From Gnetum montanum (lineage: Eukaryota; Plantae; Gnetophyta): DNA of 64,000 nucleotides. The notes under the pieces were generated by a model. The model worked only from the letters and a program-made list of their open reading frames with translations, did not search any database and had not been told where the DNA came from. A program made the position numbers and the translations under genes. This document shows positions 1-64,000 of the stretch, piece after piece. Location: contig MNCI01001500.1 of NCBI GenBank assembly GCA_015680685.1, positions 1-64,000 on the forward strand, read 5' to 3'. The stretch's first letter is position 1. Each line of letters begins with the position of its first letter.

Positions 1-450
1 AGCCTTTGTAAAAAGATCTAAGGTGTTTATCTAAATTGGATTAAGGAATTCCACAAAAATCATTATTACAACCTATCAAAGCAAAAACAATACAACCTAT
101 TAGAGTTACTTAGCAAATTAAGACAACACATCTAGTCAGAGGTGAAATTAGCCTCTATAAAAAGCTCTAAGGTGTTTTTCTAGATTTTTCTTAGTAATTT
201 CACAAGAAAACATTATTACAACCTTGCATATCATTGCATCATGACCAATTGAAATTTTTTTACAAATTTAGAGAAAACTTTCGAAGTTAGAGGTGAAATT
301 AGCTTATGTAAAAAGCTCTTAGTTGTTTATCTAAATCTCATAAAAGCATTATTATCATATTTTATAGCCTTTATAGCCAAAAATATATCTTAGTCTAAAT
401 TATGCTAAATTTAGAAAATAGCATCTAAATTATGCATAAATTTTTTTTAA
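1..450. repeat. Degenerate ~150-bp tandem repeat, 3 copies
   Basis: agcct(t/c)t(g/a)taaaaag(a/c)tctaaggtgttt(a/t)tcta...cattattac recurs at ~1, ~150 and ~301. Confidence 0.75.
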
Positions 451-1428
451 AAAAGTAAGCATAAGTTTAGGAAAAGCATCTAAATTATGAAAAGCTTGTA
501 TAAATTTGAAAAAAAAAAACATCTAAACTATGCAAAAATTTAGAAAAATCATGATAAACTTAGAAAAAACTATGAAACCATAGTAAAAACTTATTTAAAA
601 TAGAAAAATCTTTTACTCTTTTTAAAAAACAAAAATTAAGCATATCAACCACTTCTATTTTGGGTAATGTACTACAATAATAATGAGTTTTGCCTTGATT
701 TAGAGTGATTCCACCTTTTTTGGAAAGCTAAAGCCAAAGCCTATGTAGCCATGACTAGAAAATAGAAAAAACCTTTGCCATTTTCTTATGAAAATTTCAC
801 AAATCTACATGAAATTACAAAAGCAACACAAACAACCTAACTACACAACATTAGGAAAACAACCATAACTTCCTCATTTCAAAGCCAAATTAAACGTGAC
901 AACCACCATTGAAAAACTTAAACAAAGGGATACAAAACCATAATCTTTAATTTTACAAATGTATAGCAATTTCACAAAGGAAAAATACACAACCTTCCTT
1001 GCCTTTTCATAGCAAAACTTCAAAAATCTCAAAGCCTAAATTTCAAATAGCCATTAAAATGGTAAAAATAGCCAAAACAATTAAATTCCATTTAAATTAA
1101 CATCAAAATAATGGGGTAGGATTTTGTTAAAATTTAATTTTAACAAGCTCGAAGGCCTAGATTTGAAAAAAAATAGCGATACCCCAAGATTTTGAGAAAA
1201 AAGCACAAAATAGCAAGCCTTGTTTTCAAAATCAAATTTGCAAAAGCTAAAGCAATAAAAAACTATGGATCTACATGAAAGAAGCCAAAATAGGATATGG
1301 GATTTCATCAAAATTTCATTTTAACCCCTCTACTATAGTAGATCTTGAAAAAATGTCCTAAACATTTAGAAATCAAAAAGCTAGAAAAATCACAAAAAAC
1401 AAAGGCAAAAATAGGTAGAATTTTCTAC

Positions 1429-1557
1429 CTTGGAGTAGAGACAAATGGTTCCTTAATAGAGATAGGCCTAGGAACCTCTGAAAACTCCCTAGAATGCTCA
1501 TCCATCCTTTGGATCATAGGATTCTTGCTCTTTCCTCCTCTCTTTTTTGTATGCCAT
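1429..1557 (-). pseudogene. First exon of the antisense accessory gene of element D
   Basis: ATG at 1557. With one frameshift it reads KRGGKSKNPMIQRMDEHSREFSEVPRP, then donor AG|GTAGAA at 1428. It resembles exon 1 of B (MSKRRMNTSKNPSFQEVEAITKGLS) in length, position and the SKNP motif. Confidence 0.5.
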
Positions 1558-1999
1558 TGCAAACTCAACATTAAGAAAGAGGAAAATTAGGAAAAGGTGG
1601 GAGTTCTACACTAGTGATAGGAGGGATGGGAGGCATCCATACTGAAGATTGGTTTTGGCTACCATAGGAATCTCTACCAAAGCTCTCCTCCAATGCATTG
1701 TTGCTGTAGAATGATAATTATTATCAAAAATTACAAAATCTAACATATAATACCCTTCTAAAACCTAAACAAAACCCTAGCAGCTTATTCAATGCATCAT
1801 AACTATAGGTGCATTGAAGAAAAAAGGGGAAATGTCTAGTTCACATTGGTTTTTAGGTGTGAAACAACTTCACTTTTCAAAGTTTTAATTTTTGGATTGT
1901 GGGTCCCATCATGTGCCTTCACTTTTGGCCAAAACTTACATCAACAATGAGATTTTTTGCCAAATTTGACACATCAAACATTATGGCAACCTTGATTTC

Positions 2000-4900
2000 A
2001 TACATCCATGCTAGAATGCCATGTCCAATGTGGAAGCATGCCCATTCTTCTACAAATTCATTAGCATTACAATATATTTCTATTTTTAGTAGCCTAAACT
2101 TACCGTTTTCAACCTTGGGTCTTCAAAATTCAGTAAAACATGAGCAAGGTTGAGAACCATGGAATTTCATGCTCAAGAAATAATGCCTAGTGTGGATGAA
2201 TGGGGGTAACACTCACAATTTCCTCCCAACACTCATCTAGCACATGTTTGATGCCAAAGTGGGCCCCACATGATTTAGAATCCCTCTAAGCATCTCTGGC
2301 AACCTCGAAAACTCACCAAACCTAGTCAAAACTAGTTTAAATCTAGGATTTGATGTGTTTCATGCTAGGGAACACTTCTCCCATGCTAAGCCTTTCACCC
2401 TCAAAGTGGATAGATGGGGGAATGCCAAAAATGACCTAAATTGGTGACCTAATGATCATTTCTTGATGCATGTTGACCCCTAGACCCTACTGGGACCCTC
2501 TAGAGCTTTCAAAAGCCCCAAAATGGGTCAAATATCATACAAAACTACTGTCCCCCTCTCATCCATGTTGGGGCCATCATGCCTATTGTGGAAGAAATAG
2601 GTGAGGTTCCATGAGACACTTAGAAGCCTCCAAACTATCAAATCTAAACACCCAACATTGACCATCGACATCGACAACCCTAGAGGTTGACATGTATGAT
2701 TGATCAGTTGTTGATTTGTCCTATACCTAACTCTTTTTACTAAGTGGGACCTCTTCCATAATGAGCATTCCACCTCAACATGGAAAAAGAAGGAAAGCCT
2801 GAAACCCTGTCAAAGCCTCCAAAATGATCAGAACTTGGCCTCAAGCACTAATGGCCAATGCTAGCAACCCTATGAGAATACATGCATGGCTAGATCAATA
2901 AAAAATGATCAAAAAAGCTTTTCACCAAAATTTTTCACACTAAGAATGGAAGCCCCAATGTGGAAAATTGGGGGAGCCCAAAAATGCCTTATAACCCTTG
3001 AAATAATCAAATTTTAATGTCATATGGCAATAGGTAACATTGGCAATCTTAGGGGCCTACATGCATGTTTGAAGATGACCAAAAGTGATCAAAAATATTT
3101 TTCCCTAATTTTCCATGCTAATCATGGAAGCCCCAACATGGAAAAATGGAAAAAATCAAAAAGATGCCTTATGACCCTTGAAACAATCAAATTTCAACAT
3201 TAGATGGTAGCAAATGACACCAACAACCTTAGGGCCCTACATGCATGCCTAAAAATGATCAAAAGTGATCAAAATTTTTTTCCTCCAATTTTTCATGATG
3301 AGCATGAAAGCCCTAGTGTGGAAAAGGAGGGGGAATCTAAAATATTCCTTATGAACCCTGAAATAACCAAATTTTGACATCAGATGTCAGCTGTCAATGC
3401 CAACAACCTTAGAAACCTACATGCATGCCTGAAAGTCACCATAGAGGATCAAAAAGATTTCCCCCAGATTTTCCATATTGATCATGGAAGCCTTAACATG
3501 GAAAATTTTGGTAACTCCAAACAATCCCTAGTGACCCTTGGAACAACCAAAATTTAACACTAGATGTTAGTAGTTGATGCTAGCAACCTTGTGAATGTGC
3601 ATTCATGACTAAAAGTGATCATAAAGCACCATAATGCATGGAAGCCCTAGCATGGAAAAAAGGGGCAAAGTCCAAAAACCACTTATCAACTTTCAAAAAA
3701 TAAAAATTTTAACATCAGGTAGTAACCATCTTCACTAGCAACCACAAGGACTTACATGCATGACTAAAAATGATGCAAAAGTATGAAAATCAATTTTCCC
3801 AAAATTTTTCACACTAAGTTCTCTATCCCCAACATGAAAGAAGAGGAGGAAGTGCAAAAAAACACTTTAAAAAACTGTTAAAATGACCAGTTTTGACTCC
3901 AAACCCTAGTCCTCAACCCTGATAGTCCCATAGGCTAACATGCATGATCGATTGAAGTAAAAACTATACTAGATCTAAGTTTTATGGTTTCTCCACACTA
4001 GGAATTCCCACCTCCATGATTCTTAGCATGTAAATTAAAGGAAAAATCCATTTGGAGTCTAGAACTATCCTAGAACAACATTAACCAAACTTGTATGTGC
4101 TCTAGGACCTTCTCAGCATCATTTGGAGCTTTCAAAATTTAAGAAACTAATGTTAGAAGATCAAAAATCCATTCCTCCATGTTTTCCATGTTGAGCTTTC
4201 CATCACTGGCATTGAAGAAAGGGGGGAAGCCAAAAAACCACTTAGTGGTACCCAAAATTGCTAAATTTTTGACATGGATCCATAGTAACCCTGAGAGGTA
4301 TCATGCATGGTTGATTGTGATTCAAATTGGTCTAAATATAATATTATTACTTCTTCCATGCTAGAATAACTTCCCCAACATGGAAAGAATGGGGGAGGTT
4401 ACTTTTCCACTTTTGGAGACAAGATGACACTCTTGGAAGCCAAAGATCTTTACTGAAGAAGCCTAGGACCTTATAGCCTTAATATTTTGCTTATTTAACC
4501 TTATTTCAACCTTTAAAACTCATTCCTCCCATTCTTCCATACTAGAGTAACTCCCCCATCATGGAAACATGGGGGAAGACCTTAAGTACCCTTAAACAAC
4601 CTTCAAATATGTCCAAAATTAGCTAAAAACTTGCAAAATCAAAATCTACAATCCTAGGGGCCTAGAAACCTTGTCAAAGTACTCCAAAATTACTTTGACT
4701 TCATAAAATAAGTATCCCCCTATTTTTCCATGTTGAGGATATTGTGCCTAACATAGAAAAAAAGGGGAAATCCATTTGAACCTCTATTAACCCAGAAAAT
4801 GACCTCAAATTGCCTTAGAATGAAGCACATGGATGCACAAGTTCCAGATCTAGAATCTAGACACATATTTGATCATGTTTGACCTCATTTTTTCTTTGAT

Positions 4901-5130
4901 TTTTTTCCATGCTAAATCACATCTTGTCCACACTATCCAGTGTGGAAACAAGAGGGAAAGGCTTCAAAACCTACTTTTTGGCCTTTACAGAACTTCGAGG
5001 AGCCAAATTTTGATGGATTTGACCCTATGCTACCTTGGGAAGGTCCTAGGACCTTAATCTTGGACCTTTGAGCACCCCAAAACCTATTTTCCTTAGTCTC
5101 TATACTAAGGGCCCTTGTTTCCACACTAAG
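2000..5130. repeat. ~180-bp-period array, each unit carrying an inverted pair TTCCAYRYTR-N~11-YARYRTGGAA
   Basis: Inverted pairs at ~2005, 2168, 2380, 2562, 2756, 2934, 3112, 3292, 3472, 3810, 4185, 4355, 4536, 4727 and 4906. Whole units align between 2880 and 3900 (atgcatg at 3061, 3241, 3421). Confidence 0.85.
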
Positions 5131-5644
5131 CTAGAAACAACCTAGAAACACTTGATTTTTAGGTCTAAACAACCTAGAAACAATCCTAATTGATGTCTAA
5201 ACTCATGTACTAACCCTACAGCCTCAAAACATGGTCCTCTGAGTCCTAACACTAGTAAAAACTAACCATATTTTATCTATATTAGTCAAACTTTATCATA
5301 TATAGCCTATGTTATTTGATTTTTGACTTATTACATTATGTTTTGGCTTGTTTTTAGACTTATGTTGCCTTGAGAACCTTGTTGACCTTCTATGACCTTT
5401 ATACAACATTATATGTTCTTTGTTTATCTTATTATAGCTCTATTTGCATTTTTTTGGCCTTTAAATGGTATCAAATAGTGGGTTTTGACCTTCTATAACC
5501 ACCATTTGACACCATATGACCATGGCTCGCTAAGGTCCTAAATTGGTATCATAGTCCAGCAAGACTTTAAACTAGCATCACAACCTATTAAGGGCTTAAA
5601 TTAGCAAAATTGTGACATTTTCTGATCATTTGTAGGCTAACTCT

Positions 5645-6670
5645 TTATACCTCACACTAGAAGTGGAAAGGAAAATATTCATATTCTTGTGGATTTGTTG
5701 ATCAAGTTAGCTCATTTCTTGGTTATGAAGACTTTAGCTAGCATAAAGGTTGTTGCATAGTTATTCACCTATGAGATCATATGATTGCATGACATTCCTA
5801 CCAAGATTATCTCAGATTGTGATGCTAAATTCACTTCTTAGTTTTGGCAAGCATTCAAGGATAGCCTAGGTAGTAGGATAAATATGAGTTTATCTTAGCA
5901 TCAATATATTGATGGTTAGGTTAAGAGAGTTAACCAATTATTGGAGGAAATGCTTTCATCTTGTACCTTATAGTTTTTAAATAGTTGGAATAGTATATTA
6001 CCATTGGCAAAGTTTACTTATAACAACAACTACCAGGCTAGTCTAAAGGTAGCATCATATGAATTTCTATATGGGAGATCTTGCAAAACTTCCTTATGCT
6101 AAGATGTAATCAAGGATAGATAATGTATCACTTTAGATGTTGTGTTGAGAATGATAGAGTAGATTAGGGATATTCATAAGTAGTTAAAAGTAACTTATGA
6201 TTATTAGGTGAGCTACAAAAACTATAGGAGAAGGCCTCTTGATTTTGAAATTAGTGATAAGATGGTTTTTTGTGTCTCTCCACTAAAAGGCTTGATGCAT
6301 TTTAGTTAATAAGGTAAATTTGTATCTTGTTATATTATTCCATTCAATGTTTCTCAATGTATAGGAGTGGTTTCATATCATGGTGGTTTGCCTCCACAAC
6401 ATTTGTGCATGCAAGATGTATTTCATGTCTACGTGCTATGGAAGTACATCCTTGATGTTAATCATTTTGTTAACTAGTTTGAGATATAGCTTCAAGTTAA
6501 TGCCTCATATGTGGAGTAGTCCATTAGGATGGTGGACCAAATGGAGTCCCACTTACATAGTAGGATTATTCCCATGATGAAGATTTTGTAGAGCCATCAT
6601 GGTTCCTAGGAGTCTACTTAAAAGCTTGAATCCAATTTATGTTCTTCACATCTTGGGATCTTTCCAAGAG
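5645..6670 (+). pseudogene. Chromovirus (Tekay/Del-like) integrase core and chromodomain, many stops
   Basis: Reads PHTRSGKENIHILVDLLIKLAHF, LHDIPTKIISDCDAKFTS*FW, LPLAKFTYNNNYQASLKVASYEFLYGRSCKTSLC, VSPLKG, DVFHVYVL and KIL*SHHGS*EST*KLE. Confidence 0.9.
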
Positions 6671-6693
6671 GGAGATCCTTAAGGGGGAAAGGA

Positions 6694-9274
6694 TGTAAAA
6701 ACCCATATTTTTAGCATCTTTGGTATGCATAATATTTGCAAATTTTGTGATATTTATATGCATATGTGCTATATGCTTGTTTGGCTTGGTATATTCTTAT
6801 GATTTTTTCTAGAGGCTTTATGATGATGTTGGGCTTTAAGATACTTAGAGGCATGGATGTTCTTATGTATCTTTTAATATTTAATTATATGTATATTTTT
6901 ATTCCATATAGTAAATGGACACTAACCTATTGTTGAGTATGCCATGATCTCATGAGGATTGGTTGGAAACATGACATCACATGTGAATTATAGTTTGTTC
7001 AATTTTTTTCATGAGTGCATGTTATATCTCTAATTGTTATTTGGTTTGATGATTTTTTTATGTATACATGTATGTTTATGTATGTATTTGTTTAGATTAG
7101 TTTTATTTTATTTTTATGAGATATGTTAAAATATATATTTTTGGTATGATGTATGTTATGGTATATTTCAGTTTTAGTTATTTTGGCATGTGTGGAAGTT
7201 ACATGAGTGGGAGAGGAAGTTACATTTGAGATTGATAAGATTTTAAGTATTATATTGGTTTGGGTGATTGGAGTTCTTTCATTCAGTGATTTTTCTTGGT
7301 CAATTTTGATTAAAACTTCAACCAATCATTCTTTTCACATACTTTGATAATTCAAAAGAGGTGTTGTAGGAGATTAAAGCTATGGAGATGCTAGTGGATT
7401 ATGGATTAGTTATGCAAATTTCTTACATCTTTATGGTTTACTTTCATTTCTTGTAGTTTCTATAGTTAAAATTTGAAGATGAGTTACCTTGGCTTCTTTC
7501 CATTTTATGTTTATAGGTTTTTGTATACATCCATGGGATGGATATTGTTTATTTTTTAGTATGAATGATATTGTTTTAGGGTTGATGGGTATAGCTTTGT
7601 ATGCTTGAAATAATATTTTTGTAGATTCTATGTGGTGAAATTATGATTATGGATTTTTCTATTTCATCATTTTTGGGCATGGATTCTATGAGATCTATTC
7701 AAAAAAAAATTTATGAGATCATTTTTGGGCATGGGTTTTCTATTTCATCATTTCTGAGCATGGGTTTTGCTAATTCATTTATGCGATTAATTATAATTTC
7801 ATAAAAGTACTACTATGATTTTTCTTATGCATATGTGTTCTAGATCTTTGAGAGAGAGAGATGTAGTATGGGTTTTCCATGATGGCTAGTGTGGAATTTT
7901 AGGGATTTTTTTCACTCATTCTAACATTTAGATCCATTTCCCTTGCTATGATCTTATCATGTTTATTGTGATGGTTCCTATTTTGCATATCAAATTGGCT
8001 TAAATTCCTCTTTCTCTTCTATATATGTGATTTTGATTATTGCTCTATTCCTATTGAGATTTCCAACCTTTTTTTTAATAATTGAATTACTAGTATAGTC
8101 TTGTTATTGCTTTTATTTATGTCAATTTTTGTTCTTAAGTTGTTGAGCTCTTACCCATGGTTTTATTGTCCATTCTCCTTATATTGGTATTTTTCCTTGT
8201 TGATCAAGGTGTTTCCTTGCCTAGAGGAGATGTCTGAACATAAGACAAGACATCTTACCTAAGTTGCCTCCAATTTTTTCATAGAAATCTTCTAGTTATC
8301 ATAGAAATAATGTTTCCTTCTAAGAAATCTCATCCAAGACATCTCTTGATTTTCTAGATGGCTCTCCTACAAGCCAAAATCTACCAAAAAATTGAATATT
8401 ATGAAACTTGGTTTCTTTTTTTGGCCTAAAACTTGAAATTCTTAGTCTTTGAGATTTTTGAAAACCTATCAAATCTTTCTTATATATTGGATTAAATTTT
8501 TCCTTCTTGCATCTTTAATTATTGGTCACTTTTCCTTTGGTTTGGATGATTATGATTAGGTTAAATCTTGGTTAATTATGATCTTGTTTCTTTTTATTAT
8601 CTTGAATTTTCACAATGAGCATTTACTAATATTTCTAGGATTAAGTACAAGCTTTATATCTTGTCAATAATCATAATCTTTTCTTGGGTTTGGAGGTAAA
8701 TATTCTATCTCATTTTTTAGTTACCTCATGGTGTGATAACCCATATACAATTCTCACTTGTTGGTAACTCTAGTTTTCCCATTATTGTGACACTATCAAT
8801 TTTTTAGTGATTATGATAATGTTTTCCCTTGAATTTGTTGGCATCTTGGAATGTGGTTAAATTATGTGAGATCCCTTGATTGTGGGATTTGGTTTGCGAT
8901 GATGAATTTCCATGTGATTGGATTACTTTGTTAGTATCATGTGATTTCTTAGATTGGTATCCTTGTGAGGATTCCTTATACTATTAGATATCTTAATGAA
9001 ATGAACTCTTTTACTCTATTGCTATATCCTCCACTGTTAGTTTGGATTCCATGGTTGTTTTTTGTTGATTATTTAGATGTTGGAGCTAGCACTGAGTTGT
9101 GTGACCGATTGGAGATGGGCTTCCTACAGATGGTTTTGTGATTAACGTCTGTAGGGATATCTCAGTATGACTTTCATGGGAGGCATCATGCTATGTGAAA
9201 GGATGATTCCATGGTTTATTTTTCATTTTATGTTGTGCCTATAGAATGGTAGAGGTGATGTCTTGGGTTATGTC
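6694..9274 (+). mobile_element. Long LTR of the Tekay-like chromovirus, interrupted at 9275 by element A
   Basis: PPT aagggggaaagga (6681-6693) is followed directly by TGTAAAAACCC and a long non-coding T-rich tract. Confidence 0.75.
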
Positions 9275-10286
9275 TATAATGACTAAAAAATTTGATGGTA
9301 GAGATTTGAAGATCTCAATGTAGAATAGTTTTACCTCAAAATCCATGGGTCTCAAAATGATCTAAGGCACCTTAGGAGGTCTAGTCAATTATCTAAGGAC
9401 TTATGAGTTCTATTACAAAATGAAATAAATGAAAATAAGCAATAATGGATAGAAAAATGAGCAAGTGAAAGATCCAACACTAGATCTATAAGAACCATGA
9501 TATAAAGTTAAAAATAACATGTCTAAATGTTTTATTTAATGCTTCAAATTACAATTTTGAGAGAATATAGAGTGTGAAATTCTTAATATTTCATATATCT
9601 CTACAAAAATGGTGCTAAAAATCTAGCTTGCGGATGGGTGATATGTGTGCTACAATCCTCCCAAATATGTCTAGCTTGCTTAATCTGCTTCCTGGTGCAA
9701 CTACAATACATTTTCTTTATTATCTTACTAGAAAAAGATATGCTTTTCATGCTTAAAAAGGTCCAAAAAGGTCTTAAAATTGATGCCATTTTTGACTTAA
9801 ATAGACTACAATTTTTTGTTTCTCCATTATTTAGGTTATAATAAGTGTCCCAAATAGTTACACAACATTTTGAGTATTTTTATGTTTTAAAATTGCAACA
9901 TTTTTATCACTAGCATTTTTGACTAATTTCACTTGGAATGCAAGCATTTTTTACACTTTCCATGCCCCAAAATTGTAGTGTTTTTGTCACCAACCTTTTT
10001 GACTATTGTTAGTTTAATTGTAGCATTTTTTGTAGTGTATTCAATAATTTCAAACTCATATACATTACTCTAGTATAATTCACAATGTATTTGACATTTT
10101 ATGCCATGAATTACATCTTTAAAAGTGAAAATTTTCTAGGACATTAACAAAATATGATCACAAAGTGAATTTTCTAAAGGAAAATGAAGGCATTCATGTT
10201 TTCTCTTAAATCCAATCAAAATTACATGATAAAATATTGCTACAAGGCTTCTTTTTTGCATCATGAATTTTCTTTGAGGTGTTTCA
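9275..10286 (-). repeat. 3' LTR of element A
   Basis: The first ~150 bp align with the LTR starts at 19164 and 35355. It ends GGTGTTTCA followed by TTGGCCCC, as at 38154. Confidence 0.8.
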
Positions 10287-12199
10287 TTGGCCCCATCTTT
10301 GTTGATGTTTTGAGGATTGACCTAGAAGACATCAACAAAGAATGTGAAATATTGCTACAGATTCATCACCAATGCTTCTCTCTCCACACTTGATTTTGTA
10401 GTTTTCGAATCATGCTAGGAAGTGCTCATGATGATGAAGTAAGATTAGGATGGGAATAATGACTTGAAGTAAGGAATTGGCTATATTGGTTATTCAGAAA
10501 TGGTTAAAAAAGCTAACAGAGAATTCCAAATGTTTTGACATCATGGTTATGACATAATGACATGTTTACTAGTTAATAAAGGCTTCATCCTTCATGCTTG
10601 ATTGACTAGTTACATAGGCTTAGACTTGGAGAAATCAATGCTTTATCATAGTCTTTTTTTACTGAGCCATTTGTTACTTGTTAGGATAATTTCACCTCTT
10701 CTCTTTCTTGAAATCTCTCCATTTTTATTTTTTGGGAGTAAAAACTTCTTTGGAATTCAATGCCAAGGACAAATTTTTATTATCTCCCTGAAGAAACCAT
10801 GTGTAGACTTGGTGAACTAAATTTAGTGCAGCATTGTATAAGAGATGTCACAAGACCATGATGCATGAATGTCAAACATAGGATTTTAGCATTAGCAAGG
10901 TAAGGCTAAGATGGTTATAGGGTTATGACTATGAAAGGGTAGTGGGAGTGATATGGGATAAGCACCATTAGCATGATCAAATGAGCTAATTGAATATCAT
11001 ATATTGAGGTCATGTGATAACTTACTGCTATAATGAGTCACACTTATATGATGAATTTGAACTCATCCTATAAACACAACTCCTAGAGAATAAGAAAGTA
11101 GATCAAAGAATATAGAGATTATAAGATATTACTTGATACAACAAGAAAATATAGAACATCATGAGTTAAAATTGACAAAACTTAAGGACTTTGTATCTTG
11201 CACTATAGATTTTTACAAAGTTTGTAGTGTTTTGAAATGTCAAATAGAGAGAAGATCATGCATGCTAGCTTGTCACAGGCTATAAGATCCATTAATGTTA
11301 CATAGTCATTCAAATATACAAATAAAGACCAACAACACTAAAAGTAAACATATCTTGGGGATATTGAGGTTACATAGATACAATAAAGAACATGCGAAGG
11401 TTGTAGTGTTCCCTTTTAGGGCTTTGGTGATATCTTGGGGATATTGAGGTTTAAGTGAGAAACTTAGTTTTCAATATTTTCTTCTCATAATTGTCAATTG
11501 AAATGGAAAATTCTACTAGGGAATCTTCTATGATGGTTATGGCCTCTAGGTTAAGTGTAATAAGGGAATTTCAAGGTGTTAAGGCTACATGGTTGAAAGG
11601 CTTCCAGGCTTAGAGGTTTAAGTGTTCAAGGTTAATTGATTAAACAACATCACCCAAGGATATTCTTAGACTCAAATGTAAGTCAAATTGTTCCTATCCT
11701 TTCAAAGCTTAAACCTTCATATCATCATAAGCACATTAAATGACATTTGTATGATATAATTTTTAAACAATATCAAAAGAAGAAGAAAAAGGTAAAATAA
11801 GATCACAACAAGGCAAACTATGGGAAAATAAGATCAATTAAGCTTAAAGAAGTTAGGATATGTTCCAAATGATTTAAAAATAAGGTCAAGAAATGTTAAA
11901 ATGAGGTAAAATCACATAATAAATGATATTAAGTATTTATTTTCATTATTATGTTGTCAAAAAGGTCAAACTTTTATAAAAAGAACATCAATGAGTACAA
12001 TAATGATCTTTTGATGTAAAATAAATCAAATTGAGCACATATGACCTATTTTTAGCATGTTTGACCTAGTTGGACAACATGAAATTATTATGGTCTAGCT
12101 TGACAACATATTTGATAGTCTTATACAACATGTAAACTACAATTTTAGGTTTTCCAGCATGTGTATGGTAATTTCATTATCAATTTCATTTCCACATAG

Positions 12200-13100
12200 T
12201 TTCTGACACTTGGTACTTTGGGTAGGGAGCTGTGGAACCCACATGCCAAAATAATTAACGTAGTATGGTAGTGTATTGACTCTAGATATTGGATCCATAG
12301 CATAATTATGTTAATTTAATTATTAATTTTGCTACCCTAGCATATTTGGCACTTGGTATCTTGGATCTAGAGTTGGTAGGTCCCACCTATTAGCTTGTTT
12401 AAATAGATTGTAAGCATTTTGAGCTTTCAAAGTTAATTTCACACTAAAAGGTATAGTATGGGATTAATTCCATAGTTAATTTCACTCCCACAACATTTTT
12501 GACTTTTGGATATTCTTCTAGGCTATGTGGGACCAACTTGATAGTGTATTTGAGCAAGATGGGTAATGTATTAGACCATAAGAATCATTTTTTCAAGAGA
12601 AAGCAACATATGAACTTAATTTGATTTCCTATCTTATTACCTTGGTAAGTTTACCCTTTGGTATTTTTCTTCATGGTCTATGGGGCCCACATATCATCAC
12701 TATTGACCATATGAGCATTGTTTTGGACTAGGAAAACTCAATTTCTCATAGGATGTTAGTGTGTAAACTTAATTTCATTAATCCAACGTTTTTGACATTT
12801 GGTATTTTTTTTCATGACTTGTGGGCCCACATGTTAGTGTATTTAAGCACATGGACATTGTTTTAGGCTAGAAAAACCAATTTTCCACCAAGAGTAAGCA
12901 TGTGAAGTTAATTTTAATTTTAATTTCAATTGCACAACATGTTTGAGGTAGACTTGAACTACTTGGGCTATTAGGCATAGTGTCTTTGAGTTAGAGCATG
13001 AAGTTTTCTATGAAATATTAGCATGTAACATCTATTTCATTCTCAATTTCATAGCCATAGTGTATTTAACCTATTGCATTGGTAATTTCACACCAACAAC
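12200..13100. repeat. ~147-bp-period array with GTGGGNCCCAC palindrome
   Basis: tgtggaacccac 12231, ggtaggtcccac 12375, gtgggaccaac 12527, atggggcccac 12680, gtgggcccac 12821. Flanks align (cacttggta..., agcatgtgaa.ttaatttcatt). Confidence 0.8.
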
Positions 13101-13260
13101 ATATTTGGGACAAGCTTAAATTATAAAACTGAATTTCAACATTGTGTTCAAGAAAATTTGATTTTTTTTATCTCCTATGCTTAGTGTGTTAGAGAAAACT
13201 TGGAAATTTTAAACTTCTCTTTGTAGCAATTAAAGGTATAACACCTAAGATCTAGCAATC

Positions 13261-14760
13261 ATGGTAGGTAAGAATGGATTGTTGAGCAAGGATGTAGTCA
13301 TGGAGGAGGCAGAGAATAATGTGATGATTATTTTATCCAAGATTCAAAAACTATTTGCAAGGGAGGAATTTACATCCACAACATGCAAATATCCATTTTC
13401 TTTAAACTATTGTTTTTTTTGACTTGGCTCTATTGTTTTTCTAGGCCCATGTATGGTAGAATTCTTGGTTTTTAAGTATGTAGAATCAACGTTATAGATA
13501 TTTTGATAGTAACTAGAATGAAATCTATCTTTTTGGCTTTTTGTGACAAATATTTCAGCTTTTTCTAAGCCACATGTGTAGTGTTTTAGCATGTTTTGAT
13601 TTTTCTTTAGCATTCATTGTTCTTTTTGTAGCCACATTGACAGGGTTGATAGGGTTTTGCCCACTCATGGTTAGTATTATTAACTTCTATGAATGGTTAG
13701 TACAGTGCGTTACAGTTATCAAACATGAATGTATTTTGACATGGATTTTTAGTTAATGTGCATTAAATTAGGAATTTTTTGGTTAATTTTTGATGAATTC
13801 GGGCCTTTTCTACATTTTTATGTGCAATGTCTTAGTCATTTTTGGCTTGTTTGATCATTTTTACCATATCTATGGCCTATAATAATTTTTAAATATTTTT
13901 TCTACCCCAAGGATCAATGTTTTACCACATTTCCTATGTGAATGGAGGCTCTCAAGATTTTTTCTAGCCAATTTTCATAGTGTTTTAGTGCCTAGTACTT
14001 GGGATGGGTATTGTCAATTTTTTCTTAACTCTGTGATTAGTGTGTTTGATCTTTGGCTCTAACAGATGAATGTATTTGACCTTCCCTTCCTAGGAATGCA
14101 ATGTTTTTAGCACTTCTAATTTTTTTGTGGGGATGAAAGGGCAGCATACATATTTCTAAAACCATGAAATCATAGCATTTTTTACTTCTTCTTCCTTCAT
14201 TATTAGCATTTTTAATTTTCCCAATGCTTAAATTAGTATTATTGGGATCTTTGACCTTCTTAGGCCTTATTTTTTTTGGTTATGATTATATGTTTTGGTA
14301 AAAATCCAATTTTATGTCAACTGTTTATTAAAATGCTTACCTATGCTTTGTAGGTCAAAAATTTGAAAAAATGTGTAACCATGTCTTATAAACTATCAAA
14401 TTATGTTTTTCACATCATTTCTTGAATAAAATATCAAATTTAATTTTTTTATATCGAGTATTTGACAAAATTTCAAATCCACATAATGTTGATTCATGAT
14501 ATTTCAAGTTTGGCCTAAGTGTAATCCTAGTTACGTATGCAAGCTTGGCTACTATGTATTCATGTTTTACTAATTAAATGTTCTTAATTTAGTGTTCTAG
14601 TTTGGCCATAATATTAATATTTATTCTAATGATTTATTATTCTACTTGTTTATAGGCTCCTAGTGATGAATATGATGGCTCTAGCAACACTTCTTCTTGT
14701 TGTTTTATGGCTTTTTCTAAGGTGCTAATGGTGATGATGTGTTATCATATTGGTTGTGTT
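13261..14760 (+). pseudogene. Shortened antisense accessory gene of element A (about 3 exon-like blocks)
   Basis: Purine-rich block 13261-13385, then tgtag|GTC 14354-14534|gtatgc, then tatag|GCTCCTAGTGAT from 14656, which resembles the last exon of B (tatag|ATACCAAGTGAT). Same position relative to array and gag-PR as in B. Confidence 0.45.
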
Positions 14761-15329
14761 ATTGTTTTTGGCTACTTCCTACACTAATGAATTTAAAGAT
14801 TGTTATCATCTATTTTTTTTATACTATGTAACTATGACTAGGGGCTATGTTTGGCTTCATGATGTTGCATTTTGACTTTAGTTCAAAACTACTCCTTGGA
14901 TACAGATTTTTAGTTTTTTTATGTTTTATATTTTTCTACATTTTATGTTTTATTTAAATATGATATTTAAGTTGCATATTATAATGAGAAGGCTACAAAG
15001 TAAAATTCAATAATGTGATGTAATAAAATGAAAAATGTAAAACAAGCCATAACTATTAAAGTAAAACCTATAAATAACACAACAAAGTAAATAGGTCATA
15101 ACATATATACATGGAAAAGAAAGAGGAGGCCACATCCAATAGTTTTAGGCCTTGGGAGACCATGGTATCACCAATTTTAGGCCTTGGTAGTCCATGGATA
15201 CATCTATCAAACAAGCATGGAATAATTTTAAAATAGAATACAAAAAAAAAATGTTGAAACATGGTATAAGACTACAAAAGTAAACAAATGATCATTAACA
15301 AAGGAAGGGATAAGGTATTGACTATGAAT

Positions 15330-18300
15330 TTTTTATTTAATTTTCAAGAGATCAAGAAACCACTTTTGTATGATTGTATGTTCACCATTGTTATTTTTTA
15401 ATATGGCAAGCAATAGGTGTTGTTGTTGGTCATATAATGTTTTAGACTTGGCATTGTTAATATTGTTGTTATTTTTGTTGGTCCCAACTTGAATGTAAAA
15501 AATTTCATCTTGAAACTCCACCTCCAATCATTATTTAATGTTGACATTGTTAAAAGATGGTAAAAATATGTTATTTCCATGAATCACAATTTCACCATCC
15601 TCATATGATAAGTGAATTTATTGATGTATAGGAGATGATATTTTTTGAAGCTTAGATAACCATGATCATTCCAAGATCAAGTTAAATCTAGGTGTTTATT
15701 TAGCCACTAGAAAATTGGTGGATGTGGGAAATTATTCCCCAGCTACAAATTTGAAGAAGCTAGAACCTCATACGACTATCTACAACCTATTAAATGACTT
15801 GAGCATAGAAATAGAGGTCTTCTATATGTTTGTCGTTAGGCCTAATCATTCAATAATGGTAAAAAGTATTATGTTGATTGCTACCTGATAATTCACATGA
15901 ACATGATGAATATTATTCTTTCCAACATGTATGGTAATGAGGAGTAAATATCACTTCTCTATTTCATGGATCAATCTTCACTTCTCTATCACTAAAGGTA
16001 AGTGTGGTTTGATGCTTATTTTCTCTAAGTAGAGTTTGATCAATAATGAAGTGAATGGATTCCTTCTTAACAAGCATGTCTCTGCTTATGGGAATAGAAG
16101 TCAACATTTGAACTAATGTGTCTTTATAAGTAGGAGAAGTTATAACTAGATTGTATATGTTTAGTGATGTGTTCTTTTGTTTTAGGGATCATTTGTCTTG
16201 TTCCATTACCATGCAAAAATTCCTTTTGTTGGTGTGTGATCTATTGACTTTGGTAGTCTTAATTTCCTCTATTCTTCATAGAATTTTTAGCTCATGTGTT
16301 TGATGTGTGTTTCTTGGACACCTTGCTCATACCTAGTTTGTGACTCCCTCTTATTTGATTGGTTGATGTAGTCTGAGAAATGGACTTCATAGGTAGGGCT
16401 AATATGCATGTAGGCTTCAGTGGGTTAGCTTCTTTAGCATATGACCTAGTGATAGATTGTTCTTGTCACTTTTATGGCAATGATTCCTTGTTAATCAATG
16501 ATGATAGTGTTGAATTATTAGCCATAATGGATGAGCATTAGTCACATTTTGTTTATAGTTTTCTTGTGGATGGTGAAGACTAATAGAAAATGGTTTCATA
16601 GCTTTAAAAGGATTAATAATGATTTTCTTAGGTCATAATGTTATTTTCATTAAAGGCAAAACATGTATAAAAAAGGGCTCTTTGAAATCTTGGGGTGATG
16701 GTACTCATATAACAAATGGCATTTTATGCTTTAGGTTATAAGACCAAGTGCTAACTCATGGTACCTTGATGACAAAGGGTTCTCTAGGAGGACTAGATTG
16801 AGTAGATGTTATGAATGAGGCTATGATATATGTGTTATTTTTTTTATTTGAAGCATTTGATTTGTTTAACACCAAATCTCTATGATCAATAATTTTCTAA
16901 AGATCATCTTTAAGGGTTATGTAGAAATTGGTATCCTAACTAGCTAGTTGATGATAATGGGAAAACCTGTTAAGCTTGAAGTATTGTGGAAGTTTTGGAT
17001 CGTCTTTGGTTGCGACTGTGGGATCTCTAACTATCTCACAAAGATGATCATCTCTTACAAGCTTCCTTAGATAGTTTCTTCTATTAAATACAATTTTTTA
17101 AGCAACTATTCTAGGAGCTTAGAAGGTTTCATAAGCAACTTAGTGTACTTAGACTTATACTTGTGCTTCAAGTTTGGTCTTGGCTAGTTGAAATCATATG
17201 AAGTAGATGGTTGAGATCAGTTAGAAGATATCTTACGTGGAAGAGACTTTCATCCTTTTGTTTGTTTTGTTTCTTTTGCTACTACAATCATGGTTACTTA
17301 TTCTGCTTGGTTTTATCCTTATCCCTCATCATGTGCTACTTCTTATAAACTATATAGGCCAAATCATTGCTACCTTTAGCAACCTTCTAAATGTTCTTAA
17401 TTTGTGAAAAGGATTAGCTCAATGATTGGGATTCTATTTAATATAACTTTAACTTGATAAAATTGTTGATAGCTCATTTAAATATGGCTAGTAGATGCAT
17501 TTCAAACATGGCCTTTGGAATCTCATTAAGTATTATGTTCCATCTCTGAATAAAATTTTGGACAAATTCAAGTGGCCCATGCATCACTTTTATAAGTTGT
17601 TCTAATGTCATATCAAGCTTCAAGTTGTCTTTGAAGTGGTTTATAAATTGGTTTACCAAGTCTTCAAGGGAGAAGATAAAACTTTTGGGTAATGTACAAT
17701 ACTATTATATGGCTTTTTCTATTATAAACGTAGGAAAGATACACAATACAGTATGAGGCTAGGCCTATAGCAAGAGGTATTCTAAATAGAAGGTGATGAG
17801 GTGTGCATTGGGATCTCCTTAATCAATGTACTTGGTGAAGTGGGGAATTTGAATCCCTACAGGTAATATGATTTTAGGGATAGTTCGGATAATAGAGCAT
17901 CTTGGTAAAAGTTCATGATTTTTACCTCTTTGGTTGTATTTGATTTTAATCTTAGTAGCTCCTTAGTGGGGTTCTAGATCATTTTGAAAGCTTGATCTAG
18001 GCCTTGCAGCACTCCTACAAGTTGTGCTACCTATTAAATAGTTGGTGATTGTAAAATAGACAATGGTATAGACTATAGGGATCATGTGACTACCATTGCA
18101 AGAGGGTTAAACATGGAAAATGAGGTTGGCATAAGCACATGAGGAAAAAAGGGTATATTAGGCACAAATGTATTATGTGACACATGTGGTATTTGAGATT
18201 CCATAGAATGTCCAGTTGAAACTACAAATAGTTGTGACATGGACAAAACTAGTGAAGGTGTAGAGGTTAATATAGAAGCAAATAAAGAAGCAAGTTTAGG

Positions 18301-18770
18301 ACCTATGTTATAAAGGATAGATGGAGATCTTGGCTTACTACTAAGATAGGAGCTATAGAGTTGAACACAGACACTTTAAGGATAGATCATTATAATAGGT
18401 CCTCTAAATGGATATTAGTTTTATAATATGTCACAAACTCATCTTGATCCCCTTACCCTTGGTCTAAACTAGCTTCTTCTCTTACTACAACCTTGTCGCC
18501 AGCATCCACTAATTATGCAAACACGTTGACATACAATTCAGATAGTTTAATGTGGTCATATGAAGAAGGATTAAATTTCTTTTCATTCATGTGGATGATC
18601 TTAAATTGCTACTTGGAATCTATTTTATTACATGGGATACTTAAACCAAATTATATCTTTGTACAAATTAGTTGTAGTAATTCTTATTTATGTTTGTATA
18701 TAGAGGATTTTGGTAGACATCCCTAAGTATTTGATGACATTTGACAACAGTTGGGTCTTTTGGATCATAG
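15330..18770 (-). pseudogene. gag-protease of element A, heavily degraded
   Basis: FNLILE*SWLSKLQKISSPIHQ*IHLSYEDGEIVIHGNN (15570-15690) matches the Y protease. The gag core is seen as KYID*GDPNAHL (~17800-17840) and FINHFKDNLK...EFVQNFIQRW. The N-terminal ICTKI...FNPSSYDHIKLS block matches Y. Confidence 0.85.
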
Positions 18771-18879
18771 ATATGAGTGAAGTTCTAGTTTGAGCCCATA
18801 TAAATCATGTTTTTAGGTAATATTATTAACAAAAAAGGCATAAACAATGTAGAAAAGATGAATCAAGTATATGTGTCAT

Positions 18880-19163
18880 AGGCTTTTACAATATAGATGA
18901 GTTGTTGTAGTAGCTTGTTTAATAGTCTATTTGGATAGCTTTATTAGCTAGCTTTTTTATTAGCTTATTTGGATAGCTTGTTTGGGTATCAATCATCATC
19001 TATTTTAGCTCCTTCATCACCATATAGAGAAGCATTTTAGTTCACTATCAACACAAGATGCTTTTAGAAGTCGTGGTAGTGGCAAACATTCAATGGACAA
19101 AGAGCTTATGGAGAAATTGCATACCCTAGAACCCCCTACATTTCTAGATGAGGAGGATCCTAC
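18880..19163 (+). pseudogene. Chromovirus (Tekay-like) gag N-terminal fragment, interrupted by the LTR of B
   Basis: ELMEKLHTLEPPTFLDEEDPT matches the Tekay gag motif FxxxxPPxFxGxxDP and stops exactly at the LTR start at 19164. Confidence 0.55.
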
Positions 19164-19411
19164 TATAGCACTTGAAAAGTTTGATTGCTAGAAAAACCAA
19201 AAATCCTAGGTAGAGTAGTTTTAACCTTGGATCTAAAGGGCATTCAAGAAAAAGGATCTAAGATACCTTGGATGGCATTGTCAATCATCCAAGGACTTAG
19301 GAAGTGTTAACAGGGTAAAAAATTCAAAATAAAACTTATAAATCTACTTTAAAAAATGCAAAGAAATAAACTATGAATAAATTTGCACAAAAAATGAATT
19401 GTAAACTTTAT

Positions 19412-20269
19412 TGATGATGAACCATGATATTGCATTCGTGATATCGAGTACACAATATCGCATCCACGATATCGGGTATGAGATATCGGAGCCTACCATG
19501 CGATGTTGGATACCTGATATTGGGACCTACCTCCTTGCCTATAAATAAGAGGCATGCACACTTGGTTTTGTAATTAGATAGTTAGTCCCTTAGCCAAAAT
19601 CTTGCCCTTTCTCCCCTCCAGAGCTAGAATTATTTCTGTGTGCCCACAGTAGGAGTCATCAAGTGAACGGATCTTTGTTCGAGCATTCTGTACCTAAGCA
19701 CACTTTGTGTACGGAAATAAAGACAAACTTTATGATAAACCTTGCAACATCCAAAATAGATTAATTAGTGTTAATTGATGTTATTAAATGATTTCTTAGT
19801 TAATTAATGATTCTCTCTTACCCTACAACTCTCCTAAGTAAGAACACACAGTACGATCACTTCGAGCATGTGTGTAACACTTGGTAACCTAGTAACGATT
19901 AGCGTTTGGTAATCCTAGTAGTGTTGCGCTAGTTCAGGATGTGTACAACAAGTGAGAATGGATATGGTGTTAGGATTAGTTTAAATCTTAGTTAATTAGT
20001 AGTTAAGTTAAATTAGTTACTTAGTTATCTTTCTCTCCTCCCTTATTAGCAGCAGGACATAAAAACATAAAAGCTATAAAAATCATATGCATCAAGCTTA
20101 CTTAACCATACAATCGTGACATACAAGTAAGTTTGGGAAGACAGAAATCAACCAACCCATCCTTATTCCACAAGGGTGCATAAGCACTTAGTCCTTGGAA
20201 TTCGATCGGATTCTGCATGAAATGCTCGTATTCGTATGGTTGAGAGTAGGGGTACCTTGCCACTCATCA
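19412..20269 (+). mobile_element. Athila-like solo LTR inserted in the LTR of B
   Basis: TGATGA...TCATCA termini, GATATC repeats, and TATAAATA at ~19540. Its 3' end is homologous to the reverse complement of 51526-51600. Flanks tttat/attaa are not a clean TSD. Confidence 0.8.
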
Positions 20270-22491
20270 ATTAAGAATAATAAAATTTCCACAAAAGCAG
20301 AGTTTGAATGTGTATAAAATATGTGTTTAAATGCACAAGGAGTTGCTTAGATGATGCTTGAAGCCTATTGAAGCTAGCAAGTTGTGCTTTGCAATCAAAC
20401 TCATGATCCATATGCTTCCCAACCTCAATCACCAAAACGCCTTGGGGGGTTTTTAGATTAGATCTATGATGTTGATGATAAGAGGGGTAAAGGTGTTTAG
20501 CTTTTTGAAATTTTGGCACTATGTTGGAAGTCTTGAATGTCCAGTTTTTTGTCAAAATACTCCAAGATCTTTACAAAATTCCAAATGTCTTAAGTGATCA
20601 ATGTTACAAAGCTTGTCCAGTTGAAAAAGTGTGGAACCTATCTAAAGTTTTTGAAATTTGATCTTATAAGTCTCATGGTTGTTGGTTTTTGTGCTGAAAA
20701 TTTCTTCCATGATTACTGCTAGATTGGTATAATTTGTAAGTGTGTCAGATCATAATTTCCAATGTAGTTTTCCATTTATGTCAATTCTTGATATGCCTAG
20801 GCCACCAAAACCATGTTGAATACCATAAATAGTAAAAATACTTTTCCAAGTATGCTTGCTTCATCCATCTACACTAGCCTCATGGGAACAATGTTGCAAT
20901 TGTTAGAGAACATTCAAATTGCTAAAAGAACAAAACCGCCACCACTCCAATGCTAGATTTTGTTAAAAATTACAAACTCCATAACTTCAACATTAGCTTT
21001 GTTGCATCCACACTGAAAGTTATGGGAACTACACTATCCATTTCTGGGAAAATGAAAACCCAATAACCCCAACATTGGGTTTAGGTAGTTCCAACGTAGT
21101 TGAGGCTATGACCCATGTAAAACCCACAAAAATGACAAATTTGATAGTTCCCAAGGCATTTTCAACCTTCCCAAGCCTAAATATAGACATGATATGACTT
21201 TTTCTACTTGGGAAGTGAGTCTACAATAACTTATGAGGCATTTTTCAACTCTAAAAGTTCATGTATGTGAGATTGCAACTAATGTCCTACAAACCTTAGA
21301 ATTTTTACAATGAAAATCTAGCCTCAATTGTAGGGGTGAAGGTTCCAATTCCAAAAAGGTTACAATATGCATTTTTGTGTTGGTGTTTCATTGGTCCTTC
21401 TTTATTTATGTTTGAAGAATTAACTCAAGAGACATCAATAATGAATACAAAACACCACTCTTGGTTCATCACCAATATTTCCTTTTTATGTTTGATTATA
21501 TAGTGTCGAACCATACTAAAGAGTGCTTCTGATAATGGGATAAGGTTATAGCAAGGTGTTATAGGTTGAAGGGTATCTTTGGTCACAAGGAAGTGCTCAT
21601 AAGGTTAATAATGGATTCCAAATATTGACATCATAATTATGATTATGGTAGTGACATTATAGTTAATTGATGTAATCTCCATGCTTCGTGCTTCAAAGTG
21701 TTGATTACTTAGTAATGTTTTTGGGGAATCAACAACTCACTCCAAGGTTTATTTGGTCATTAGGCTTCTTCTTTTACTTGTTTTAAGCTACTGATTTATC
21801 TTTTGATATTCATAAACCTTTTAGCTTCTTGGCAATTTGCTTTCTCATTTTTTTTGTAGGGTGAAGACTTCATTAGGTTTCATTACTAAGGCTAGGTTTG
21901 ATTTGATTTTTCTATTGAATTTGATGTGTTACATTCAATGAACTTGATGGTAGAGCATGATGAAGAAAACCTCACATGGCCATAATGCATGAGTGTTAAA
22001 CATTGATCATTATTGTTGTTTAAGGCAAGGAAGGTCATAATTTGGCTATGGGACTCGACTTAAGGAATGGTAATGGAAATGATGTGAACCAAGCACTCTT
22101 GGTATGATAGAACAAGCTTACCAAATATTGTGCATCAAGGTCATGTGATGTCTTGCTGCCATGGTGAGTTACACCTTTGTAATGACCTCAGGCTTCATCC
22201 TACAACCACAACTCCAAGAGGATAAGAAAACAGGAAAAAGAAGACATGTTACAAGAGAGTGCATAGGGCCACATGAGACAACTAGCAAACTAGGTTAACA
22301 TAATTCAACATTGTTATAACATAGAGAGATTTTTGTAATGCACATCAGATTCACAAATCTTATAGTTCATTCATTATCCAAAATAAAGAGAGAGAGAGAC
22401 ATAGAGAGAGAGCATGTGTAGGCTCTCTTGTTATTTAGTGTAGTGGCTTTTGACATCAACTATTGATTTTGTACCTCTAAGGAAGATCATG

Positions 22492-25400
22492 TTAGATGTA
22501 ATAAGTCTTGATATAGGAATGGTTGACCAGGTTGGCCAATTTATTTTCATTTTTATCTACTACTTTGAAGACTTCATTGCCATAGGCATTGATGACCAAG
22601 AAAGGCCCTTCCTAGTTGGCTGAGAACTTTTTCACACTTATAAATAGCCTTAAGGACATAATTTCCTTTCTTGATCTTTTTTTTATTTAGGTCATGACGA
22701 TGTTGTTTCTTCTACCTCTTTTTGTACCATTTGATTTAAGCAAGCATCTATATCCACTACTCTTACATTGAGTCCAAGTTAATGGTACATAGCTCCTTGT
22801 TTTTCTCATTGTTGATGAAGTGTGATAGGGATGCCCTAAGTGATGAAACCTACAATTAAAGAGAAAAATATGTTGATATCCATAAATCAGGCTATATGGG
22901 ATTACATGAGTCGTAATTCGATAGGTAGTTCTATCAGCCTAAAGTATGTGGACAAGCTACTCATGCCACTTGCATATACTATTATTTAGCATTTTTAAGC
23001 AATTTTATAATATCCTTGTTGCTAGCTTCAACTTGAACATTGGCTTGAGGGTAGTATGGTGATGAGAAGGAATGCTTAATGCCTAAGTCCTAATAAAAGT
23101 CTTGCATTTCTTGGCCACTAAATTTTGATCTATTATCTATAACTATGCTCAAAAATATGCCAAAATGGACTACTATGTTGTCCAATATGAACCTATAGAA
23201 TTTTTAAGACATTGTTTCCCTTAGGGAAAAAAATTTAACCTACTTTGTAAAGTATTCAATTTCAATGATAATGAAGCTATGCCCTATGAATGACTTACAC
23301 ATTGTAGGTTCAATAATGTTAAGTTCCCACTATTGAAATGGCCACGTTTTCTAAGTAGTGTGTAACTCAATTGGTGGTATGTGTATCATGTTCCTATGCC
23401 ATTTATAGGTGTCACAAGTCTGAACCTTCTACAAGTAGTCACTTTCCATATAAGGATAGTAATAGCCTAGTCATCTAATTTTAGCGGCCATGGCTCTATG
23501 TCCTATATGCCTTCCACATACACCTTCATGAACTTGCTTAAGGACTATGTGGGCTTCATTGTTTCCCAAGCAAACCAATAATATGCCATCATAGGACCAT
23601 CAACATAATGTGTTTTTGGGTATAATGACATAATGCTTTGATCTTTTACATAAAATGTCCTTTTGAGAAGTAGTCAAGCCTTGTGGAGATTCACCATGCA
23701 TTAGCTAAAACTTCATATCTTTATACCACTCCTTTTGAGAAGTGGTGTTAACAAAAGCTATAGAGTCACCTTCAGTGTTTTGCGTGATGGGAATAGCATA
23801 TTTCATGGTTAAGGAAGATAACTTGCTAAACACATCGAGCATCACATGTAGGCTAAGGTCATAATGGCATCAACTAATGTTTTATTAGTTTGGGGTATAT
23901 ATTGGATACCAATATCCATAAATTATTGCATTAGTTTCCTACATAGGTCACAACAGGGTTGCAAATGTTTGGTTTTATAGGTGTAAACCTCTATTACTTG
24001 GTTAATCATAAGTTATAAATCATCCTTTATCATGAAGAATTTGATTCCTTGATCACAAGCTACCATCATTCCCCTAATCAATCCTTCATACTCCTCCATG
24101 TTATTGGTACATGGGAATTTAAAAAAGTAGGTAAAGGATTGGATTTCACCAAAAGGTGAGGTTATGATGGTAGTAGCACTAGTCCCATGGGTAGTTGAAG
24201 CTCTATCAAAGTGCATAATTGCATCATATTCCTAAAGTACTTTGCTAACAATGTTGACATGCTCATCAATAAATTCAATGTCAATGGCTACATGGTCTTC
24301 TACTAGAAAAATGATAAGTTATGTGGCTATAGCTTGACCTTTCGTTGAGGCTTGCGAGATGTAATGGAGATCAAACTTGATTCTTATGGCTTTCCAATAG
24401 GCTACATGGCTACTTTCATGGATCTTTGTCATCATGGATTTAAGCACATTGTACTTGTGAATGACAATGACTTGGCTTCTAAAGAGGTAGTGTCTCTCCT
24501 CTTCTTTAATGAGAAGACTAGCACTAGACAATACTGCTCCACTTCAGTGTATTGGGTTTCGTAGGTAATTAATGCATGACTTAAGTAGTATATGGGAAAC
24601 TTGCCTCCATCATCTCATTTTTGACAAACTAGAAAGATGATGGACATATCAAAGATACTAAGGTAGATGTAAAATGATTAATCCTTTTATGGTAGATAGA
24701 TAGTGGGTAGTTGTTCCAACTCCTCCTTAAGGCTTTCAAAGGCTTCTTGGCATCAATCCGTCCACTCATAGTAGACTCCTTTCTTAAGTAAGTGTTACAT
24801 GGGTTGTAATTTATTTGTAGGCCTAACAATGAACCTATGGATAAATTGTAATCTACCTTACATTTCCAAAATTTATTTAAGGTTATTTTGTGCTACCAAG
24901 TTTCATATAGCCTTAACATTATTAGGATCAACATGTATTCCTGCTTTAGATATTACAAATCCAAGCATCTTATCAGTTTTAACACCAAAGATACATTTCT
25001 TAGGGTTAAGCCTGGGTTAATATTTAAGGCATAATTTAAGCACAAGGTCAAGGTCATGTGCATGGTCATTGACCATTTTGAACTTAATGGCTATATCATC
25101 CATGTAGTCATTAAGCAATCCTAACATGTAATTACTAAAGGTATACTTCATGGCTCATTGATAAGTTGTGCTTACATTATTTAGACAAAAGGAAATCATG
25201 ATGTAACAAAAGGTTCTTCAAGGTGTCATGAAGGTCATACAAACTTGATGCTCCTAGTTAATCCTAACCTGGCTATATTCCAAGAATCCATCCATGAAGG
25301 ATAACAAGGCATGTCTAGCAATAGTATCGATAAGTTGGTCAATACTGGGAAAAGGGAAATCATCTTTGATACTTGTCTTATTCAAGTCCTGAAAATCAAT

Positions 25401-25979
25401 GTAGATACATATACTCCCATTTTTCTTATGGACTACCACTATGTTGGATACCCATTCCATGTAATCAATAGCTCAAATAAAACTAGCTTGATATAGTTTT
25501 GTGATTTCATTGCAAACTACCAAGGCTAAATCTAATCTAATCTTCCAATATTTTTGCTTAACTAGCTTGATACTAGGATCAAGTATAATGTTATGTTATG
25601 CTAGGAATGGATTAAGACCCAACATATCTTTATATGAATAAGAAAAGACCTTAATGTTGTCTTGGAGGAACTTGGTGATGTCTTGAGCTTGTTGAGGTTC
25701 TAGTGACGAACATAGTTTCAATGTTTTCTCCTCATTACTATGTGTCATAACAGGAAACTCAACTAGAGAGTCTTTGGTAATGTTTTCAATCTCAAGGTCA
25801 ATGGTTTTAACTAGCTTTACTAGCCACTCAAGAGGTTTCTCTATTGATGCTATGTGGTTGACAAAACTCTCAAGCTCAAAATCTAAATGATTAAGATTAA
25901 CAAATCATTGAACATCACCATAAGGTCTAGTTTGGCTCAAAGTTAAATTTATTTTCCTCTAGGTGTCCATACTCAAATC
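22492..25979 (-). pseudogene. pol: pol of element B: RT - RNase H - archaeal-type RNase H - integrase
   Basis: EWVSNIVVVHKKNG...IDFQDLNK...DDFPFPSIDQLID, YMDD (~25097-25108), aRH MHFDRAS...CTNNMEEYEGLIRG, integrase HEGVCGRH, WPFQ*W, SPYYPQAN, N*EGPF, ending YIKTYYI*. Many stops. Confidence 0.95.
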
Positions 25980-26949
25980 CTACATATCAACCATAAGCAC
26001 ATTAAGTAGCACCAAAATAATGTAAAATACTCTAGCAGTTATTCATGAATATGCCAAAACATGTTACAACAATGGTCAAACAAGATTCAAACAAGGTCAA
26101 TAATGGTTATAAGAGGTAAGTTAAAACAAATAGGGTGAAACAAAATCTAAATAATGTAAAATAAGTTGAACAAAAACTAAATGAGGTCAAGTATCAAACT
26201 TCATCTACTAAAGTCAAGCAAGGTCAACACATGGTCCATAGGGACCATAAAAGAAGAGGCAAGGTATGTAAGATGTACTAAAGGCCAAAAAGCATGAAAT
26301 AAGGACAATTAGATACCAAATGATAATCAAATGAGTCCGAATGATGCTCTAATGAGGCCAAACAATGATCTAGTGATGGTCAAGTACCATTAAATGATGT
26401 CAAACAAGGCTAAAACATGGTCAACAAAAATCATTAGGGATAGGATAAGGTAGATGGGGTAAACCCAAGGCCAACTAACATAAAATTAAGCCAAATTATT
26501 GACAAATGAGGCCAAATAAAGCCCAAATGATTATTTAATCCCATTATATGATGTTTTGGGGGTCAAACAAGGTCACGATGATGTTCAATGAGGTTAAGTG
26601 ATGTTAAATGAAGTTCACGAAGGTCAAAAAATGCCAAATGATAGGAACATTTGGGTGGAAGAAGGTCCAAACAATAAGAAAATGATAAAAATGAAGCCAA
26701 ATAACATCAAATGATAAGGAAATGAAGGTCATTAATGCATAACAAGGTCAAATCAAGTCAAAAGATAATGAAATAAGACCAAACCAATCAAGGTGAAAAA
26801 TATGGGGTAAAACATGATCAATACTAGTCAATTAGTATTACATTTGTCAAGTTTTAGCCCTTAAAAATTCATGGTGTAAGGCTATAGAGTTGGTGAAAAA
26901 TTTTGGGTACTTGGGAAGGCCATTTTGAGGTTGAATTTGGTTAGAAATT

Positions 26950-28930
26950 AGATCCCTTTTGGCAACTACATTGGAGCCACCCTGGGACTACACTAGCTAG
27001 CATGGCTCTAGCATGGCCTAGCATGGTTCCTAAAAAAATATGAGTACCTAGGTTTTTTATGGTTAGTTTTGGGGTTCTAATGGTCCAAATTGCTAGTTTA
27101 ATGGATTAGGAGTGAATATTTTCTAGCTTTTGTGTTAATTTGATCCTCTAGAAGGCACAAATGCTACCAAGAATTTCCAACTACACTAGGACAATGCTTG
27201 CTAGCATGGCCCCAACATAGCTCCATGGGAAAATGGGTTTCTAGCATTTAAATATTGGAATTTATGTCTTATCATCTTCCTAAGATGACACAAGAGCATT
27301 AGGGTTGCAAATCGATCATCTAAATGCCAAAATAGATTTCTAGATGTGAAATTTCAAACCATCCCCTTGCACTATGCTAGCTAGTGTAGTTGAGGATTCC
27401 CTTAGTGTGGATGGATAAAACTTGATGTATTTATGGTCAAAACATGATCAAACTATAGCTGGCTTTAGGGCTTCAATGTTCTAGGCTTTCCTAATTAGGT
27501 TTTAGACCAATTGAAGTACTATGATGCTAGCAAAAATATTCCAGAACCTCAACTACACTAAGGCCATGTTAGCTAGCATGTCTCTAGTCTTCTGCAATAT
27601 AGTTGCATCTAAATTTTCATTTTTGATAAGTTTTGATGCTAAATTAATCAAGTTCTCAAGTTCCTAGGGTCACTAATGCCCATGGCTAGGGTTTAGACAC
27701 AAAATTGTTAATTTTGATGATTATTCAAGTGTAGATATGGTCATCCCCCTAGACTACACTAGCCAATGTAGTCTCAGAATGGATGGGAGGAATATGATGT
27801 ATTTTAGCTATTTTCAACTCAGTTTCTAGGGTTTGGTGGTCTCTGATGGCTCCAGCAGAGATTTGGGGTTGGGATGGTACATCTAGGAGTCAATTTGACA
27901 TGTTTATGATCTATTTTTAAAGTTTTTCATGAGAACTACATTGCCTAGTGTAGTTAGGGGCTTTCCCAATGTAGTTTTGAGGTTGTAAGGTGTTTTGACT
28001 ATTTTTTATTTCATTGTTTTGTAGTTTAGGATTTTTAGAAACCCTAAAAAGGTGTGAAGGTTGGGATGTGTGACTTTCAAGATTACTTTTAGAATTTGGT
28101 TCTCAAACCTCAGCCAACTACATTAGGACTATGTTGGCCAACATAGTTGGAATGTCCACCATTATAGTTCCAATGTTAAAGTATATTTTGACCTACTTTT
28201 TCTTGGTTATTTAACATTTCAGGATGATCAAAGACTCTAGGCTGTATAAAGGTCATGATATGATACTTTGAAGGTTATTTAAGACTTTTAATAATCATAA
28301 GCCTACCAAATATGCTAGGTCTATGCTAGCCAACGTGGTTAAGATACCCCCCAATATGGTTCAACCAACATTTATGGTTTTTAGCACTTTTTGTTTGGTT
28401 TTAGAAAGTTCTAGAGCTACCAAAGGCTCTTAATAGGGTTTGAGATTTGGCATGGTCATTCCAAGGTTGATTGAAGGCTTCATTGGTGGTGTAAAGTACC
28501 ATCCCTCTTGGAACCATATTGGCTAGTGTAGTTGAGCTCTTGACCAATGTAGTTACCCAAAATAACTAATTTTGTCATGGGTTTCAACCTTCCTAGAAGT
28601 CTAGTGACTTCCAATGTCAACACTGGATTTCTAATTCTGGTATGAAGGGTTTTGACTTTAACATGTTCTGGATTGATGACTAGGAAGTAATATTTTGCAA
28701 TGATCAAGGCTTGGAATCCATTCCATGGAATTTTAGAGACTTAATCCCAACGTAGTTCTTGTATGAAGGTTTTAATCCTAGTGTATTAGGGTTTTTACTA
28801 GTTTATTTGGAAGGCATCTAGTGGGGCCCATTCATGTTTAAATTGTTAAAATAAATTAATTTTTCCACTAACCCATCATAGTTCCCATCTTCTAATTTTG
28901 AACATGGAGTTACGTTAGAGTAGTTTGGTG
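26950..28930. repeat. ~190-bp-period array of palindrome RACTAYRYTRGCYARYRTAGTY
   Basis: For example agactacactagccaatgtagtct (27751-27774). Further copies near 26985, 27195, 27370, 27562, 27933, 28125, 28320 and 28512. Confidence 0.85.
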
Positions 28931-29177
28931 TCTTGGAAATGGGGATTGGATTGAGAACATATAAATGTGGAAACAATTCCCATGTATCAATTTTACCAAA
29001 ATTCATTCTCATGTACCATTTCTAGAAGTAGTAAATAACACCAAAGCTATTTCATTAGTTCTACTTCAGATTTCATCTACTTGTAGCCTATCTTTACCAT
29101 TCTTCCCCTAAAGAACAACATAGTTGCAAGGGAGTTGGAGGAGGATTTGAAGAATTTTTACCATTTGTTGATCAAAG

Positions 29178-32100
29178 ATGTCTAAGAGGAGGATGAATAC
29201 AAGCAAGAATCCATCTTTTCAAGAGGTAGAAGCTATTACCAAAGGGCTTTCAAATCTGTCATGGCCTCTACTAAAAGAAGGATCCTCTAAAATGCCTACC
29301 AAGTACCCCCTCCTAGCGATTTCTTTACAATTTTTGGCCTAGAAATTAGGCATTTTATGTCATATAGGCTTGTTGTTTGAATAAATTTTTTTTTGTAAAA
29401 TTCCAACCCTGTATTTAGTTTATGGTTATGTTTTCATAGTGTTTTTTTTTTTTTTTTTTTTTTTTTTTTCCNTCCCTTAGGGCTTACCCATGCTAAGTTT
29501 TAAATTTTTTATCCAAGCCATTTTATGCATTTTCACCATTTTCTTCTTTAAAAAGTAGCATTAATTTTCAATTTTTTAATAAGAAATTGGAATGGAATTT
29601 TTTGTTTCTAGATCAATAGGATTGTTTTCTACTATTTACTAGTTGAACTAGTTATGAAATCACTGAATTCTAGTCTATAGTTAATTTTTTATGAATTTTT
29701 CCATGCGTTAGGGCATAGTGGAATTTTGGGTTTTTATTACTTTTACCTTGTTGAAACTAATAATGTTGGCACTAGAAAAATGTTTTTCTATCAACGTCCT
29801 AGCTTCCTAGGGATTCTTGGAACCATGTGGGAGGGTATGACACTTGTTTTGGAATTTTTGAAAAAACAATTTTGTATTTTTCTAGTGATCTAGTACAATC
29901 ATTTTTCTACAATTTGGGATTTTTGTAAGAGATTGAAGTGGTTTCGAGTTGTATGAATTTTCTTAAAGCCTCAAACTAGCATTAATGCCAAATTTTATAT
30001 ATGTGCAATGTTTATACTTCGAAAAAATGTTTTAGTAGAAAATTATCATTTTTTGGTTGGTGTTAACTACCATATACAATTGTAGTTTTAACTGTTGGAA
30101 CTACAAACCCCCTAAGTTTTATTAGCAATATTGGTCTATTTTTGGTATTTGTTAATGAATTATTTAGGATTCTACTAGTTATTTACATGTTATGTATTGA
30201 CTTCCAATATTTTTTTAGAATTTTTCAAAATTTTCAACTAGTCTCCCTAGAGTTTTTACTATAGCTAATTTCATTATAAATTAGGATTTCTACTTCAAAC
30301 TTTTTCAAATTCAATTTGAAATTTCATAGCTGTTGTTATGGGTTGTATTCTTGGTACAAGCTAATTCTCATGGTTTCAATTTTTTACTCAAATTTTTTGC
30401 AATTTTTATTTATGTTTTCACCATAAGATTGGCGTTAGTTTTAATGGGCAACTTGGTCTCTTTGTCTAATTTTTGGTTAAATTCTATTTTGGTTCTAAGT
30501 GTTGAACACTATGAATTTTGTTGTTTGGTTTAATGTGAAAATTTTGACATTATGTCTATAATTTTTTGGTTATTTAATGGTTATTAAAGTTTAGTTATGG
30601 TCATGCGAGGTCTTAATGGCCATTACTAGGTTATGCATGGCCTTCCCAAAATCCATCCTAGTAGTGATCAAGTTGGTCAGGCTCCTATGTTGCATCCACA
30701 CACCAAGGTCCAACATCCCACTTAGTAATATGATGTTGGATCAGGGCTCCCTTTAGTTTAGGCTTGGGGCCAAGGAGTTCCTAGCCTTCCTATTACAGAA
30801 CTTCAATGTGATGGTGTGGTCACACTTGGCTTTTGAAATAGCAGTTGCAATTATGCAAAGCTTACTATCCCACTCTGCTCACTTGATCATAAAGTTCTTA
30901 ATTAACAATCCTAATACTCATGTTGAGGGCAAATAATTTGATATCATATACACTAGGGGCACACATCAATTTTCCAAAGTCTATCCTTGAATTCATCTAG
31001 GGCAATGCCAACAACATGTTACTAGTTGGTCACCATGTCAACACATTGTTCCAGAACCTTCCTAGTACCATCTACTGTGTGGAAGGGTAAGTGTAACTTT
31101 AAGTTTTTTGTTTACTTTTTTGTTTCATTCGGCCACCTAGGTTTAATAATTTTTTTTGTGTTGGCATGCTTGCAGGTACTAGGTGAATGACCAAGGGTTG
31201 ATTAAGAGTAACTAGCTCTTGCCCTTAGCTCAAATAGCCTTGGAGGTCTTTTCCAAAAGCTTAGTAGTGAGGCTTGAAATGATGGAGTAGCTCAAGGGTG
31301 ACTTTGGCAAGTATTCCTCACACTATTCCTAGGCCTACCATAGGTGCTTGACCAATGAGATGGCTCATAGCTTGTGGGGTATCCTTGACTTAGGTGTATA
31401 GACATATATACCCCTTAGGGTTCCCATGTTGGCTTCTTCAAGCAAGTGAAGTAAGTATTTTTATTTCTATTTTGTTTTCTATTTCATCCAATTTTAAATT
31501 TTTCTAATCATGTAGTTATGTGGTTATTTACATATTAACTACTTAATTGTTTTATCGATGTGGTTATAAGTTTTTTTTTAATTTGTTATACTTGTTATAT
31601 TTTTGTCATTCATGGGGATACCTATGCCAAATCTAACGAGTTATTTTCATTGTGTTGTTAGGGCTATGCCATTATCTATCATAGCTATGATCACTTCAGG
31701 ATGTGCTTAGGAGACACTTTTCCTCATTTTTAATGAGGTGGATGTAGTGCAGCATTGGTTGGCTAGTTAAGCATACAAGGAAATTCAAGAAAGGATCACC
31801 ATTGTAGGTTTTATAGACTTGTAGATGGCTCCCATGTCAATTATTCCTACACCTAAGATGGTGAATGCCATTGACTCCTTTAACAAATAAGTGAAGAAAT
31901 TTTTCACTTGGGTTCATGGTGTGCCTATCACGTTGGGCCATCAATAAATATACCTTCAATGATCTCTTTGGCATCCCTTTTTAGGGAATGAAGGTTGCCA
32001 CCAACCTAGGGAAAGAGGTGGACAACTAGGAGGAGGTGGAAGAATGATTAAACACTTATCTTAGCCACTCACCAAGGATGCAAAATTTAACTAGGCTACT

Positions 32101-34300
32101 CATTTGGTTTCCAGGCTATTAGGGAAGATCCTGAAACTCTAGAAAAACCTTGGCACCAAATGCCACATACACTTTGCGTTTTTTGCAACGTATCTAAGGT
32201 GGTTTGTGAAGTTCTTAGTGGTGTAGAAGGTTGGATAATGGATAAGTCAAGTTCCATCCCAACTCTCTCAGTCTTGGGTAAAACATGTTTATCCAACCAT
32301 GCAAGCTCATAACCTACTAGAGGATGTTGGGAAATCACTACCTATTACCACTAATCATTTTAGTGGTATGTGTTGTCCTTCCCCTGACATCAAGGGGATG
32401 GAATCCTAAGTTGCATATGGAAATGTTTAAAAGTTCAAGGATTTATGTGCTAAAGCTAATGGGGTAGCTAGAATAAAACTAAAGAGTCCTATGGTTGAAA
32501 AGACAGCACTAGTTGTTAGGCATCCTAGGAAGAGAAGGCTCATTGTTAGACTTGGCTAGGTGCACCATGTGATTATAGGTATGCTCTACTTATGCTATTT
32601 TGTTTAAGTTATTTGGAAATTATGTTTTATGTTATATGTCCATGTTGTTTTTTTATTCTAGGAAAAATATGCTAAGAGGTTCTATGCTTTGTCTTTATTG
32701 TTCTTGTAGATAAACAACAAGAACTAGCGGCCCAAGTAGCAGCAACAAAGGCTAAATAAGGGTATCTAGAGGAGGAGGCATTACAATTACATGAGGATGA
32801 GTGGCTATCTAATTCCATATTGGATGACCTCAATGCTATATTTTATGATTCACAATTAGGTGAACCTCTCGTTATTATCCTAGATGAGCTTCCATGTACT
32901 TGTAAATTTTGTTGTATATGTTACATTTTGTAGTTTTATGTTTGAGCTTGATTAAATCATTATGCTATGATCATTCTTTTAGTAGCTTCTAAAACTCAAC
33001 CTAGTACTTTTGAGTCTATGTTTTTCATGAAACCATGGGTAGATGTTCTAGTCAAAATGGAGTTCATGTACAGGATGACCAAAGACATGATCAATCGATT
33101 ACAACAGATTGCTCCTAATGTTGGTAAGAACTTTAGCTTATTTTGCTTTTAATTGTTTATATTATTTATGTGTTTTTGTTTCATATGTATTATATAGATA
33201 TATGGTCTTAGTGGTTTGAAATTTTTCTTAGTTATTTTTATTATTTTTTATTTACATTGTTTTGTGTCTTTATGTTGGTTGTGTTACTTGCAGTGTCAAA
33301 GGTTGGATGGGATTCCAACCATGTCATTGAGATCAATGAAATTTCCAGTGGAACACTTGAAGTGAAAAATGTTCCACAAATTTTATATGAAAGTGCCACT
33401 AAATGTGCACTCTCATGTGCTAGAACCTTGTGGGAATGTCAATGTTCCAATGAGTTCCTATAGAACAAGTTGTAGCATTGGAGAGCAAAAAAAAAAAAGA
33501 AATAGCCTAAGAAGATTAGAGATCTCAAGGATTGTAAGGAGTTTGTGAAAGCCCAAGTGACTAATAGGGACTCCTTAAAAATAAAGATTAAATGAATGTG
33601 GTATTGGAATGCCATCCATGACAAAGTTGCACTTTCTAGAAGTAAGGGAAGTAGAAGCTTTAGATGGACTTGTTGGCTCGTAAGGCTAGGGAGTGGAGAG
33701 GCTATTTTACTTCGATCCTTGAATGGGGCCAAGCACAAAAGGACCACAAAAAAATATAACACTAAATGGGAGAGCTAGCTGAAGTGACTATAAGAGGAGT
33801 GGATCAAGAGGTGTAAGCTAGAGTTGTTCATGAAGGGAATTAATGCTAGAGATGCCTTCAAGTTGTTTGAAAGCTATCAGGTGATAGTTGATTCCCCAAC
33901 TCCTTAGGTCCCTACCACTTCCAGAGAGGTGACTACTACTACATTTTCATAGGATCCATCCACATGGACCAATGTTAATGAGAGCAACATCTTAACCAGT
34001 GTTAATCTTGGAAAAGTGCATTGGGCCCATAGAACTGAAGACAAAATTCTCCATTGTCTAGAGGTTGGTCTTCAGAACTTCCCTACAAAGGATACTGCTC
34101 TAGAATATTCCTAAGTTTGTTTTTTTTTTCTAATTAATTTCTTATATTTTATCTTGGTTCAATTTTTGGTTTGATTATGTTGGTTACTGATTAGATGTTT
34201 GTTGTTATGATTGGTATAGATACCAAGTGATAGTAGTAGTCTCGATGTTGATCACATTGGAGATACTCATATTGCCCCTTTAGTTGCATCTTAGTTCCAT
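29178..34300 (+). pseudogene. Antisense multi-exon accessory gene inside element B; tentative plant mobile domain (PMD)-like region plus C-terminal coiled coil
   Basis: TATAAA at ~28961 and ATG at 29178. Exon-like blocks separated by T-rich introns, mostly GT..AG: 29178-29302, ~30640-31086, 31176-31450, 31662-32578, 32710-32895, ~32986-33123, 33294-~34110 and 34220-~34293. Exon 4 reads IQERITIVGF...VNAIDSFNK*VKKF...INKYTFNDLFGIPF. The domain call is by eye only. Confidence 0.7.
29442..29469. repeat. Poly-T tract (28 nt) in intron 1 of the antisense gene
   Basis: Directly visible, with an ambiguous base at 29473. Confidence 0.95.
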
Positions 34301-36269
34301 CAGTTGGATCATGTATTTGGTTTATTTTTTTCATTAATTATGTTATGACTACTTCTAGTTAGTTTTTACTTGTAAGACAATTATTATTTTATGTTATTAC
34401 TACATAGTGTAGCTTTGGTTGTTGGACTTCTATTTATTTTTGTTGTTGTTGATTAAACTCTTGTCACATTATGTGACTATGGACGTTGGTTATGGATGTT
34501 TTGGATATCATATTTATTTATTATTTTTAAAATTTTTAATTTTTTTATACATTTTAGCATTTTTAGTTTTATGCATCTCATGTGTTTCATGTTTTGTTCA
34601 TGTTATGAGGCTACGTTAGGCTACAGTGGTTGAATCATGTAGTTATAAGGCAATACTCAACAAAGTTAAAATAAAAATTAACTAGGATAAAATGTAAACT
34701 AAAGTGTTAATGAAGATGAAACATAATAAATCATAAAAGGTGTTGTCAGTTTTAGACCATGACGAGCCTTTGTGTTTTACTAATTTTAGGCTATGGCAGG
34801 CCAAGACATTTTGCCAAGTTTAGACCATGGTGGGCCATTGTGTTTTGCTAGTTTTAGGCCTTAGCAGGCCTATATGTTAAAATAAAAATTTTTATAAGTT
34901 TTATATTTTAAAATATTTATAGATTTTTTGAGTTTTAAAATTTTTATGATACTTTCAGGTTTTACTTTTCAAAAATGATAGGGCATAAAAATGTAAAATG
35001 TAAATAAAAGTAAATTATAGGTTACATGCTAAATAAGGCTAAACCATGGTAAAATAAAGTAATGAAAAAATGATACATGCAAACAAATTTTAAATTATGA
35101 TAATAAAAAAAAGAGTAGGCCATATGGTTATGGTAATAGGCAAAGTGAATAGCAAACATATGTTCAATCATGCAAGTGTTTCCTAATCTTTAAAAGATTA
35201 GGAAAGTTGTAGGGTCTACATTATTTCTCATTTCTTTCACTAACCATGTCAAAAGGGGAGCTCTTCCCATGGTGCATTCATGGTTCCGTTATTGTCAGTT
35301 TCAGCATCTTCCACTCTATTGGGCCTCTAGACTTCATCATTGATAGTAGGAGTTTGTAACATCTAAAAATCTCAATTACTGGAAAACTAAAAATTTTAGT
35401 GAAATAGCTTTAACCCTAGATCCCAAGGACCTCCAAAAAATAAGCCTCAAGGTGCCCTAGATGGCTTATTAGATTACCCAAGGACTTAGAAAATGTAAAA
35501 TAGGGGTAGGAAAACAAGAAAAATGTAATACATATCTAGAAAATAAAAGCATGGAATAGGAAAAAAAATATGATCTAACTTGCACACAAAGAAAACTATA
35601 AAATTTATTTCAATAAAAATAATGAGGATCAAGAAATATGTACAAGGGGTGCATAAGGATGCAAGGAGGGGTTCACTTTGATGAGTGCTTAGAATCTATT
35701 GAAGTAGATAGCCTTGGATGCCACCATCATCTTCATGATTTGAATGCTCCACAACTCTTGAAACTATGAAACCTTGCTGTAATCCTCACAAAATTTGTAC
35801 CATTGGTGGTGCATGGGGTAAGATGTGTAGGGGTTTTGATCTACAAACAAGAGCCACACTAGGAATCTCAAAGCCCAAGTTGCTCAACATTGTTGCAAAA
35901 CCACACACAATCTGAAGGGGTAAAAGGGGTTACAATGGCTATGGGTTCCATGCTACAATTTTCTCTCAAAAGCCTTGTTCCTACAATTAATTTTTAAAGC
36001 TATGGGATTTAAAAATGATAGAACCTATAAATTCATGGAACCCTTTCAAGGTGCACAAGTTTGAATTATATAGGATGTATGGCCATGAATTTTGTTGCAA
36101 ATTTTCTACCTAATTGTTGACAAATTTCTATTATGTATAGGTGTTGCATGTGTCTATGTATGCTAAGTTTTGATACCTCCAAGGTACTAAAAGCATTTCA
36201 TTTACTAAAACCATTTTATGTATGGGAATTTTATCTATGTTGGGTCTTCCAATTACAATGCTTGGCCTG

Positions 36270-36535
36270 CAAGAGCCACATTGAGGTGTATGGGTAATAC
36301 TAGGATATAACACCCACGTTGGGGGGTATAACACCCACGTAGGAGCTATAGGAGCCAAGCTATACCCACACTAGAGCAATGCTAGATCCATGCTATAGTA
36401 ATGTTGGATCCATACTAGAGAAATGTTAGGGGTGCAATAGCCATGTTGGACCCATGCTAGAGTAATGCTAGGGGGTAGTAGTTATGCTAGGGGGATAATA
36501 GTTATACCTCCCTAATGCTAGGCATGGGTGATGTT
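36270..36535. repeat. Short tandem repeats in the LTR of C
   Basis: tataacacccacgt(t/a)gg twice and several atgctagag/atgctagggg units. Confidence 0.7.
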
Positions 36536-36836
36536 ACATATCCCCCCCACCACAGGGGTTTCTACCATAGCAAAGATTATACCCCCTACAAAACCCATCA
36601 AAATGCCAATTTTGATAGTCCAAAAGACATTTTTAACTCCTCTAAGTCCAAATATGGACATAATATAACTTTCTTCACTTATGGGTTGAGACTTTGACCA
36701 CTAATGAGGCATTTTTTTCATCCCCAAAAGATAAATTATGTTAAATTGCATTTCTTGGATTATAATCTTCACATTTTATAATGATGTTTTTAGCCTCAAA
36801 CTTCATGGGTTCAAGGTTACAATGCAAAAAGGCTAC

Positions 36837-38154
36837 TGTATTAACCTAAATCGTCGGTGTAAGGCTAGAAGGGAAACAGACACTGAGAGATCATCGGGTA
36901 TGCACAGCTAACCCTACCTTCACTTGAGGGCAAGCTATAAAAGGGAATGAAGGCAGAGTGTCTTGGATGGTCTGCACAAAAATCAACCAAGGACTTCCCT
37001 GAGCGTAAGCTACAACTAGCGTTGGGGTTATTGTAAACAAGATAAACAAGATGTAAACAGAATGAAAACAGTGACACAAAATGTAAACAGAGCGTACTGA
37101 ATTATAAATAAAGTGTAAAAAAAGCTATATTGTAAAAAAAATGTAAATATAACTGAACAATGTAAATGGAAGGCAATGAACTATATTGTATTGTTTAATA
37201 AAAAAGGTATGCACCGGTCAAAGTGTAGCTGCACGTGTGGATGGCAGTTCAAGCACTAAGCCTCGGGATGATGTCTAAAGTGATGTGATGAATGTGAGAA
37301 ATACTTGGATACTAATAGTTTGGTGTGCCAAGCACCAAAGGATTATAGGTTCTGTACTTTCTCAGAATTGCCAATGTCTCCAATTGCCCCCCAATTTTTT
37401 TTGCCTCCTAGTTTATGTGAATTGATAGGGTATTTATAGGGTTGGGCTAGGCTCAGGCACGAAATCTAAGAATGAAGTCAATGGCTATGAGATGAGAGGA
37501 AAGTAGATCTAGGGACATGTGTCCCATGGATAGTTGGCACGAGTTGGATGTGTGTTGGCAAGCTACATTCTTGACCAGTTACATTGCATTTTACAATTTA
37601 TGGGTTATTCAAGCCCATGAAAGTACATTTAATTTAGACCATGAGGGCTTGACATGCCCTCAAATGGGGATTTATAATGAAATGTACAACAAGAAAAATT
37701 TGACTGCTCGGCATGACTTGTAGTGTGACCTGTAGTATGACCTCCAAAACTTGCAATTTTCAGTTGAAATCTGGAATTTCTGAAGGCTGGGACCCATAGT
37801 TATCAATAGTGGACCCTGAGGATGACTTGCACCCTTGAAATCAAGTCATTTGGCTTAGTTTTGGGACTCTAAAAGTTGGTGACGCTGATCCTTACGCTGT
37901 GCAGCATCTAAAAAAGTGACCCCAGTGTACTTAGCCAAAACCAAATATTTTGAACCTGAAAATTTTGGTTCTAGATGCTGGAAGTTGGTGCAATCGCTTG
38001 TGAGCCCCAAGGGAACCTTGCTTGTTGAATCATGGGCCGTTAGGGGCTGTTTCGGAGGCCTCCAAGTTTGGTCACACTATACTCATGTTGGGCAGCAGCA
38101 TGACTTAGCTTGATTCTTGTCTAAAAGTGCTAGGCCAAAATTAGTGGTGTTTCA
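36837..38154 (-). repeat. 3' LTR of Y (1318 bp)
   Basis: Direct repeat of 43890-45349. About 12% mismatch in the first 200 bp counted by eye, mostly transitions. Confidence 0.95.
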
Positions 38155-38168
38155 TTGGCCCCTCTTTG
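38155..38168 (-). promoter_or_regulatory. Polypurine tract of Y
   Basis: The minus strand reads CAAAGAGGGGCCAA directly before the LTR TGAAACAC. Confidence 0.85.
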
Positions 38169-39324
38169 TTGACAACTAGAGGAATCTACCTAAGAGGCAT
38201 CGACAAAGAAATGCAAAACACCATGAGCAACAAAGCATCAAACATTAACTGTCGATCCTTAGGTGGGTGTCATCGCACCATTTTCAAAAGTACATGGGAT
38301 TGAGGGGATGTGGTTCAAGATGCAATGGATTGTAACTAAGGGTAGCTAGGAATTGATCAAGGGTGAAAATTGTTGTTGGAATTGTGAGAGAGGAATGCTC
38401 TCACATGAACAAGTTATGTCATTGGTCCTTGTCCAAGCCAGTGTTCAGTAGACTCAGAACCAAGACATAGGAGGTGTGTTCTTTGGAGAAACGGGACTCT
38501 TATAGAGTATTTGCGAGGCCCGTTGTAAACAGCCAAATCCATGTGATGATGTGTAACATGGTCTCTTTGAGACATGGTGTAACTTTTTTTCAAGACAATT
38601 ACCTTCTCGCCTGGGGCTTGTATGAGGATGGCCAATAGTCTTTTTTTTATGATGTCAACAAGGTCATGAAGACCTTTTCTGTGCATTTTTCTTTTTGACC
38701 TTTTTTTATTCTCTTTTTCTTTTCTTGTTTTCTTTTTTTTTTTGTCTTTTCCTTCTTATTTTATTGTTCTTTTTGAAAGAGCTTGCTTTTTGTGTTGTGC
38801 TTGTGTATGAGCACTTGCATTTTGCATCATGTACTAATTGTGTTTTGCGTTGCGACTGCTTAGGGAGTTATAGTGTGTAACAATGTATCAAGAGTTTTGA
38901 GGTGAGCAGAATCTATCAAGGGGATATAATTGGATAGGATAAGGGAGCATGATGGGGAATAGGGAATGTATCAGGAGTCAGGAATGTACTTATGAATGAA
39001 TTGATTAACCCAGTTGCGTGCGTCAGGAAAAATGTGATACCTTGTTGTCATGATGAAGTGCATCTATGCACAAATGCCTCAGAAGTGTCATCCTGCAAAC
39101 ACAACTCCAAGAAGACAAGAAAACCACAAATGAAACAGTCAGCTAAACACTTTAAATAAGGAGATGGATTCATTGCATGCAATTTTCAAAGCAAATAGAA
39201 TCTTGAACAGCATCAGTTTCATTAGGGCCCATGAGATGAATCATGCAACAAGTCTTTGTGGAACATGAACAGCTAATTGTAGCGACACATCTTTTCAAGT
39301 TTTTCCTAGTCATCGATGATGTCA

Positions 39325-39645
39325 CCAGTTTAGAGTCTTAGCAGACTGTTGTGGATTAGTTTCACGTCATAACACCTTGGACGGTGCCAGTTTAGCGTCA
39401 TTGCAGATGGTGCATTGCTTGTTTATAGTCATAGTGGACTGTGAAGAGGCAAACTAGTTTATAGTCTTAGTGGACTCTGGATACTAGTTTCATGTCATGG
39501 CAGATGGATGTAGCATTTTAGTGTCATACTGGATAGAGCTCTGTGGTATCAGTTTTAAGTCATGATCTAGGACTATTCTGTGGTATCAGTTTTAAGTCAT
39601 GATGCCAGGATTGTTCTGTGCCATTTTATAGTCATAGTGGACTAA
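39325..39645. repeat. Degenerate ~30-35-bp tandem array, about 10 copies, core AGTTTwrwGTCATrg
   Basis: Cores at ~39328, 39357, 39389, 39421, 39456, 39486, 39515, 39551, 39588 and 39623. Confidence 0.8.
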
Positions 39646-39953
39646 TGCTTACCTTGCTTGTGTAAAGTGTGATGCTGCATGCATGGTCATGTTACGTGCC
39701 TACGAGATCCTGCAAAAAATCAACTAGAAAAAAAACAACATCAAGCAATACCTACCGTACATAGAGTTAGAATGTATGAATGAAAGAATAGCAATGCAAA
39801 AAGTGATAGTTTTAGGCCGTTCTGGGCTATATGCTAGTTTAAGGCCTTTTCGGGCCATGTGTTTTTGTATTTTTATGTTTTTATATTTGATGTTTTTCAA
39901 AAGAAATGTGTAAACTAAGTTGACGAATGTGTAAACAAAGCAAAATTCGTGAT

Positions 39954-42900
39954 CTAAGTGAGTGGGAAAAATGTAAACGCATAGGCTAGTGCAATGTAAA
40001 CAAAAGTCAAAAATGCATGGCAAGTGGAGGCAAAGGGTAGGCAGGCACCCACCGCATTTTTGGCTAAGGGAAAGTCTTGGTCATGTAGTTGCCTCCTAAC
40101 TGGGCATGGATTAGGGAATGTGCAAGGCTTAGGATCCTCTGGGAAGCTGTCGACTTCAACCACTCATTCAGGTGTGTTAGCCTTAATCGTTGCATTGGTT
40201 GTCGTAGATGTACCATTAAGAAAATCTTCTTCCAAAACTTGCACCATGTCTATATCATGGATAGTCGAAGAGAAAACATTATCACCATGGATGATAACTT
40301 GACCACCTTCGTATGGAAGGTAGATTTCTTGATGGATGGGAGAGGAGATGGCCCTTAGTTGAGCTAGCCAAGACCTATCTAGAATCATGTTGAAACCTGG
40401 CATCTCCTCTATGACAGTGAAATCTGCTCTAGTGGGGAATTTCTCTCCCACTACAAAGGCTAAGTTAATTGTACCCTTGACTATGACATGTGATCCATTG
40501 AAGGATTTTAGACATGTGGTTTTGGTTGGCCTGATTTCATCTACCAGGCCTAGCTTGTCGATGACAGAGTACAGGACTACGTTCATTGCTACACCATCGT
40601 CAACATGCACTCTGCAGATGGTGCACTGCCCAACACAAATGCTAATGGATAATGGAGCTATAGTGACTTCCCCTCATTTGGGGTTAACTTTCACTGCATC
40701 ATCACGAAATATTAAGGTTGTTGAACCCAATTCTTGTGGTGTGGAAGGCAACATTGTTGCATGAATGGATGCCTCATTTGCAAGGATGTCCTCCATAAGA
40801 GGAATGGAGGCTAAGACTTGGGCCAATGCTTGGCAGTGAGCAGGTGAGGTCCTGACCATGTCATACAAACTAATCGTTGTGTTCTTCTATTTTAGCGCTT
40901 GTTTTACTTGGGCTAGTGCAGCTATGAAATCCTTGTCATTAGCCATTGTATTGGCTTTGACTTCTTCCATGAAGCTTGAGAGACAGACCTCTCGGGAGGG
41001 GGACTTAGGCTTGGTTTGCTTGGGGGTAGGGGCTCCAGTGTTCAGTTGTTGTTTGCTAGTTATGGCCTTTGCTTCGGCCATGGGAGTTGCGAGGTGCTCA
41101 TTCATCCTCTGGTGTTCCCATTTGGTGGGCTTACCTAGGTTGTTAGTGGGGTCAACCCTTGAAGGAGGAGGGATTGAGATGTTGCCCAGTATTGGGCTTC
41201 AGGTAGGTGAGGGGCCATCACGTTGTGGCACCTTGATGACAAAAGGTTGCTTAGCAGTTTGTGTTGTTGCGTCATGCTAGTTTAATGTCTTAGCAAATGA
41301 ATCATGCCAATTTAACATCTTAACGGATGAGCTGTGCCAGTTTAATATCTTAGTAGATGAACATTGTGGAGCCTTGACCACAAAGGATGTTGTGGATGCC
41401 TGGGGTGGCACCTTGATAACAAAGGGAGGCCTCTTTTTTGTGGGTGGGGGAATCCTTGCCTTGCTGGGAGGCACATGGATCACAAAAGGATTTTTCACAG
41501 GTTTGGGTTTGCCACCTATGTTAATTGAGTTTATGACATAGGAGGCATCGTCTATGTTGGATTGACTTGCCATGTCAATCACTAGTTGACCTTGTTCTAT
41601 CATTCCCTGCAGGTCATCTTGCAAGGCACGACAGTTGTCTGTACTGTGACCAACCATTTGATGGTAATGACAGTATTGGTCCAATTTAAAATGTTGTGGT
41701 ACTGGGGGCTCATTTGGTACTGCTAAGGTGGGGTTCCTTAGTAGCTTGCAGTACTTATCATGTTTTTGGCGGGTAATCTCTGACACGTGTTTGTGTTGGA
41801 TTTTCCCGGATTTCAAGAGTTTCTCCAATAGTTTAGAGGGTTACATCGGTAATGGTGTATACTTTGAGCAATCCTTGCACTGAAAGTTGGGCTTTGGAGT
41901 GGCCCCTACTAATGTAGGTGAGTTGGCACCAAAGTTAATAGCTTTGTTAGCTGGGGCTTTAGGTTGCTTAGCTATTGAGCCCCATTTGGTTGCTTTTGTG
42001 ATTGTAGCTATTGTTGCCTTAGTTGTGTTTTGCTTGCGAGTATGTTGGTTTTTGTAGGCCACATAAGTTGGGTTATTACTTGATTGTGCTGCCTCTTCTA
42101 TGTCTTTAATTTGTACAAATTCCTAACTCAAAGTATGGGGTTTTAGATAATAGAGCTTTGATTTAATGAAGTCATTTATGGTTGCCTTAAGGATGGTAAG
42201 TAGATACGTTTTAGGAATAGGTTCATAAAGTTCATTCAGGGCAATGCTCCATCTTTGGATAAATTTCTATGCTGGCTCTAAAGGCGCTTGTTTAATTTGA
42301 ATCAAGCTATCTAACGTGGCTTTAGGTTTTAGATTGTATTTGAAATGAGTGACAAACTGGTGTAAAAAATCTTCCAAAGAAGATATAGAGCTACGGGGTA
42401 AGGCTCGGTACCAGTCTAAGGATCTTCCTATTAAGGACATAGCAAACATATGCAAAATTACATGGGGCCATGCCTGAACAAAAATACTTTCAGTTCGGAA
42501 TGTCACTAGGTGGATATTTGGGTCTCCCTCTCCATTGTACTTGGTTAGCTAAGGTAATGAGACTCCCTTTGGCAAGGTTAAGGGTGGAACTGAGGGATCA
42601 ATTGGGTCATCTTGATAGAAATCTAGTACTTTGACTTCCTCATTATTCAAAGTTTTAAGGCGTTTTAATTCCTTTGCCAAGGAGTGTATCATTTTTTGTG
42701 TGTCTACCCATTCTTGGGCGATAGGCAAACCAATGGATTGAGTGAATTGTGGATGATAATGATTTAATTGTTGCATTGTTTGTGAAAAGAGAGGTTGTTG
42801 GGATAACATTTGTTGTGGTGGAATGGTATTTGGGACTGAGACCACCGGTGGAACCCACTGCCCAACCACAGGTTGTGAGGTAACATCCTAAATGTGTTGG

Positions 42901-43561
42901 GTTGGAATAATCAATGGTGTTCCATGGATGTGGAAGCTGGTATGACTGATGACATTCCAATTACTTGAGTTCGAAAGATTGACCCTGCATTAGTTTGGGG
43001 AGGGAGTTGTTGGGACTGTACTTGTTGAGGAATGATGGAAGTGGACTCATCAGAATGAAAATTATTGGGTACAGAGAAGATAGGAATGGAAGTAGATACC
43101 TTTTGTCAGGAAATTGATGCTCGAGTGTTTGTGAATGAAGGAGGAAGCACAGTTTCTTCCAAGAAAGGGTGGAATAATGGGTTTGTGTAGGCATGGGGAC
43201 TAACAGTATGGTAGGAATCTCCATGTTTAGATTAGGTTGCAAAATCATCTTCCTCATCTTGAGGCTCTATTGGCAGTAGTTGTAAGGCTTGACTTCTAAC
43301 CATAAGAAGCTGGGATATGAGTTTATGATGGTGTTTAGACAATGAGATTATATCAAATGCTGAAGGGATGAACTCACGACCTCCTTTGTGGACAAGTTCA
43401 TAGTCTCGTTTCACTTCCCTTTCCACACGATCGATAGGCAAGTTGGCTTGGATTTTTACACAAATGAAGTTATATTGTTCAAGGCATAGTGTGGCTCACT
43501 TTGGTTGGATTATGGTATCAAACATGTTAGAAATTGATGTAGAAGGTTGATCTGGATTCAT
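39954..43561 (-). pseudogene. gag: gag-protease polyprotein of Y (~1200 codons, several stops, one frameshift)
   Basis: Eight ORF-track pieces from 42869 to 39954 share one frame. They contain KYNGEGDPNIHL, MFAMSLIGRSLDWYRALPRSSISS, the Tat-type knuckle YCHYHQMVGHSTDNC and protease VHVDDGVAMNV...FNMILDRSWL. Confidence 0.95.
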
Positions 43562-43867
43562 ATTCACAAATTGGGTTGTGAAAGTTGATATTTGTAGAAA
43601 ATGGCTAACTTTGAAAACGAAAAAAATAAAAAATAAATAAATAAATAATAATTAAAAAGTTGACTAAATCTACCAGTATCAAGAAGATGGATAAGTGTGA
43701 AAATGCAGGGAAAAAATGCTAAGTGTGAAAACTACTAAAAATGGCCAACTCTAGTGCTACACTCGCTACACTAGAGCTTGCTATGCTCTGAGAATTTGTT
43801 ATGCTCTCTAGAACATCCAGATTTTTAACTAAGTGCTAATCAAAAATGTAAACAGAAATGGTTCATG

Positions 43868-43884
43868 CCCTCCTTCTAGCACCA
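43868..43884 (-). promoter_or_regulatory. Primer-binding site, tRNA-Asn
   Basis: The plus strand CCCTCCTTCTAGCACCA matches the plant tRNA-Asn(GTT) 3' end CCCTCCTTCTAGCGCCA (recalled) with one CpG transition, 5 nt from the LTR. Confidence 0.85.
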
Positions 43885-43889
43885 AAAAC

Positions 43890-45349
43890 TGTACTGACCT
43901 AAATCATCGGTGTAAGGCTGGAAGGGAAAAAACACCGAGAGATCATCGAGCATGCACAGCTGACCCTGCCTTCACTTGAGGGCAAGCTGGAAAAGGGAAC
44001 GAAGGTAGAGTGCCTTGGATGGTCTACATGCAAATCAACTAAGGACTTCCCTGAGCGTAAGCTATGGCTAGCGTTGGGGTTATTGTAAATGGGATAAATG
44101 GGATGTAAACAAAATTCAAACAGTGACACGAAATGTAAACAGAGCATACCAAATTATAAATAAAGTGTAAACAGAGCTATATTATAAACAAAAATGTAAA
44201 TAGAACTGAACAATGTAAATGGAAGGAAATGAACTGTACTGTATTATTTAATAAAAAAGGTATGCAGTAGTCAAAGTGTAGCTACACGTGTGGATGGTAG
44301 GTCAAGCACTAAGCCCCAGGATGATTTCTGAAGTGATGTGATGAATGTGAGAAATGCTTGGATGCCAATAGTCAAGTGTGCCAAGCACCCAAGGATTATA
44401 GGTTCTGCACTTTCTCAGAATTACCAATGTCTCCAATTGCCCCCCAATTTTTTTTGCCTCCTAGTTTATGTGAATTGAAAGGGTATTTATAGGGTTGGGC
44501 CGGGCTCGGGCACGAAATCGAAGAATGGAATCAACGGCTGTGAGATGAGAGGAAAGCAGATCTAGGGACATGTGTCCCATGGATAGTTGGCACGAGTTGG
44601 ATGTATGTTGGATAGTTGCATTCTTGACTAGGTTCAATGTATCTATGTTGGATAGTTGTGCACGAGTTGGATGTGTGTTAGATAGTTGCATTCTTTGACC
44701 AGGTTCAATGTATCTGTGTTGGATAGTTGTGCACAAGTTGGATGTGTGTTGGCAAGCTACATTCTTGACCAAGTACATTGCATTTTATAATTTATGGATT
44801 ATTTAAGACCATGAAAGTATATTTAATTTAGACCATGATGGCTTGACAAGCCCTCAAATGGGGATTTATAATGAAATGTATAACAAGATAAATTTGACTG
44901 CCCAGCGTGACCTGTAGTGTGACCTGCAGTATGACCTCCAAAACTTGCAATTTTGAGCTGAAATATGGAATTTCTAAAGGCTAGGACCCATAGTTATCAA
45001 TAGTGGAACCTGAGGATGACTTGCACCCTTGAAATCAAGTCATTTTATCTTAGTTTTGGGGCTCTAAAAGTTGGTGACGCTGATCCTTACATTGTGCAGC
45101 ATCTAAAAAAGTAACCCCAGCATACTTAGCCAAAACCAAATATTTTGAACCTAAAACTTTTGATTTTGGATGCTGGAAGTTGGTGCAGTTGCTTTTGTGC
45201 CCCAAGGGAACCTTGCCTATTGAATCATGGGCCATCAGGGGCTATTTCATAGGCCTCCAAGTTTGTTCATGTTGTACTCATGTTGGGCAGCAACATGACT
45301 TAGCTTGATTCTTCTCTAAAAGTGCTAGGCCAAAATTAGTGGTGTTTCA
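43890..45349 (-). repeat. 5' LTR of Y (1460 bp), with two extra ~70-bp units at 44590-44750
   Basis: Direct repeat of 36837-38154; the length difference is 142 bp. Confidence 0.95.
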
Positions 45350-47049
45350 ACTACAACATTAGTTTTTTATGGTGTTTCATCAACCCCTCTTTTTTGGTAT
45401 CTTGAAGATTGACTTGAGAGGCACTAACAAAGAATGNATTCTTCATTGGCCATTCAGCTTCTTGGCAATTTACTTCCCCACTTTTTTGGGGGTAAAACCT
45501 TTATTGGGTTTCTTTGTCAAGGATGATCTGATTGTGGTTTTCAATCAAATGAGATGTATTATGCTTAATGGACTTAATGGAGGAGCATGATGAAGGGATG
45601 TCATATGGAAATAATGCACAAGTGTTAGACATTGATCATTAATGCTTAGGGTAAGGAAGGTCATTATCATGCTACAAGATTAGGTTCAAGGAGACGGTAA
45701 TAGGGTGAGATGAACAAGCACTCTTGGTATAGCAAGACAAACTCATTGAATCTTACACATTGAGGTCACATGGTGACTTACTGCCATGATGATTTGTACC
45801 TTCATGATGACTTCCAAGATTCATCCTACAAGCACAACTCCAAGAGGACTAGAAAACCAAGCAAAGAAATCATGTTATTACAATATGATGCATAGGGCTA
45901 CATGAGACATCCAAAAAACCAAGCCACAATAGTTTACCATCATTACAGCATAGGGAAATCTATGTGATGTACATGATATTTACAAAGTTTTGTAGTTCAT
46001 TCATTATGCCAAACAAGGAGAGAGAGATAGAGCATGCAAGATCACTTGTTATAGATCATCAAAGTCATCAACATTAGTCATTTGTTGCAACTTGTCAATA
46101 ATGATAAACAACACTACAAGAAAACATGTGAGTGTTAGACATAATCAAGGCTATGTGATGGATTTAATGTTGCATTATAAGAGTTTGATGAAGTTATGAG
46201 TAAGCTTAATTCTTGGTGAGGGACTTGGTTCCATGTGATTTCTTCTCACCATTGTGGTCTAGATGGGAATTTCGACTAAGGGTCCCTCTTTGATGTTTCT
46301 AGCTTTGAGGTCTATGGTCATTAGGCTACCTTAGGGTGTTATGGCTACATAGTAGACTGGTTTTATGCTTAAGGTTTTATGCACATAAGGTCAACTTGGT
46401 CTAACAACATCACAAAAGGGATTTATTTAGGTTTTAAGACTAGTCAAGTTTACTGTCTCATCCTCTTAGCTTCATCTTGCATGAAAACATAAGCACATCA
46501 AGTGGAACCTGTTTAATAAAATTGTTAAATAATGTAAAAATACATTAATAATAATGCTTATTGAGCCAAAAAAACACATTAACTTAAAGGACAAATGAGT
46601 TTCAAAGATGGTCAACAAACATTATAATAGGTGGGTTAGGGCAAATAGGGTGTAATATAAGGGCCAAATGATGTATGATAGGGTCAAATGAAGGCCAAAT
46701 GATAGTCAAAACCATATAAAATGGTGTTAAATAGCATCAATTAACACTATGTTGATGTCAAATGATGGCAATTAATGTAAAATCAAGTCAACCAAGGTTT
46801 AAGCAAGGCCAATTTTAGGCCTTAGTAGGCCATGTTGCTAATTTAAGGCCTTGGTAGGTCATGTTAGGAAGCTTATTTAGCTAGGCAAGGTTACTATGAG
46901 GCAAAACCAAGGTGAGACTTGGCAAAACAAGGTAAAATAAAGTGTTAACACAGTAAAGACAAGAAAAGATTAAGTAAAAATAGAATAAAATAGGGCAAAC
47001 TAGGTGACACAAGGTAAAATATTATTAAATTTAATATATTTTTAATAAT

Positions 47050-47145
47050 NNNNNNNNNNNNNNNNNNNNNNNNNNNNNNNNNNNNNNNNNNNNNNNNNNN
47101 NNNNNNNNNNNNNNNNNNNNNNNNNNNNNNNNNNNNNNNNNNNNN
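47050..47145. other. Assembly gap
   Basis: Run of 96 N. Confidence 1.
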
Positions 47146-49339
47146 NTATGTTTAAAAAATGGTTGAAGGATTTTTTATTATCTTTTAGTCAACCCCACTA
47201 AGCCATGCTAGCCAATGTGGCCCTAGCATAGGTGGAGGGGGTGGGATGACTGCAAAAAAATATTTTTTTATAGCAATGGTAGGACAACAAAATGTTGGTA
47301 GCAGAGGTGCATGAGGATCATAGGGCAGTGGAATAGCTACGACAACACAATGATGGCGAGGTAGGAGATAGAAGCATATGGTGGCTGTGGTGTGCAATAA
47401 GGAATAGGAATGGTACAACTGCATGAAAGTAGTAAGGTTTACTTTCATGGCCTATGTTGGTGCTACAACATGAAAATACAGGTCAAAGGGCACATGATGT
47501 AGCATGACAAGAAAAACACATGCAGTAGTAGAGTAGTGGAATGGTGGAGCAAAGTGGATGGACAAGTGAACATAGTGGTGCTAAGTTTCAATGGTGGTAG
47601 CAGTTGAGTGGTGTTGTGTGGGCATGCGGTGCAACATAGATAAAGTTGAGGGTGAGAGGATGGATAGTGCAAGAGCTATTAGGGCAAGGCAGGCGAGGCC
47701 ATTGGCAAGGAATCCAGTGCAACAAGAGCATGATAATAGAGTTTTTGTAATGGGTTGACTATAGCACCAGTAGTCTTACATGACCTTGTTGTGGGGCTGG
47801 ACAATCTCCTTCCAAGGTCTCATGCTATCGAATGGGTTTTGACTATAGAAGGATAATGAAGGAGGAAGCAATGATGGCCATATGGGTTCCTTGTAGCAGC
47901 CTTCTATTGTAGCCTATTATTATGGCTAGCACTACTAGCCAATGCTACAATCAGCCATAGTGGCTATTGGCCATACCCTAAGGGTTAGGGCCTAAGCCTT
48001 TTTTTAAATTTTTATTTTCTTCATGTATATATATATAGAATAATGATGCTATATCATGATTTAATACTATAAAATCACTAATTGCAATTACAGAAATGAG
48101 ATCCACAAATGCTTACTTTGATAGGTTATTTGTTCCATAAAACTAGATCCCTAGTACTGAAGCAAGTAATTCTATGCATGTCTATTCTTGTGCATGTGTT
48201 TTTCCTTGAAATGAGGGTATGTTCTCCAAATTGATAGTCAAACCACTTTGCAATAAAACTAACTACCAACTAACTGCAAAACATATGGAATGAAAATTTT
48301 TCTAAATGAATTTCTTGCTCATAAGTAAGTTTTAGCTTACAATTCTTGTCCATTATAGGGCTTGCACAATCCTCTAATGGACCTACATGGCCTAGGCATG
48401 CTTGGTTAGCTTGCAAAAGGAAAAAAATTGGTTGCATTTTATGCATAACAAAAGAAACATAGATCATGGTATGGAAGGGACCATAGAGGAAGGCCTTTCT
48501 ATTGTTGTGTTAAATTAGTTACACTTACATTACAATGCCATGTCTCACCTTGTTGTATCATTTAATGTAAATGAAATTATAAATGAGTTTAATGATGTTT
48601 ATTCTCCATCATGAGCTACTTTCAAAATAACAAAAACTAGCTTGAAATCTTCTACAATCATGTCATTGCTAATCTTTAAAACTATGCATCAACAAGATGG
48701 TAGTGAAGCATCTCCTTAATTATCATTTCAATAGCTATGATGTCTTTGGATAATAATTATAGGGGCTATTCACCCTTAATACATTGGTCAATTTATCCAA
48801 ACTTACCATTGCTTTTTCCACATTGTTGAATGCTAAATAACATCAACATGCATCTTGGCTAACTTATAATTTGGTTGCCTTGTCAAAATTGTTAACTTTT
48901 AATACTTTTTCAGTTTTTAGGTTGTTTCATAATTTAATGGTTATATTTGTGGCTATCCCTAGCACTAATGGTTGCACATTTTTGATGTTCGTAGGCCCTA
49001 AGTTATGACAATGATTAGTTATGATGTAGATGATGACCTTTCTTCTCCCCCACCCTATGGCTTAACTTTGACTACTATGGGACCAATTACATCTTACTAT
49101 GCTTTTCTTTCTTGTTGTTATAGTTTTTTTCATTTGAATATAGAGGTCATAATGATCATGTATTGTTCATGCAGTTGTATGTTGCATAGTGAAACCATGG
49201 CCATAGATATATGGACATTTGGGTATTCTTTGATTGTTCTCCCACAGTGTGATCACAACTACTATTATAGCTTTATAAACCTAAATGGTAGATGTAAAAA
49301 GGCTATAAAATGAAATTGGTAAGTAAAAACATGTTGTAA

Positions 49340-50103
49340 TGATAATTGTAAAGCCTATAATTGCATCCTATGAAATTGGGATTAAACTTTCAATTGAACA
49401 ATGCCCAAAGACAAGTGATGAAAAAGAGCTCATGATAAAAATTCCATATGCTAGTGCTATCAATAGTTTAATGTATGCAGTGGTCTCTACTAGACCTAAT
49501 ATTACTTACATTATTGAAAAACTTAGCAGGTATATGTCTAATCCAAGGAAACAACACGGGATTATGGAGAAGTGAACCTTCCAATATCTTTGTGGTACTT
49601 CAAATTATGGAATCTATTATAAAAATGATTCCAATGGACTTCATGGCTTTGTTGATGCAAATTAGGGTGGTGATATTGTTTGTAGAAAATATACTAGTGG
49701 ATATGTGTTTAATATTTTTGGTGGTGCTGTTTTTTGGAAAAATAAGAAATAATCTTGTGTTGCTTAGTCTACCACTAAAGCTGAATATGTTGTTGCTAAC
49801 TTAGCATGCAAAGAGGCTATATGGATTCAATGGCTAATAGCTAAACTTGGCATCACTAATACTCCCATTAATATTCTCTATGATAGTGAAAGTGCCATAA
49901 GCATATCCAAGAATCCAACCTTTCATGCCCAAACAAAGCACATTGAAATACAGTATCACTATATATGAAAGGAAATTAAAATGCAAAGGATTCTTCTAAA
50001 TAAAATTTCAATTGAAGAAAATCATGGAGATGTACTCACCAAGTCAACTCCTATTGAAAATTTTCTCTAGTGTTGATCAACATGTGGTCTTCTTCTGACC
50101 TGA
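49340..50103 (+). pseudogene. Ty1/copia (Tork/Tnt1-like) RT C-terminus and RNase H
   Basis: KLSIEQCPKT, IPYASAINSLMYAVVSTRPNI, LSRYMSNP, GFVDAN*GGD, TSGYVF, STTKAEY, YDSESAI, KNPTFHAQTKHIEIQYHYI and GDVLTK. Confidence 0.95.
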
Positions 50104-50161
50104 TTTCCTAAAAATGGTTTGGACCATTTTTCAAAGCAACTTTACCTTTAAGCGGAAGAAT

Positions 50162-50577
50162 TGTGAGCTAGATAAAGGCAAATCTACCTTGATTTTCTTC
50201 AAACATTTCCACCTTACCTTATTATATTTTTATTTGTATCTATGTTATAATTGGTCCCATACCTATCCCCACAAAAATAAACTACCTTATCCCTTTCTAA
50301 TGTTGGGTTCCATGACAATATATAAGGAGTTCAAAGGGAGCATTCAAAGCACTACATTCTTTCAAAGCATAAGCTTGGGAATAATCTCCCTTCCTTTGTA
50401 AATTCCCCTAGAGCTTCAATATTTTGAAGTTGTGCTACTAATAGTCTAGAGCTTATTTTTTTCTAGAGTTCTTCACCTTGAAGGTTTTCCCTAGAGTAAC
50501 TCTATGTCTTTTGTATTTTCTACAATTTTCTTTATTTAAATTTAATATAATATTGGTGTAAGCAATTGGGAATAACA
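50162..50577 (+). repeat. 3' LTR of the copia remnant
   Basis: Degenerate PPT aagcggaagaat, then TGTGAG...ATAACA, with an internal TATATAA at ~50319. Confidence 0.7.
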
Positions 50578-51525
50578 ACCTTAACTTGGCCTTTATGAAT
50601 ATGGAAATAAAAATGTTTAATTACATATTTTGTGACATCACTTTTTATTAAAACATTGTAAATGAGGTGTAGGAATCTTTCCAACAACCATCCTAGATTT
50701 CAAAGGCTTTAATTTTATTCCATGAAAAGTTCTCCTTTATGCTAACTACTTTGTGTATTTTACCTTCCTTTTAGTAGTCATATTTTTAACATTCTTCTAA
50801 TTGCTTCACTCATTAACTCTCATTCTATTTCATCATTAGTCTTCTTTATTACACATCTTATTCAATACTAAGAACTCATGGATCAAACAGCATTCATTCA
50901 TTCTATTAATTATACCTTACATTACCTAATCCACTACACCATGTTCCACTTCCTTATCATCATTATTTTAAATCTCACAATAGTATAATCATTAAATCTA
51001 AATGCACCCTGACTTTTGATGTGACAATGGTGACTTTGACAATGACTGTGAAAAGCATTGGTAATATTGGAAGACTCAAAAATTATTCTACTCATCTACT
51101 CCATCACCCATGTTCAATGCCAATAAACTTCCACACACCATCATCAGTGGTAACCTTCCATTTGAAAGCATAAAATCTTTTCTATAACTAATGGTACAAC
51201 CTTAATTTATGCCCTTGCCGCCTCCATCACTACCATAACTATGGTCTCTATAAGGTTGTTTAGCATGATCATTTTTACCAAGAAGGTTTTTTTTAACAAC
51301 TGCTTAAATTTAAATTATAGTACCATCTTACTAGGCTTGTTTAAAGAGACAAAAGCTAAGGGTGTCTCTACTCTGAATGTCTAAATCTAGGTAAAAGTAA
51401 TGACCAATCTAAATATCATAGAATAAATATGTATTAGATGACTAAAAAATTAATAATAAGAATATATATATGTTTTATAAATTTCCTAAAAGAGTAAATG
51501 AATCTAAAATAAATAATAACAAAGT

Positions 51526-54500
51526 TGATGAGCAATGAGGTACCCCTACGCTCAACCATATGAATACGAGCATGTACGCACGATCCGGTCGAACTCCATA
51601 GATGGACTAGTTGTGGCACCTAGATAGTTACACATTGATCGCAGTTCGTTGTCTTCCCACTTGGACTAGTAATTGCTTTGTCACATATGGTTTAGTCCAG
51701 TGTGAGGTGTATGATTTGATTCCTAACACTAGGCTACTCCTAGAGACAATGAAAAATAATCTTGATTTAAGCTAATAAGCAATAGGAAACAAAATCTAAA
51801 CTAGCCTAAGTGTGATGAGCATCCGTCCTTAATCATTCGTATGCATCTTGGAATTCGTGTACTACTTTTGGGATTACCAAGTGCACATTACTCGAAGCAC
51901 TACTAGATACGATATTGGGTTATCAAGGAGTTACACTTAAATGTTTGTGATTAAGACATACTCATTCCACATTTAACAACAAAAATAGTAAATGAAGATA
52001 AAAGAAATATTAACTACGAAAACAATAAATAATAATCAACAATTAAACAACTAAAAACTAAGTGAATGCTACAATGATGGAGTAATCTTGATCTTTATTT
52101 CTAGTTGTGTGTGTGCCCAAGTATGTCACACTCGAACAAAGGTTTCATACAATTACAAACATCACACTGTGGGTAGGCACTGGGAAAAGAATTGAAGACT
52201 AACTAAAAACTAACAAGAAGACTCTACCTTAACACTTACCAACTAACTTCCTTCCTATGTGCTTGAATGCTATATTTATAGGCCTACACAAGAATCACAA
52301 TATCGTGTATTTGATATTGTTATCCAGGCTACAATATCACATACCCAATATCAAGGATCTAATATCAAGGCCTGGAAAACCACAATTTATCATATCCCCA
52401 CAACTAAATAACAACTTGTCCTCGAGTCAAATAATCAAAATGAGAACCAGTTCCTTTGATTACATAGTGGATAGGTATGGGATAATTGACTAACTATGAA
52501 TTACATCATGCCATAGTGTGGAATTAAAAAAAATTTGGACACAGACACAGAATATAAAAAATAAAATTGTTGGAATACATGTGGTTCCTAGCAGTGGTGG
52601 CTCTTCCATGGGTATCTTCCCTTTATCTTGTGCTCCAAGTTTTGGGAATGGATGTCTCAAGAGGAGCACCTCAATCTTTTCTTCTTTGGTATGGGGATCC
52701 TATGCTGTCCATGCTGATGTTCCAATATTTGATGAAGTTGGCATCTCCCATGGGCACAATAGTTGCGAAAACATTTGATTGGCCTTAACATACCAAGCTG
52801 CAAACAACCATCTTTCCTCCTCATAGGCTCTAGCTTTGTCTCTACATTCTTGGTAATCCATGAGCTATTAAGCCAAATTTTTTGTAACATTTTTTGTCCT
52901 TGGTAGCTAGTCTTAACCACCTCTAATTTAGAATTTGCTACCTCTAATTTATGTAGTGTCTTCTTGTGTTCAGCAAATTCTATTTCATATTTAGTGTAGG
53001 TGGCTGCTACCTACTTCTTCAATCTTGTCCTTGGGCATCCTGCTCTCAACATGGCTAAGTTGGCATACCACAGGTTTGCCAACATCATGTACTTAGTGAG
53101 ATCTTGTATCTACAGGTCTTGACTTTTTACTTATACTTTTTGGATGAAGACATAAATATCCAATATGGCCCACCAATCAGCGTTCTGGGCACTAAGAGTG
53201 TTGATGTGGACTTTGGTCATATGGTTTTCTTTCTCAATAATCTGGTTGTACATCCCCACCTAATCTCTGAAATGCTCTTTTAGTTTCTCATGTTTCTTAT
53301 CCTCATTCTGCCACGCACTTATTTCAATGGTCTTTTTCTGACGGATCGTGCATACCTCCTCCAGTGAGAGGGTTCTATTTTCTCTAACAAAACGGTTCAT
53401 GTCCTAATTAACCCTTATTAATTATTCTTGCTTTTGCTAAAAATTCTCCTTGAGAACATTCTTTTGTTTTTCTATTGTGCTCAACTAGAGATTTTCAACA
53501 ACAAGGTGTTTATTTTCTTCTTGTAAGGCCTTGAGTGCTTTGGCATGTGCATACGTTTGAGCTTATGCCTTTGAAGCATCCCAATCAACCTTCTTTTTTT
53601 TCCCTACCACTCTTTTATTCTCTTCCAACAATTTATTTAGCTACCCCATCTGAAATGACTCTAGTTGGTCTACAGCGATGAATTGGGATAGATCTTGATG
53701 TGCAACTTGTAGGGCAATGAACTTCTCTTGGAGTCTTTTCACCTTCTCTTCTGCATGTTTAACCCTAACCTTTGCCATGACTAGCTTGCTTTTTCTAGAG
53801 ATGAGGTTTAACTATGTTGTTGTGACATCTTGAGAGATGTTGAACAAGGACATCATCACTTTTCTTATCTATAGCAACCAGTCCAAAACATTCTCATGAT
53901 CTACAAGAGTCATTGAGGGATTAGCCAAGGTTTGAGCATCGCATGCTCCTATAAAATCCACCGATGGCACAACAAGGACATTGAATAATTCCTTGATGTA
54001 GTCTACGACCACTTCTACTGCTCCCATTGCATCCTGGTGTTGCATAACCACCACTATGGTGCCTTCACCGGTTTCTAATTACACTTGAAAAGAAGCAGCA
54101 TTTTCAAAGATCTATTGTGACCAATGTGATTCTCATTCTTCTGTTTGAATGGAAATCTCACCCCATGCATGATCAATTGAGACTATGGGTTGTACAACAT
54201 CATCAATGATCTTGAAGAGATTTGCCTCATCACAACTTCCCCAACTGACCGATTCAGCGATGGTCTAGAGATGGCTCATTGACGGTCGATAGTCCTGTGG
54301 CAGTGGTGGCAGTTGGTCTTACTGGCATGTGGGTTGTGTGCTGGGCCCTGCTTCTTGTTGTTAACTAGGCCTTGTGTCTAGAAGTTAGCTAGGCCCAGTT
54401 GTTTGAGGTGTAGTGGGCCCAACTTTCTACTCTTGTTTAGGCTCTAGTGTCTCATCAACATCTTTCCTTGGTGATAGTGGCTTTAGTAATTCAGACAATG

Positions 54501-57500
54501 AGGCATTTTGAGCTTTTCTAGGGACATCATTGGTGTAACTTAGAATTCTAGCATGTCAACACAGCTTCCTGATTAGGTAGGGAAAAGGCAATGCAAACTT
54601 CCCTATCTTATGTTCTTCAAACTACCTTAAAATTTCTATGAGATATAGATGGGATAGGTTGGCATTAACCTTTCCCATTAAGATTGCACTTCCTTTAGCC
54701 ACACAGGTGGAAATCCTATTTAACCCTTTTGTTGGAAAAATGTGATAGGTGCCAATTTTAAAATAGATCCTCTCTTGAAGTGTGAGTTTTCCATATGTTT
54801 TATCCTCCTTGCCATATGCCCTTATTAACCATATTTTTCATGCATCAACATTAAAGTGAGTGGATAGGTGAGCAACCTTGAACTCTTTGTTCAAAAAGTT
54901 TAGAACTTTCAAAGTGACCTTCATAGAGAAATCAATAGAAATCCCACCAATATTAGCGATGATGCCTTCCTCCTTGTTATGCCAAAATTGGTATGTCTCC
55001 CCCAAGTACCAATCACCACTCTCTAAGAGAATAGGCCACAGTGGAGACCCTTTAAGTTGATCTCTGACTAACTCAGGGGCAAATTTGGTAAAAGGTCCAA
55101 AATTGAGTTCATGATCACTGTTGTTGATGTGGACTTTTCCCAAATTGCCTGAACGCATTTTGGAGACATTATGAGACGTTGTCCATTTTTAGGTGCCCTA
55201 CCTTCTCCACCTTTTTCATGTCCAAATTGTGCAATAACAAGAGGTTCTTGATGAATACTAAATGATTGTGCCTCCTACTCTACATGTTCTTCGGGAGGTG
55301 CTTGGCCTCTACCTCTCCATGGCCATTTGGATGCACCTTGAGAGGGTCCTCCTTGTTTTTCTCATTTAGGGGCTATCTATAATCACATAGGATCAACTAT
55401 TAGTAAAGTTGTTTACAAAATTTTATTTATACCTTACTCATTACCTTTAATAATTTCATTTCTTTCCTAGTGTGATTTCAAAGTTAGAAATTTTCACAAA
55501 AATTCCCCTAAAAGTTTTGATATTGGATCCAATTTGATTACGTGACTCTAAAAAATAATGTTCATGGTCTAGGTGAAGAAATAAAATTAATTTGGCATAT
55601 TTTTTTAGCATTTCTTAAGGTCACTTACCCCTTATGATATCCTTTGGGCAATGGCGAATTTTGAAAAAACTACGTGCAACTTGGAGCATACCCTTCTCCC
55701 ATGACTAAGTCAAACACTGGTTTTAAGCAAGTTTGATTGAAATAAGAAGCGGAGTGTTAATGAGCAAGATATTGATGTTTGAATGATAGGTTCTCAGAGC
55801 GTGAGAATTTGTGAAAGAAAATTACAACTTCCCTCGCATGAATAGTAGAAAATGACATTAACATGCATGGGGGGCCCATATATATAGATTTTATAGATGT
55901 GATATCGTGTACATGCTAGCACGGACCCGATACCAAGTACCCAATATCATGTTCCTTTTGAAATAGGGTACTTGACAAAATTAATAAATTTTCAAATTTC
56001 TAAGGCCAAAAATGAAGGATTTAAGGTTAATTTGAAAGATCTAGGATAACATTGAGGAGACCTAAAGGCACCAAATGTGTAATGAAGTGAAATTTTACAA
56101 TGAAGTTCATGAATAGGATGAGGGAAAAGTACATGTAGTGGTGCATAGGAACATTTGAATTAAAATTAAGATAAAGGAAAAGATAAATTTAGCAATGTAG
56201 TACTTGGAGGGTATAAGATGATGTGGTGATGTGCAATGAGTGAAAATTACAAAAGTTACACAAGTGGGTACCCCCCAAAGTAGGTCCCTACCTATCATGC
56301 CCTTATGTAACCACACCTTAAAATGTCTTTAGGCACCAAAAGGATTAAATGAAATCTGAACTAGTGCAACAAAACACACACATGTTAAATACCACCATAA
56401 TGAGGTATGAGTTCTATGCCACACAAGACACAAGTTAGAAATACTTGGATAGTGGGATGAAACAAATCATAGAAGGAAATACTGAAACTGGGACATGAGG
56501 TAAATAACCCTAGGCATAATGAATCCTAAGTGTGTGGTGTGATTAATGTATCATTAGCCTTTCACTCCAAAATCAAGACCAAGCCCATGCCTCTGATCAG
56601 TGACATTGCATTGTTTCATCCAATGATGGACAACCATAAGAGCATCATGACAGCAAGGCGTACAATCACTTGGCATTTTGTCCAAGGGAGGAGTTCTTTG
56701 AAATTTCTCTACAGCATATTTTTCTTGATCTTTTCTTTGTTATTCTTTTTCTTCTTTCTCTTTTTTTTCTTTACCTAGCCGCTTTGGCACTTTGTCATTT
56801 CCAATAGTGATCTAGAAAAGCCACCAACCTTCAGGCATGGGTGCATGTCTTTCCAGTGGGACCCTCTAGAATAGCATTGAGTTTCATTATTGAGTGCCTT
56901 TATTACTCTTACTCCAATTTTTTATTAGATCTACAAGGACCTTAGTAAAACCAAGCTGCATGATAGCACATACATATGCCACCAAAGAGAATCCACAAGT
57001 CCCATTCATTTCACACCCTGGCCATTCCCTCTTAGTCTATCATTTTTCACTCTAGGCATAATGAGTACAAAGTTACTTTAAGTTTTAATGATGACAAGAA
57101 TGTCATCATACCCAGAGGAGAACCTCTTATTAATAGAATGGATGGGTGGATGTTGTGGGGCTTACTATCCAAATAGCTAATCACTCATGACTTAATAGCA
57201 TAAAACACACCTTAACCGATGAATCACATGAGTATTTTATTCACTAATGAGATTATCCTCAAAAAAATAAAACAACAATTTAAAAAGTGAAAAACTAGAA
57301 AACAAAAAATTGTAAAATCAAAGAAAAGAAAAACCATTTACTAATTCTACTTATTAGAATAGGGGGTATCCCCCATGACTAAACCTTTGAGCATGGCTAG
57401 AATTAATAAATGGAAAATTTGGATCTAAGCATGTTGGAAACATTAGGGTCTGATTTTATCCAAACCACTAGTTATCTTTTCATGTGGTGGTCGAAATGTA

Positions 57501-58560
57501 CCCAAATTGGGGTTCACACACTTGAATGAAGTAGGCATAGTCAGGAATATTATAAGATGTGCTTATGTAATAAGGAGTTAACCCACTATGGCATCCATGA
57601 CCATAATAAAGTATTCAAGGATTGATATGTCTCCCTATGTGGTTATATTCATTAGGCCGCATGGTTGTTGGAGTGTTGATTGGTGGCCCAGATAAGGTAA
57701 CAGGAGGCATTGGGTTCAAAGAGGAAGGTGCATCATAGTGCTAGGCTTGTGCTGAGTTGGAGGATGTAGTGGTTTTAGAACCATGCTATCTCTTTCTATG
57801 GTCATGCCTAAAGAAAGGATTCTTTTGATGTTGTGAAGGAACTCCACTACTATTGATAGTATTAGCACAAGTAATGTTCATGGGTTGGTGCTGTGGTGCA
57901 AAAACTTCTAGTGCTATTAGTGGTGATGTAGAAGGAGGTGAAGAATGAGGATATTGAGGGCAAGGAGGAGCATAAGAAACATGAGGGGATGATCTCGTGG
58001 GAGAGGACATGGGTTGATACTATTCAGGAGAATGATAACAATGAGGTGAAGTAGAGGATGTTGATAAAGTTAGGGAAATAGGATGCTAAACATAATAGAC
58101 ATTTGGTGTTGGGGTATACAAAGGGTATGGCTTGTTTGGTAGTGGCTTCCCCCACAACTGGGGGTTTTGCCACTATGGTTTGACACGGTACTTTTGTATG
58201 AATTCTAGATGTAGCATTTCTCCCCAATGCTCATGTAAATGAGACAATATTGGACATTAACTTTTGGGGTGATCGTACAAACAAACATTGCATTGATACT
58301 TATGATTGGTAGTTGAGCCCTTGTCCTTATTATCTTCAACCCTTCTTTCTGATTGTCCAGTGGTGTTTTGTCCTATTTCTCGATTTGGCATCCTCTGTTT
58401 GTCTTGTTTGTCAGAGTGATCATGCATGGTTCCACCTCTAATAATGTTGGCATATTCTCCACATTTTTCATGTACCCATTCTGTCATCTTATTCATCTTT
58501 GCCTCAATTTCCTCTAGTGATTGTAGTATTGGCAAAGATGATTCCACCTCCGTGAGATGA
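51526..58560 (-). mobile_element. Athila-like element 1 (no pol visible; 5' end truncated)
   Basis: 3' LTR 51526-52392 (minus strand TGATAA...TCATCA), preceded by CTCGAGGACAAG...TAGTTGTGGGGA, an Athila-type 3' end/PPT. It carries a long accessory ORF and a putative gag remnant at 57400-58550. Confidence 0.8.
52560..55376 (-). pseudogene. Athila 'env-like' accessory ORF: Transposase_32-like domain plus long coiled coil (~930 codons)
   Basis: Starts right after acceptor gattatag|ATAGCCCCTAAA (decayed MAPK). Contains NIGGISIDFS, LPFPYLIRKLC and then heptad-rich KVRVKHAEEKVKRLQEK. Collinear with 61313-64000. Confidence 0.75.
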
Positions 58561-58579
58561 GTTGATTTCTCCTCTTCAT

Positions 58580-61500
58580 GGACCTTTGTGATATTATGTT
58601 CAATATCCTATTTCTCCAACTAGTTCTATGTCCTCTTCTTCAAATCATCACTATCACTCTCTAGAGTACCATCAACCCATGACATCTCTTGAAGGATCAC
58701 CACCTTATGCCTTTTACCATCTATCCTACCCTTAATATTCTCATACTCCACCTCATCACACATCACCGCCAATGACACAAGAAGGTTTGGCACCACAACA
58801 TCAACAAATGAATGTTACTTGTGTTGCAAATGTGCATAGACATGTTGATACTAGTGGGTCCCCATCAAAAACTTGAAAATGTCCCTTCTTTAGGAAAGGC
58901 TTCAAGTGAAAGTAAAACACTCATGGACCCACCACATCATCTGAACCACCATAATGCCAATCTGGTGCAATGCCTCACTTTTCACCACCAGCATCCTCTG
59001 ATCCCACACAAGGGCCACCATCCATTATTAATTCAATTCCAAACCCAAGCAATGAATCTACATGCATGGGGAGACAAAAAAATCCATGCATACCATATCA
59101 TTATCAAGGATGTAATTGTGGGCTAGACATTCGTAACGTTAACACATCTCATACCCTAACCCACCATACATTTAACAATCAAGTGTGTAACCAAAAATCT
59201 GTCTACCCAGCCACTACAACACCAAAAAACATCTAATGGCTTGGAAATGAATGGTTGCCAATGTTTTATACATGCATGGATCCTATCTATCCACTTATTA
59301 ATCCTTGTCATGGCCAAATGTTTAGTTGTGGGGCTTACTCCCCATTCTAATCTTTTGGATTCATAAGTCTTTTTCATCTTTTTGTTTTACAATTTTTTTT
59401 TTCATTTTCTTATTTTTTTATATAATTTTTCCTATTCCTTCCAACCTTTTCTATTTATTGCTTTCATTTTTATTGTCATGAAATCTCGATTGTGAATAAA
59501 ACAATTATGTAGCCCATTGAGATGAGATTTTCTCTATGTTATTGAGTCATAAGGGACTAATTATTTGGACAATGAGACCACGTCATCCATCCATTCATTC
59601 CATTAATAATAGGTTCTTACCTTGGTCATAATGATATTCTTTTTATCACCCAACCTAAAAATAAATTCATAATCATTGTGTCTGGGTAGAAGAGTGAAGA
59701 ACCAAGGGAGAATGTAAAAGGTGTGACATCAAGGGGATTTGTGAATTCTCTTTGGCCACTTCTGCATGTCCTATCATCTTGCTTTACTTGTAATTATATC
59801 CTTGTAGATCTAATGAAAAATGAGAGTAAGAGTACCATAAAAAGACACTAAATAATTTCTATGGGTCCCATTAGAAAGACATGTACCCATGCTTGAAGGT
59901 TGGTAGCTTCTTAGAACCTCAAAAAGAAATGTGTGCCATAAATAAGCTCCTCCCTTGAACAAAATGTCAAGTGATGTTACTCTTTGCAACTATGATAGTC
60001 TTATAGTTGTCAGCTGAAGTGATGAAACAATGCGATGTCATTGAAATGTGGTTTGAACCTAGTTTGAATCTCGGAAAGAAGGGCTCATGATTATTTAACC
60101 ATTAATAACATACAAGGATTCATTATGCCTTAGGTGAGATACATCATGTCCCATTTTTGGTAGTCCTTTCTATAGTCCATCTCATCCCACTGTCCATATG
60201 ATTCTAACTTATGGTTTTGTGTTGCATAGAGTTATTATCTCCAACTAGTGGTTTTCACATGTGTGTTTTGTTGCACAGGTATGTGTTGCATTCAACTCCT
60301 TTAGTGCTATGAACATTTTAAGTGTGGTTATATAAGGGCATCATAGGCTAAAGCCTACTTGGGGAGAATCCACTTGTGTAATTTTTGTGACTTGTACTTG
60401 TTTGACACAACCACATCATTCTTCACTTTCCAAGAACTTAACTATTAAATTTCATCATTTTCCTTATCATGTAATTGATCTATTCCACAACATTGATTTC
60501 ATGCCCTTTTTCTTGCACCTTATAAAGCTTTTAACATCGACAACCCCACCTTCTCACACTTTTAGTGCCTACAATTGATTTCTCACTTACCCCAGAACTA
60601 TGGACCTAACCTGAAACCTTCCAACCAATCACAAAGCTTTGTTTCTCATGCTTAGTACCCTCATTAGATGCATATCCATGGACCTTGATATCGAGTACTC
60701 GATATCTAGTGGGATGTGATGTTAGATACCCGATATCGGGTCGCACAAAACATATATAGATGACCCTTGCAATGTCCAATCTTCTTTTCTATCATTTGTA
60801 GCTAGGTGAGTTTTTTAAATTTTCTCTTGGAACTTAGAGCTCTGCACAACCAACTATAACTTACGATATTTGGCTCTCTACCACTCCTATTCTCATACTG
60901 TTTGAACCTATTTGACCCTAGAATGTTCAAGTTAGTCATGGGGGAATGCTTGCATGGAAAAATTATGTCAATTTTTCATAGTTTTCTATCACCCAAAGGA
61001 TATTATAAGGGTAAAAGTGTTAAAACCCTTAAGTGTTATAATGAATAATCATTTGCATTAATGCTAGAAACCTTAATTTCTCCACCCAAGGGACCATAAC
61101 CATCATTATAAGGCACAGATATGGAAAATGGAACCAACTATGTAAGGTCATGTGAGGAGATAGACATTTTTGGGCATTTTTCTAAAAATTTTTCTAACTC
61201 TGTAATCATATGAACTAAAGAACTTAATAAAACTAAGCCCATGACTAAGGTATATACCTATTAATGAAACATAACAATACCTTAGTAACATCTAATCTTT
61301 GATTGGTTGTAGATGATCCCAAAAAGTGGAGCTCAAGTAGGACCTTCATAGGAAGCATCCAAATGCCCAAGGGATGGTAGGGGCTAGTAAGGCAAGCATG
61401 TAGAGCACGAGGAGCAAGAAGCCCAATCCTTTAGCATCCATCAAGAGGCTCCTATTACTGGGCAACTCATCCAAGGAGAGGCCATAGAACCCCAAGCTCT

Positions 61501-64000
61501 TGCATAGGGACAACATCTCACATTGTCTGCGAAATGCCGTGAAGTAATTCAAGAGAAATCCATGTTGACCACAGTCATCATAGAGATGAAATTTGGCCCA
61601 TTAATGGCATTCACCTCTAAATCCATTCAGACACAACTCCAAGTATCACCCTTGTGGTTGATTCTTTCAAATAATGGTGAGTGATATCTTGGAGAAACAT
61701 ATTAATTCTGGCATAACAAAGAGGAAGGTACGACTATCAACATTTGTGAAGTCAATGTCTCATTCTCAATCAAAGCAATAATAGAAGCTCTCAATTTGCC
61801 AAATAAGAGGGCTAAGTTAGCCCATATGTCTACAAGATTTGACACTAATACTAGAAGTTATGGCTAAAGTGGGCATATGGCAAGGATGACAACACATATA
61901 ATTAATTGACTTTAGAAGAGAGGACATACTTAAAGATAGGTACATATCATCTCTTCCCAATCCAAGGGCTTCAGAGTTTCAACCTATGCAGCTAGGGGAA
62001 GAGCCATCCTAATGGGAAAATATGCAACCAACCTTTCCTAGTGATATTTCATAGAGACTTAGAGGCGGTTCAAGGAGAAAAGGGCATAGAAGCCAACACT
62101 TCCATTTCCTTGCCTAATCTAAAAATGGTGCAAATGCACTAGAATCCTAAGGTACATAAACGATGTTTCTAGGAAGGCTTAGAATGCTTCCTTGCACCAA
62201 GGAAAGACCTTGATGAGGAGCAAGAACCAAAGAAGGAATAAAAATTAGAAAAAGAAGTAGAACAGGAGCCTAAATAGTGCCATGAAACACAATCTTTACC
62301 ACCACCATCACAAGATTATAGGCCAATAATGAACCACTTACAGAAAATTATTGAAATGTTCAACTAGGAGAGTAGAGAGGAATCAAGCCTTTTCAGAGTC
62401 CTAGACGAGGTGCCACCCACCATTTTGGCTGATCTGATAAGACGATAGGTGTTACTACAATTAAGAGGAGAATCCCAGTGGTCCAGAAAATTCTCTGGTA
62501 ATACTGCATCTTTTAAAGTAATGTTCAAAACAGGAGAAGGTGCCATAGTAGTGGTAATGCAACATCAAGATGTGGCATGTGTAGCAAAAGTAATAATGGA
62601 TCACTTCAAGGAATCATTCAATGTACCTATTGTGCCCCCAATAGATCTAACTTAGACCAAAGATGCCTAAATGCTCACTGGAACTTTGATGACTCCTATG
62701 GCACATGAGGATGTGTTAGATCGACTGTTGTAGATAGGATAAGTGATGACCACCTTGTTTGACATCCCTAGTGATGTCACTATAACACAATTGGATCTCA
62801 TAACCATCAAAGGAAAGTTGGTCATGGCTAAGGTCAGGGTGGAACACGTGGAAGTAGAAGTGCAACATTTGCAACAAGAGCTAGCTACCTTAAGAGCTAA
62901 AAGATAGGATCCTACTTGATTTATTATGTCTAACCAGCTCAATTCATTTAGAACATAGTAGCTAAACAAGTTGATTAAGAAAAATAAAGCTACTAAGTAA
63001 GAAAAGGAGAAGGTATTTTAAAATGCTTCTACTATTGATGCAGAATCCCACACTTACAAGAAGGCATTGACCACCATATAGGAATAGAATAAATAGCTCA
63101 CCACAAAGATTTCAAGGTTGACCATCATTGAAAAATAAAAAAAATGTTCTAGAAGAAAGTATTCATCAATTGTGGAAACAATTAATGAGGATCAACCAAG
63201 ATATCAATAGATTTTCTAGGAAAAATAGAATCCTCTCAATGGAGAAGGTCCATGCCATTCGATAGAAGTTCACAAGTGAAATAAGTGCATGGTAGAATGA
63301 GGCCAAGAAACATGAGAAGTTGAAAGAACACTTTCAAGACTAGGTAAGCATGTACAAGTAGGTAAATGAAAAAGAAATCTAGATGGCCAAGGTCCATATT
63401 AGATCCATGTTAGCATGAAATCCTAACTCGTAGCTACTTCTAGATAGTTATGCACTAGTCCATTAGGCATAAGTAAAGAAAAAAGACCTTCAGATTAAGG
63501 ATTTGAAGGAATACTTGGTGTTGGCTAACCTTAGATATGTCAACCTTGCCATGTTAATAGTAGGTTGGCCTAGAAGTGAGCTGGAGAAATAGGTAGTGAC
63601 CACTTATGTGTTATATGAGAAAAAGTTTGCAGATAGAAAAGTAGCTTTCCACAAACTTCACGTTGCGAAATCAGAACTTGAGGTGGTTAAAGCTTACTAC
63701 CATGGATAGAAGGATGTCACTTTAGACTTGGCTAGGAGACTCATAGATTATCATGAGTTCAAAGAAAAGGCTAGGGCATTTGAAGAGGATCAACGATAGT
63801 TTGTGGCTTGGTACATGAAGGTCAAAAAAATGTTTTCGCAACTACCCTATCCTTGGGACATACCAATGGTAGCACACATTGGTTCAGCAGCCTAGATGGT
63901 ATGATCCAAGAACAAAAGAAGAAAAGTTATAGGCACTCCTCAACCATTAAAAATTTTAGAATCCTGGCAATAAAGGAAAGAAATCAATGGATAAGCCACC
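58580..64000 (+). mobile_element. Athila-like element 2 (no pol visible; 5' truncated; continues beyond window)
   Basis: Diverged inverted homolog of 52600-58110, for example 58790 vs 57898, 60360 vs 56280 and 62530 vs 54060. Confidence 0.85.
61313..64000 (+). pseudogene. Athila accessory ORF, second copy
   Basis: ggttgtag|ATGATCCCAAAA, then FWHNKEEG, LKIGTYHLFPIQG, PTLPFPCLI*KWC, ASFKVMFKTGEGAIVVVMQHQD and a coiled-coil tail. Confidence 0.75.

Follow-up and report, generated by a model that had tools for sequence, protein, structure and literature searches.

An array of decayed inverted YACGCTG sites beside a likely antisense promoter in a probable Ogre-like retrotransposon of Gnetum montanum

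A 64,000-nt stretch of Gnetum montanum DNA (contig MNCI01001500.1, here termed the window) contains an array of old, diverged repeats that is best explained as an enhancer-like cluster of binding sites for an internal antisense promoter, a reading to which we assign a probability of roughly 0.55 from the sequence. The element that carries the array is likely an Ogre-like Ty3 retrotransposon, a setting absent from the original prediction. Symmetric conservation without covariation, the occurrence of the core at two likely promoters and a lattice of spacings together make a platform bound by protein at multiple sites the best fit.

The array and a younger part of it are as follows.

2006..5129, no strand: the array, made up of 17 diverged units of ~180 bp; every unit contains a YACGCTG / CAGCGTR dyad, flanked symmetrically by T-tracts and C-tracts.
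2856..3860, no strand: recently amplified subfamily with units that carry CATGCATG: four of 180 bp, 66–74% alike, together with the one at 3829 and another (3647) that has suffered a deletion.

The original prediction of about 17 units at a ~180-bp period is borne out by 17 right half-sites (2025, 2187, 2401, 2583, 2775, 2955, 3133, 3313, 3493, 3647, 3829, 4023, 4206, 4375, 4556, 4748 and 4937). These are spaced 154–214 bp apart, mostly ~180–190 bp, and two left half-sites are found in addition at 5100/5121. Only the four units at 2955–3493 form a clean 180-bp tandem, and the remaining units average near 53–55% identity. Mean unit identity is ~55% against a shuffle floor of 50%, and by their sequence the units are old. 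A simple satellite was rejected because the units are only near 55% alike. Seven of the 14 copies of CATGCATG in the window are inside the array; in the units of 2856..3860 we take this motif to be RY-like.

A comparison of the core with shuffled sequence had been named beforehand as the refuting test, and the core proves to be commoner than chance: there are 18 strict, decay-aware half-sites, compared with 2.65 ± 1.45 in 200 dinucleotide shuffles (maximum 8). Inverted pairs with an 8–14 bp spacer number eight, versus 0.14 in shuffles. A pattern scan of the whole window yields 16 matches against 2.42 ± 1.56, a count reached by none of 100 shuffles; nine of the matches fall in the 2006–5129 array and five in array B, the corresponding array of a sister element (element B). 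In the unit alignment the core occupies 21 of 155 columns but contains all five invariant and 10 of the 17 highly conserved columns (p 2.5e-6), a conservation that is somewhat inflated, as the alignment windows are anchored on the right half-site.

Base by base, the 38 half-sites show A3 in every case and T7 in 37. Positions 4–5 are TG in 22, CA in 11, TA in four, CT in one and CG in none, and positions 6–8 are CTA in 17, TTG in 11 and other triplets in 10. This TG/CA alternation is the signature of a former, methylated YACGCTG core. The pattern confirms the proposed back-mutation to B's YACGCTGG except for the last G: the ninth base is divided between G (19) and A (17), and the firm core is therefore YACGCTG. 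The window has the composition of plant-type repeat DNA (CpG o/e 0.15, CAG/CTG 0.39–0.46, and a TG/CA excess to match), and the CG- and CHG-containing motif has been kept across many units despite the low CpG value.

The predicted inverted symmetry is real, with 68.9% of cells paired at the dyad versus 42–47% when it is slid, and as an extended dyad it is best preserved at one place.

4715..4770, no strand: best-preserved extended dyad, with ~22-bp arms and an 11-bp spacer.

As an alternative to binding sites on duplex DNA, the units could form hairpins, of RNA or of single-stranded DNA, whose arms would measure 20 bp and whose loops 10–11 nt; in the unspliced genomic RNA they could act in packaging, control of long-spacer splicing or small-RNA production. 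The array would lie in + strand genomic RNA, and the dyad symmetry extends ~20 bp, which is more than most protein sites need. The stem at 4715–4770, singled out in the original prediction, folds at z −3.3 (+ strand) and −5.7 (− strand), and four of 12 folds (six units picked by eye, both strands) have z about −3 or lower. However, dyad covariation is 0.223 compared with 0.232 ± 0.024 in shuffles, 320 of 500 of which are as high; this was computed on 14 of the 17 units, leaving out the deleted unit and two units of the 0/21 type described below. Complementarity of an arm to its own partner versus other arms is not significant either (p 0.07–0.28). Decay after insertion lowers the power of such tests. 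The consensus fold has five pairs only and −1.6 kcal/mol, an Rfam search returned two chance-level matches with none near threshold, and the core is kept in abutting pairs (spacer 0) and in one-orientation LTR runs that have no such hairpin. Thus symmetric sequence is conserved and structure is not. Stems that fold with covariation not above shuffles favour double-stranded binding sites, and the hairpin series, unsupported by both covariation tests, appears unlikely.

The geometry of the sites links the array to others in the window.

3993..4031, no strand: B-type unit, an outer left site followed by an abutting left/right pair (spacers 21 and 0), the inner site degenerate.
4907..4945, no strand: B-type unit, an outer left site followed by an abutting left/right pair (spacers 21 and 0).
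26950..28780, + strand: sister array B, same core, left–right spacers 0, 11, 21/22 and 32, same-orientation steps 11 and 21.
36315..36490, + strand: the same half-site, repeated in tandem every 11 bp in a single orientation, within the LTR of a related element.
37721..38102, no strand: 5′ part (U3) of the LTR of a nested gag-pro element, with seven core-compatible sites and one pair at spacer 21.
47204..47230, + strand: B-type unit of a third element, just past an N gap.

A geometry different from that of B had been proposed, and this holds in part. The dyad spacer is 11 bp in 10 of 16 cases and 10 bp in four. But the other two dyads (4014/4023 and 4928/4937) have spacer 0 with an outer site at 21, the abutting arrangement of B plus one more site at a distance of 21 bp, which appears as a 10-base insertion in the unit alignment; and array B itself has the 11-bp pairing six times. 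The left–right spacers of B are 0 (eight), 11 (six), 21 (seven), 22 (three) and 32 (four), and its same-orientation steps are 11 (seven) and 21 (seven). A single lattice of 0, 10/11, 21/22 and 32 bp underlies the two arrays, the difference being in the positions filled, which weakens the suggestion that spacing diverged between subfamilies.

By chance, 21% of distances should fall on a ~10.6-bp lattice. The observed numbers are 12 of 19 for the array, 46 of 59 for array B and 13 of 21 for the run in the LTR. A period of 10.75–11 bp fits best, and the distances share ancestry and are not independent. Helical phasing and an 11-bp tandem origin would explain the lattice equally well. Perhaps the array is a neutral by-product: an 11-bp tandem monomer would have folded back to a palindrome, which template slippage then multiplied in steps of ~180 bp, about the size of a nucleosome, as with other Tat-clade arrays. 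The first unit of B, where 11-bp steps separate three left sites and likewise three right ones, is consistent with such an origin, as are the period peak and the recent 180-bp burst in the array; family-specific arrays of no known function are also common in Retand, according to excerpts of PMC11963269. A neutral process does not readily account for a conserved core in units that are otherwise close to the shuffle floor. Outside the core, the unit bodies of the two arrays show no detectable likeness (52.5% vs 51.0 ± 3.3). The core also recurs in LTRs, and we consider this origin doubtful.

A protein platform on double-stranded DNA remains our preferred reading, the dimeric binder first put forward being one putative form of it. 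Conservation of the core in diverging units, symmetry without covariation and the core in LTRs speak for a binding protein, which may or may not be a dimer; the single-orientation 11-bp runs (36315–36490) work without dyads. A NAC/VOZ dimer site was provisionally set aside, the half-site order of its consensus being opposite to that of the array dyad.

The nested element has seven of the 10 core-compatible sites of its LTR clustered in the 5′ part. The CG state of the core is proven there by the LTR pair, at 37893, 37923 and 38073; another site pair is out of phase (spacer 3). The element itself (36832–45350) is a non-autonomous gag-pro element without RT-INT, with LTRs 89–91% alike, a 5-bp flanking duplication with one difference and a 71-bp tandem expansion in one LTR. 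Just after its primer-binding site, at 43748–43800, are 10–11-bp periodic half-site-like repeats, only two of which passed the scan.

Other repeat clusters are found in the window. At 12164–12946 there is a third diverged array with ~146/293-bp steps, in the spacer position of another deleted Ogre-like element; its core is GTGG(G/A)NCCCAC in place of YACGCTG, presumably TCP-like. GATATC-centred palindrome clusters that keep CG are present at 19430–19520, 52290–52370, 55890–55960 and 60680–60750, some of them just upstream of TATA-like boxes.

The surroundings of the array bear on the element to which it belongs.

1429..1557, − strand: homolog of the first coding exon (the ‘D exon’) of an antisense extra gene, with a frameshift near the start and a GT donor end (1428–1427).
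1558..2000, − strand: likely promoter/leader, from array to exon; promoter–exon 1 score 161 vs 103 ± 11 against B.
5170..5607, − strand: distal flank, homolog of the stretch of B spacer that has array B on one side and the RT-proximal acceptor-like site on the other; score 205.5 vs 87.6 ± 9.4.
5641..6693, + strand: C-terminal part of an unrelated decayed Ty3 integrase, with SH3_Tf2-1 (E 9e-7), a chromodomain-like end and a PPT; LTR from 6694.

That the array is upstream of the D exon homolog on the − strand, as originally predicted, is confirmed by exon and flank homology to B. The exon homolog encodes an SKNP-containing peptide that resembles B 29178–29302, and nhmmer matches 1409–1541 with 29322–29185 (local score 60.5 vs 29.9 ± 5.6). 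Promoter and exon 1 on the − strand match 28751–29700 of B on the + strand, and the first intron matches weakly. The distance from the array end to the ATG of the exon is ~450 bp in both elements. A GTGGGNCCC site, which we take to be TCP-like, is present in the promoter/leader at 1899 and has a counterpart at 28821 in B. On the distal side, 5605–5199 matches 26529–26904, and 5605–5485 matches 46808–46936. The array copy (− strand) is collinear with element B (+ strand) through flank, promoter, exon and intron. Positions 1–340, in the presumed first intron of the array copy's gene, show two ~150-bp direct repeats that are 73% alike.

The array copy is truncated ~550 bp before the acceptor and joined at about 5610–5650 to the integrase element, which is presumably Tekay-like. 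The junction is spanned by a contig of organism C. Summed read depth, which is not equal to copy number, is 477–19,374 up to 5715 and 27–99 beyond, with ~11,000 contigs per run on 1300–6800; depth of this order up to 5715 indicates that the array element represents an abundant family. The possibility that the array is part of the adjacent chromovirus-like element was rejected on homology and on the depth break at ~5610–5700. The stretch 1300–5700 is present in sequencing runs of five coded organisms, in shares of 0.06–0.46. PolyA RNA on the array copy comprises no reads in run X14 and 13 partial reads in run X11.

Classification depends largely on element B, in which pol and the extra gene can be followed.

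22859..25990, − strand: pol of element B, an acceptor-like site at ~25985, then RT, RH, aRH-like and INT.
29178..34110, + strand: decayed multi-exon gene of B, antisense to pol, with exon-like/intron-like composition and GT/AG ends.

The additional aRH domain by which the Tat clade is recognized is found in sister element B, the array copy's own pol being missing; it is an RVT_3 match of E 0.0013, below the curated cut-off, between RT/RH and INT. The position between RH and INT is that required for Ogre, and excerpts of PMC6317226 and PMC4408406 describe the order RT-RH-aRH-INT for Ogre and Retand. The closest RT matches are 33–41% identical and carry no lineage label, and membership of Ogre is tentative.

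The cassette of B is upstream of RT; after INT come a 3′ region of ~1.5 kb and then the LTR. An acceptor-like motif is common to three elements (~25985, ~11720 and ~46485), and a ~950 bp spacer separates array B from the one at ~25985. No protease was found between this site and the RT of B. The nested relative (36832–45350) has gag, a protease-like ORF called by eye, without a Pfam match, and then repeats that match the spacer of other elements (E 0.003). Array and gene, we infer, occupy a PROT-RT spacer that has become greatly enlarged, at the position of the Ogre intron; this location rests on homology to other copies, as B's own gag-pro is not in place in the window.

Two further features concern these spacers. 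At 11313–11778 and 46019–46540 there is seemingly one common deletion of RT-INT just after the pre-RT linker, which suggests an amplified non-autonomous subfamily. A TTTTAGGCC-type short repeat block (5518–5605, 15141–15196, 34743–34870, 39805–39860 and 46808–46864) is characteristic of the spacer in five elements, where it sits at either end, and may flank the cassette as direct repeats.

The extra gene of B alternates between exon segments of GC 0.35–0.47 and intron segments of GC 0.24–0.31 and T 0.41–0.50. Pfam gave no match at E ≤ 1 for five exon pieces and two further frames of this decayed sequence, and neither PMD nor TRP28 (Transposase_28) was found with the decayed query. Word-indexed protein searches of 31663–32574 and 33293–34105 found no homolog. 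A phmmer search of 31663–32574 against 1.84 billion representatives had 0 matches; the query probably changes frame midway, which makes this a weaker test. No DNA-binding domain emerged from Pfam or from the three protein searches. A likeness to Transposase_32, seen by eye, gained no support when phmmer was run against the Transposase_32-like ORFs of the window itself. Such ORFs are carried by two related elements in inverted orientation, about 65% alike (52661–58097 and 58592–63941), each followed by a coiled-coil-like part. A decayed copia-like RT/RNase H fragment is also discernible by eye at 49300–50150 on the + strand.

In Spm, the TnpA gene has a short first exon and many introns. The short first exon, many introns and both-orientation motif array found here resemble that layout (for its motif clusters, see excerpts of bioRxiv 10.64898/2026.08.24.746577), which raises the question of whether the array represents subterminal repeats of a captured DNA transposon, CACTA/TnpA- or MULE-like, that brought its multi-exon gene and site array into the retrotransposon. 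But the cassette borders have no CACTA-type ends; neither CACTA TIRs nor arrays at both ends are found at the cassette, no second array being seen at the 3′ end of the gene, and there is no transposase match. Furthermore, the flanks run on into retrotransposon spacer DNA common to three elements, and the core is also in LTRs. Such a capture seems improbable.

Comparison with known retrotransposons places the element near Ogre and Retand. In Ogre, GAG-PROT is set apart from RT-RH-INT by non-coding DNA, an intron that is spliced in part (excerpts of PMC6317226 and PMC4408406), with a spacer averaging 274 bp (PMC6317226, in part). The likeness lies in the aRH between RH and INT (in B) and in long non-coding regions with tandem arrays. 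By contrast, the spacer of B is apparently at least 9 kb and includes an array as well as a multi-exon gene in antisense orientation, and the extra gene has no PMD match; PMD is present in the extra ORF of 57% of Ogre and is not universal.

In Retand, antisense extra ORFs and tandem arrays of 8–100 bp units are usual between pol and the 3′ LTR, and the excerpted text states that their function is unknown (PMC11963269). Gene23 of Grande has its own antisense promoter (PMC7264820, in part), and a DNA-binding regulatory role is proposed for the antisense extra ORFs of Retand, Grande and RIRE2 (excerpts of PMC11963269 and PMC7264820). These elements share with ours an antisense extra gene with neighbouring tandem arrays and, in Grande and likely here, its own promoter. 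They differ in location between pol and the 3′ LTR, in the 8–100 bp units and in an ORF that is mostly TRP28, whereas here the cassette is upstream of RT, the units are ~180 bp with a conserved dyad, and the gene has introns and no TRP28 match. [quoted passage not shown]

Among DNA transposons, VANC and TnpA bind motif clusters that arose by tandem amplification (excerpts of PMC5735166 and bioRxiv 10.64898/2026.08.24.746577; for accessory TE proteins, see also PMC13547354, in part). The array has in common with VANDAL VANC and Spm TnpA a short motif that tandem repetition has multiplied within non-coding TE DNA and that differs among subfamilies, next to a multi-exon accessory gene. However, binding and demethylation have been demonstrated for those DNA transposons, while this retrotransposon is known from sequence alone and no homology to those proteins was found.

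In the mechanism that we propose, the now decayed tandem cluster of inverted YACGCTG sites would provide an enhancer-like platform on double-stranded DNA, and the platform would drive an internal promoter and thereby the element's antisense extra gene. One protein might occupy several sites along one face of the helix, and the same factor might also act on the LTR promoter. Introns of the extra gene would be kept because the gene is antisense to genomic RNA. The putative binder is somewhat more probably a host transcription factor than the extra gene's own product. A more speculative model, to which we give little weight, is that the Ogre pro-RT intron serves as a multi-kilobase cargo bay, whose spliced antisense gene encodes a protein that would bind YACGCTG arrays in helical phase, both at the promoter of that gene and at LTRs of autonomous and non-autonomous relatives; this would be a retrotransposon counterpart of VANC/TnpA activation or anti-silencing.

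Tandem arrays and antisense extra genes of retrotransposons are already known; what is unusual is that the cassette likely lies in a pro-RT position, that its gene has introns and that a phased motif is shared. The arrangement was not found in literature on the motif, on Ogre introns in conifers, on Tat antisense ORFs and arrays, or on Ogre with PMD and anti-silencing, a survey of main texts without supplements or subscription papers that does not establish absence from print.

A defined, conserved and phased motif common to array and LTR gives binding and reporter assays something concrete to aim at. Were the binder a host factor, the array would be a less unusual instance of a transposon accumulating sites of its host. 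Were it encoded by the element itself, this would explain how a very abundant family stayed active in a heavily methylated genome.

Follow-up and report, generated by a model that had tools for sequence, protein, structure and literature searches.

Gypsy retrotransposon families reduced to gag and protease are already known, and the family described here is a further case. In the Triticeae, RLG_Sabrina_SA/RLG_WHAM, with RLG_Wilma as partner, are high-copy gypsy elements that lack reverse transcriptase (RT) and integrase and retain GAG-protease ('semi-autonomous'); they have lasted for tens of millions of years with varying internal cassettes, and LTR exchange by template switching was proposed for them (PMC9744471). 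The available portion of that account reduces homology with the partner to a few motifs and describes no breakpoint. RLG_Quinta, whose partner is RLG_Cereba, is presented in the accessible text as a pol-less family of single origin that kept GAG over 28-35 million years and whose lineages show recombination; it belongs to a centromeric clade, is still active and has an intact ORF (PMC11302176). TR-GAG elements carry LTRs, a primer site, a purine tract and GAG, lack RT, RNase H (RH) and integrase, and are defined as shorter than 4 kb and protease-free (PMC4350172). As far as the accessible text goes, a sugar beet survey of pol-less families could not recover a founding breakpoint (PMC13570524). 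Pol without gag is found in BARE-2 and Tos17, copia elements of demonstrated mobility, BARE-2 having a complete autonomous helper (PMC4350172, PMC3977881).

In the Ogre subclade, as outlined in PMC6317226, a second RNase H lies between RH and integrase, a non-coding stretch of 274 bp on average separates GAG-protease from RT-RH-INT, and a plant-mobile-domain ORF stands upstream of gag. Tat clades of gymnosperms and ferns also have this order of domains (PMC13468544). In the tandem LTR-retrotransposon structures described in PMC11899658, internal regions that are 94-99% identical alternate with shared LTRs.

Here we analyse a 64,000-nucleotide stretch of Gnetum montanum DNA (contig MNCI01001500.1; hereafter the window) that holds the elements A, B and C. 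A and C, both on the minus strand, are Ty3/gypsy elements of the Tat clade in a decayed state. They lack the same 3,130 bp of pol at the same joint as other copies, and we consider it probable that the deletion occurred once and that its product was copied by RT and integrase acting in trans.

Organization of the array

Mapping by blastn and pairwise alignment places A, B and C head-to-tail, alternating with single shared LTRs (Table 1). L3 and L2 agree at 67% of the 1,048 bases that align, with a score of 397 where shuffles reach at most 130; the first 30 bp of L3 were split off when D, a younger nested element, inserted. An unrelated solo LTR lies inside L2 at 19412-20269. All four elements have in common an LTR-start motif with a purine tract and a second motif (11064-11090 in A) that matches four times in the window and never in 100 shuffles; the primer sites of A and B are decayed. 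The array is like the tandem structures cited above in that internal regions alternate with shared LTRs, but here gene content differs and the LTRs are only 58-68% identical. The 5' half of C is absent from the window, lost to assembly gaps, and beyond the N run that ends C there is a weak 75-bp match to the B spacer at 47190-47264. The N at 45437 replaces about 360 bp of B-like sequence, and contigs have loose ends before 45441. No Pfam domain scored above cut-off in the two frames of 58500-64000 that were scanned.

Table 1. Features of the array in window coordinates.
Feature	Positions	Strand	Remarks
LTR L1 (3' LTR of A)	9293..10286	-	Strongly decayed, outer end approximate; recognized by similarity to the ends of L2 and L3 and by the LTR-start motif plus purine tract at 10278-10310
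A polypurine tract and 3' UTR	10287..11374	-	62% to B and C
A duplicate beside joint, 22 bp	11350..11371	.	Exact repeat of 11430-11451
A retained integrase tail	11375..11386	-	Deletion joint 11386/11387
A retained protease-RT linker and conserved motif upstream	11387..11735	-	Linker about 106 codons; 61-63% to B and C
A non-coding spacer, protease to linker	11736..15512	-	3.8 kb
A gag-protease, decayed	15513..17985	-	Stops and frameshifts; tblastn with D frame, E 7e-64 and 1e-43; intact Tat proteins
A primer-binding site, degenerate	19159..19173	-	Resembles D site
LTR L2 (5' LTR of A, 3' LTR of B)	19182..21390	-	
B polypurine tract and 3' UTR	21391..22491	-	
B decayed pol: linker, RT, RH, second RNase H, integrase	22492..25960	-	Pfam RVT_1, RT_RNaseH_2, RVT_3, rve
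B spacer	25961..35350	-	Weak plus-strand coding remnants; single N at 29472
LTR L3, main part (5' LTR of B, 3' LTR of C)	35372..36836	-	Start approximate
D, nested element	36837..45349	-	
D LTRs	36837-38154, 43890-45349	-	K2P 0.104
D gag-protease	40146-42830	-	Pfam Retrotrans_gag; pol and linker absent
D primer site	43867-43884	-	
First 30 bp of L3	45350..45379	-	Colinear with L2 start
C polypurine tract and 3' UTR	45380..46132	-	72% to B over 45442-46027
C retained integrase tail	46133..46147	-	Joint 46147/46148; 12/15 to B 22490-22504
C linker, acceptor-like motif, spacer start	46148..47049	-	Ends at N run

In A, the linker has the length of the linker in intact Tat proteins, the conserved motif upstream of it is a putative splice acceptor region, and the spacer appears to sit at the position of the Ogre intron. 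Between the gag-protease of A and that of D, the three codon positions differ at 41/23/64% and 47/24/67%, a pattern that marks purifying selection; in A, this selection may predate the deletion. The gag-protease that adjoins C belongs to the nested D. D alone has its own LTR pair with matching flanks (four of five bases); a homologue search with its gag-protease scored none of 6,111 candidates. Gag and protease without RT or integrase are thus present in A and D, while C shows the loss of pol only. A shares its organization with RLG_Sabrina_SA and its retained signals with TR-GAG, but the TR-GAG definition covers neither A nor D, which retain protease and measure about 12 kb and 8.5 kb, respectively.

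The order of the domains in B, determined with Pfam and tblastn, is RT, RH, RVT_3 (the second RNase H; E 4e-7, above cut-off) and integrase, that is, the gypsy order with the additional RNase H of Tat elements. Its pol ends at a stop (22492-22494) in the same kind of motif that ends intact Tat polyproteins, and its best hits share the Tat domain set at 33-38% identity. A full HMMER search with linker and RT returned no close outgroup (best single-stretch hits 34-38%), and with the nearest public proteins about 37-38% identical the 18-bp gap described below is not polarised. No gag or protease was found in B, which is therefore not an autonomous reference. Its segment 34819-35141 is similar to the stretches that follow protease in A and D; Pfam gave nothing above cut-off in its spacer. 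To the eye, B 30401-34300 presumably resembles a plant mobile domain; Pfam gave no hit there on either strand, the sequence being heavily decayed. Like BARE-2 and Tos17, B seems to have pol and no gag, but it is one dead copy.

A second RNase H between RH and integrase is a property of Ogre that also occurs in Retand and other clades and so is not diagnostic. A spacer at the right position with a conserved acceptor-like motif, near 11715 in A, 25980 in B and 46480 in C, may represent an Ogre-type intron. The spacer of A (3.8 kb) is far longer than that of Ogre, and no mobile-domain ORF was detected upstream of gag, unlike in Ogre. With the domain order also shared by gymnosperm and fern Tat clades, assignment to Ogre is not fixed.

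The deletion joint of A and C

The sequence-only reading had held that A and C carry the same 3.1-kb pol deletion, and its coordinates and letters proved accurate: the lost segment corresponds to B 22505-25634 (3,130 bp), from just past the conserved RT-start motif to the last integrase codons. It had put the retained pre-RT region at about 110 codons; the stretch measures about 106-109. A 10728-11778 is colinear with C 45482-46540 (62%), whereas alignment with B breaks each of them into two parts, one in the 3' UTR and one before RT. Across the joint, the two align without a gap, with 46 of 76 positions matching in register against 20-25 when shifted by 1-3 nt, and both have 25 nt from the Asn codon of the pre-RT motif to the integrase codon that is retained first. 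Of the 12 nt that follow the joint, 10 (A) and 9 (C) agree with the integrase end of B, against 3 and 1 for the RT continuation of B. A combined A and C motif scores 22/27 at B 22504, the top of about 3,350 B pol positions (runner-up 18); with the motif of A alone, one other site ties at 10/12. The cut ends share one base, which leaves the cut position ambiguous by 1 nt.

Alignment of both junctions to B resolves the breaks to tens of bases: by pair-HMM against B alone, the 5' break falls at 25559-25638 in A and 25615-25653 in C, and the 3' break at 22400-22520 and 22462-22505, respectively. Precision to the base thus rests on the A-C register and on bridging contigs. Relative to B, A and C also share a gap of 18 bp (B 25824-25841), and over about 70 bp that follow the joint they are 63% identical, where B reaches only 38-43%, the level of shuffles. 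RVT_3 is deleted in both, which are filed in Tat by homology to B. The joint of C lies on a 1.6-kb piece between the N at 45437 and the N run 47050-47146, about 700 bp from the nearer gap. A branch-point-plus-acceptor pattern after the C joint was dropped, its regular expression having been written post hoc and giving 10 hits in 37.8 kb, 2 of them here.

An apparent Ogre-type intron implies that the RNA likely meets the spliceosome, and pol could in principle have been spliced out and the spliced RNA reverse-transcribed; in B, the lost segment contains an AG 2-3 nt before its 3' end, and a GT is found about 15 nt upstream of where it starts. As claimed from the sequence, however, neither possible cut gives GT..AG, as intron loss would require, the nearby sites would yield a joint several bases shorter than that of A, C and the contigs, and A retains the upstream spacer, which splicing would likely have removed. 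We regard this origin as highly improbable.

The joint in other copies

Contigs of four sequencing runs contain the joint outside the window. Among the 32 contig pieces listed for C, seven bridge its joint with at least 31 letters on each side; they are 81-88% like C, five of them gap-free, and come from all four runs. Of the 32 listed for A, two bridge its joint and are 95-98% alike apart from 15 missing letters. Those 15 nt belong to the 22-bp duplicate of A, in which they may be an artefact or a private insertion. At the A joint, a loose end of 11 contigs has 17 nt identical to B 22489-22505 followed by pre-RT context, in an ungapped register that, compared by eye, is that of C (20/25) and A (16/22). 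At A 11424, each of the four runs has a further loose end, made up of 18-22 contigs, that carries B-like linker and stops short of the joint, which makes it uninformative about pol in those copies. The listing for C covered 15 joints out of 377 and 24 loose ends out of 3,992, so that pol-bearing close relatives of C may exist; contig depth was not taken as copy number. Two UTR motifs scanned against metagenomes gave no loci, and a literature search, a weak negative, found no paper on the family.

The joint is thus a multi-copy structure, present in further copies in all four runs and a trait of the family. Collapse of repeats during assembly of a gapped scaffold could be suspected of having created the joint because C sits on a small piece with a gap on either side and an exact 22-bp duplicate adjoins the joint of A, but independent contigs bridge the joint in four runs and A and C share it despite about 38% differing sites. 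We give this explanation practically no credence.

Mosaic relationships and age

A and C had been expected to group together against pol-bearing B, and they do so near the joint only. In the linker, substitutions do not separate them from B (A=C 75 sites, A=B 72, B=C 47), and the distal 3' UTR of C is closer to that of B (72% identity; B=C 119 sites) than to that of A (59%; A=C 50). The ratios 75/47 and 50/119 differ (Fisher p 1e-7), which indicates that the elements are mosaics, with a boundary picked after seeing the data and alignments that are error-prone at 60% identity.

These substitutions, and the resolution of tens of bases against B alone, would also fit a hot spot at which the same stretch was deleted repeatedly in diverged pol-bearing lineages. 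Against it, the register is identical to the base in A, C and the majority of contigs, a microhomology of only 1-2 nt offers little basis for a hot spot, A and C have the 18-bp gap and the post-joint segment in common, and the deletion in D, a third element without pol, is a different one. We consider recurrence very unlikely; a single founding deletion in the A/C family, as first proposed, is likely.

The proposal that this deletion founded a long-lived lineage that later diverged is plausible, but A-C identity (59-63%) equals identity among the array LTRs (58-65%). Given this and the strong CpG depletion in all parts, much of the divergence may be post-insertion decay, and the effect of decay cannot be told apart from that of lineage age. 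Cassette divergence, proposed along with it, would in C have to be read from the 5' half, which lies outside the window. A test by codon position for lost selection in the A/C linker was suggestive but not significant (Fisher p 0.08-0.16), and comparing the 3' UTRs of B and C gave no sign of 3-base periodicity (p 0.55).

Alternatively, one copy may have lost its pol once inserted and then been amplified by tandem or segmental duplication, A and C being units of an array. This would suit the equal divergence of A-C and of L1-L2-L3, the alternation of A, B and C with single LTRs, and the fact that none of the joint-bearing copies seen stood apart with flanks, an LTR pair and a target-site duplication of its own. 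We judge this unlikely. Copies with the joint span a wide range of divergence, bridging copies being 81-88% like C and A about 62% like C; the UTR is B-like in C and not in A, so that the two already differed when the array formed; and coverage is far deeper over short motifs (joint, acceptor-like site, UTR) than over the sequence between them (a weak measure).

A model for the origin of the family

In the model that we favor, a single founding deletion would have arisen by a template jump of reverse transcriptase or by end-joining repair, not by splicing, with ends joined at 1 nt (perhaps 2 nt) of microhomology. The product would have kept all cis signals and gag-protease, acting as a semi-autonomous capsid donor copied with RT and integrase supplied in trans by intact relatives; directly observed are the joint, its register, the other copies, the gag-protease of A and, as signals still in place, the LTR, primer site, purine tract and UTR motifs. 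C then likely acquired its B-like distal 3' UTR from partners resembling B, through template switching or gene conversion, and the head-to-tail array is likely a product of LTR-LTR recombination or tandem insertion. Compared with RLG_Sabrina_SA, as far as it is described in the available text, the A/C family has a break readable to the base, keeps the linker, UTR and integrase tail, and belongs to Tat with a second RNase H; compared with RLG_Quinta, A and C are long dead.

A more speculative and very unlikely reading is a split, two-part retrotransposon in which gag-protease donors (A/C, D) and pol donors (B) need no complete element. It is a similarly long shot that the parts were divided at the Ogre-type intron and complemented each other in one particle, D representing a second deletion. 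We would attach equally little weight to the mosaic UTRs and the A-B-C array being footprints of co-packaging.

With its founding joint resolved to the base, the A/C family provides a clean example of how a pol-less gypsy family originates, and the joint can readily serve as a marker with which to count and date the family in those related organisms whose runs contain it. The pairing of gag-only and pol-only elements in one LTR-sharing array is a lead. If B-type elements without gag-protease prove to be a family too and complete elements to be rare, this would be a retrotransposon made of two mutually dependent parts.

The pol deletion common to A and C

Alignment confirmed that A and C, two decayed pol-less elements of the Tat clade, lack the same 3.1-kb part of pol, as a sequence-only reading had claimed: they are colinear over the whole region at 62% identity, and each skips the pol of its pol-bearing neighbor B. 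Across the deletion joint, A equals C at 46 of 76 bases in ungapped register, and at only 20-25 when shifted by 1-3 nt. In the 12 nt past the joint, A has 10 and C has 9 matches to the integrase end of B, versus 3 and 1 to its RT, and a combined A and C joint motif reaches its top score in B's pol at 22504 (22/27; runner-up, 18). With B as the sole reference, a pair-HMM places the breaks no more finely than overlapping intervals of 35-75 positions. The lost segment amounts to 3,130 bp, with one base common to both sides, and its ends are not GT..AG.

The best-conserved A-C segment lies just past the joint and is deeply covered by contigs. Viewed post hoc against the branch-point and splice-site consensus, it resembles a branch point followed by a splice acceptor, and the reading frame that crosses the joint is hydrophobic as well.

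The sequence of D, a younger element nested in the 3' LTR of C, is partly present in 14 of the 17 sequencing runs listed, four of which (four organism codes, three studies) were compared for the joint. Among 32 listed pieces (39,925 further ones exist), seven bridge the C joint, extending at least 31 letters to either side, and are 81-88% identical to C; five are gap-free, and each run contributes at least one. For A, two of the 32 pieces listed span the joint; they show 10 and 3 differences and lack 15 letters located in a 22-bp duplicate of A. In 11 contigs of one run, a loose end departs from A at this duplicate. Its next 17 nt equal B 22489-22505, which bears out the assignment of the joint's 3' side to the integrase end; pre-RT context then follows, and by eye the whole aligns without gaps to C (20/25) and A (16/22). 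These other copies show that the joint is a family trait. Close pol-bearing relatives of C may exist, the rows examined covering 15 of 377 joints and 24 of 3,992 loose ends.

Anatomy of the elements

With 35% G+C and four stop-to-stop frames of at least 120 aa, the window consists of eukaryotic repeat DNA, and protein matches indicate a plant Ty3/gypsy lineage. In the array of A, B and C, the internal regions are interspersed with single LTRs (L1, L2 and L3), which are 58-68% identical. A second RNase H is the defining trait of the Tat clade. The decayed pol of B, 33-34% identical to intact Tat-type polyproteins, has the order RT, RH, second RNase H, integrase; the second RNase H is placed between RH and integrase in Ogre and Retand (PMC6317226), and the same order is described for clades of gymnosperms and ferns (PMC13468544).

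Of the 14 listed matches to intact relatives in which the RT-start motif was found, 11 have the end of the protease match 93-111 residues ahead of that motif (6, 65 and 529 residues in the other three), so the 106-109 codons kept in A and C represent the whole protease-RT linker. The non-coding spacer of A accordingly lies at the position of the Ogre intron, and might be spliced likewise.

D is inserted 30 bp into its target LTR, with flanks agreeing at 4 of 5 bases. Its LTR pair (K2P 0.104) marks it as younger, and its frame of 895 codons contains nine stops and no frameshift. The primer site is intact and presumably matches the 3' end of tRNA-Asn.

Features of the window
Feature	Position	Strand	Description
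A-B-C array	9293-47049	minus	Head-to-tail; single LTRs in common; gene content differs per unit
A, gag-protease	15513-17985	minus	Element layout: LTR, primer site, gag-protease, 3.8-kb spacer, linker, joint, 3' UTR, purine tract, LTR
B	25961-35350	minus	Pol, no detectable gag-protease; first 500 internal bases like A/D post-protease segments
C		minus	3' half only: UTR, joint, linker, spacer start; 1.6-kb piece between gaps
D	36837-45349	minus	Gag-protease only; pol deletion different from that of A/C (no linker)
Gag-protease of D	40146-42830	minus	Not part of C
Post-joint motif	46090-46147; 11320-11386		25 bp, A-C 21/25
Coding remnants	30700-32500	plus	Decayed, antisense in B's spacer; Pfam gives a weak, sub-cut-off match to NIF phosphatase (E 0.04); by eye, some resemblance to a plant mobile domain
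Solo LTR	19412-20269		Other family, within L2, an LTR of the array; inverted relative at 51526-52365 (59% identity)
Inverted pair	52596-58097; 58592-64000		Another decayed element, 62% identity over 5.5 kb; no Pfam match in two frames tested
LTR-retrotransposon pieces	49300-50080; 5650-6700	plus	Copia-like RT/RNase H end (by eye); integrase-like stretch (E 0.02)
Decayed tandem repeats	1-430; 2370-4830; 12160-13110; 27930-28480		Periods about 150, 180, 190-300 bp; last two within spacers of A and B
Ns	29472; 45437; 47050-47146		

Grouping and age of A and C

The deletion had been proposed to have founded a long-lived non-autonomous lineage, a reading that is partly supported. Grouping of A with C stands near the joint, draws little from the linker and fails in the distal UTR. 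Near the joint, A and C share an 18-bp gap relative to B, and over the following ~70 bp they are 63% identical, B matching at the shuffle level (38-43%; shuffles, 34-48%). Linker substitutions barely group A with C (of 395 columns, 75 have A=C, against 72 with A=B and 47 with B=C), and in the distal UTR C is closest to B (C-B 72%, A-B 62%, A-C 59%). The ratio of A=C to B=C sites passes from 75/47 in the linker to 50/119 in the distal UTR (Fisher p 1e-7, at a boundary chosen after inspection). From one part to the next, the branch of A changes from shortest to longest, a switch better explained by recombination than by rate. No outgroup close enough for rooting a tree was found in homologue searches.

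Loss of CpG is read as methylation decay; observed/expected ratios are 0.04-0.13 for the three array elements with their LTRs, against 0.27-0.32 for D. Because A-C identity equals that among the LTRs, long activity is indistinguishable here from long decay; the spread from 81-88% (bridging copies versus C) to 62% (A versus C) is consistent with a family that is old or long-lived. Private linker changes by codon position (A 9/11/12, C 28/16/13, B 19/15/25) lean toward selection that ended before the A-C split, not significantly (p 0.08-0.16). The gag-proteases of A and D, differing at 64-67% of third and 23-24% of second positions, diverged under purifying selection, though possibly before the deletions.

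A pol unit without detectable gag-protease

In B's 9-kb spacer, the frame of D gives nothing better than E 4.9 (against A, E 7e-64), and four intact polyproteins match nothing. Sequence lying 200-530 bp inward of the 5' LTR of B is similar to that downstream of the protease in A (score 97; at most 73 in local shuffles) and in D (63; at most 42). This similarity suggests that B lost gag-protease by deletion rather than in the gap at 29472, on evidence that is only moderate because the sequence is AT-rich. Gag-less elements are known from BARE-2 (PMC4350172) and Tos17 (PMC3977881), as are LTR-sharing tandems (PMC11899658), which the array resembles. The one feature here for which the literature searched held no description is the joining of a unit with gag-protease only to one with pol only, a claim that the single copy of B cannot carry.

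Proposed mobilization of the pol-less elements

The joint, its occurrence in other copies and the genes present in A are observed; from precedents (PMC9744471, PMC11302176) we infer a single origin, trans-mobilization and template switching. On the best reading, a single deletion at 1-2 nt of microhomology, in reverse transcription or repair, would have produced an element that retained gag-protease and every cis signal. RT and integrase would then have been supplied in trans, and co-packaging with B-like RNA would have allowed template switches.

Follow-up and report, generated by a model that had tools for sequence, protein, structure and literature searches.

Antisense extra ORFs with a promoter of their own are typical of Tat retrotransposons and are described, in the available text of the surveys, 3' of pol (PMC7264820; PMC4408406). 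In Ogre elements, as far as the accessible parts of the sources go, the extra ORFs lie either 5' in forward or 3' in reverse orientation and encode mostly a plant mobile domain (PMD), NIF not being among the domains listed; moreover the non-coding stretch from gag-protease to RT is a spliced intron, and 89% of the elements use a tRNA-Arg primer (PMC6317226; PMC4408406). Retand, Grande (gene23), RIRE2 and pvRetro13 carry a family-specific accessory gene on the opposite strand, with an internal promoter and beside repeat arrays; these ORFs are found between pol and the 3' LTR, have Transposase_28, SMC-like or PMD proteins as their products, and are presented in the excerpted reports with no mention of introns (PMC7264820; PMC11963269; PMC4093653). 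A DNA-transposon origin of the known antisense ORFs was found to be unsupported (PMC7264820). Orchid Tat elements that carry an AlkB-type m6A demethylase of shown activity, with gag and pol in one ORF, are, in the part of the report available, a further case of a Tat-clade element fixing a host-type enzyme domain as cargo (PMC9289625).

The window analysed here is a whole stretch of 64,000 nucleotides of Gnetum montanum DNA. It contains a dead Tat retrotransposon, element B, in which a spacer of 9.2 kb, with a gene on the opposite strand, lies between gag-protease and pol. Antisense extra ORFs are already known, but the slot between protease and RT is described in none of the surveys of such elements in their available text, which places Ogre extra ORFs 5' forward or 3' reverse; the first-pass annotation, too, did not recognise the placement from described families. 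Compared with the available descriptions of Ogre, the locus shares the separation of gag-protease from RT-RH-aRH-INT, the long LTRs, the 5-bp target duplication (seen here in the neighbouring element C) and the existence of pol-less relatives. It differs in its spacer, which measures 9.2 kb in B, where it holds a gene, and 3.6 kb in the neighbouring element A, in the position of the extra gene between protease and RT with no PMD match in the seven exon frames scanned, and in the primer site of element C, which looks like a tRNA-Asn site rather than the mostly used tRNA-Arg. From the ORFs described for Retand and the related families the gene differs in its position, in its at least five introns and in starting with a NIF-like domain; its domain is also a different one from the orchid enzyme, and it is known from sequence alone.

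Structure of element B and its neighbours

Both features that mark Tat elements were found in element B, namely an additional (archaeal-type) RNase H and an RT closest to Tat-type RTs. Pfam matches in its pol were RVT_1, RT_RNaseH_2, rve and Integrase_H2C2, and two sequences with PF13456 (P0003 and P0009) align by tblastn across the additional RNase H to 24,495-23,845. The best matches to the RT were 37-46% identical, with PF13456 in nine of the top ten (38 matches among 1,845 candidates). In an RT tree of 38 rows with no labelled references (one of 39 was dropped as too short) B forms a long branch in an open fork. The same pol order is present in the Tat clusters named for yew, cypress, Ginkgo, gnetophyte, hornwort and lycophyte, according to the available part of that study (PMC13468544), so that the order does not prove Ogre. 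Of the label "Tat/Ogre-like" given by the first-pass annotation the Tat half stands and the Ogre half is not shown, because no splice donor and no RNA joint were found and the RT tree gave no resolution. The same annotation had called the spacer an intron; no donor for such a 9-kb intron is common to the elements seen, and there was no splice joint among the 15 RNA matches listed, from about 2% and 26% of the runs read, where nearly all the reads placed were partial matches and the stretch covered ends short of the gag-protease tail and of the final kilobase of the spacer.

Elements A, B and D have in common an acceptor-like site, in B at 25,979/25,980, which precedes the Tat pol. At the other end of the spacer, the minus-strand peptide 35,167-35,217 aligns with the C-terminal end of the gag-protease of element C (aa 1144-1163 of 1220; p=0.006 in one of three frames tried), and a DNA-level search with the element C tail did not recover it (p=0.20). 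The gag-protease frame of element A closes, by eye, with a stretch similar to this tail, and the gag-protease of A, B and C ends at a stop ahead of the spacer. The distance of about 9.2 kb between tail and acceptor, as first proposed, is confirmed by the alignment with C and by the common acceptor. The coordinates of all features are given in Table 1.

Table 1. Features of element B and of its neighbours in the window (a dot denotes no assigned strand)
Feature	Position	Strand	Remarks
Spacer of element A, 3.6 kb	11745..15340	.	Separates gag-protease frame from pol stub
3' LTR of element B	19150..21390	-	Begins TGAAACACC after purine tract (sequence; motif positions)
Decayed Tat pol (RT, RH, additional RH, integrase) of element B	22495..25979	-	Pfam and tblastn
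Acceptor-like site and branch-point-like stretch	25980..26005	-	Three-way alignment of A, B and D; putative use in splicing
Repeat-rich acceptor-side part of spacer	26006..26890	.	With homologous parts in A and D
Array of eight TAGTGTA(G/T)T motifs	26987..28787	.	Both orientations; upstream of antisense TATA
TATA-like box of antisense gene	28960..28966	+	Putative promoter
Candidate first coding exon	29178..29302	+	ATG, stop-free; phase does not validate
Candidate 24-nt mini-exon	29811..29834	+	Splice-site look only
Exon 2, NIF/FCP1-like domain	30595..31086	+	Frameshift near 30,960; Pfam, ESM Atlas
Exon 3, likely end of NIF-like domain	31176..31450	+	In phase with exon 2 after its frameshift; probable frameshift near own 3' end
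Exon 4, about 305 codons	31662..32578	+	No recognised family
Exon 5	32710..32895	+	1 stop in 61 codons
Exon 6	32983..33123	+	0 stops in 46 codons
Exon 7, last exon, about 273 codons	33294..34115	+	No recognised family
34-bp tandem repeat	34750..34857	.	Gag side of spacer; related motif in A, C and D
Remnant gag-protease tail of element B	35164..35340	-	Stop near 35,164 ends frame
LTR	35340..36835	-	3' LTR of element D, possibly also serving as 5' LTR of element B
Element C, younger relative nested in LTR	36836..45349	-	Gag-protease only, short spacer

The LTR next to the tail resumes at 45,350-45,379 on the far side of the nested element C. It and the 3' LTR of element B are 67% identical in an alignment of 1,312 columns; the latter LTR has an unrelated insertion inside it at about 19,420-20,300. 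The stretch 35,340-36,835 had been considered as the gag of element B and was rejected, its sequence being LTR. Element C is bounded by a 5-bp target duplication with one mismatch, its LTRs are 89-91% alike and it has a Pfam Retrotrans_gag match. Element D is interrupted by an N gap at about 47,050-47,146; its part before the gap carries a motif found in A and B at the gag side of the spacer, and its spacer may be short. Element A is about 61% alike to element B at the pol stub. The window as a whole is full of nested insertions.

Element B has no gag, 5' end or primer-binding site of its own and the LTR directly abuts the gag-protease tail. With this half missing B may be a recombinant, and the order of gag-protease tail, gene and pol could be a by-product of recombination or deletion among the tandem elements D, B and A (or of the assembly), the gene having come from another slot or element. 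The internal pol deletion common to A and D and the gap that cuts D are consistent with such events. However, the two ends of the B spacer match those of the A spacer and come in the order expected, tail and acceptor sit where a normal element has them, and each of the DNA runs X1 and X6 covers all 30 bins of the stretch examined; we consider a recombinational origin of the order improbable.

The antisense gene and its predicted product

The spacer contains a real spliced antisense gene, decayed and multi-copy, with at least six exons. On the plus strand six exons are supported across 30,595-34,115, with five GT-AG introns, 87-211 nt long, between them, in agreement with the gene first proposed between tail and acceptor. 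Three of the five exon junctions are in phase between the best frames and the other two need one frameshift each. The T content is 51-58% in the introns and 26-31% in the exons. The "at least eight exons" of the first-pass annotation are not confirmed beyond these six; the two further 5' exons (29,178-29,302 and 29,811-29,834) are plausible but out of phase with exon 2. A TATA-like site at 28,960 bears out the claim that the gene has its own TATA.

Decay of the gene is advanced, with heavy loss of CpG (observed/expected 0.08 in the exons), a probable frameshift close to the 3' end of exon 3 and 31 stops in 921 codons when the last 50 nt of that exon are excluded. The RT-RH part of pol has 14 stops in 411 codons, and this equal stop density indicates that gene and pol were both probably intact until about the same time.

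Exons 2 and 3 likely encode an FCP1/NIF phosphatase-like domain, to judge from profile and structure-library matches to the translations. Exon 2 matched PF03031 with E=0.0019 and 18.3 bits, under the cut-off of 21.8, and all of its 30 matches in the ESM Atlas were NIF (best 0.94, recognition 3241). Exon 3 presumably carries the NIF C-terminal pattern, and the domain is interrupted by one frameshift and one intron. FCP1/SCP phosphatases have two catalytic motifs, DxDx(T/V) and a second aspartate motif. Neither was recognisable at the expected places in the translations of the decayed element B copy, and for this reason the domain may bind phospho-peptides rather than act as an enzyme.

Searches with phmmer against the PDB and against 1.8 billion proteins found no FCP1/SCP (NIF) family member; exons 2-4 with the introns read through gave no matches at E<=0.001, and PDB sequence searches with the gene exons gave chance matches only. 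Word-seeded protein searches gave none among 37 candidates for exon 2 and none among 511 for exon 7. A 60-aa piece of exon 7 reached a best value of 0.81 in the ESM Atlas and the single-sequence AlphaFold model of exon 4 had a mean pLDDT of 42. By eye exons 4-7 presumably resemble ULP1-type or CACTA second-gene proteins, a likeness that no tool supported. Pfam found no TnpD transposase, TnpA or other transposase family and no PMD in the seven exon frames scanned. The five metagenome loci of P0003 had no cassette homolog and the viral contigs no relative.

A NIF-like domain together with ordinary plant-type introns is what a captured or former host FCP1/NIF gene at one or few loci would present. 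Against this stand the DNA runs, which contain many copies diverged to 80-90% identity, the CpG loss and the absence of an intact relative from the three protein searches, and we regard such a host gene as very improbable.

Copies of the gene and origin of the cassette

Our preferred reading, to which we give a probability of roughly 0.55, is that a Tat subfamily carried it as an accessory gene, perhaps one acquired from a DNA transposon. That the gene belongs to the element, as the first-pass annotation held, gains support from the decay equal to that of pol, from copies that keep the introns and from a motif array in the same slot of element A; the recurrence of the gene itself in A and D, on which the annotation had relied, was not borne out. 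Exons searched by tblastn against the rest of the window gave no real match (best E=0.022), A matches the B spacer only at both ends and in the array, and D is cut by the gap. In the spacer of A the motif TAGTGTATT occurs four times within 12,269-13,066 and a TATA-like site is present at 13,122, so that array and TATA-like site occupy the same slot as in B. A protein comparison of the putative first exon of element A scored no better than shuffles. At the DNA level, A 13,100-13,450 gave hints of similarity to B exon 1 (with the TATA as anchor, p=0.012) and to B intron 4/exon 5 (p=0.005), obtained with many windows tried, 37 in one comparison alone, and pointing to different places in B.

In the DNA runs, 4 of the 16 pieces listed span a whole intron at 82-85% identity, which indicates that other diverged copies keep their introns. 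The pieces listed cover at most about 450 nt of the stretch, and none of them links the gene to pol or gag-protease in a second copy; no RNA run was among the runs listed as containing the sequence. The summed depth of X1 and X6 peaks at up to 2,000-2,500 in exon bins and is 15,000-48,000 over pol, at least 10 times that of most exon bins (depth does not equal copy number). Most of the relatives of pol at 80% therefore lack the cassette at 80%, and the carriers may be a minority subfamily or the cassette may diverge faster.

The low exon depth is also compatible with the cassette being a decayed non-autonomous DNA transposon (CACTA-, MULE- or Helitron-like) which inserted a single time, in this copy, into a short spacer, introns and many copies both resulting from transposition at the DNA level. 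The NIF/FCP1-like domain, which the first-pass annotation had not identified, makes a DNA-transposon origin a serious rival. CACTA and MULE elements normally carry spliced multi-exon accessory genes, and the motif array, with its two orientations, presumably resembles subterminal binding-site arrays; two of its eight motifs sit in spaced palindromes, and TAGTGTA(G/T)T, a motif picked after sighting, has 15 matches in the window, 8 of them in the element B array, against 1.64 expected. In addition, units of the 34-bp repeat occur on either side of the cassette and nested insertions abound in the window. The annotation had named pol-bearing copies with only a short intron as a point against its own reading, and the situation comes near to this, the spacer being short in C and possibly in D.

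On the other hand, CACTA (En/Spm) elements, which duplicate 3 bp of their target, have terminal inverted repeats of the form CACTA...TAGTG, and the cassette lacks TIRs or LTRs of its own, the presence of which the annotation had named as refuting: no pair brackets it among the 25 longest of 272 inverted pairs, and no CACTA-type ends were found at its borders with up to 2 mismatches allowed, a level at which decay could hide such ends. The summed depth at the borders is about 520 and 320-550 with no peak there. CACTA elements bear subterminal repeats at both ends; the array is confined to the promoter side, the diverged element A has it again in the corresponding slot, no transposase family was detected in the seven exon frames, and the decay would equal that of pol only if the insertion had taken place at about the same time. 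We hold a single nested insertion to be possible but short of probable.

Proposed life of the gene and its meaning

On the preferred reading, and by analogy with Ogre, unspliced RNA would give Gag-protease and be the RNA that is copied, and pol would be made from an RNA in which splicing uses the 25,979 acceptor. Transcription of the accessory gene would run in the opposite direction, from an internal promoter formed by the motif array and the TATA. Its introns may survive retrotransposition because they are antisense on the copied RNA and, as splicing would remove the part that holds the gene, its transcript would have no pol message to pair with. It may have originated by an old insertion into a once-short spacer, most plausibly of a DNA-transposon accessory gene that lost its ends, and the product could act in the nucleus to regulate how the element itself is transcribed or silenced. 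A bolder version, which we find doubtful, is that the protease-RT intron acts as a cargo bay for an antisense unit with a motif-array promoter, the cargo differing or being trimmed among sister elements (A 3.6 kb, B 9.2 kb, C empty). In B the cargo would be a spliced DNA-transposon gene whose product, a phosphatase of FCP1/SCP type for the RNA polymerase II tail or a dead mimic of it, tunes transcription, splicing or silencing of the element.

Most of the antisense extra ORFs of plant LTR retrotransposons encode unrecognisable proteins. Should the cassette be only a nested insertion, the finding would be an ordinary one. A DNA-transposon source of the gene would make it an instance in which a retrotransposon has domesticated the accessory gene of another element. 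If the preferred reading is true, the family would bear a gene whose phosphatase-like domain can be recognised, and a hypothesis on what the antisense extra ORFs do could then be put to the test.

Related elements and the spacer of B

The AT-rich sequence of the window shows strong CpG depletion (observed/expected 0.15) and contains nested, decayed LTR elements; on the strength of the relatives of its pol, we take it for plant DNA. Self-comparison together with the sequence itself distinguished four related minus-strand elements, A to D, whose LTRs start TGAAACACC with a purine tract just before. On sequence grounds C is the youngest of the four. It has gag-protease as its sole coding part and represents a pol-less form distinct from the deletion form common to A and D, which suggests an old non-autonomous subfamily. 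The primer-binding site of C looks like one for tRNA-Asn, which would be unusual for Ogre-like elements, and the sites following its gag-protease possibly serve a spliced, pol-less transcript of its own. C is nested in an LTR that shares 67% identity with the 3' LTR of B. As this LTR comes after D's 3' region, neither a gag nor a primer site of B's own is present in the window. The arrangement of D, B and A looks like an old tandem array with shared LTRs: almost directly behind each LTR stands the gag-protease part of the element that follows, and a clear primer site is absent at both junctions.

Features of the window with their coordinates
Feature	Positions	Strand	Observation
Elements D, B, A	9,300-47,050	-	head to tail, single orientation
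A, gag-protease frame	about 18,800-15,340	-	then 3.6-kb spacer, then pol stub
D		-	pol stub and spacer interrupted by N gap
Deletion in A and D	10,986-11,778 (A); 45,742-46,540 (D)	-	pol start joined to 3' region; 64% alike
C	36,836-45,349	-	LTRs 89-91% alike
LTR containing C	35,340-36,835		resumes at 45,350-45,379
C, primer-binding site	43,871-43,887	-
C, internal region	39,090-39,720	-	two acceptor-like sites, one donor-like site, 37-bp tandem repeat
B, gag-protease tail peptide	35,167-35,217	-
B, acceptor-like site	25,979	-
B, RT matched by run X14	25,195-25,388	-
Antisense gene, exons 2-7	30,595-34,115	+
TATA-like site	28,960	+
Inverted pair, another long element	52,661-58,097; 58,592-63,941		facing, about 65% alike
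Solo-LTR-like insertions, related	19,420-20,300; about 51,500-52,400		GATATC-type repeat-rich; first inside B's 3' LTR
Tandem repeat	2,980-3,590		180 bp, about 3 copies
Leader-like stretch past N gap	47,260-48,070		C-rich (minus strand), with a TATA-like run; more likely the 5' region of a different element than D's cassette
Copia-type RNase H remnant	49,400-50,150	+	by eye
Gypsy integrase remnant	5,600-6,700	+	by eye

B is a Tat element, with the pol order RT, RH, additional RH, integrase and with Tat-type pols as closest relatives (up to 46% identity). Oligo-dT RNA reads of run X14, from CpG-rich and more intact Tat RT relatives, match the RT of B; transcription of related elements thus seems to take place in the source organism of that run.

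Both anchors of the 9.2-kb spacer hold. The acceptor-like site and the branch-point-like stretch preceding it are common to A, B and D in alignment, and the tail peptide aligns to the end of C's gag-protease frame, beyond the protease (p=0.006, one of three frames), the match to C at the DNA level being not significant (p=0.20). No donor common to the gag side of A, B and C is visible, and the term intron, which the first-pass annotation applied to the whole 9-kb spacer, is therefore borrowed from Ogre. With these anchors in place, although B lacks a gag of its own, we regard it as improbable that the placement of the gene is the product of rearrangement.

Structure and product of the antisense gene

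The antisense gene in the spacer of B is real. It comprises six exons with five GT-AG introns of 89, 211, 131, 87 and 170 nt. When the frame with fewest stops is taken for each exon, phase is kept at junctions 4-5, 5-6 and 6-7; at 2-3 and 3-4 it is kept provided that exons 2 and 3 hold one frameshift each. The shifted frame of exon 2 presumably carries the pattern of the FCP1/NIF phosphatase-like (NIF) domain on into exon 3. Two further 5' exons are possible after the TATA-like site. As they fail to join in phase, six firm exons are counted and not the eight or more initially proposed. In run X6 one contig skips 31,091-33,299 and another 31,167-33,494. Both skips run, with short sides, from the vicinity of intron 2 to that of exon 7 and hint at gene variants without exons 3-6.

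Exon 2 gave the sole Pfam match among seven exon frames, to NIF and below the cut-off (E=0.0019). Moreover, all 30 of 30 ESM Atlas clusters for its stop-free 59-aa piece were NIF (best 0.94). The catalytic aspartate motifs are, in our judgement, not recognisable in B's copy. Relatives of exons 4-7 were found in none of the searches, which is weak evidence given a sequence so decayed.

Relation of the gene to the element

We favour an element-borne accessory gene, with a probability of roughly 0.55. Stops occupy 31 of 921 codons in the best exon frames (last 50 nt of exon 3 excluded) versus 14 of 411 in B's RT-RH, and this equal decay of gene and pol counts for the gene as part of the element. 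So does the motif TAGTGTA(G/T)T, picked after sighting, of which the window holds 15 copies where 1.64 would be expected; eight stand upstream of B's antisense TATA and four in A's corresponding slot. No terminal inverted repeats were found at the cassette, which also counts for the element. A nested DNA transposon is a less likely reading of the cassette, the main rival. A DNA-transposon source for the gene, irrespective of later fixation, is plausible. The exons match nothing in the remainder of the window, a result counted against the gene as part of the element.

The recurrence of the cassette in A and D, asserted earlier, was not borne out. A matches B significantly at the spacer's two ends only, and two weak DNA hints place A's exon-like piece at conflicting sites. 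Already in the 550 bases before its gap, D has the motif known from the gag side of A and B, with scores of 101.5 versus A (null maximum 74) and 86.5 versus B's right end (null 75), though also 88 versus B's left end (null 84). D is thus possibly a form with a short spacer; beyond the gap a single short array-like match is left. The spacer of C is short.

Two DNA runs were compared at 80% over 23,500-34,400. Summed depth, which is not copy number, came to 15,000-48,000 in pol, 900-1,750 in the repeats on the acceptor side, 370-2,500 in exon bins and 115-580 in the stretch of array, promoter and first intron. None of the 16 pieces listed (of more than 93,000) joins gene to pol, which counts against the gene as part of the element. 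In 4 of these 16 the match, 82-85% identical, crosses a whole intron and extends at least 31 bases to either side of it. This makes it a multi-copy gene whose introns are kept in other copies, and we consider a host gene very unlikely. Two RNA runs (about 2% and 26% read) gave 622 and 81 matching reads, nearly all partial and less than 90% alike, with no RNA joint among the 15 listed. The original observation is confirmed in part, and its interpretation partly supported.

Known systems and a possible mechanism

Ogre has an intron between gag-protease and pol that can be spliced (PMC4408406, available part), and Grande gene23 is transcribed from its own promoter (PMC7264820). Known antisense ORFs are located 3' of pol (PMC7264820; available parts of PMC4408406, PMC11963269 and PMC4093653), whereas B's gene lies between the gag-protease tail and pol. 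The available part of PMC6317226 sorts extra ORFs solely into those on the 5' side and those on the 3' side of the polyprotein and has no NIF in its list of domains, and that of PMC9289625 describes a Tat family with enzyme cargo. The pol order of RT, RH, additional RH and integrase is reported for several non-angiosperm groups in the available part of PMC13468544, where the words intron and antisense are absent. In the literature searched, subscription papers aside, there was no gene between protease and RT and no NIF domain in an LTR element.

By analogy we infer that unspliced RNA would yield Gag-protease and also be the template for copying, as in Ogre, and that pol would be made from spliced RNA. 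The introns of the opposite-strand gene, inside the spliced-out part, would persist through reverse transcription, and the gene may be transcribed from its own promoter, like Grande gene23. Its NIF-like domain would point to a product that contacts phosphorylated proteins of the nucleus, for instance the tail of polymerase II.
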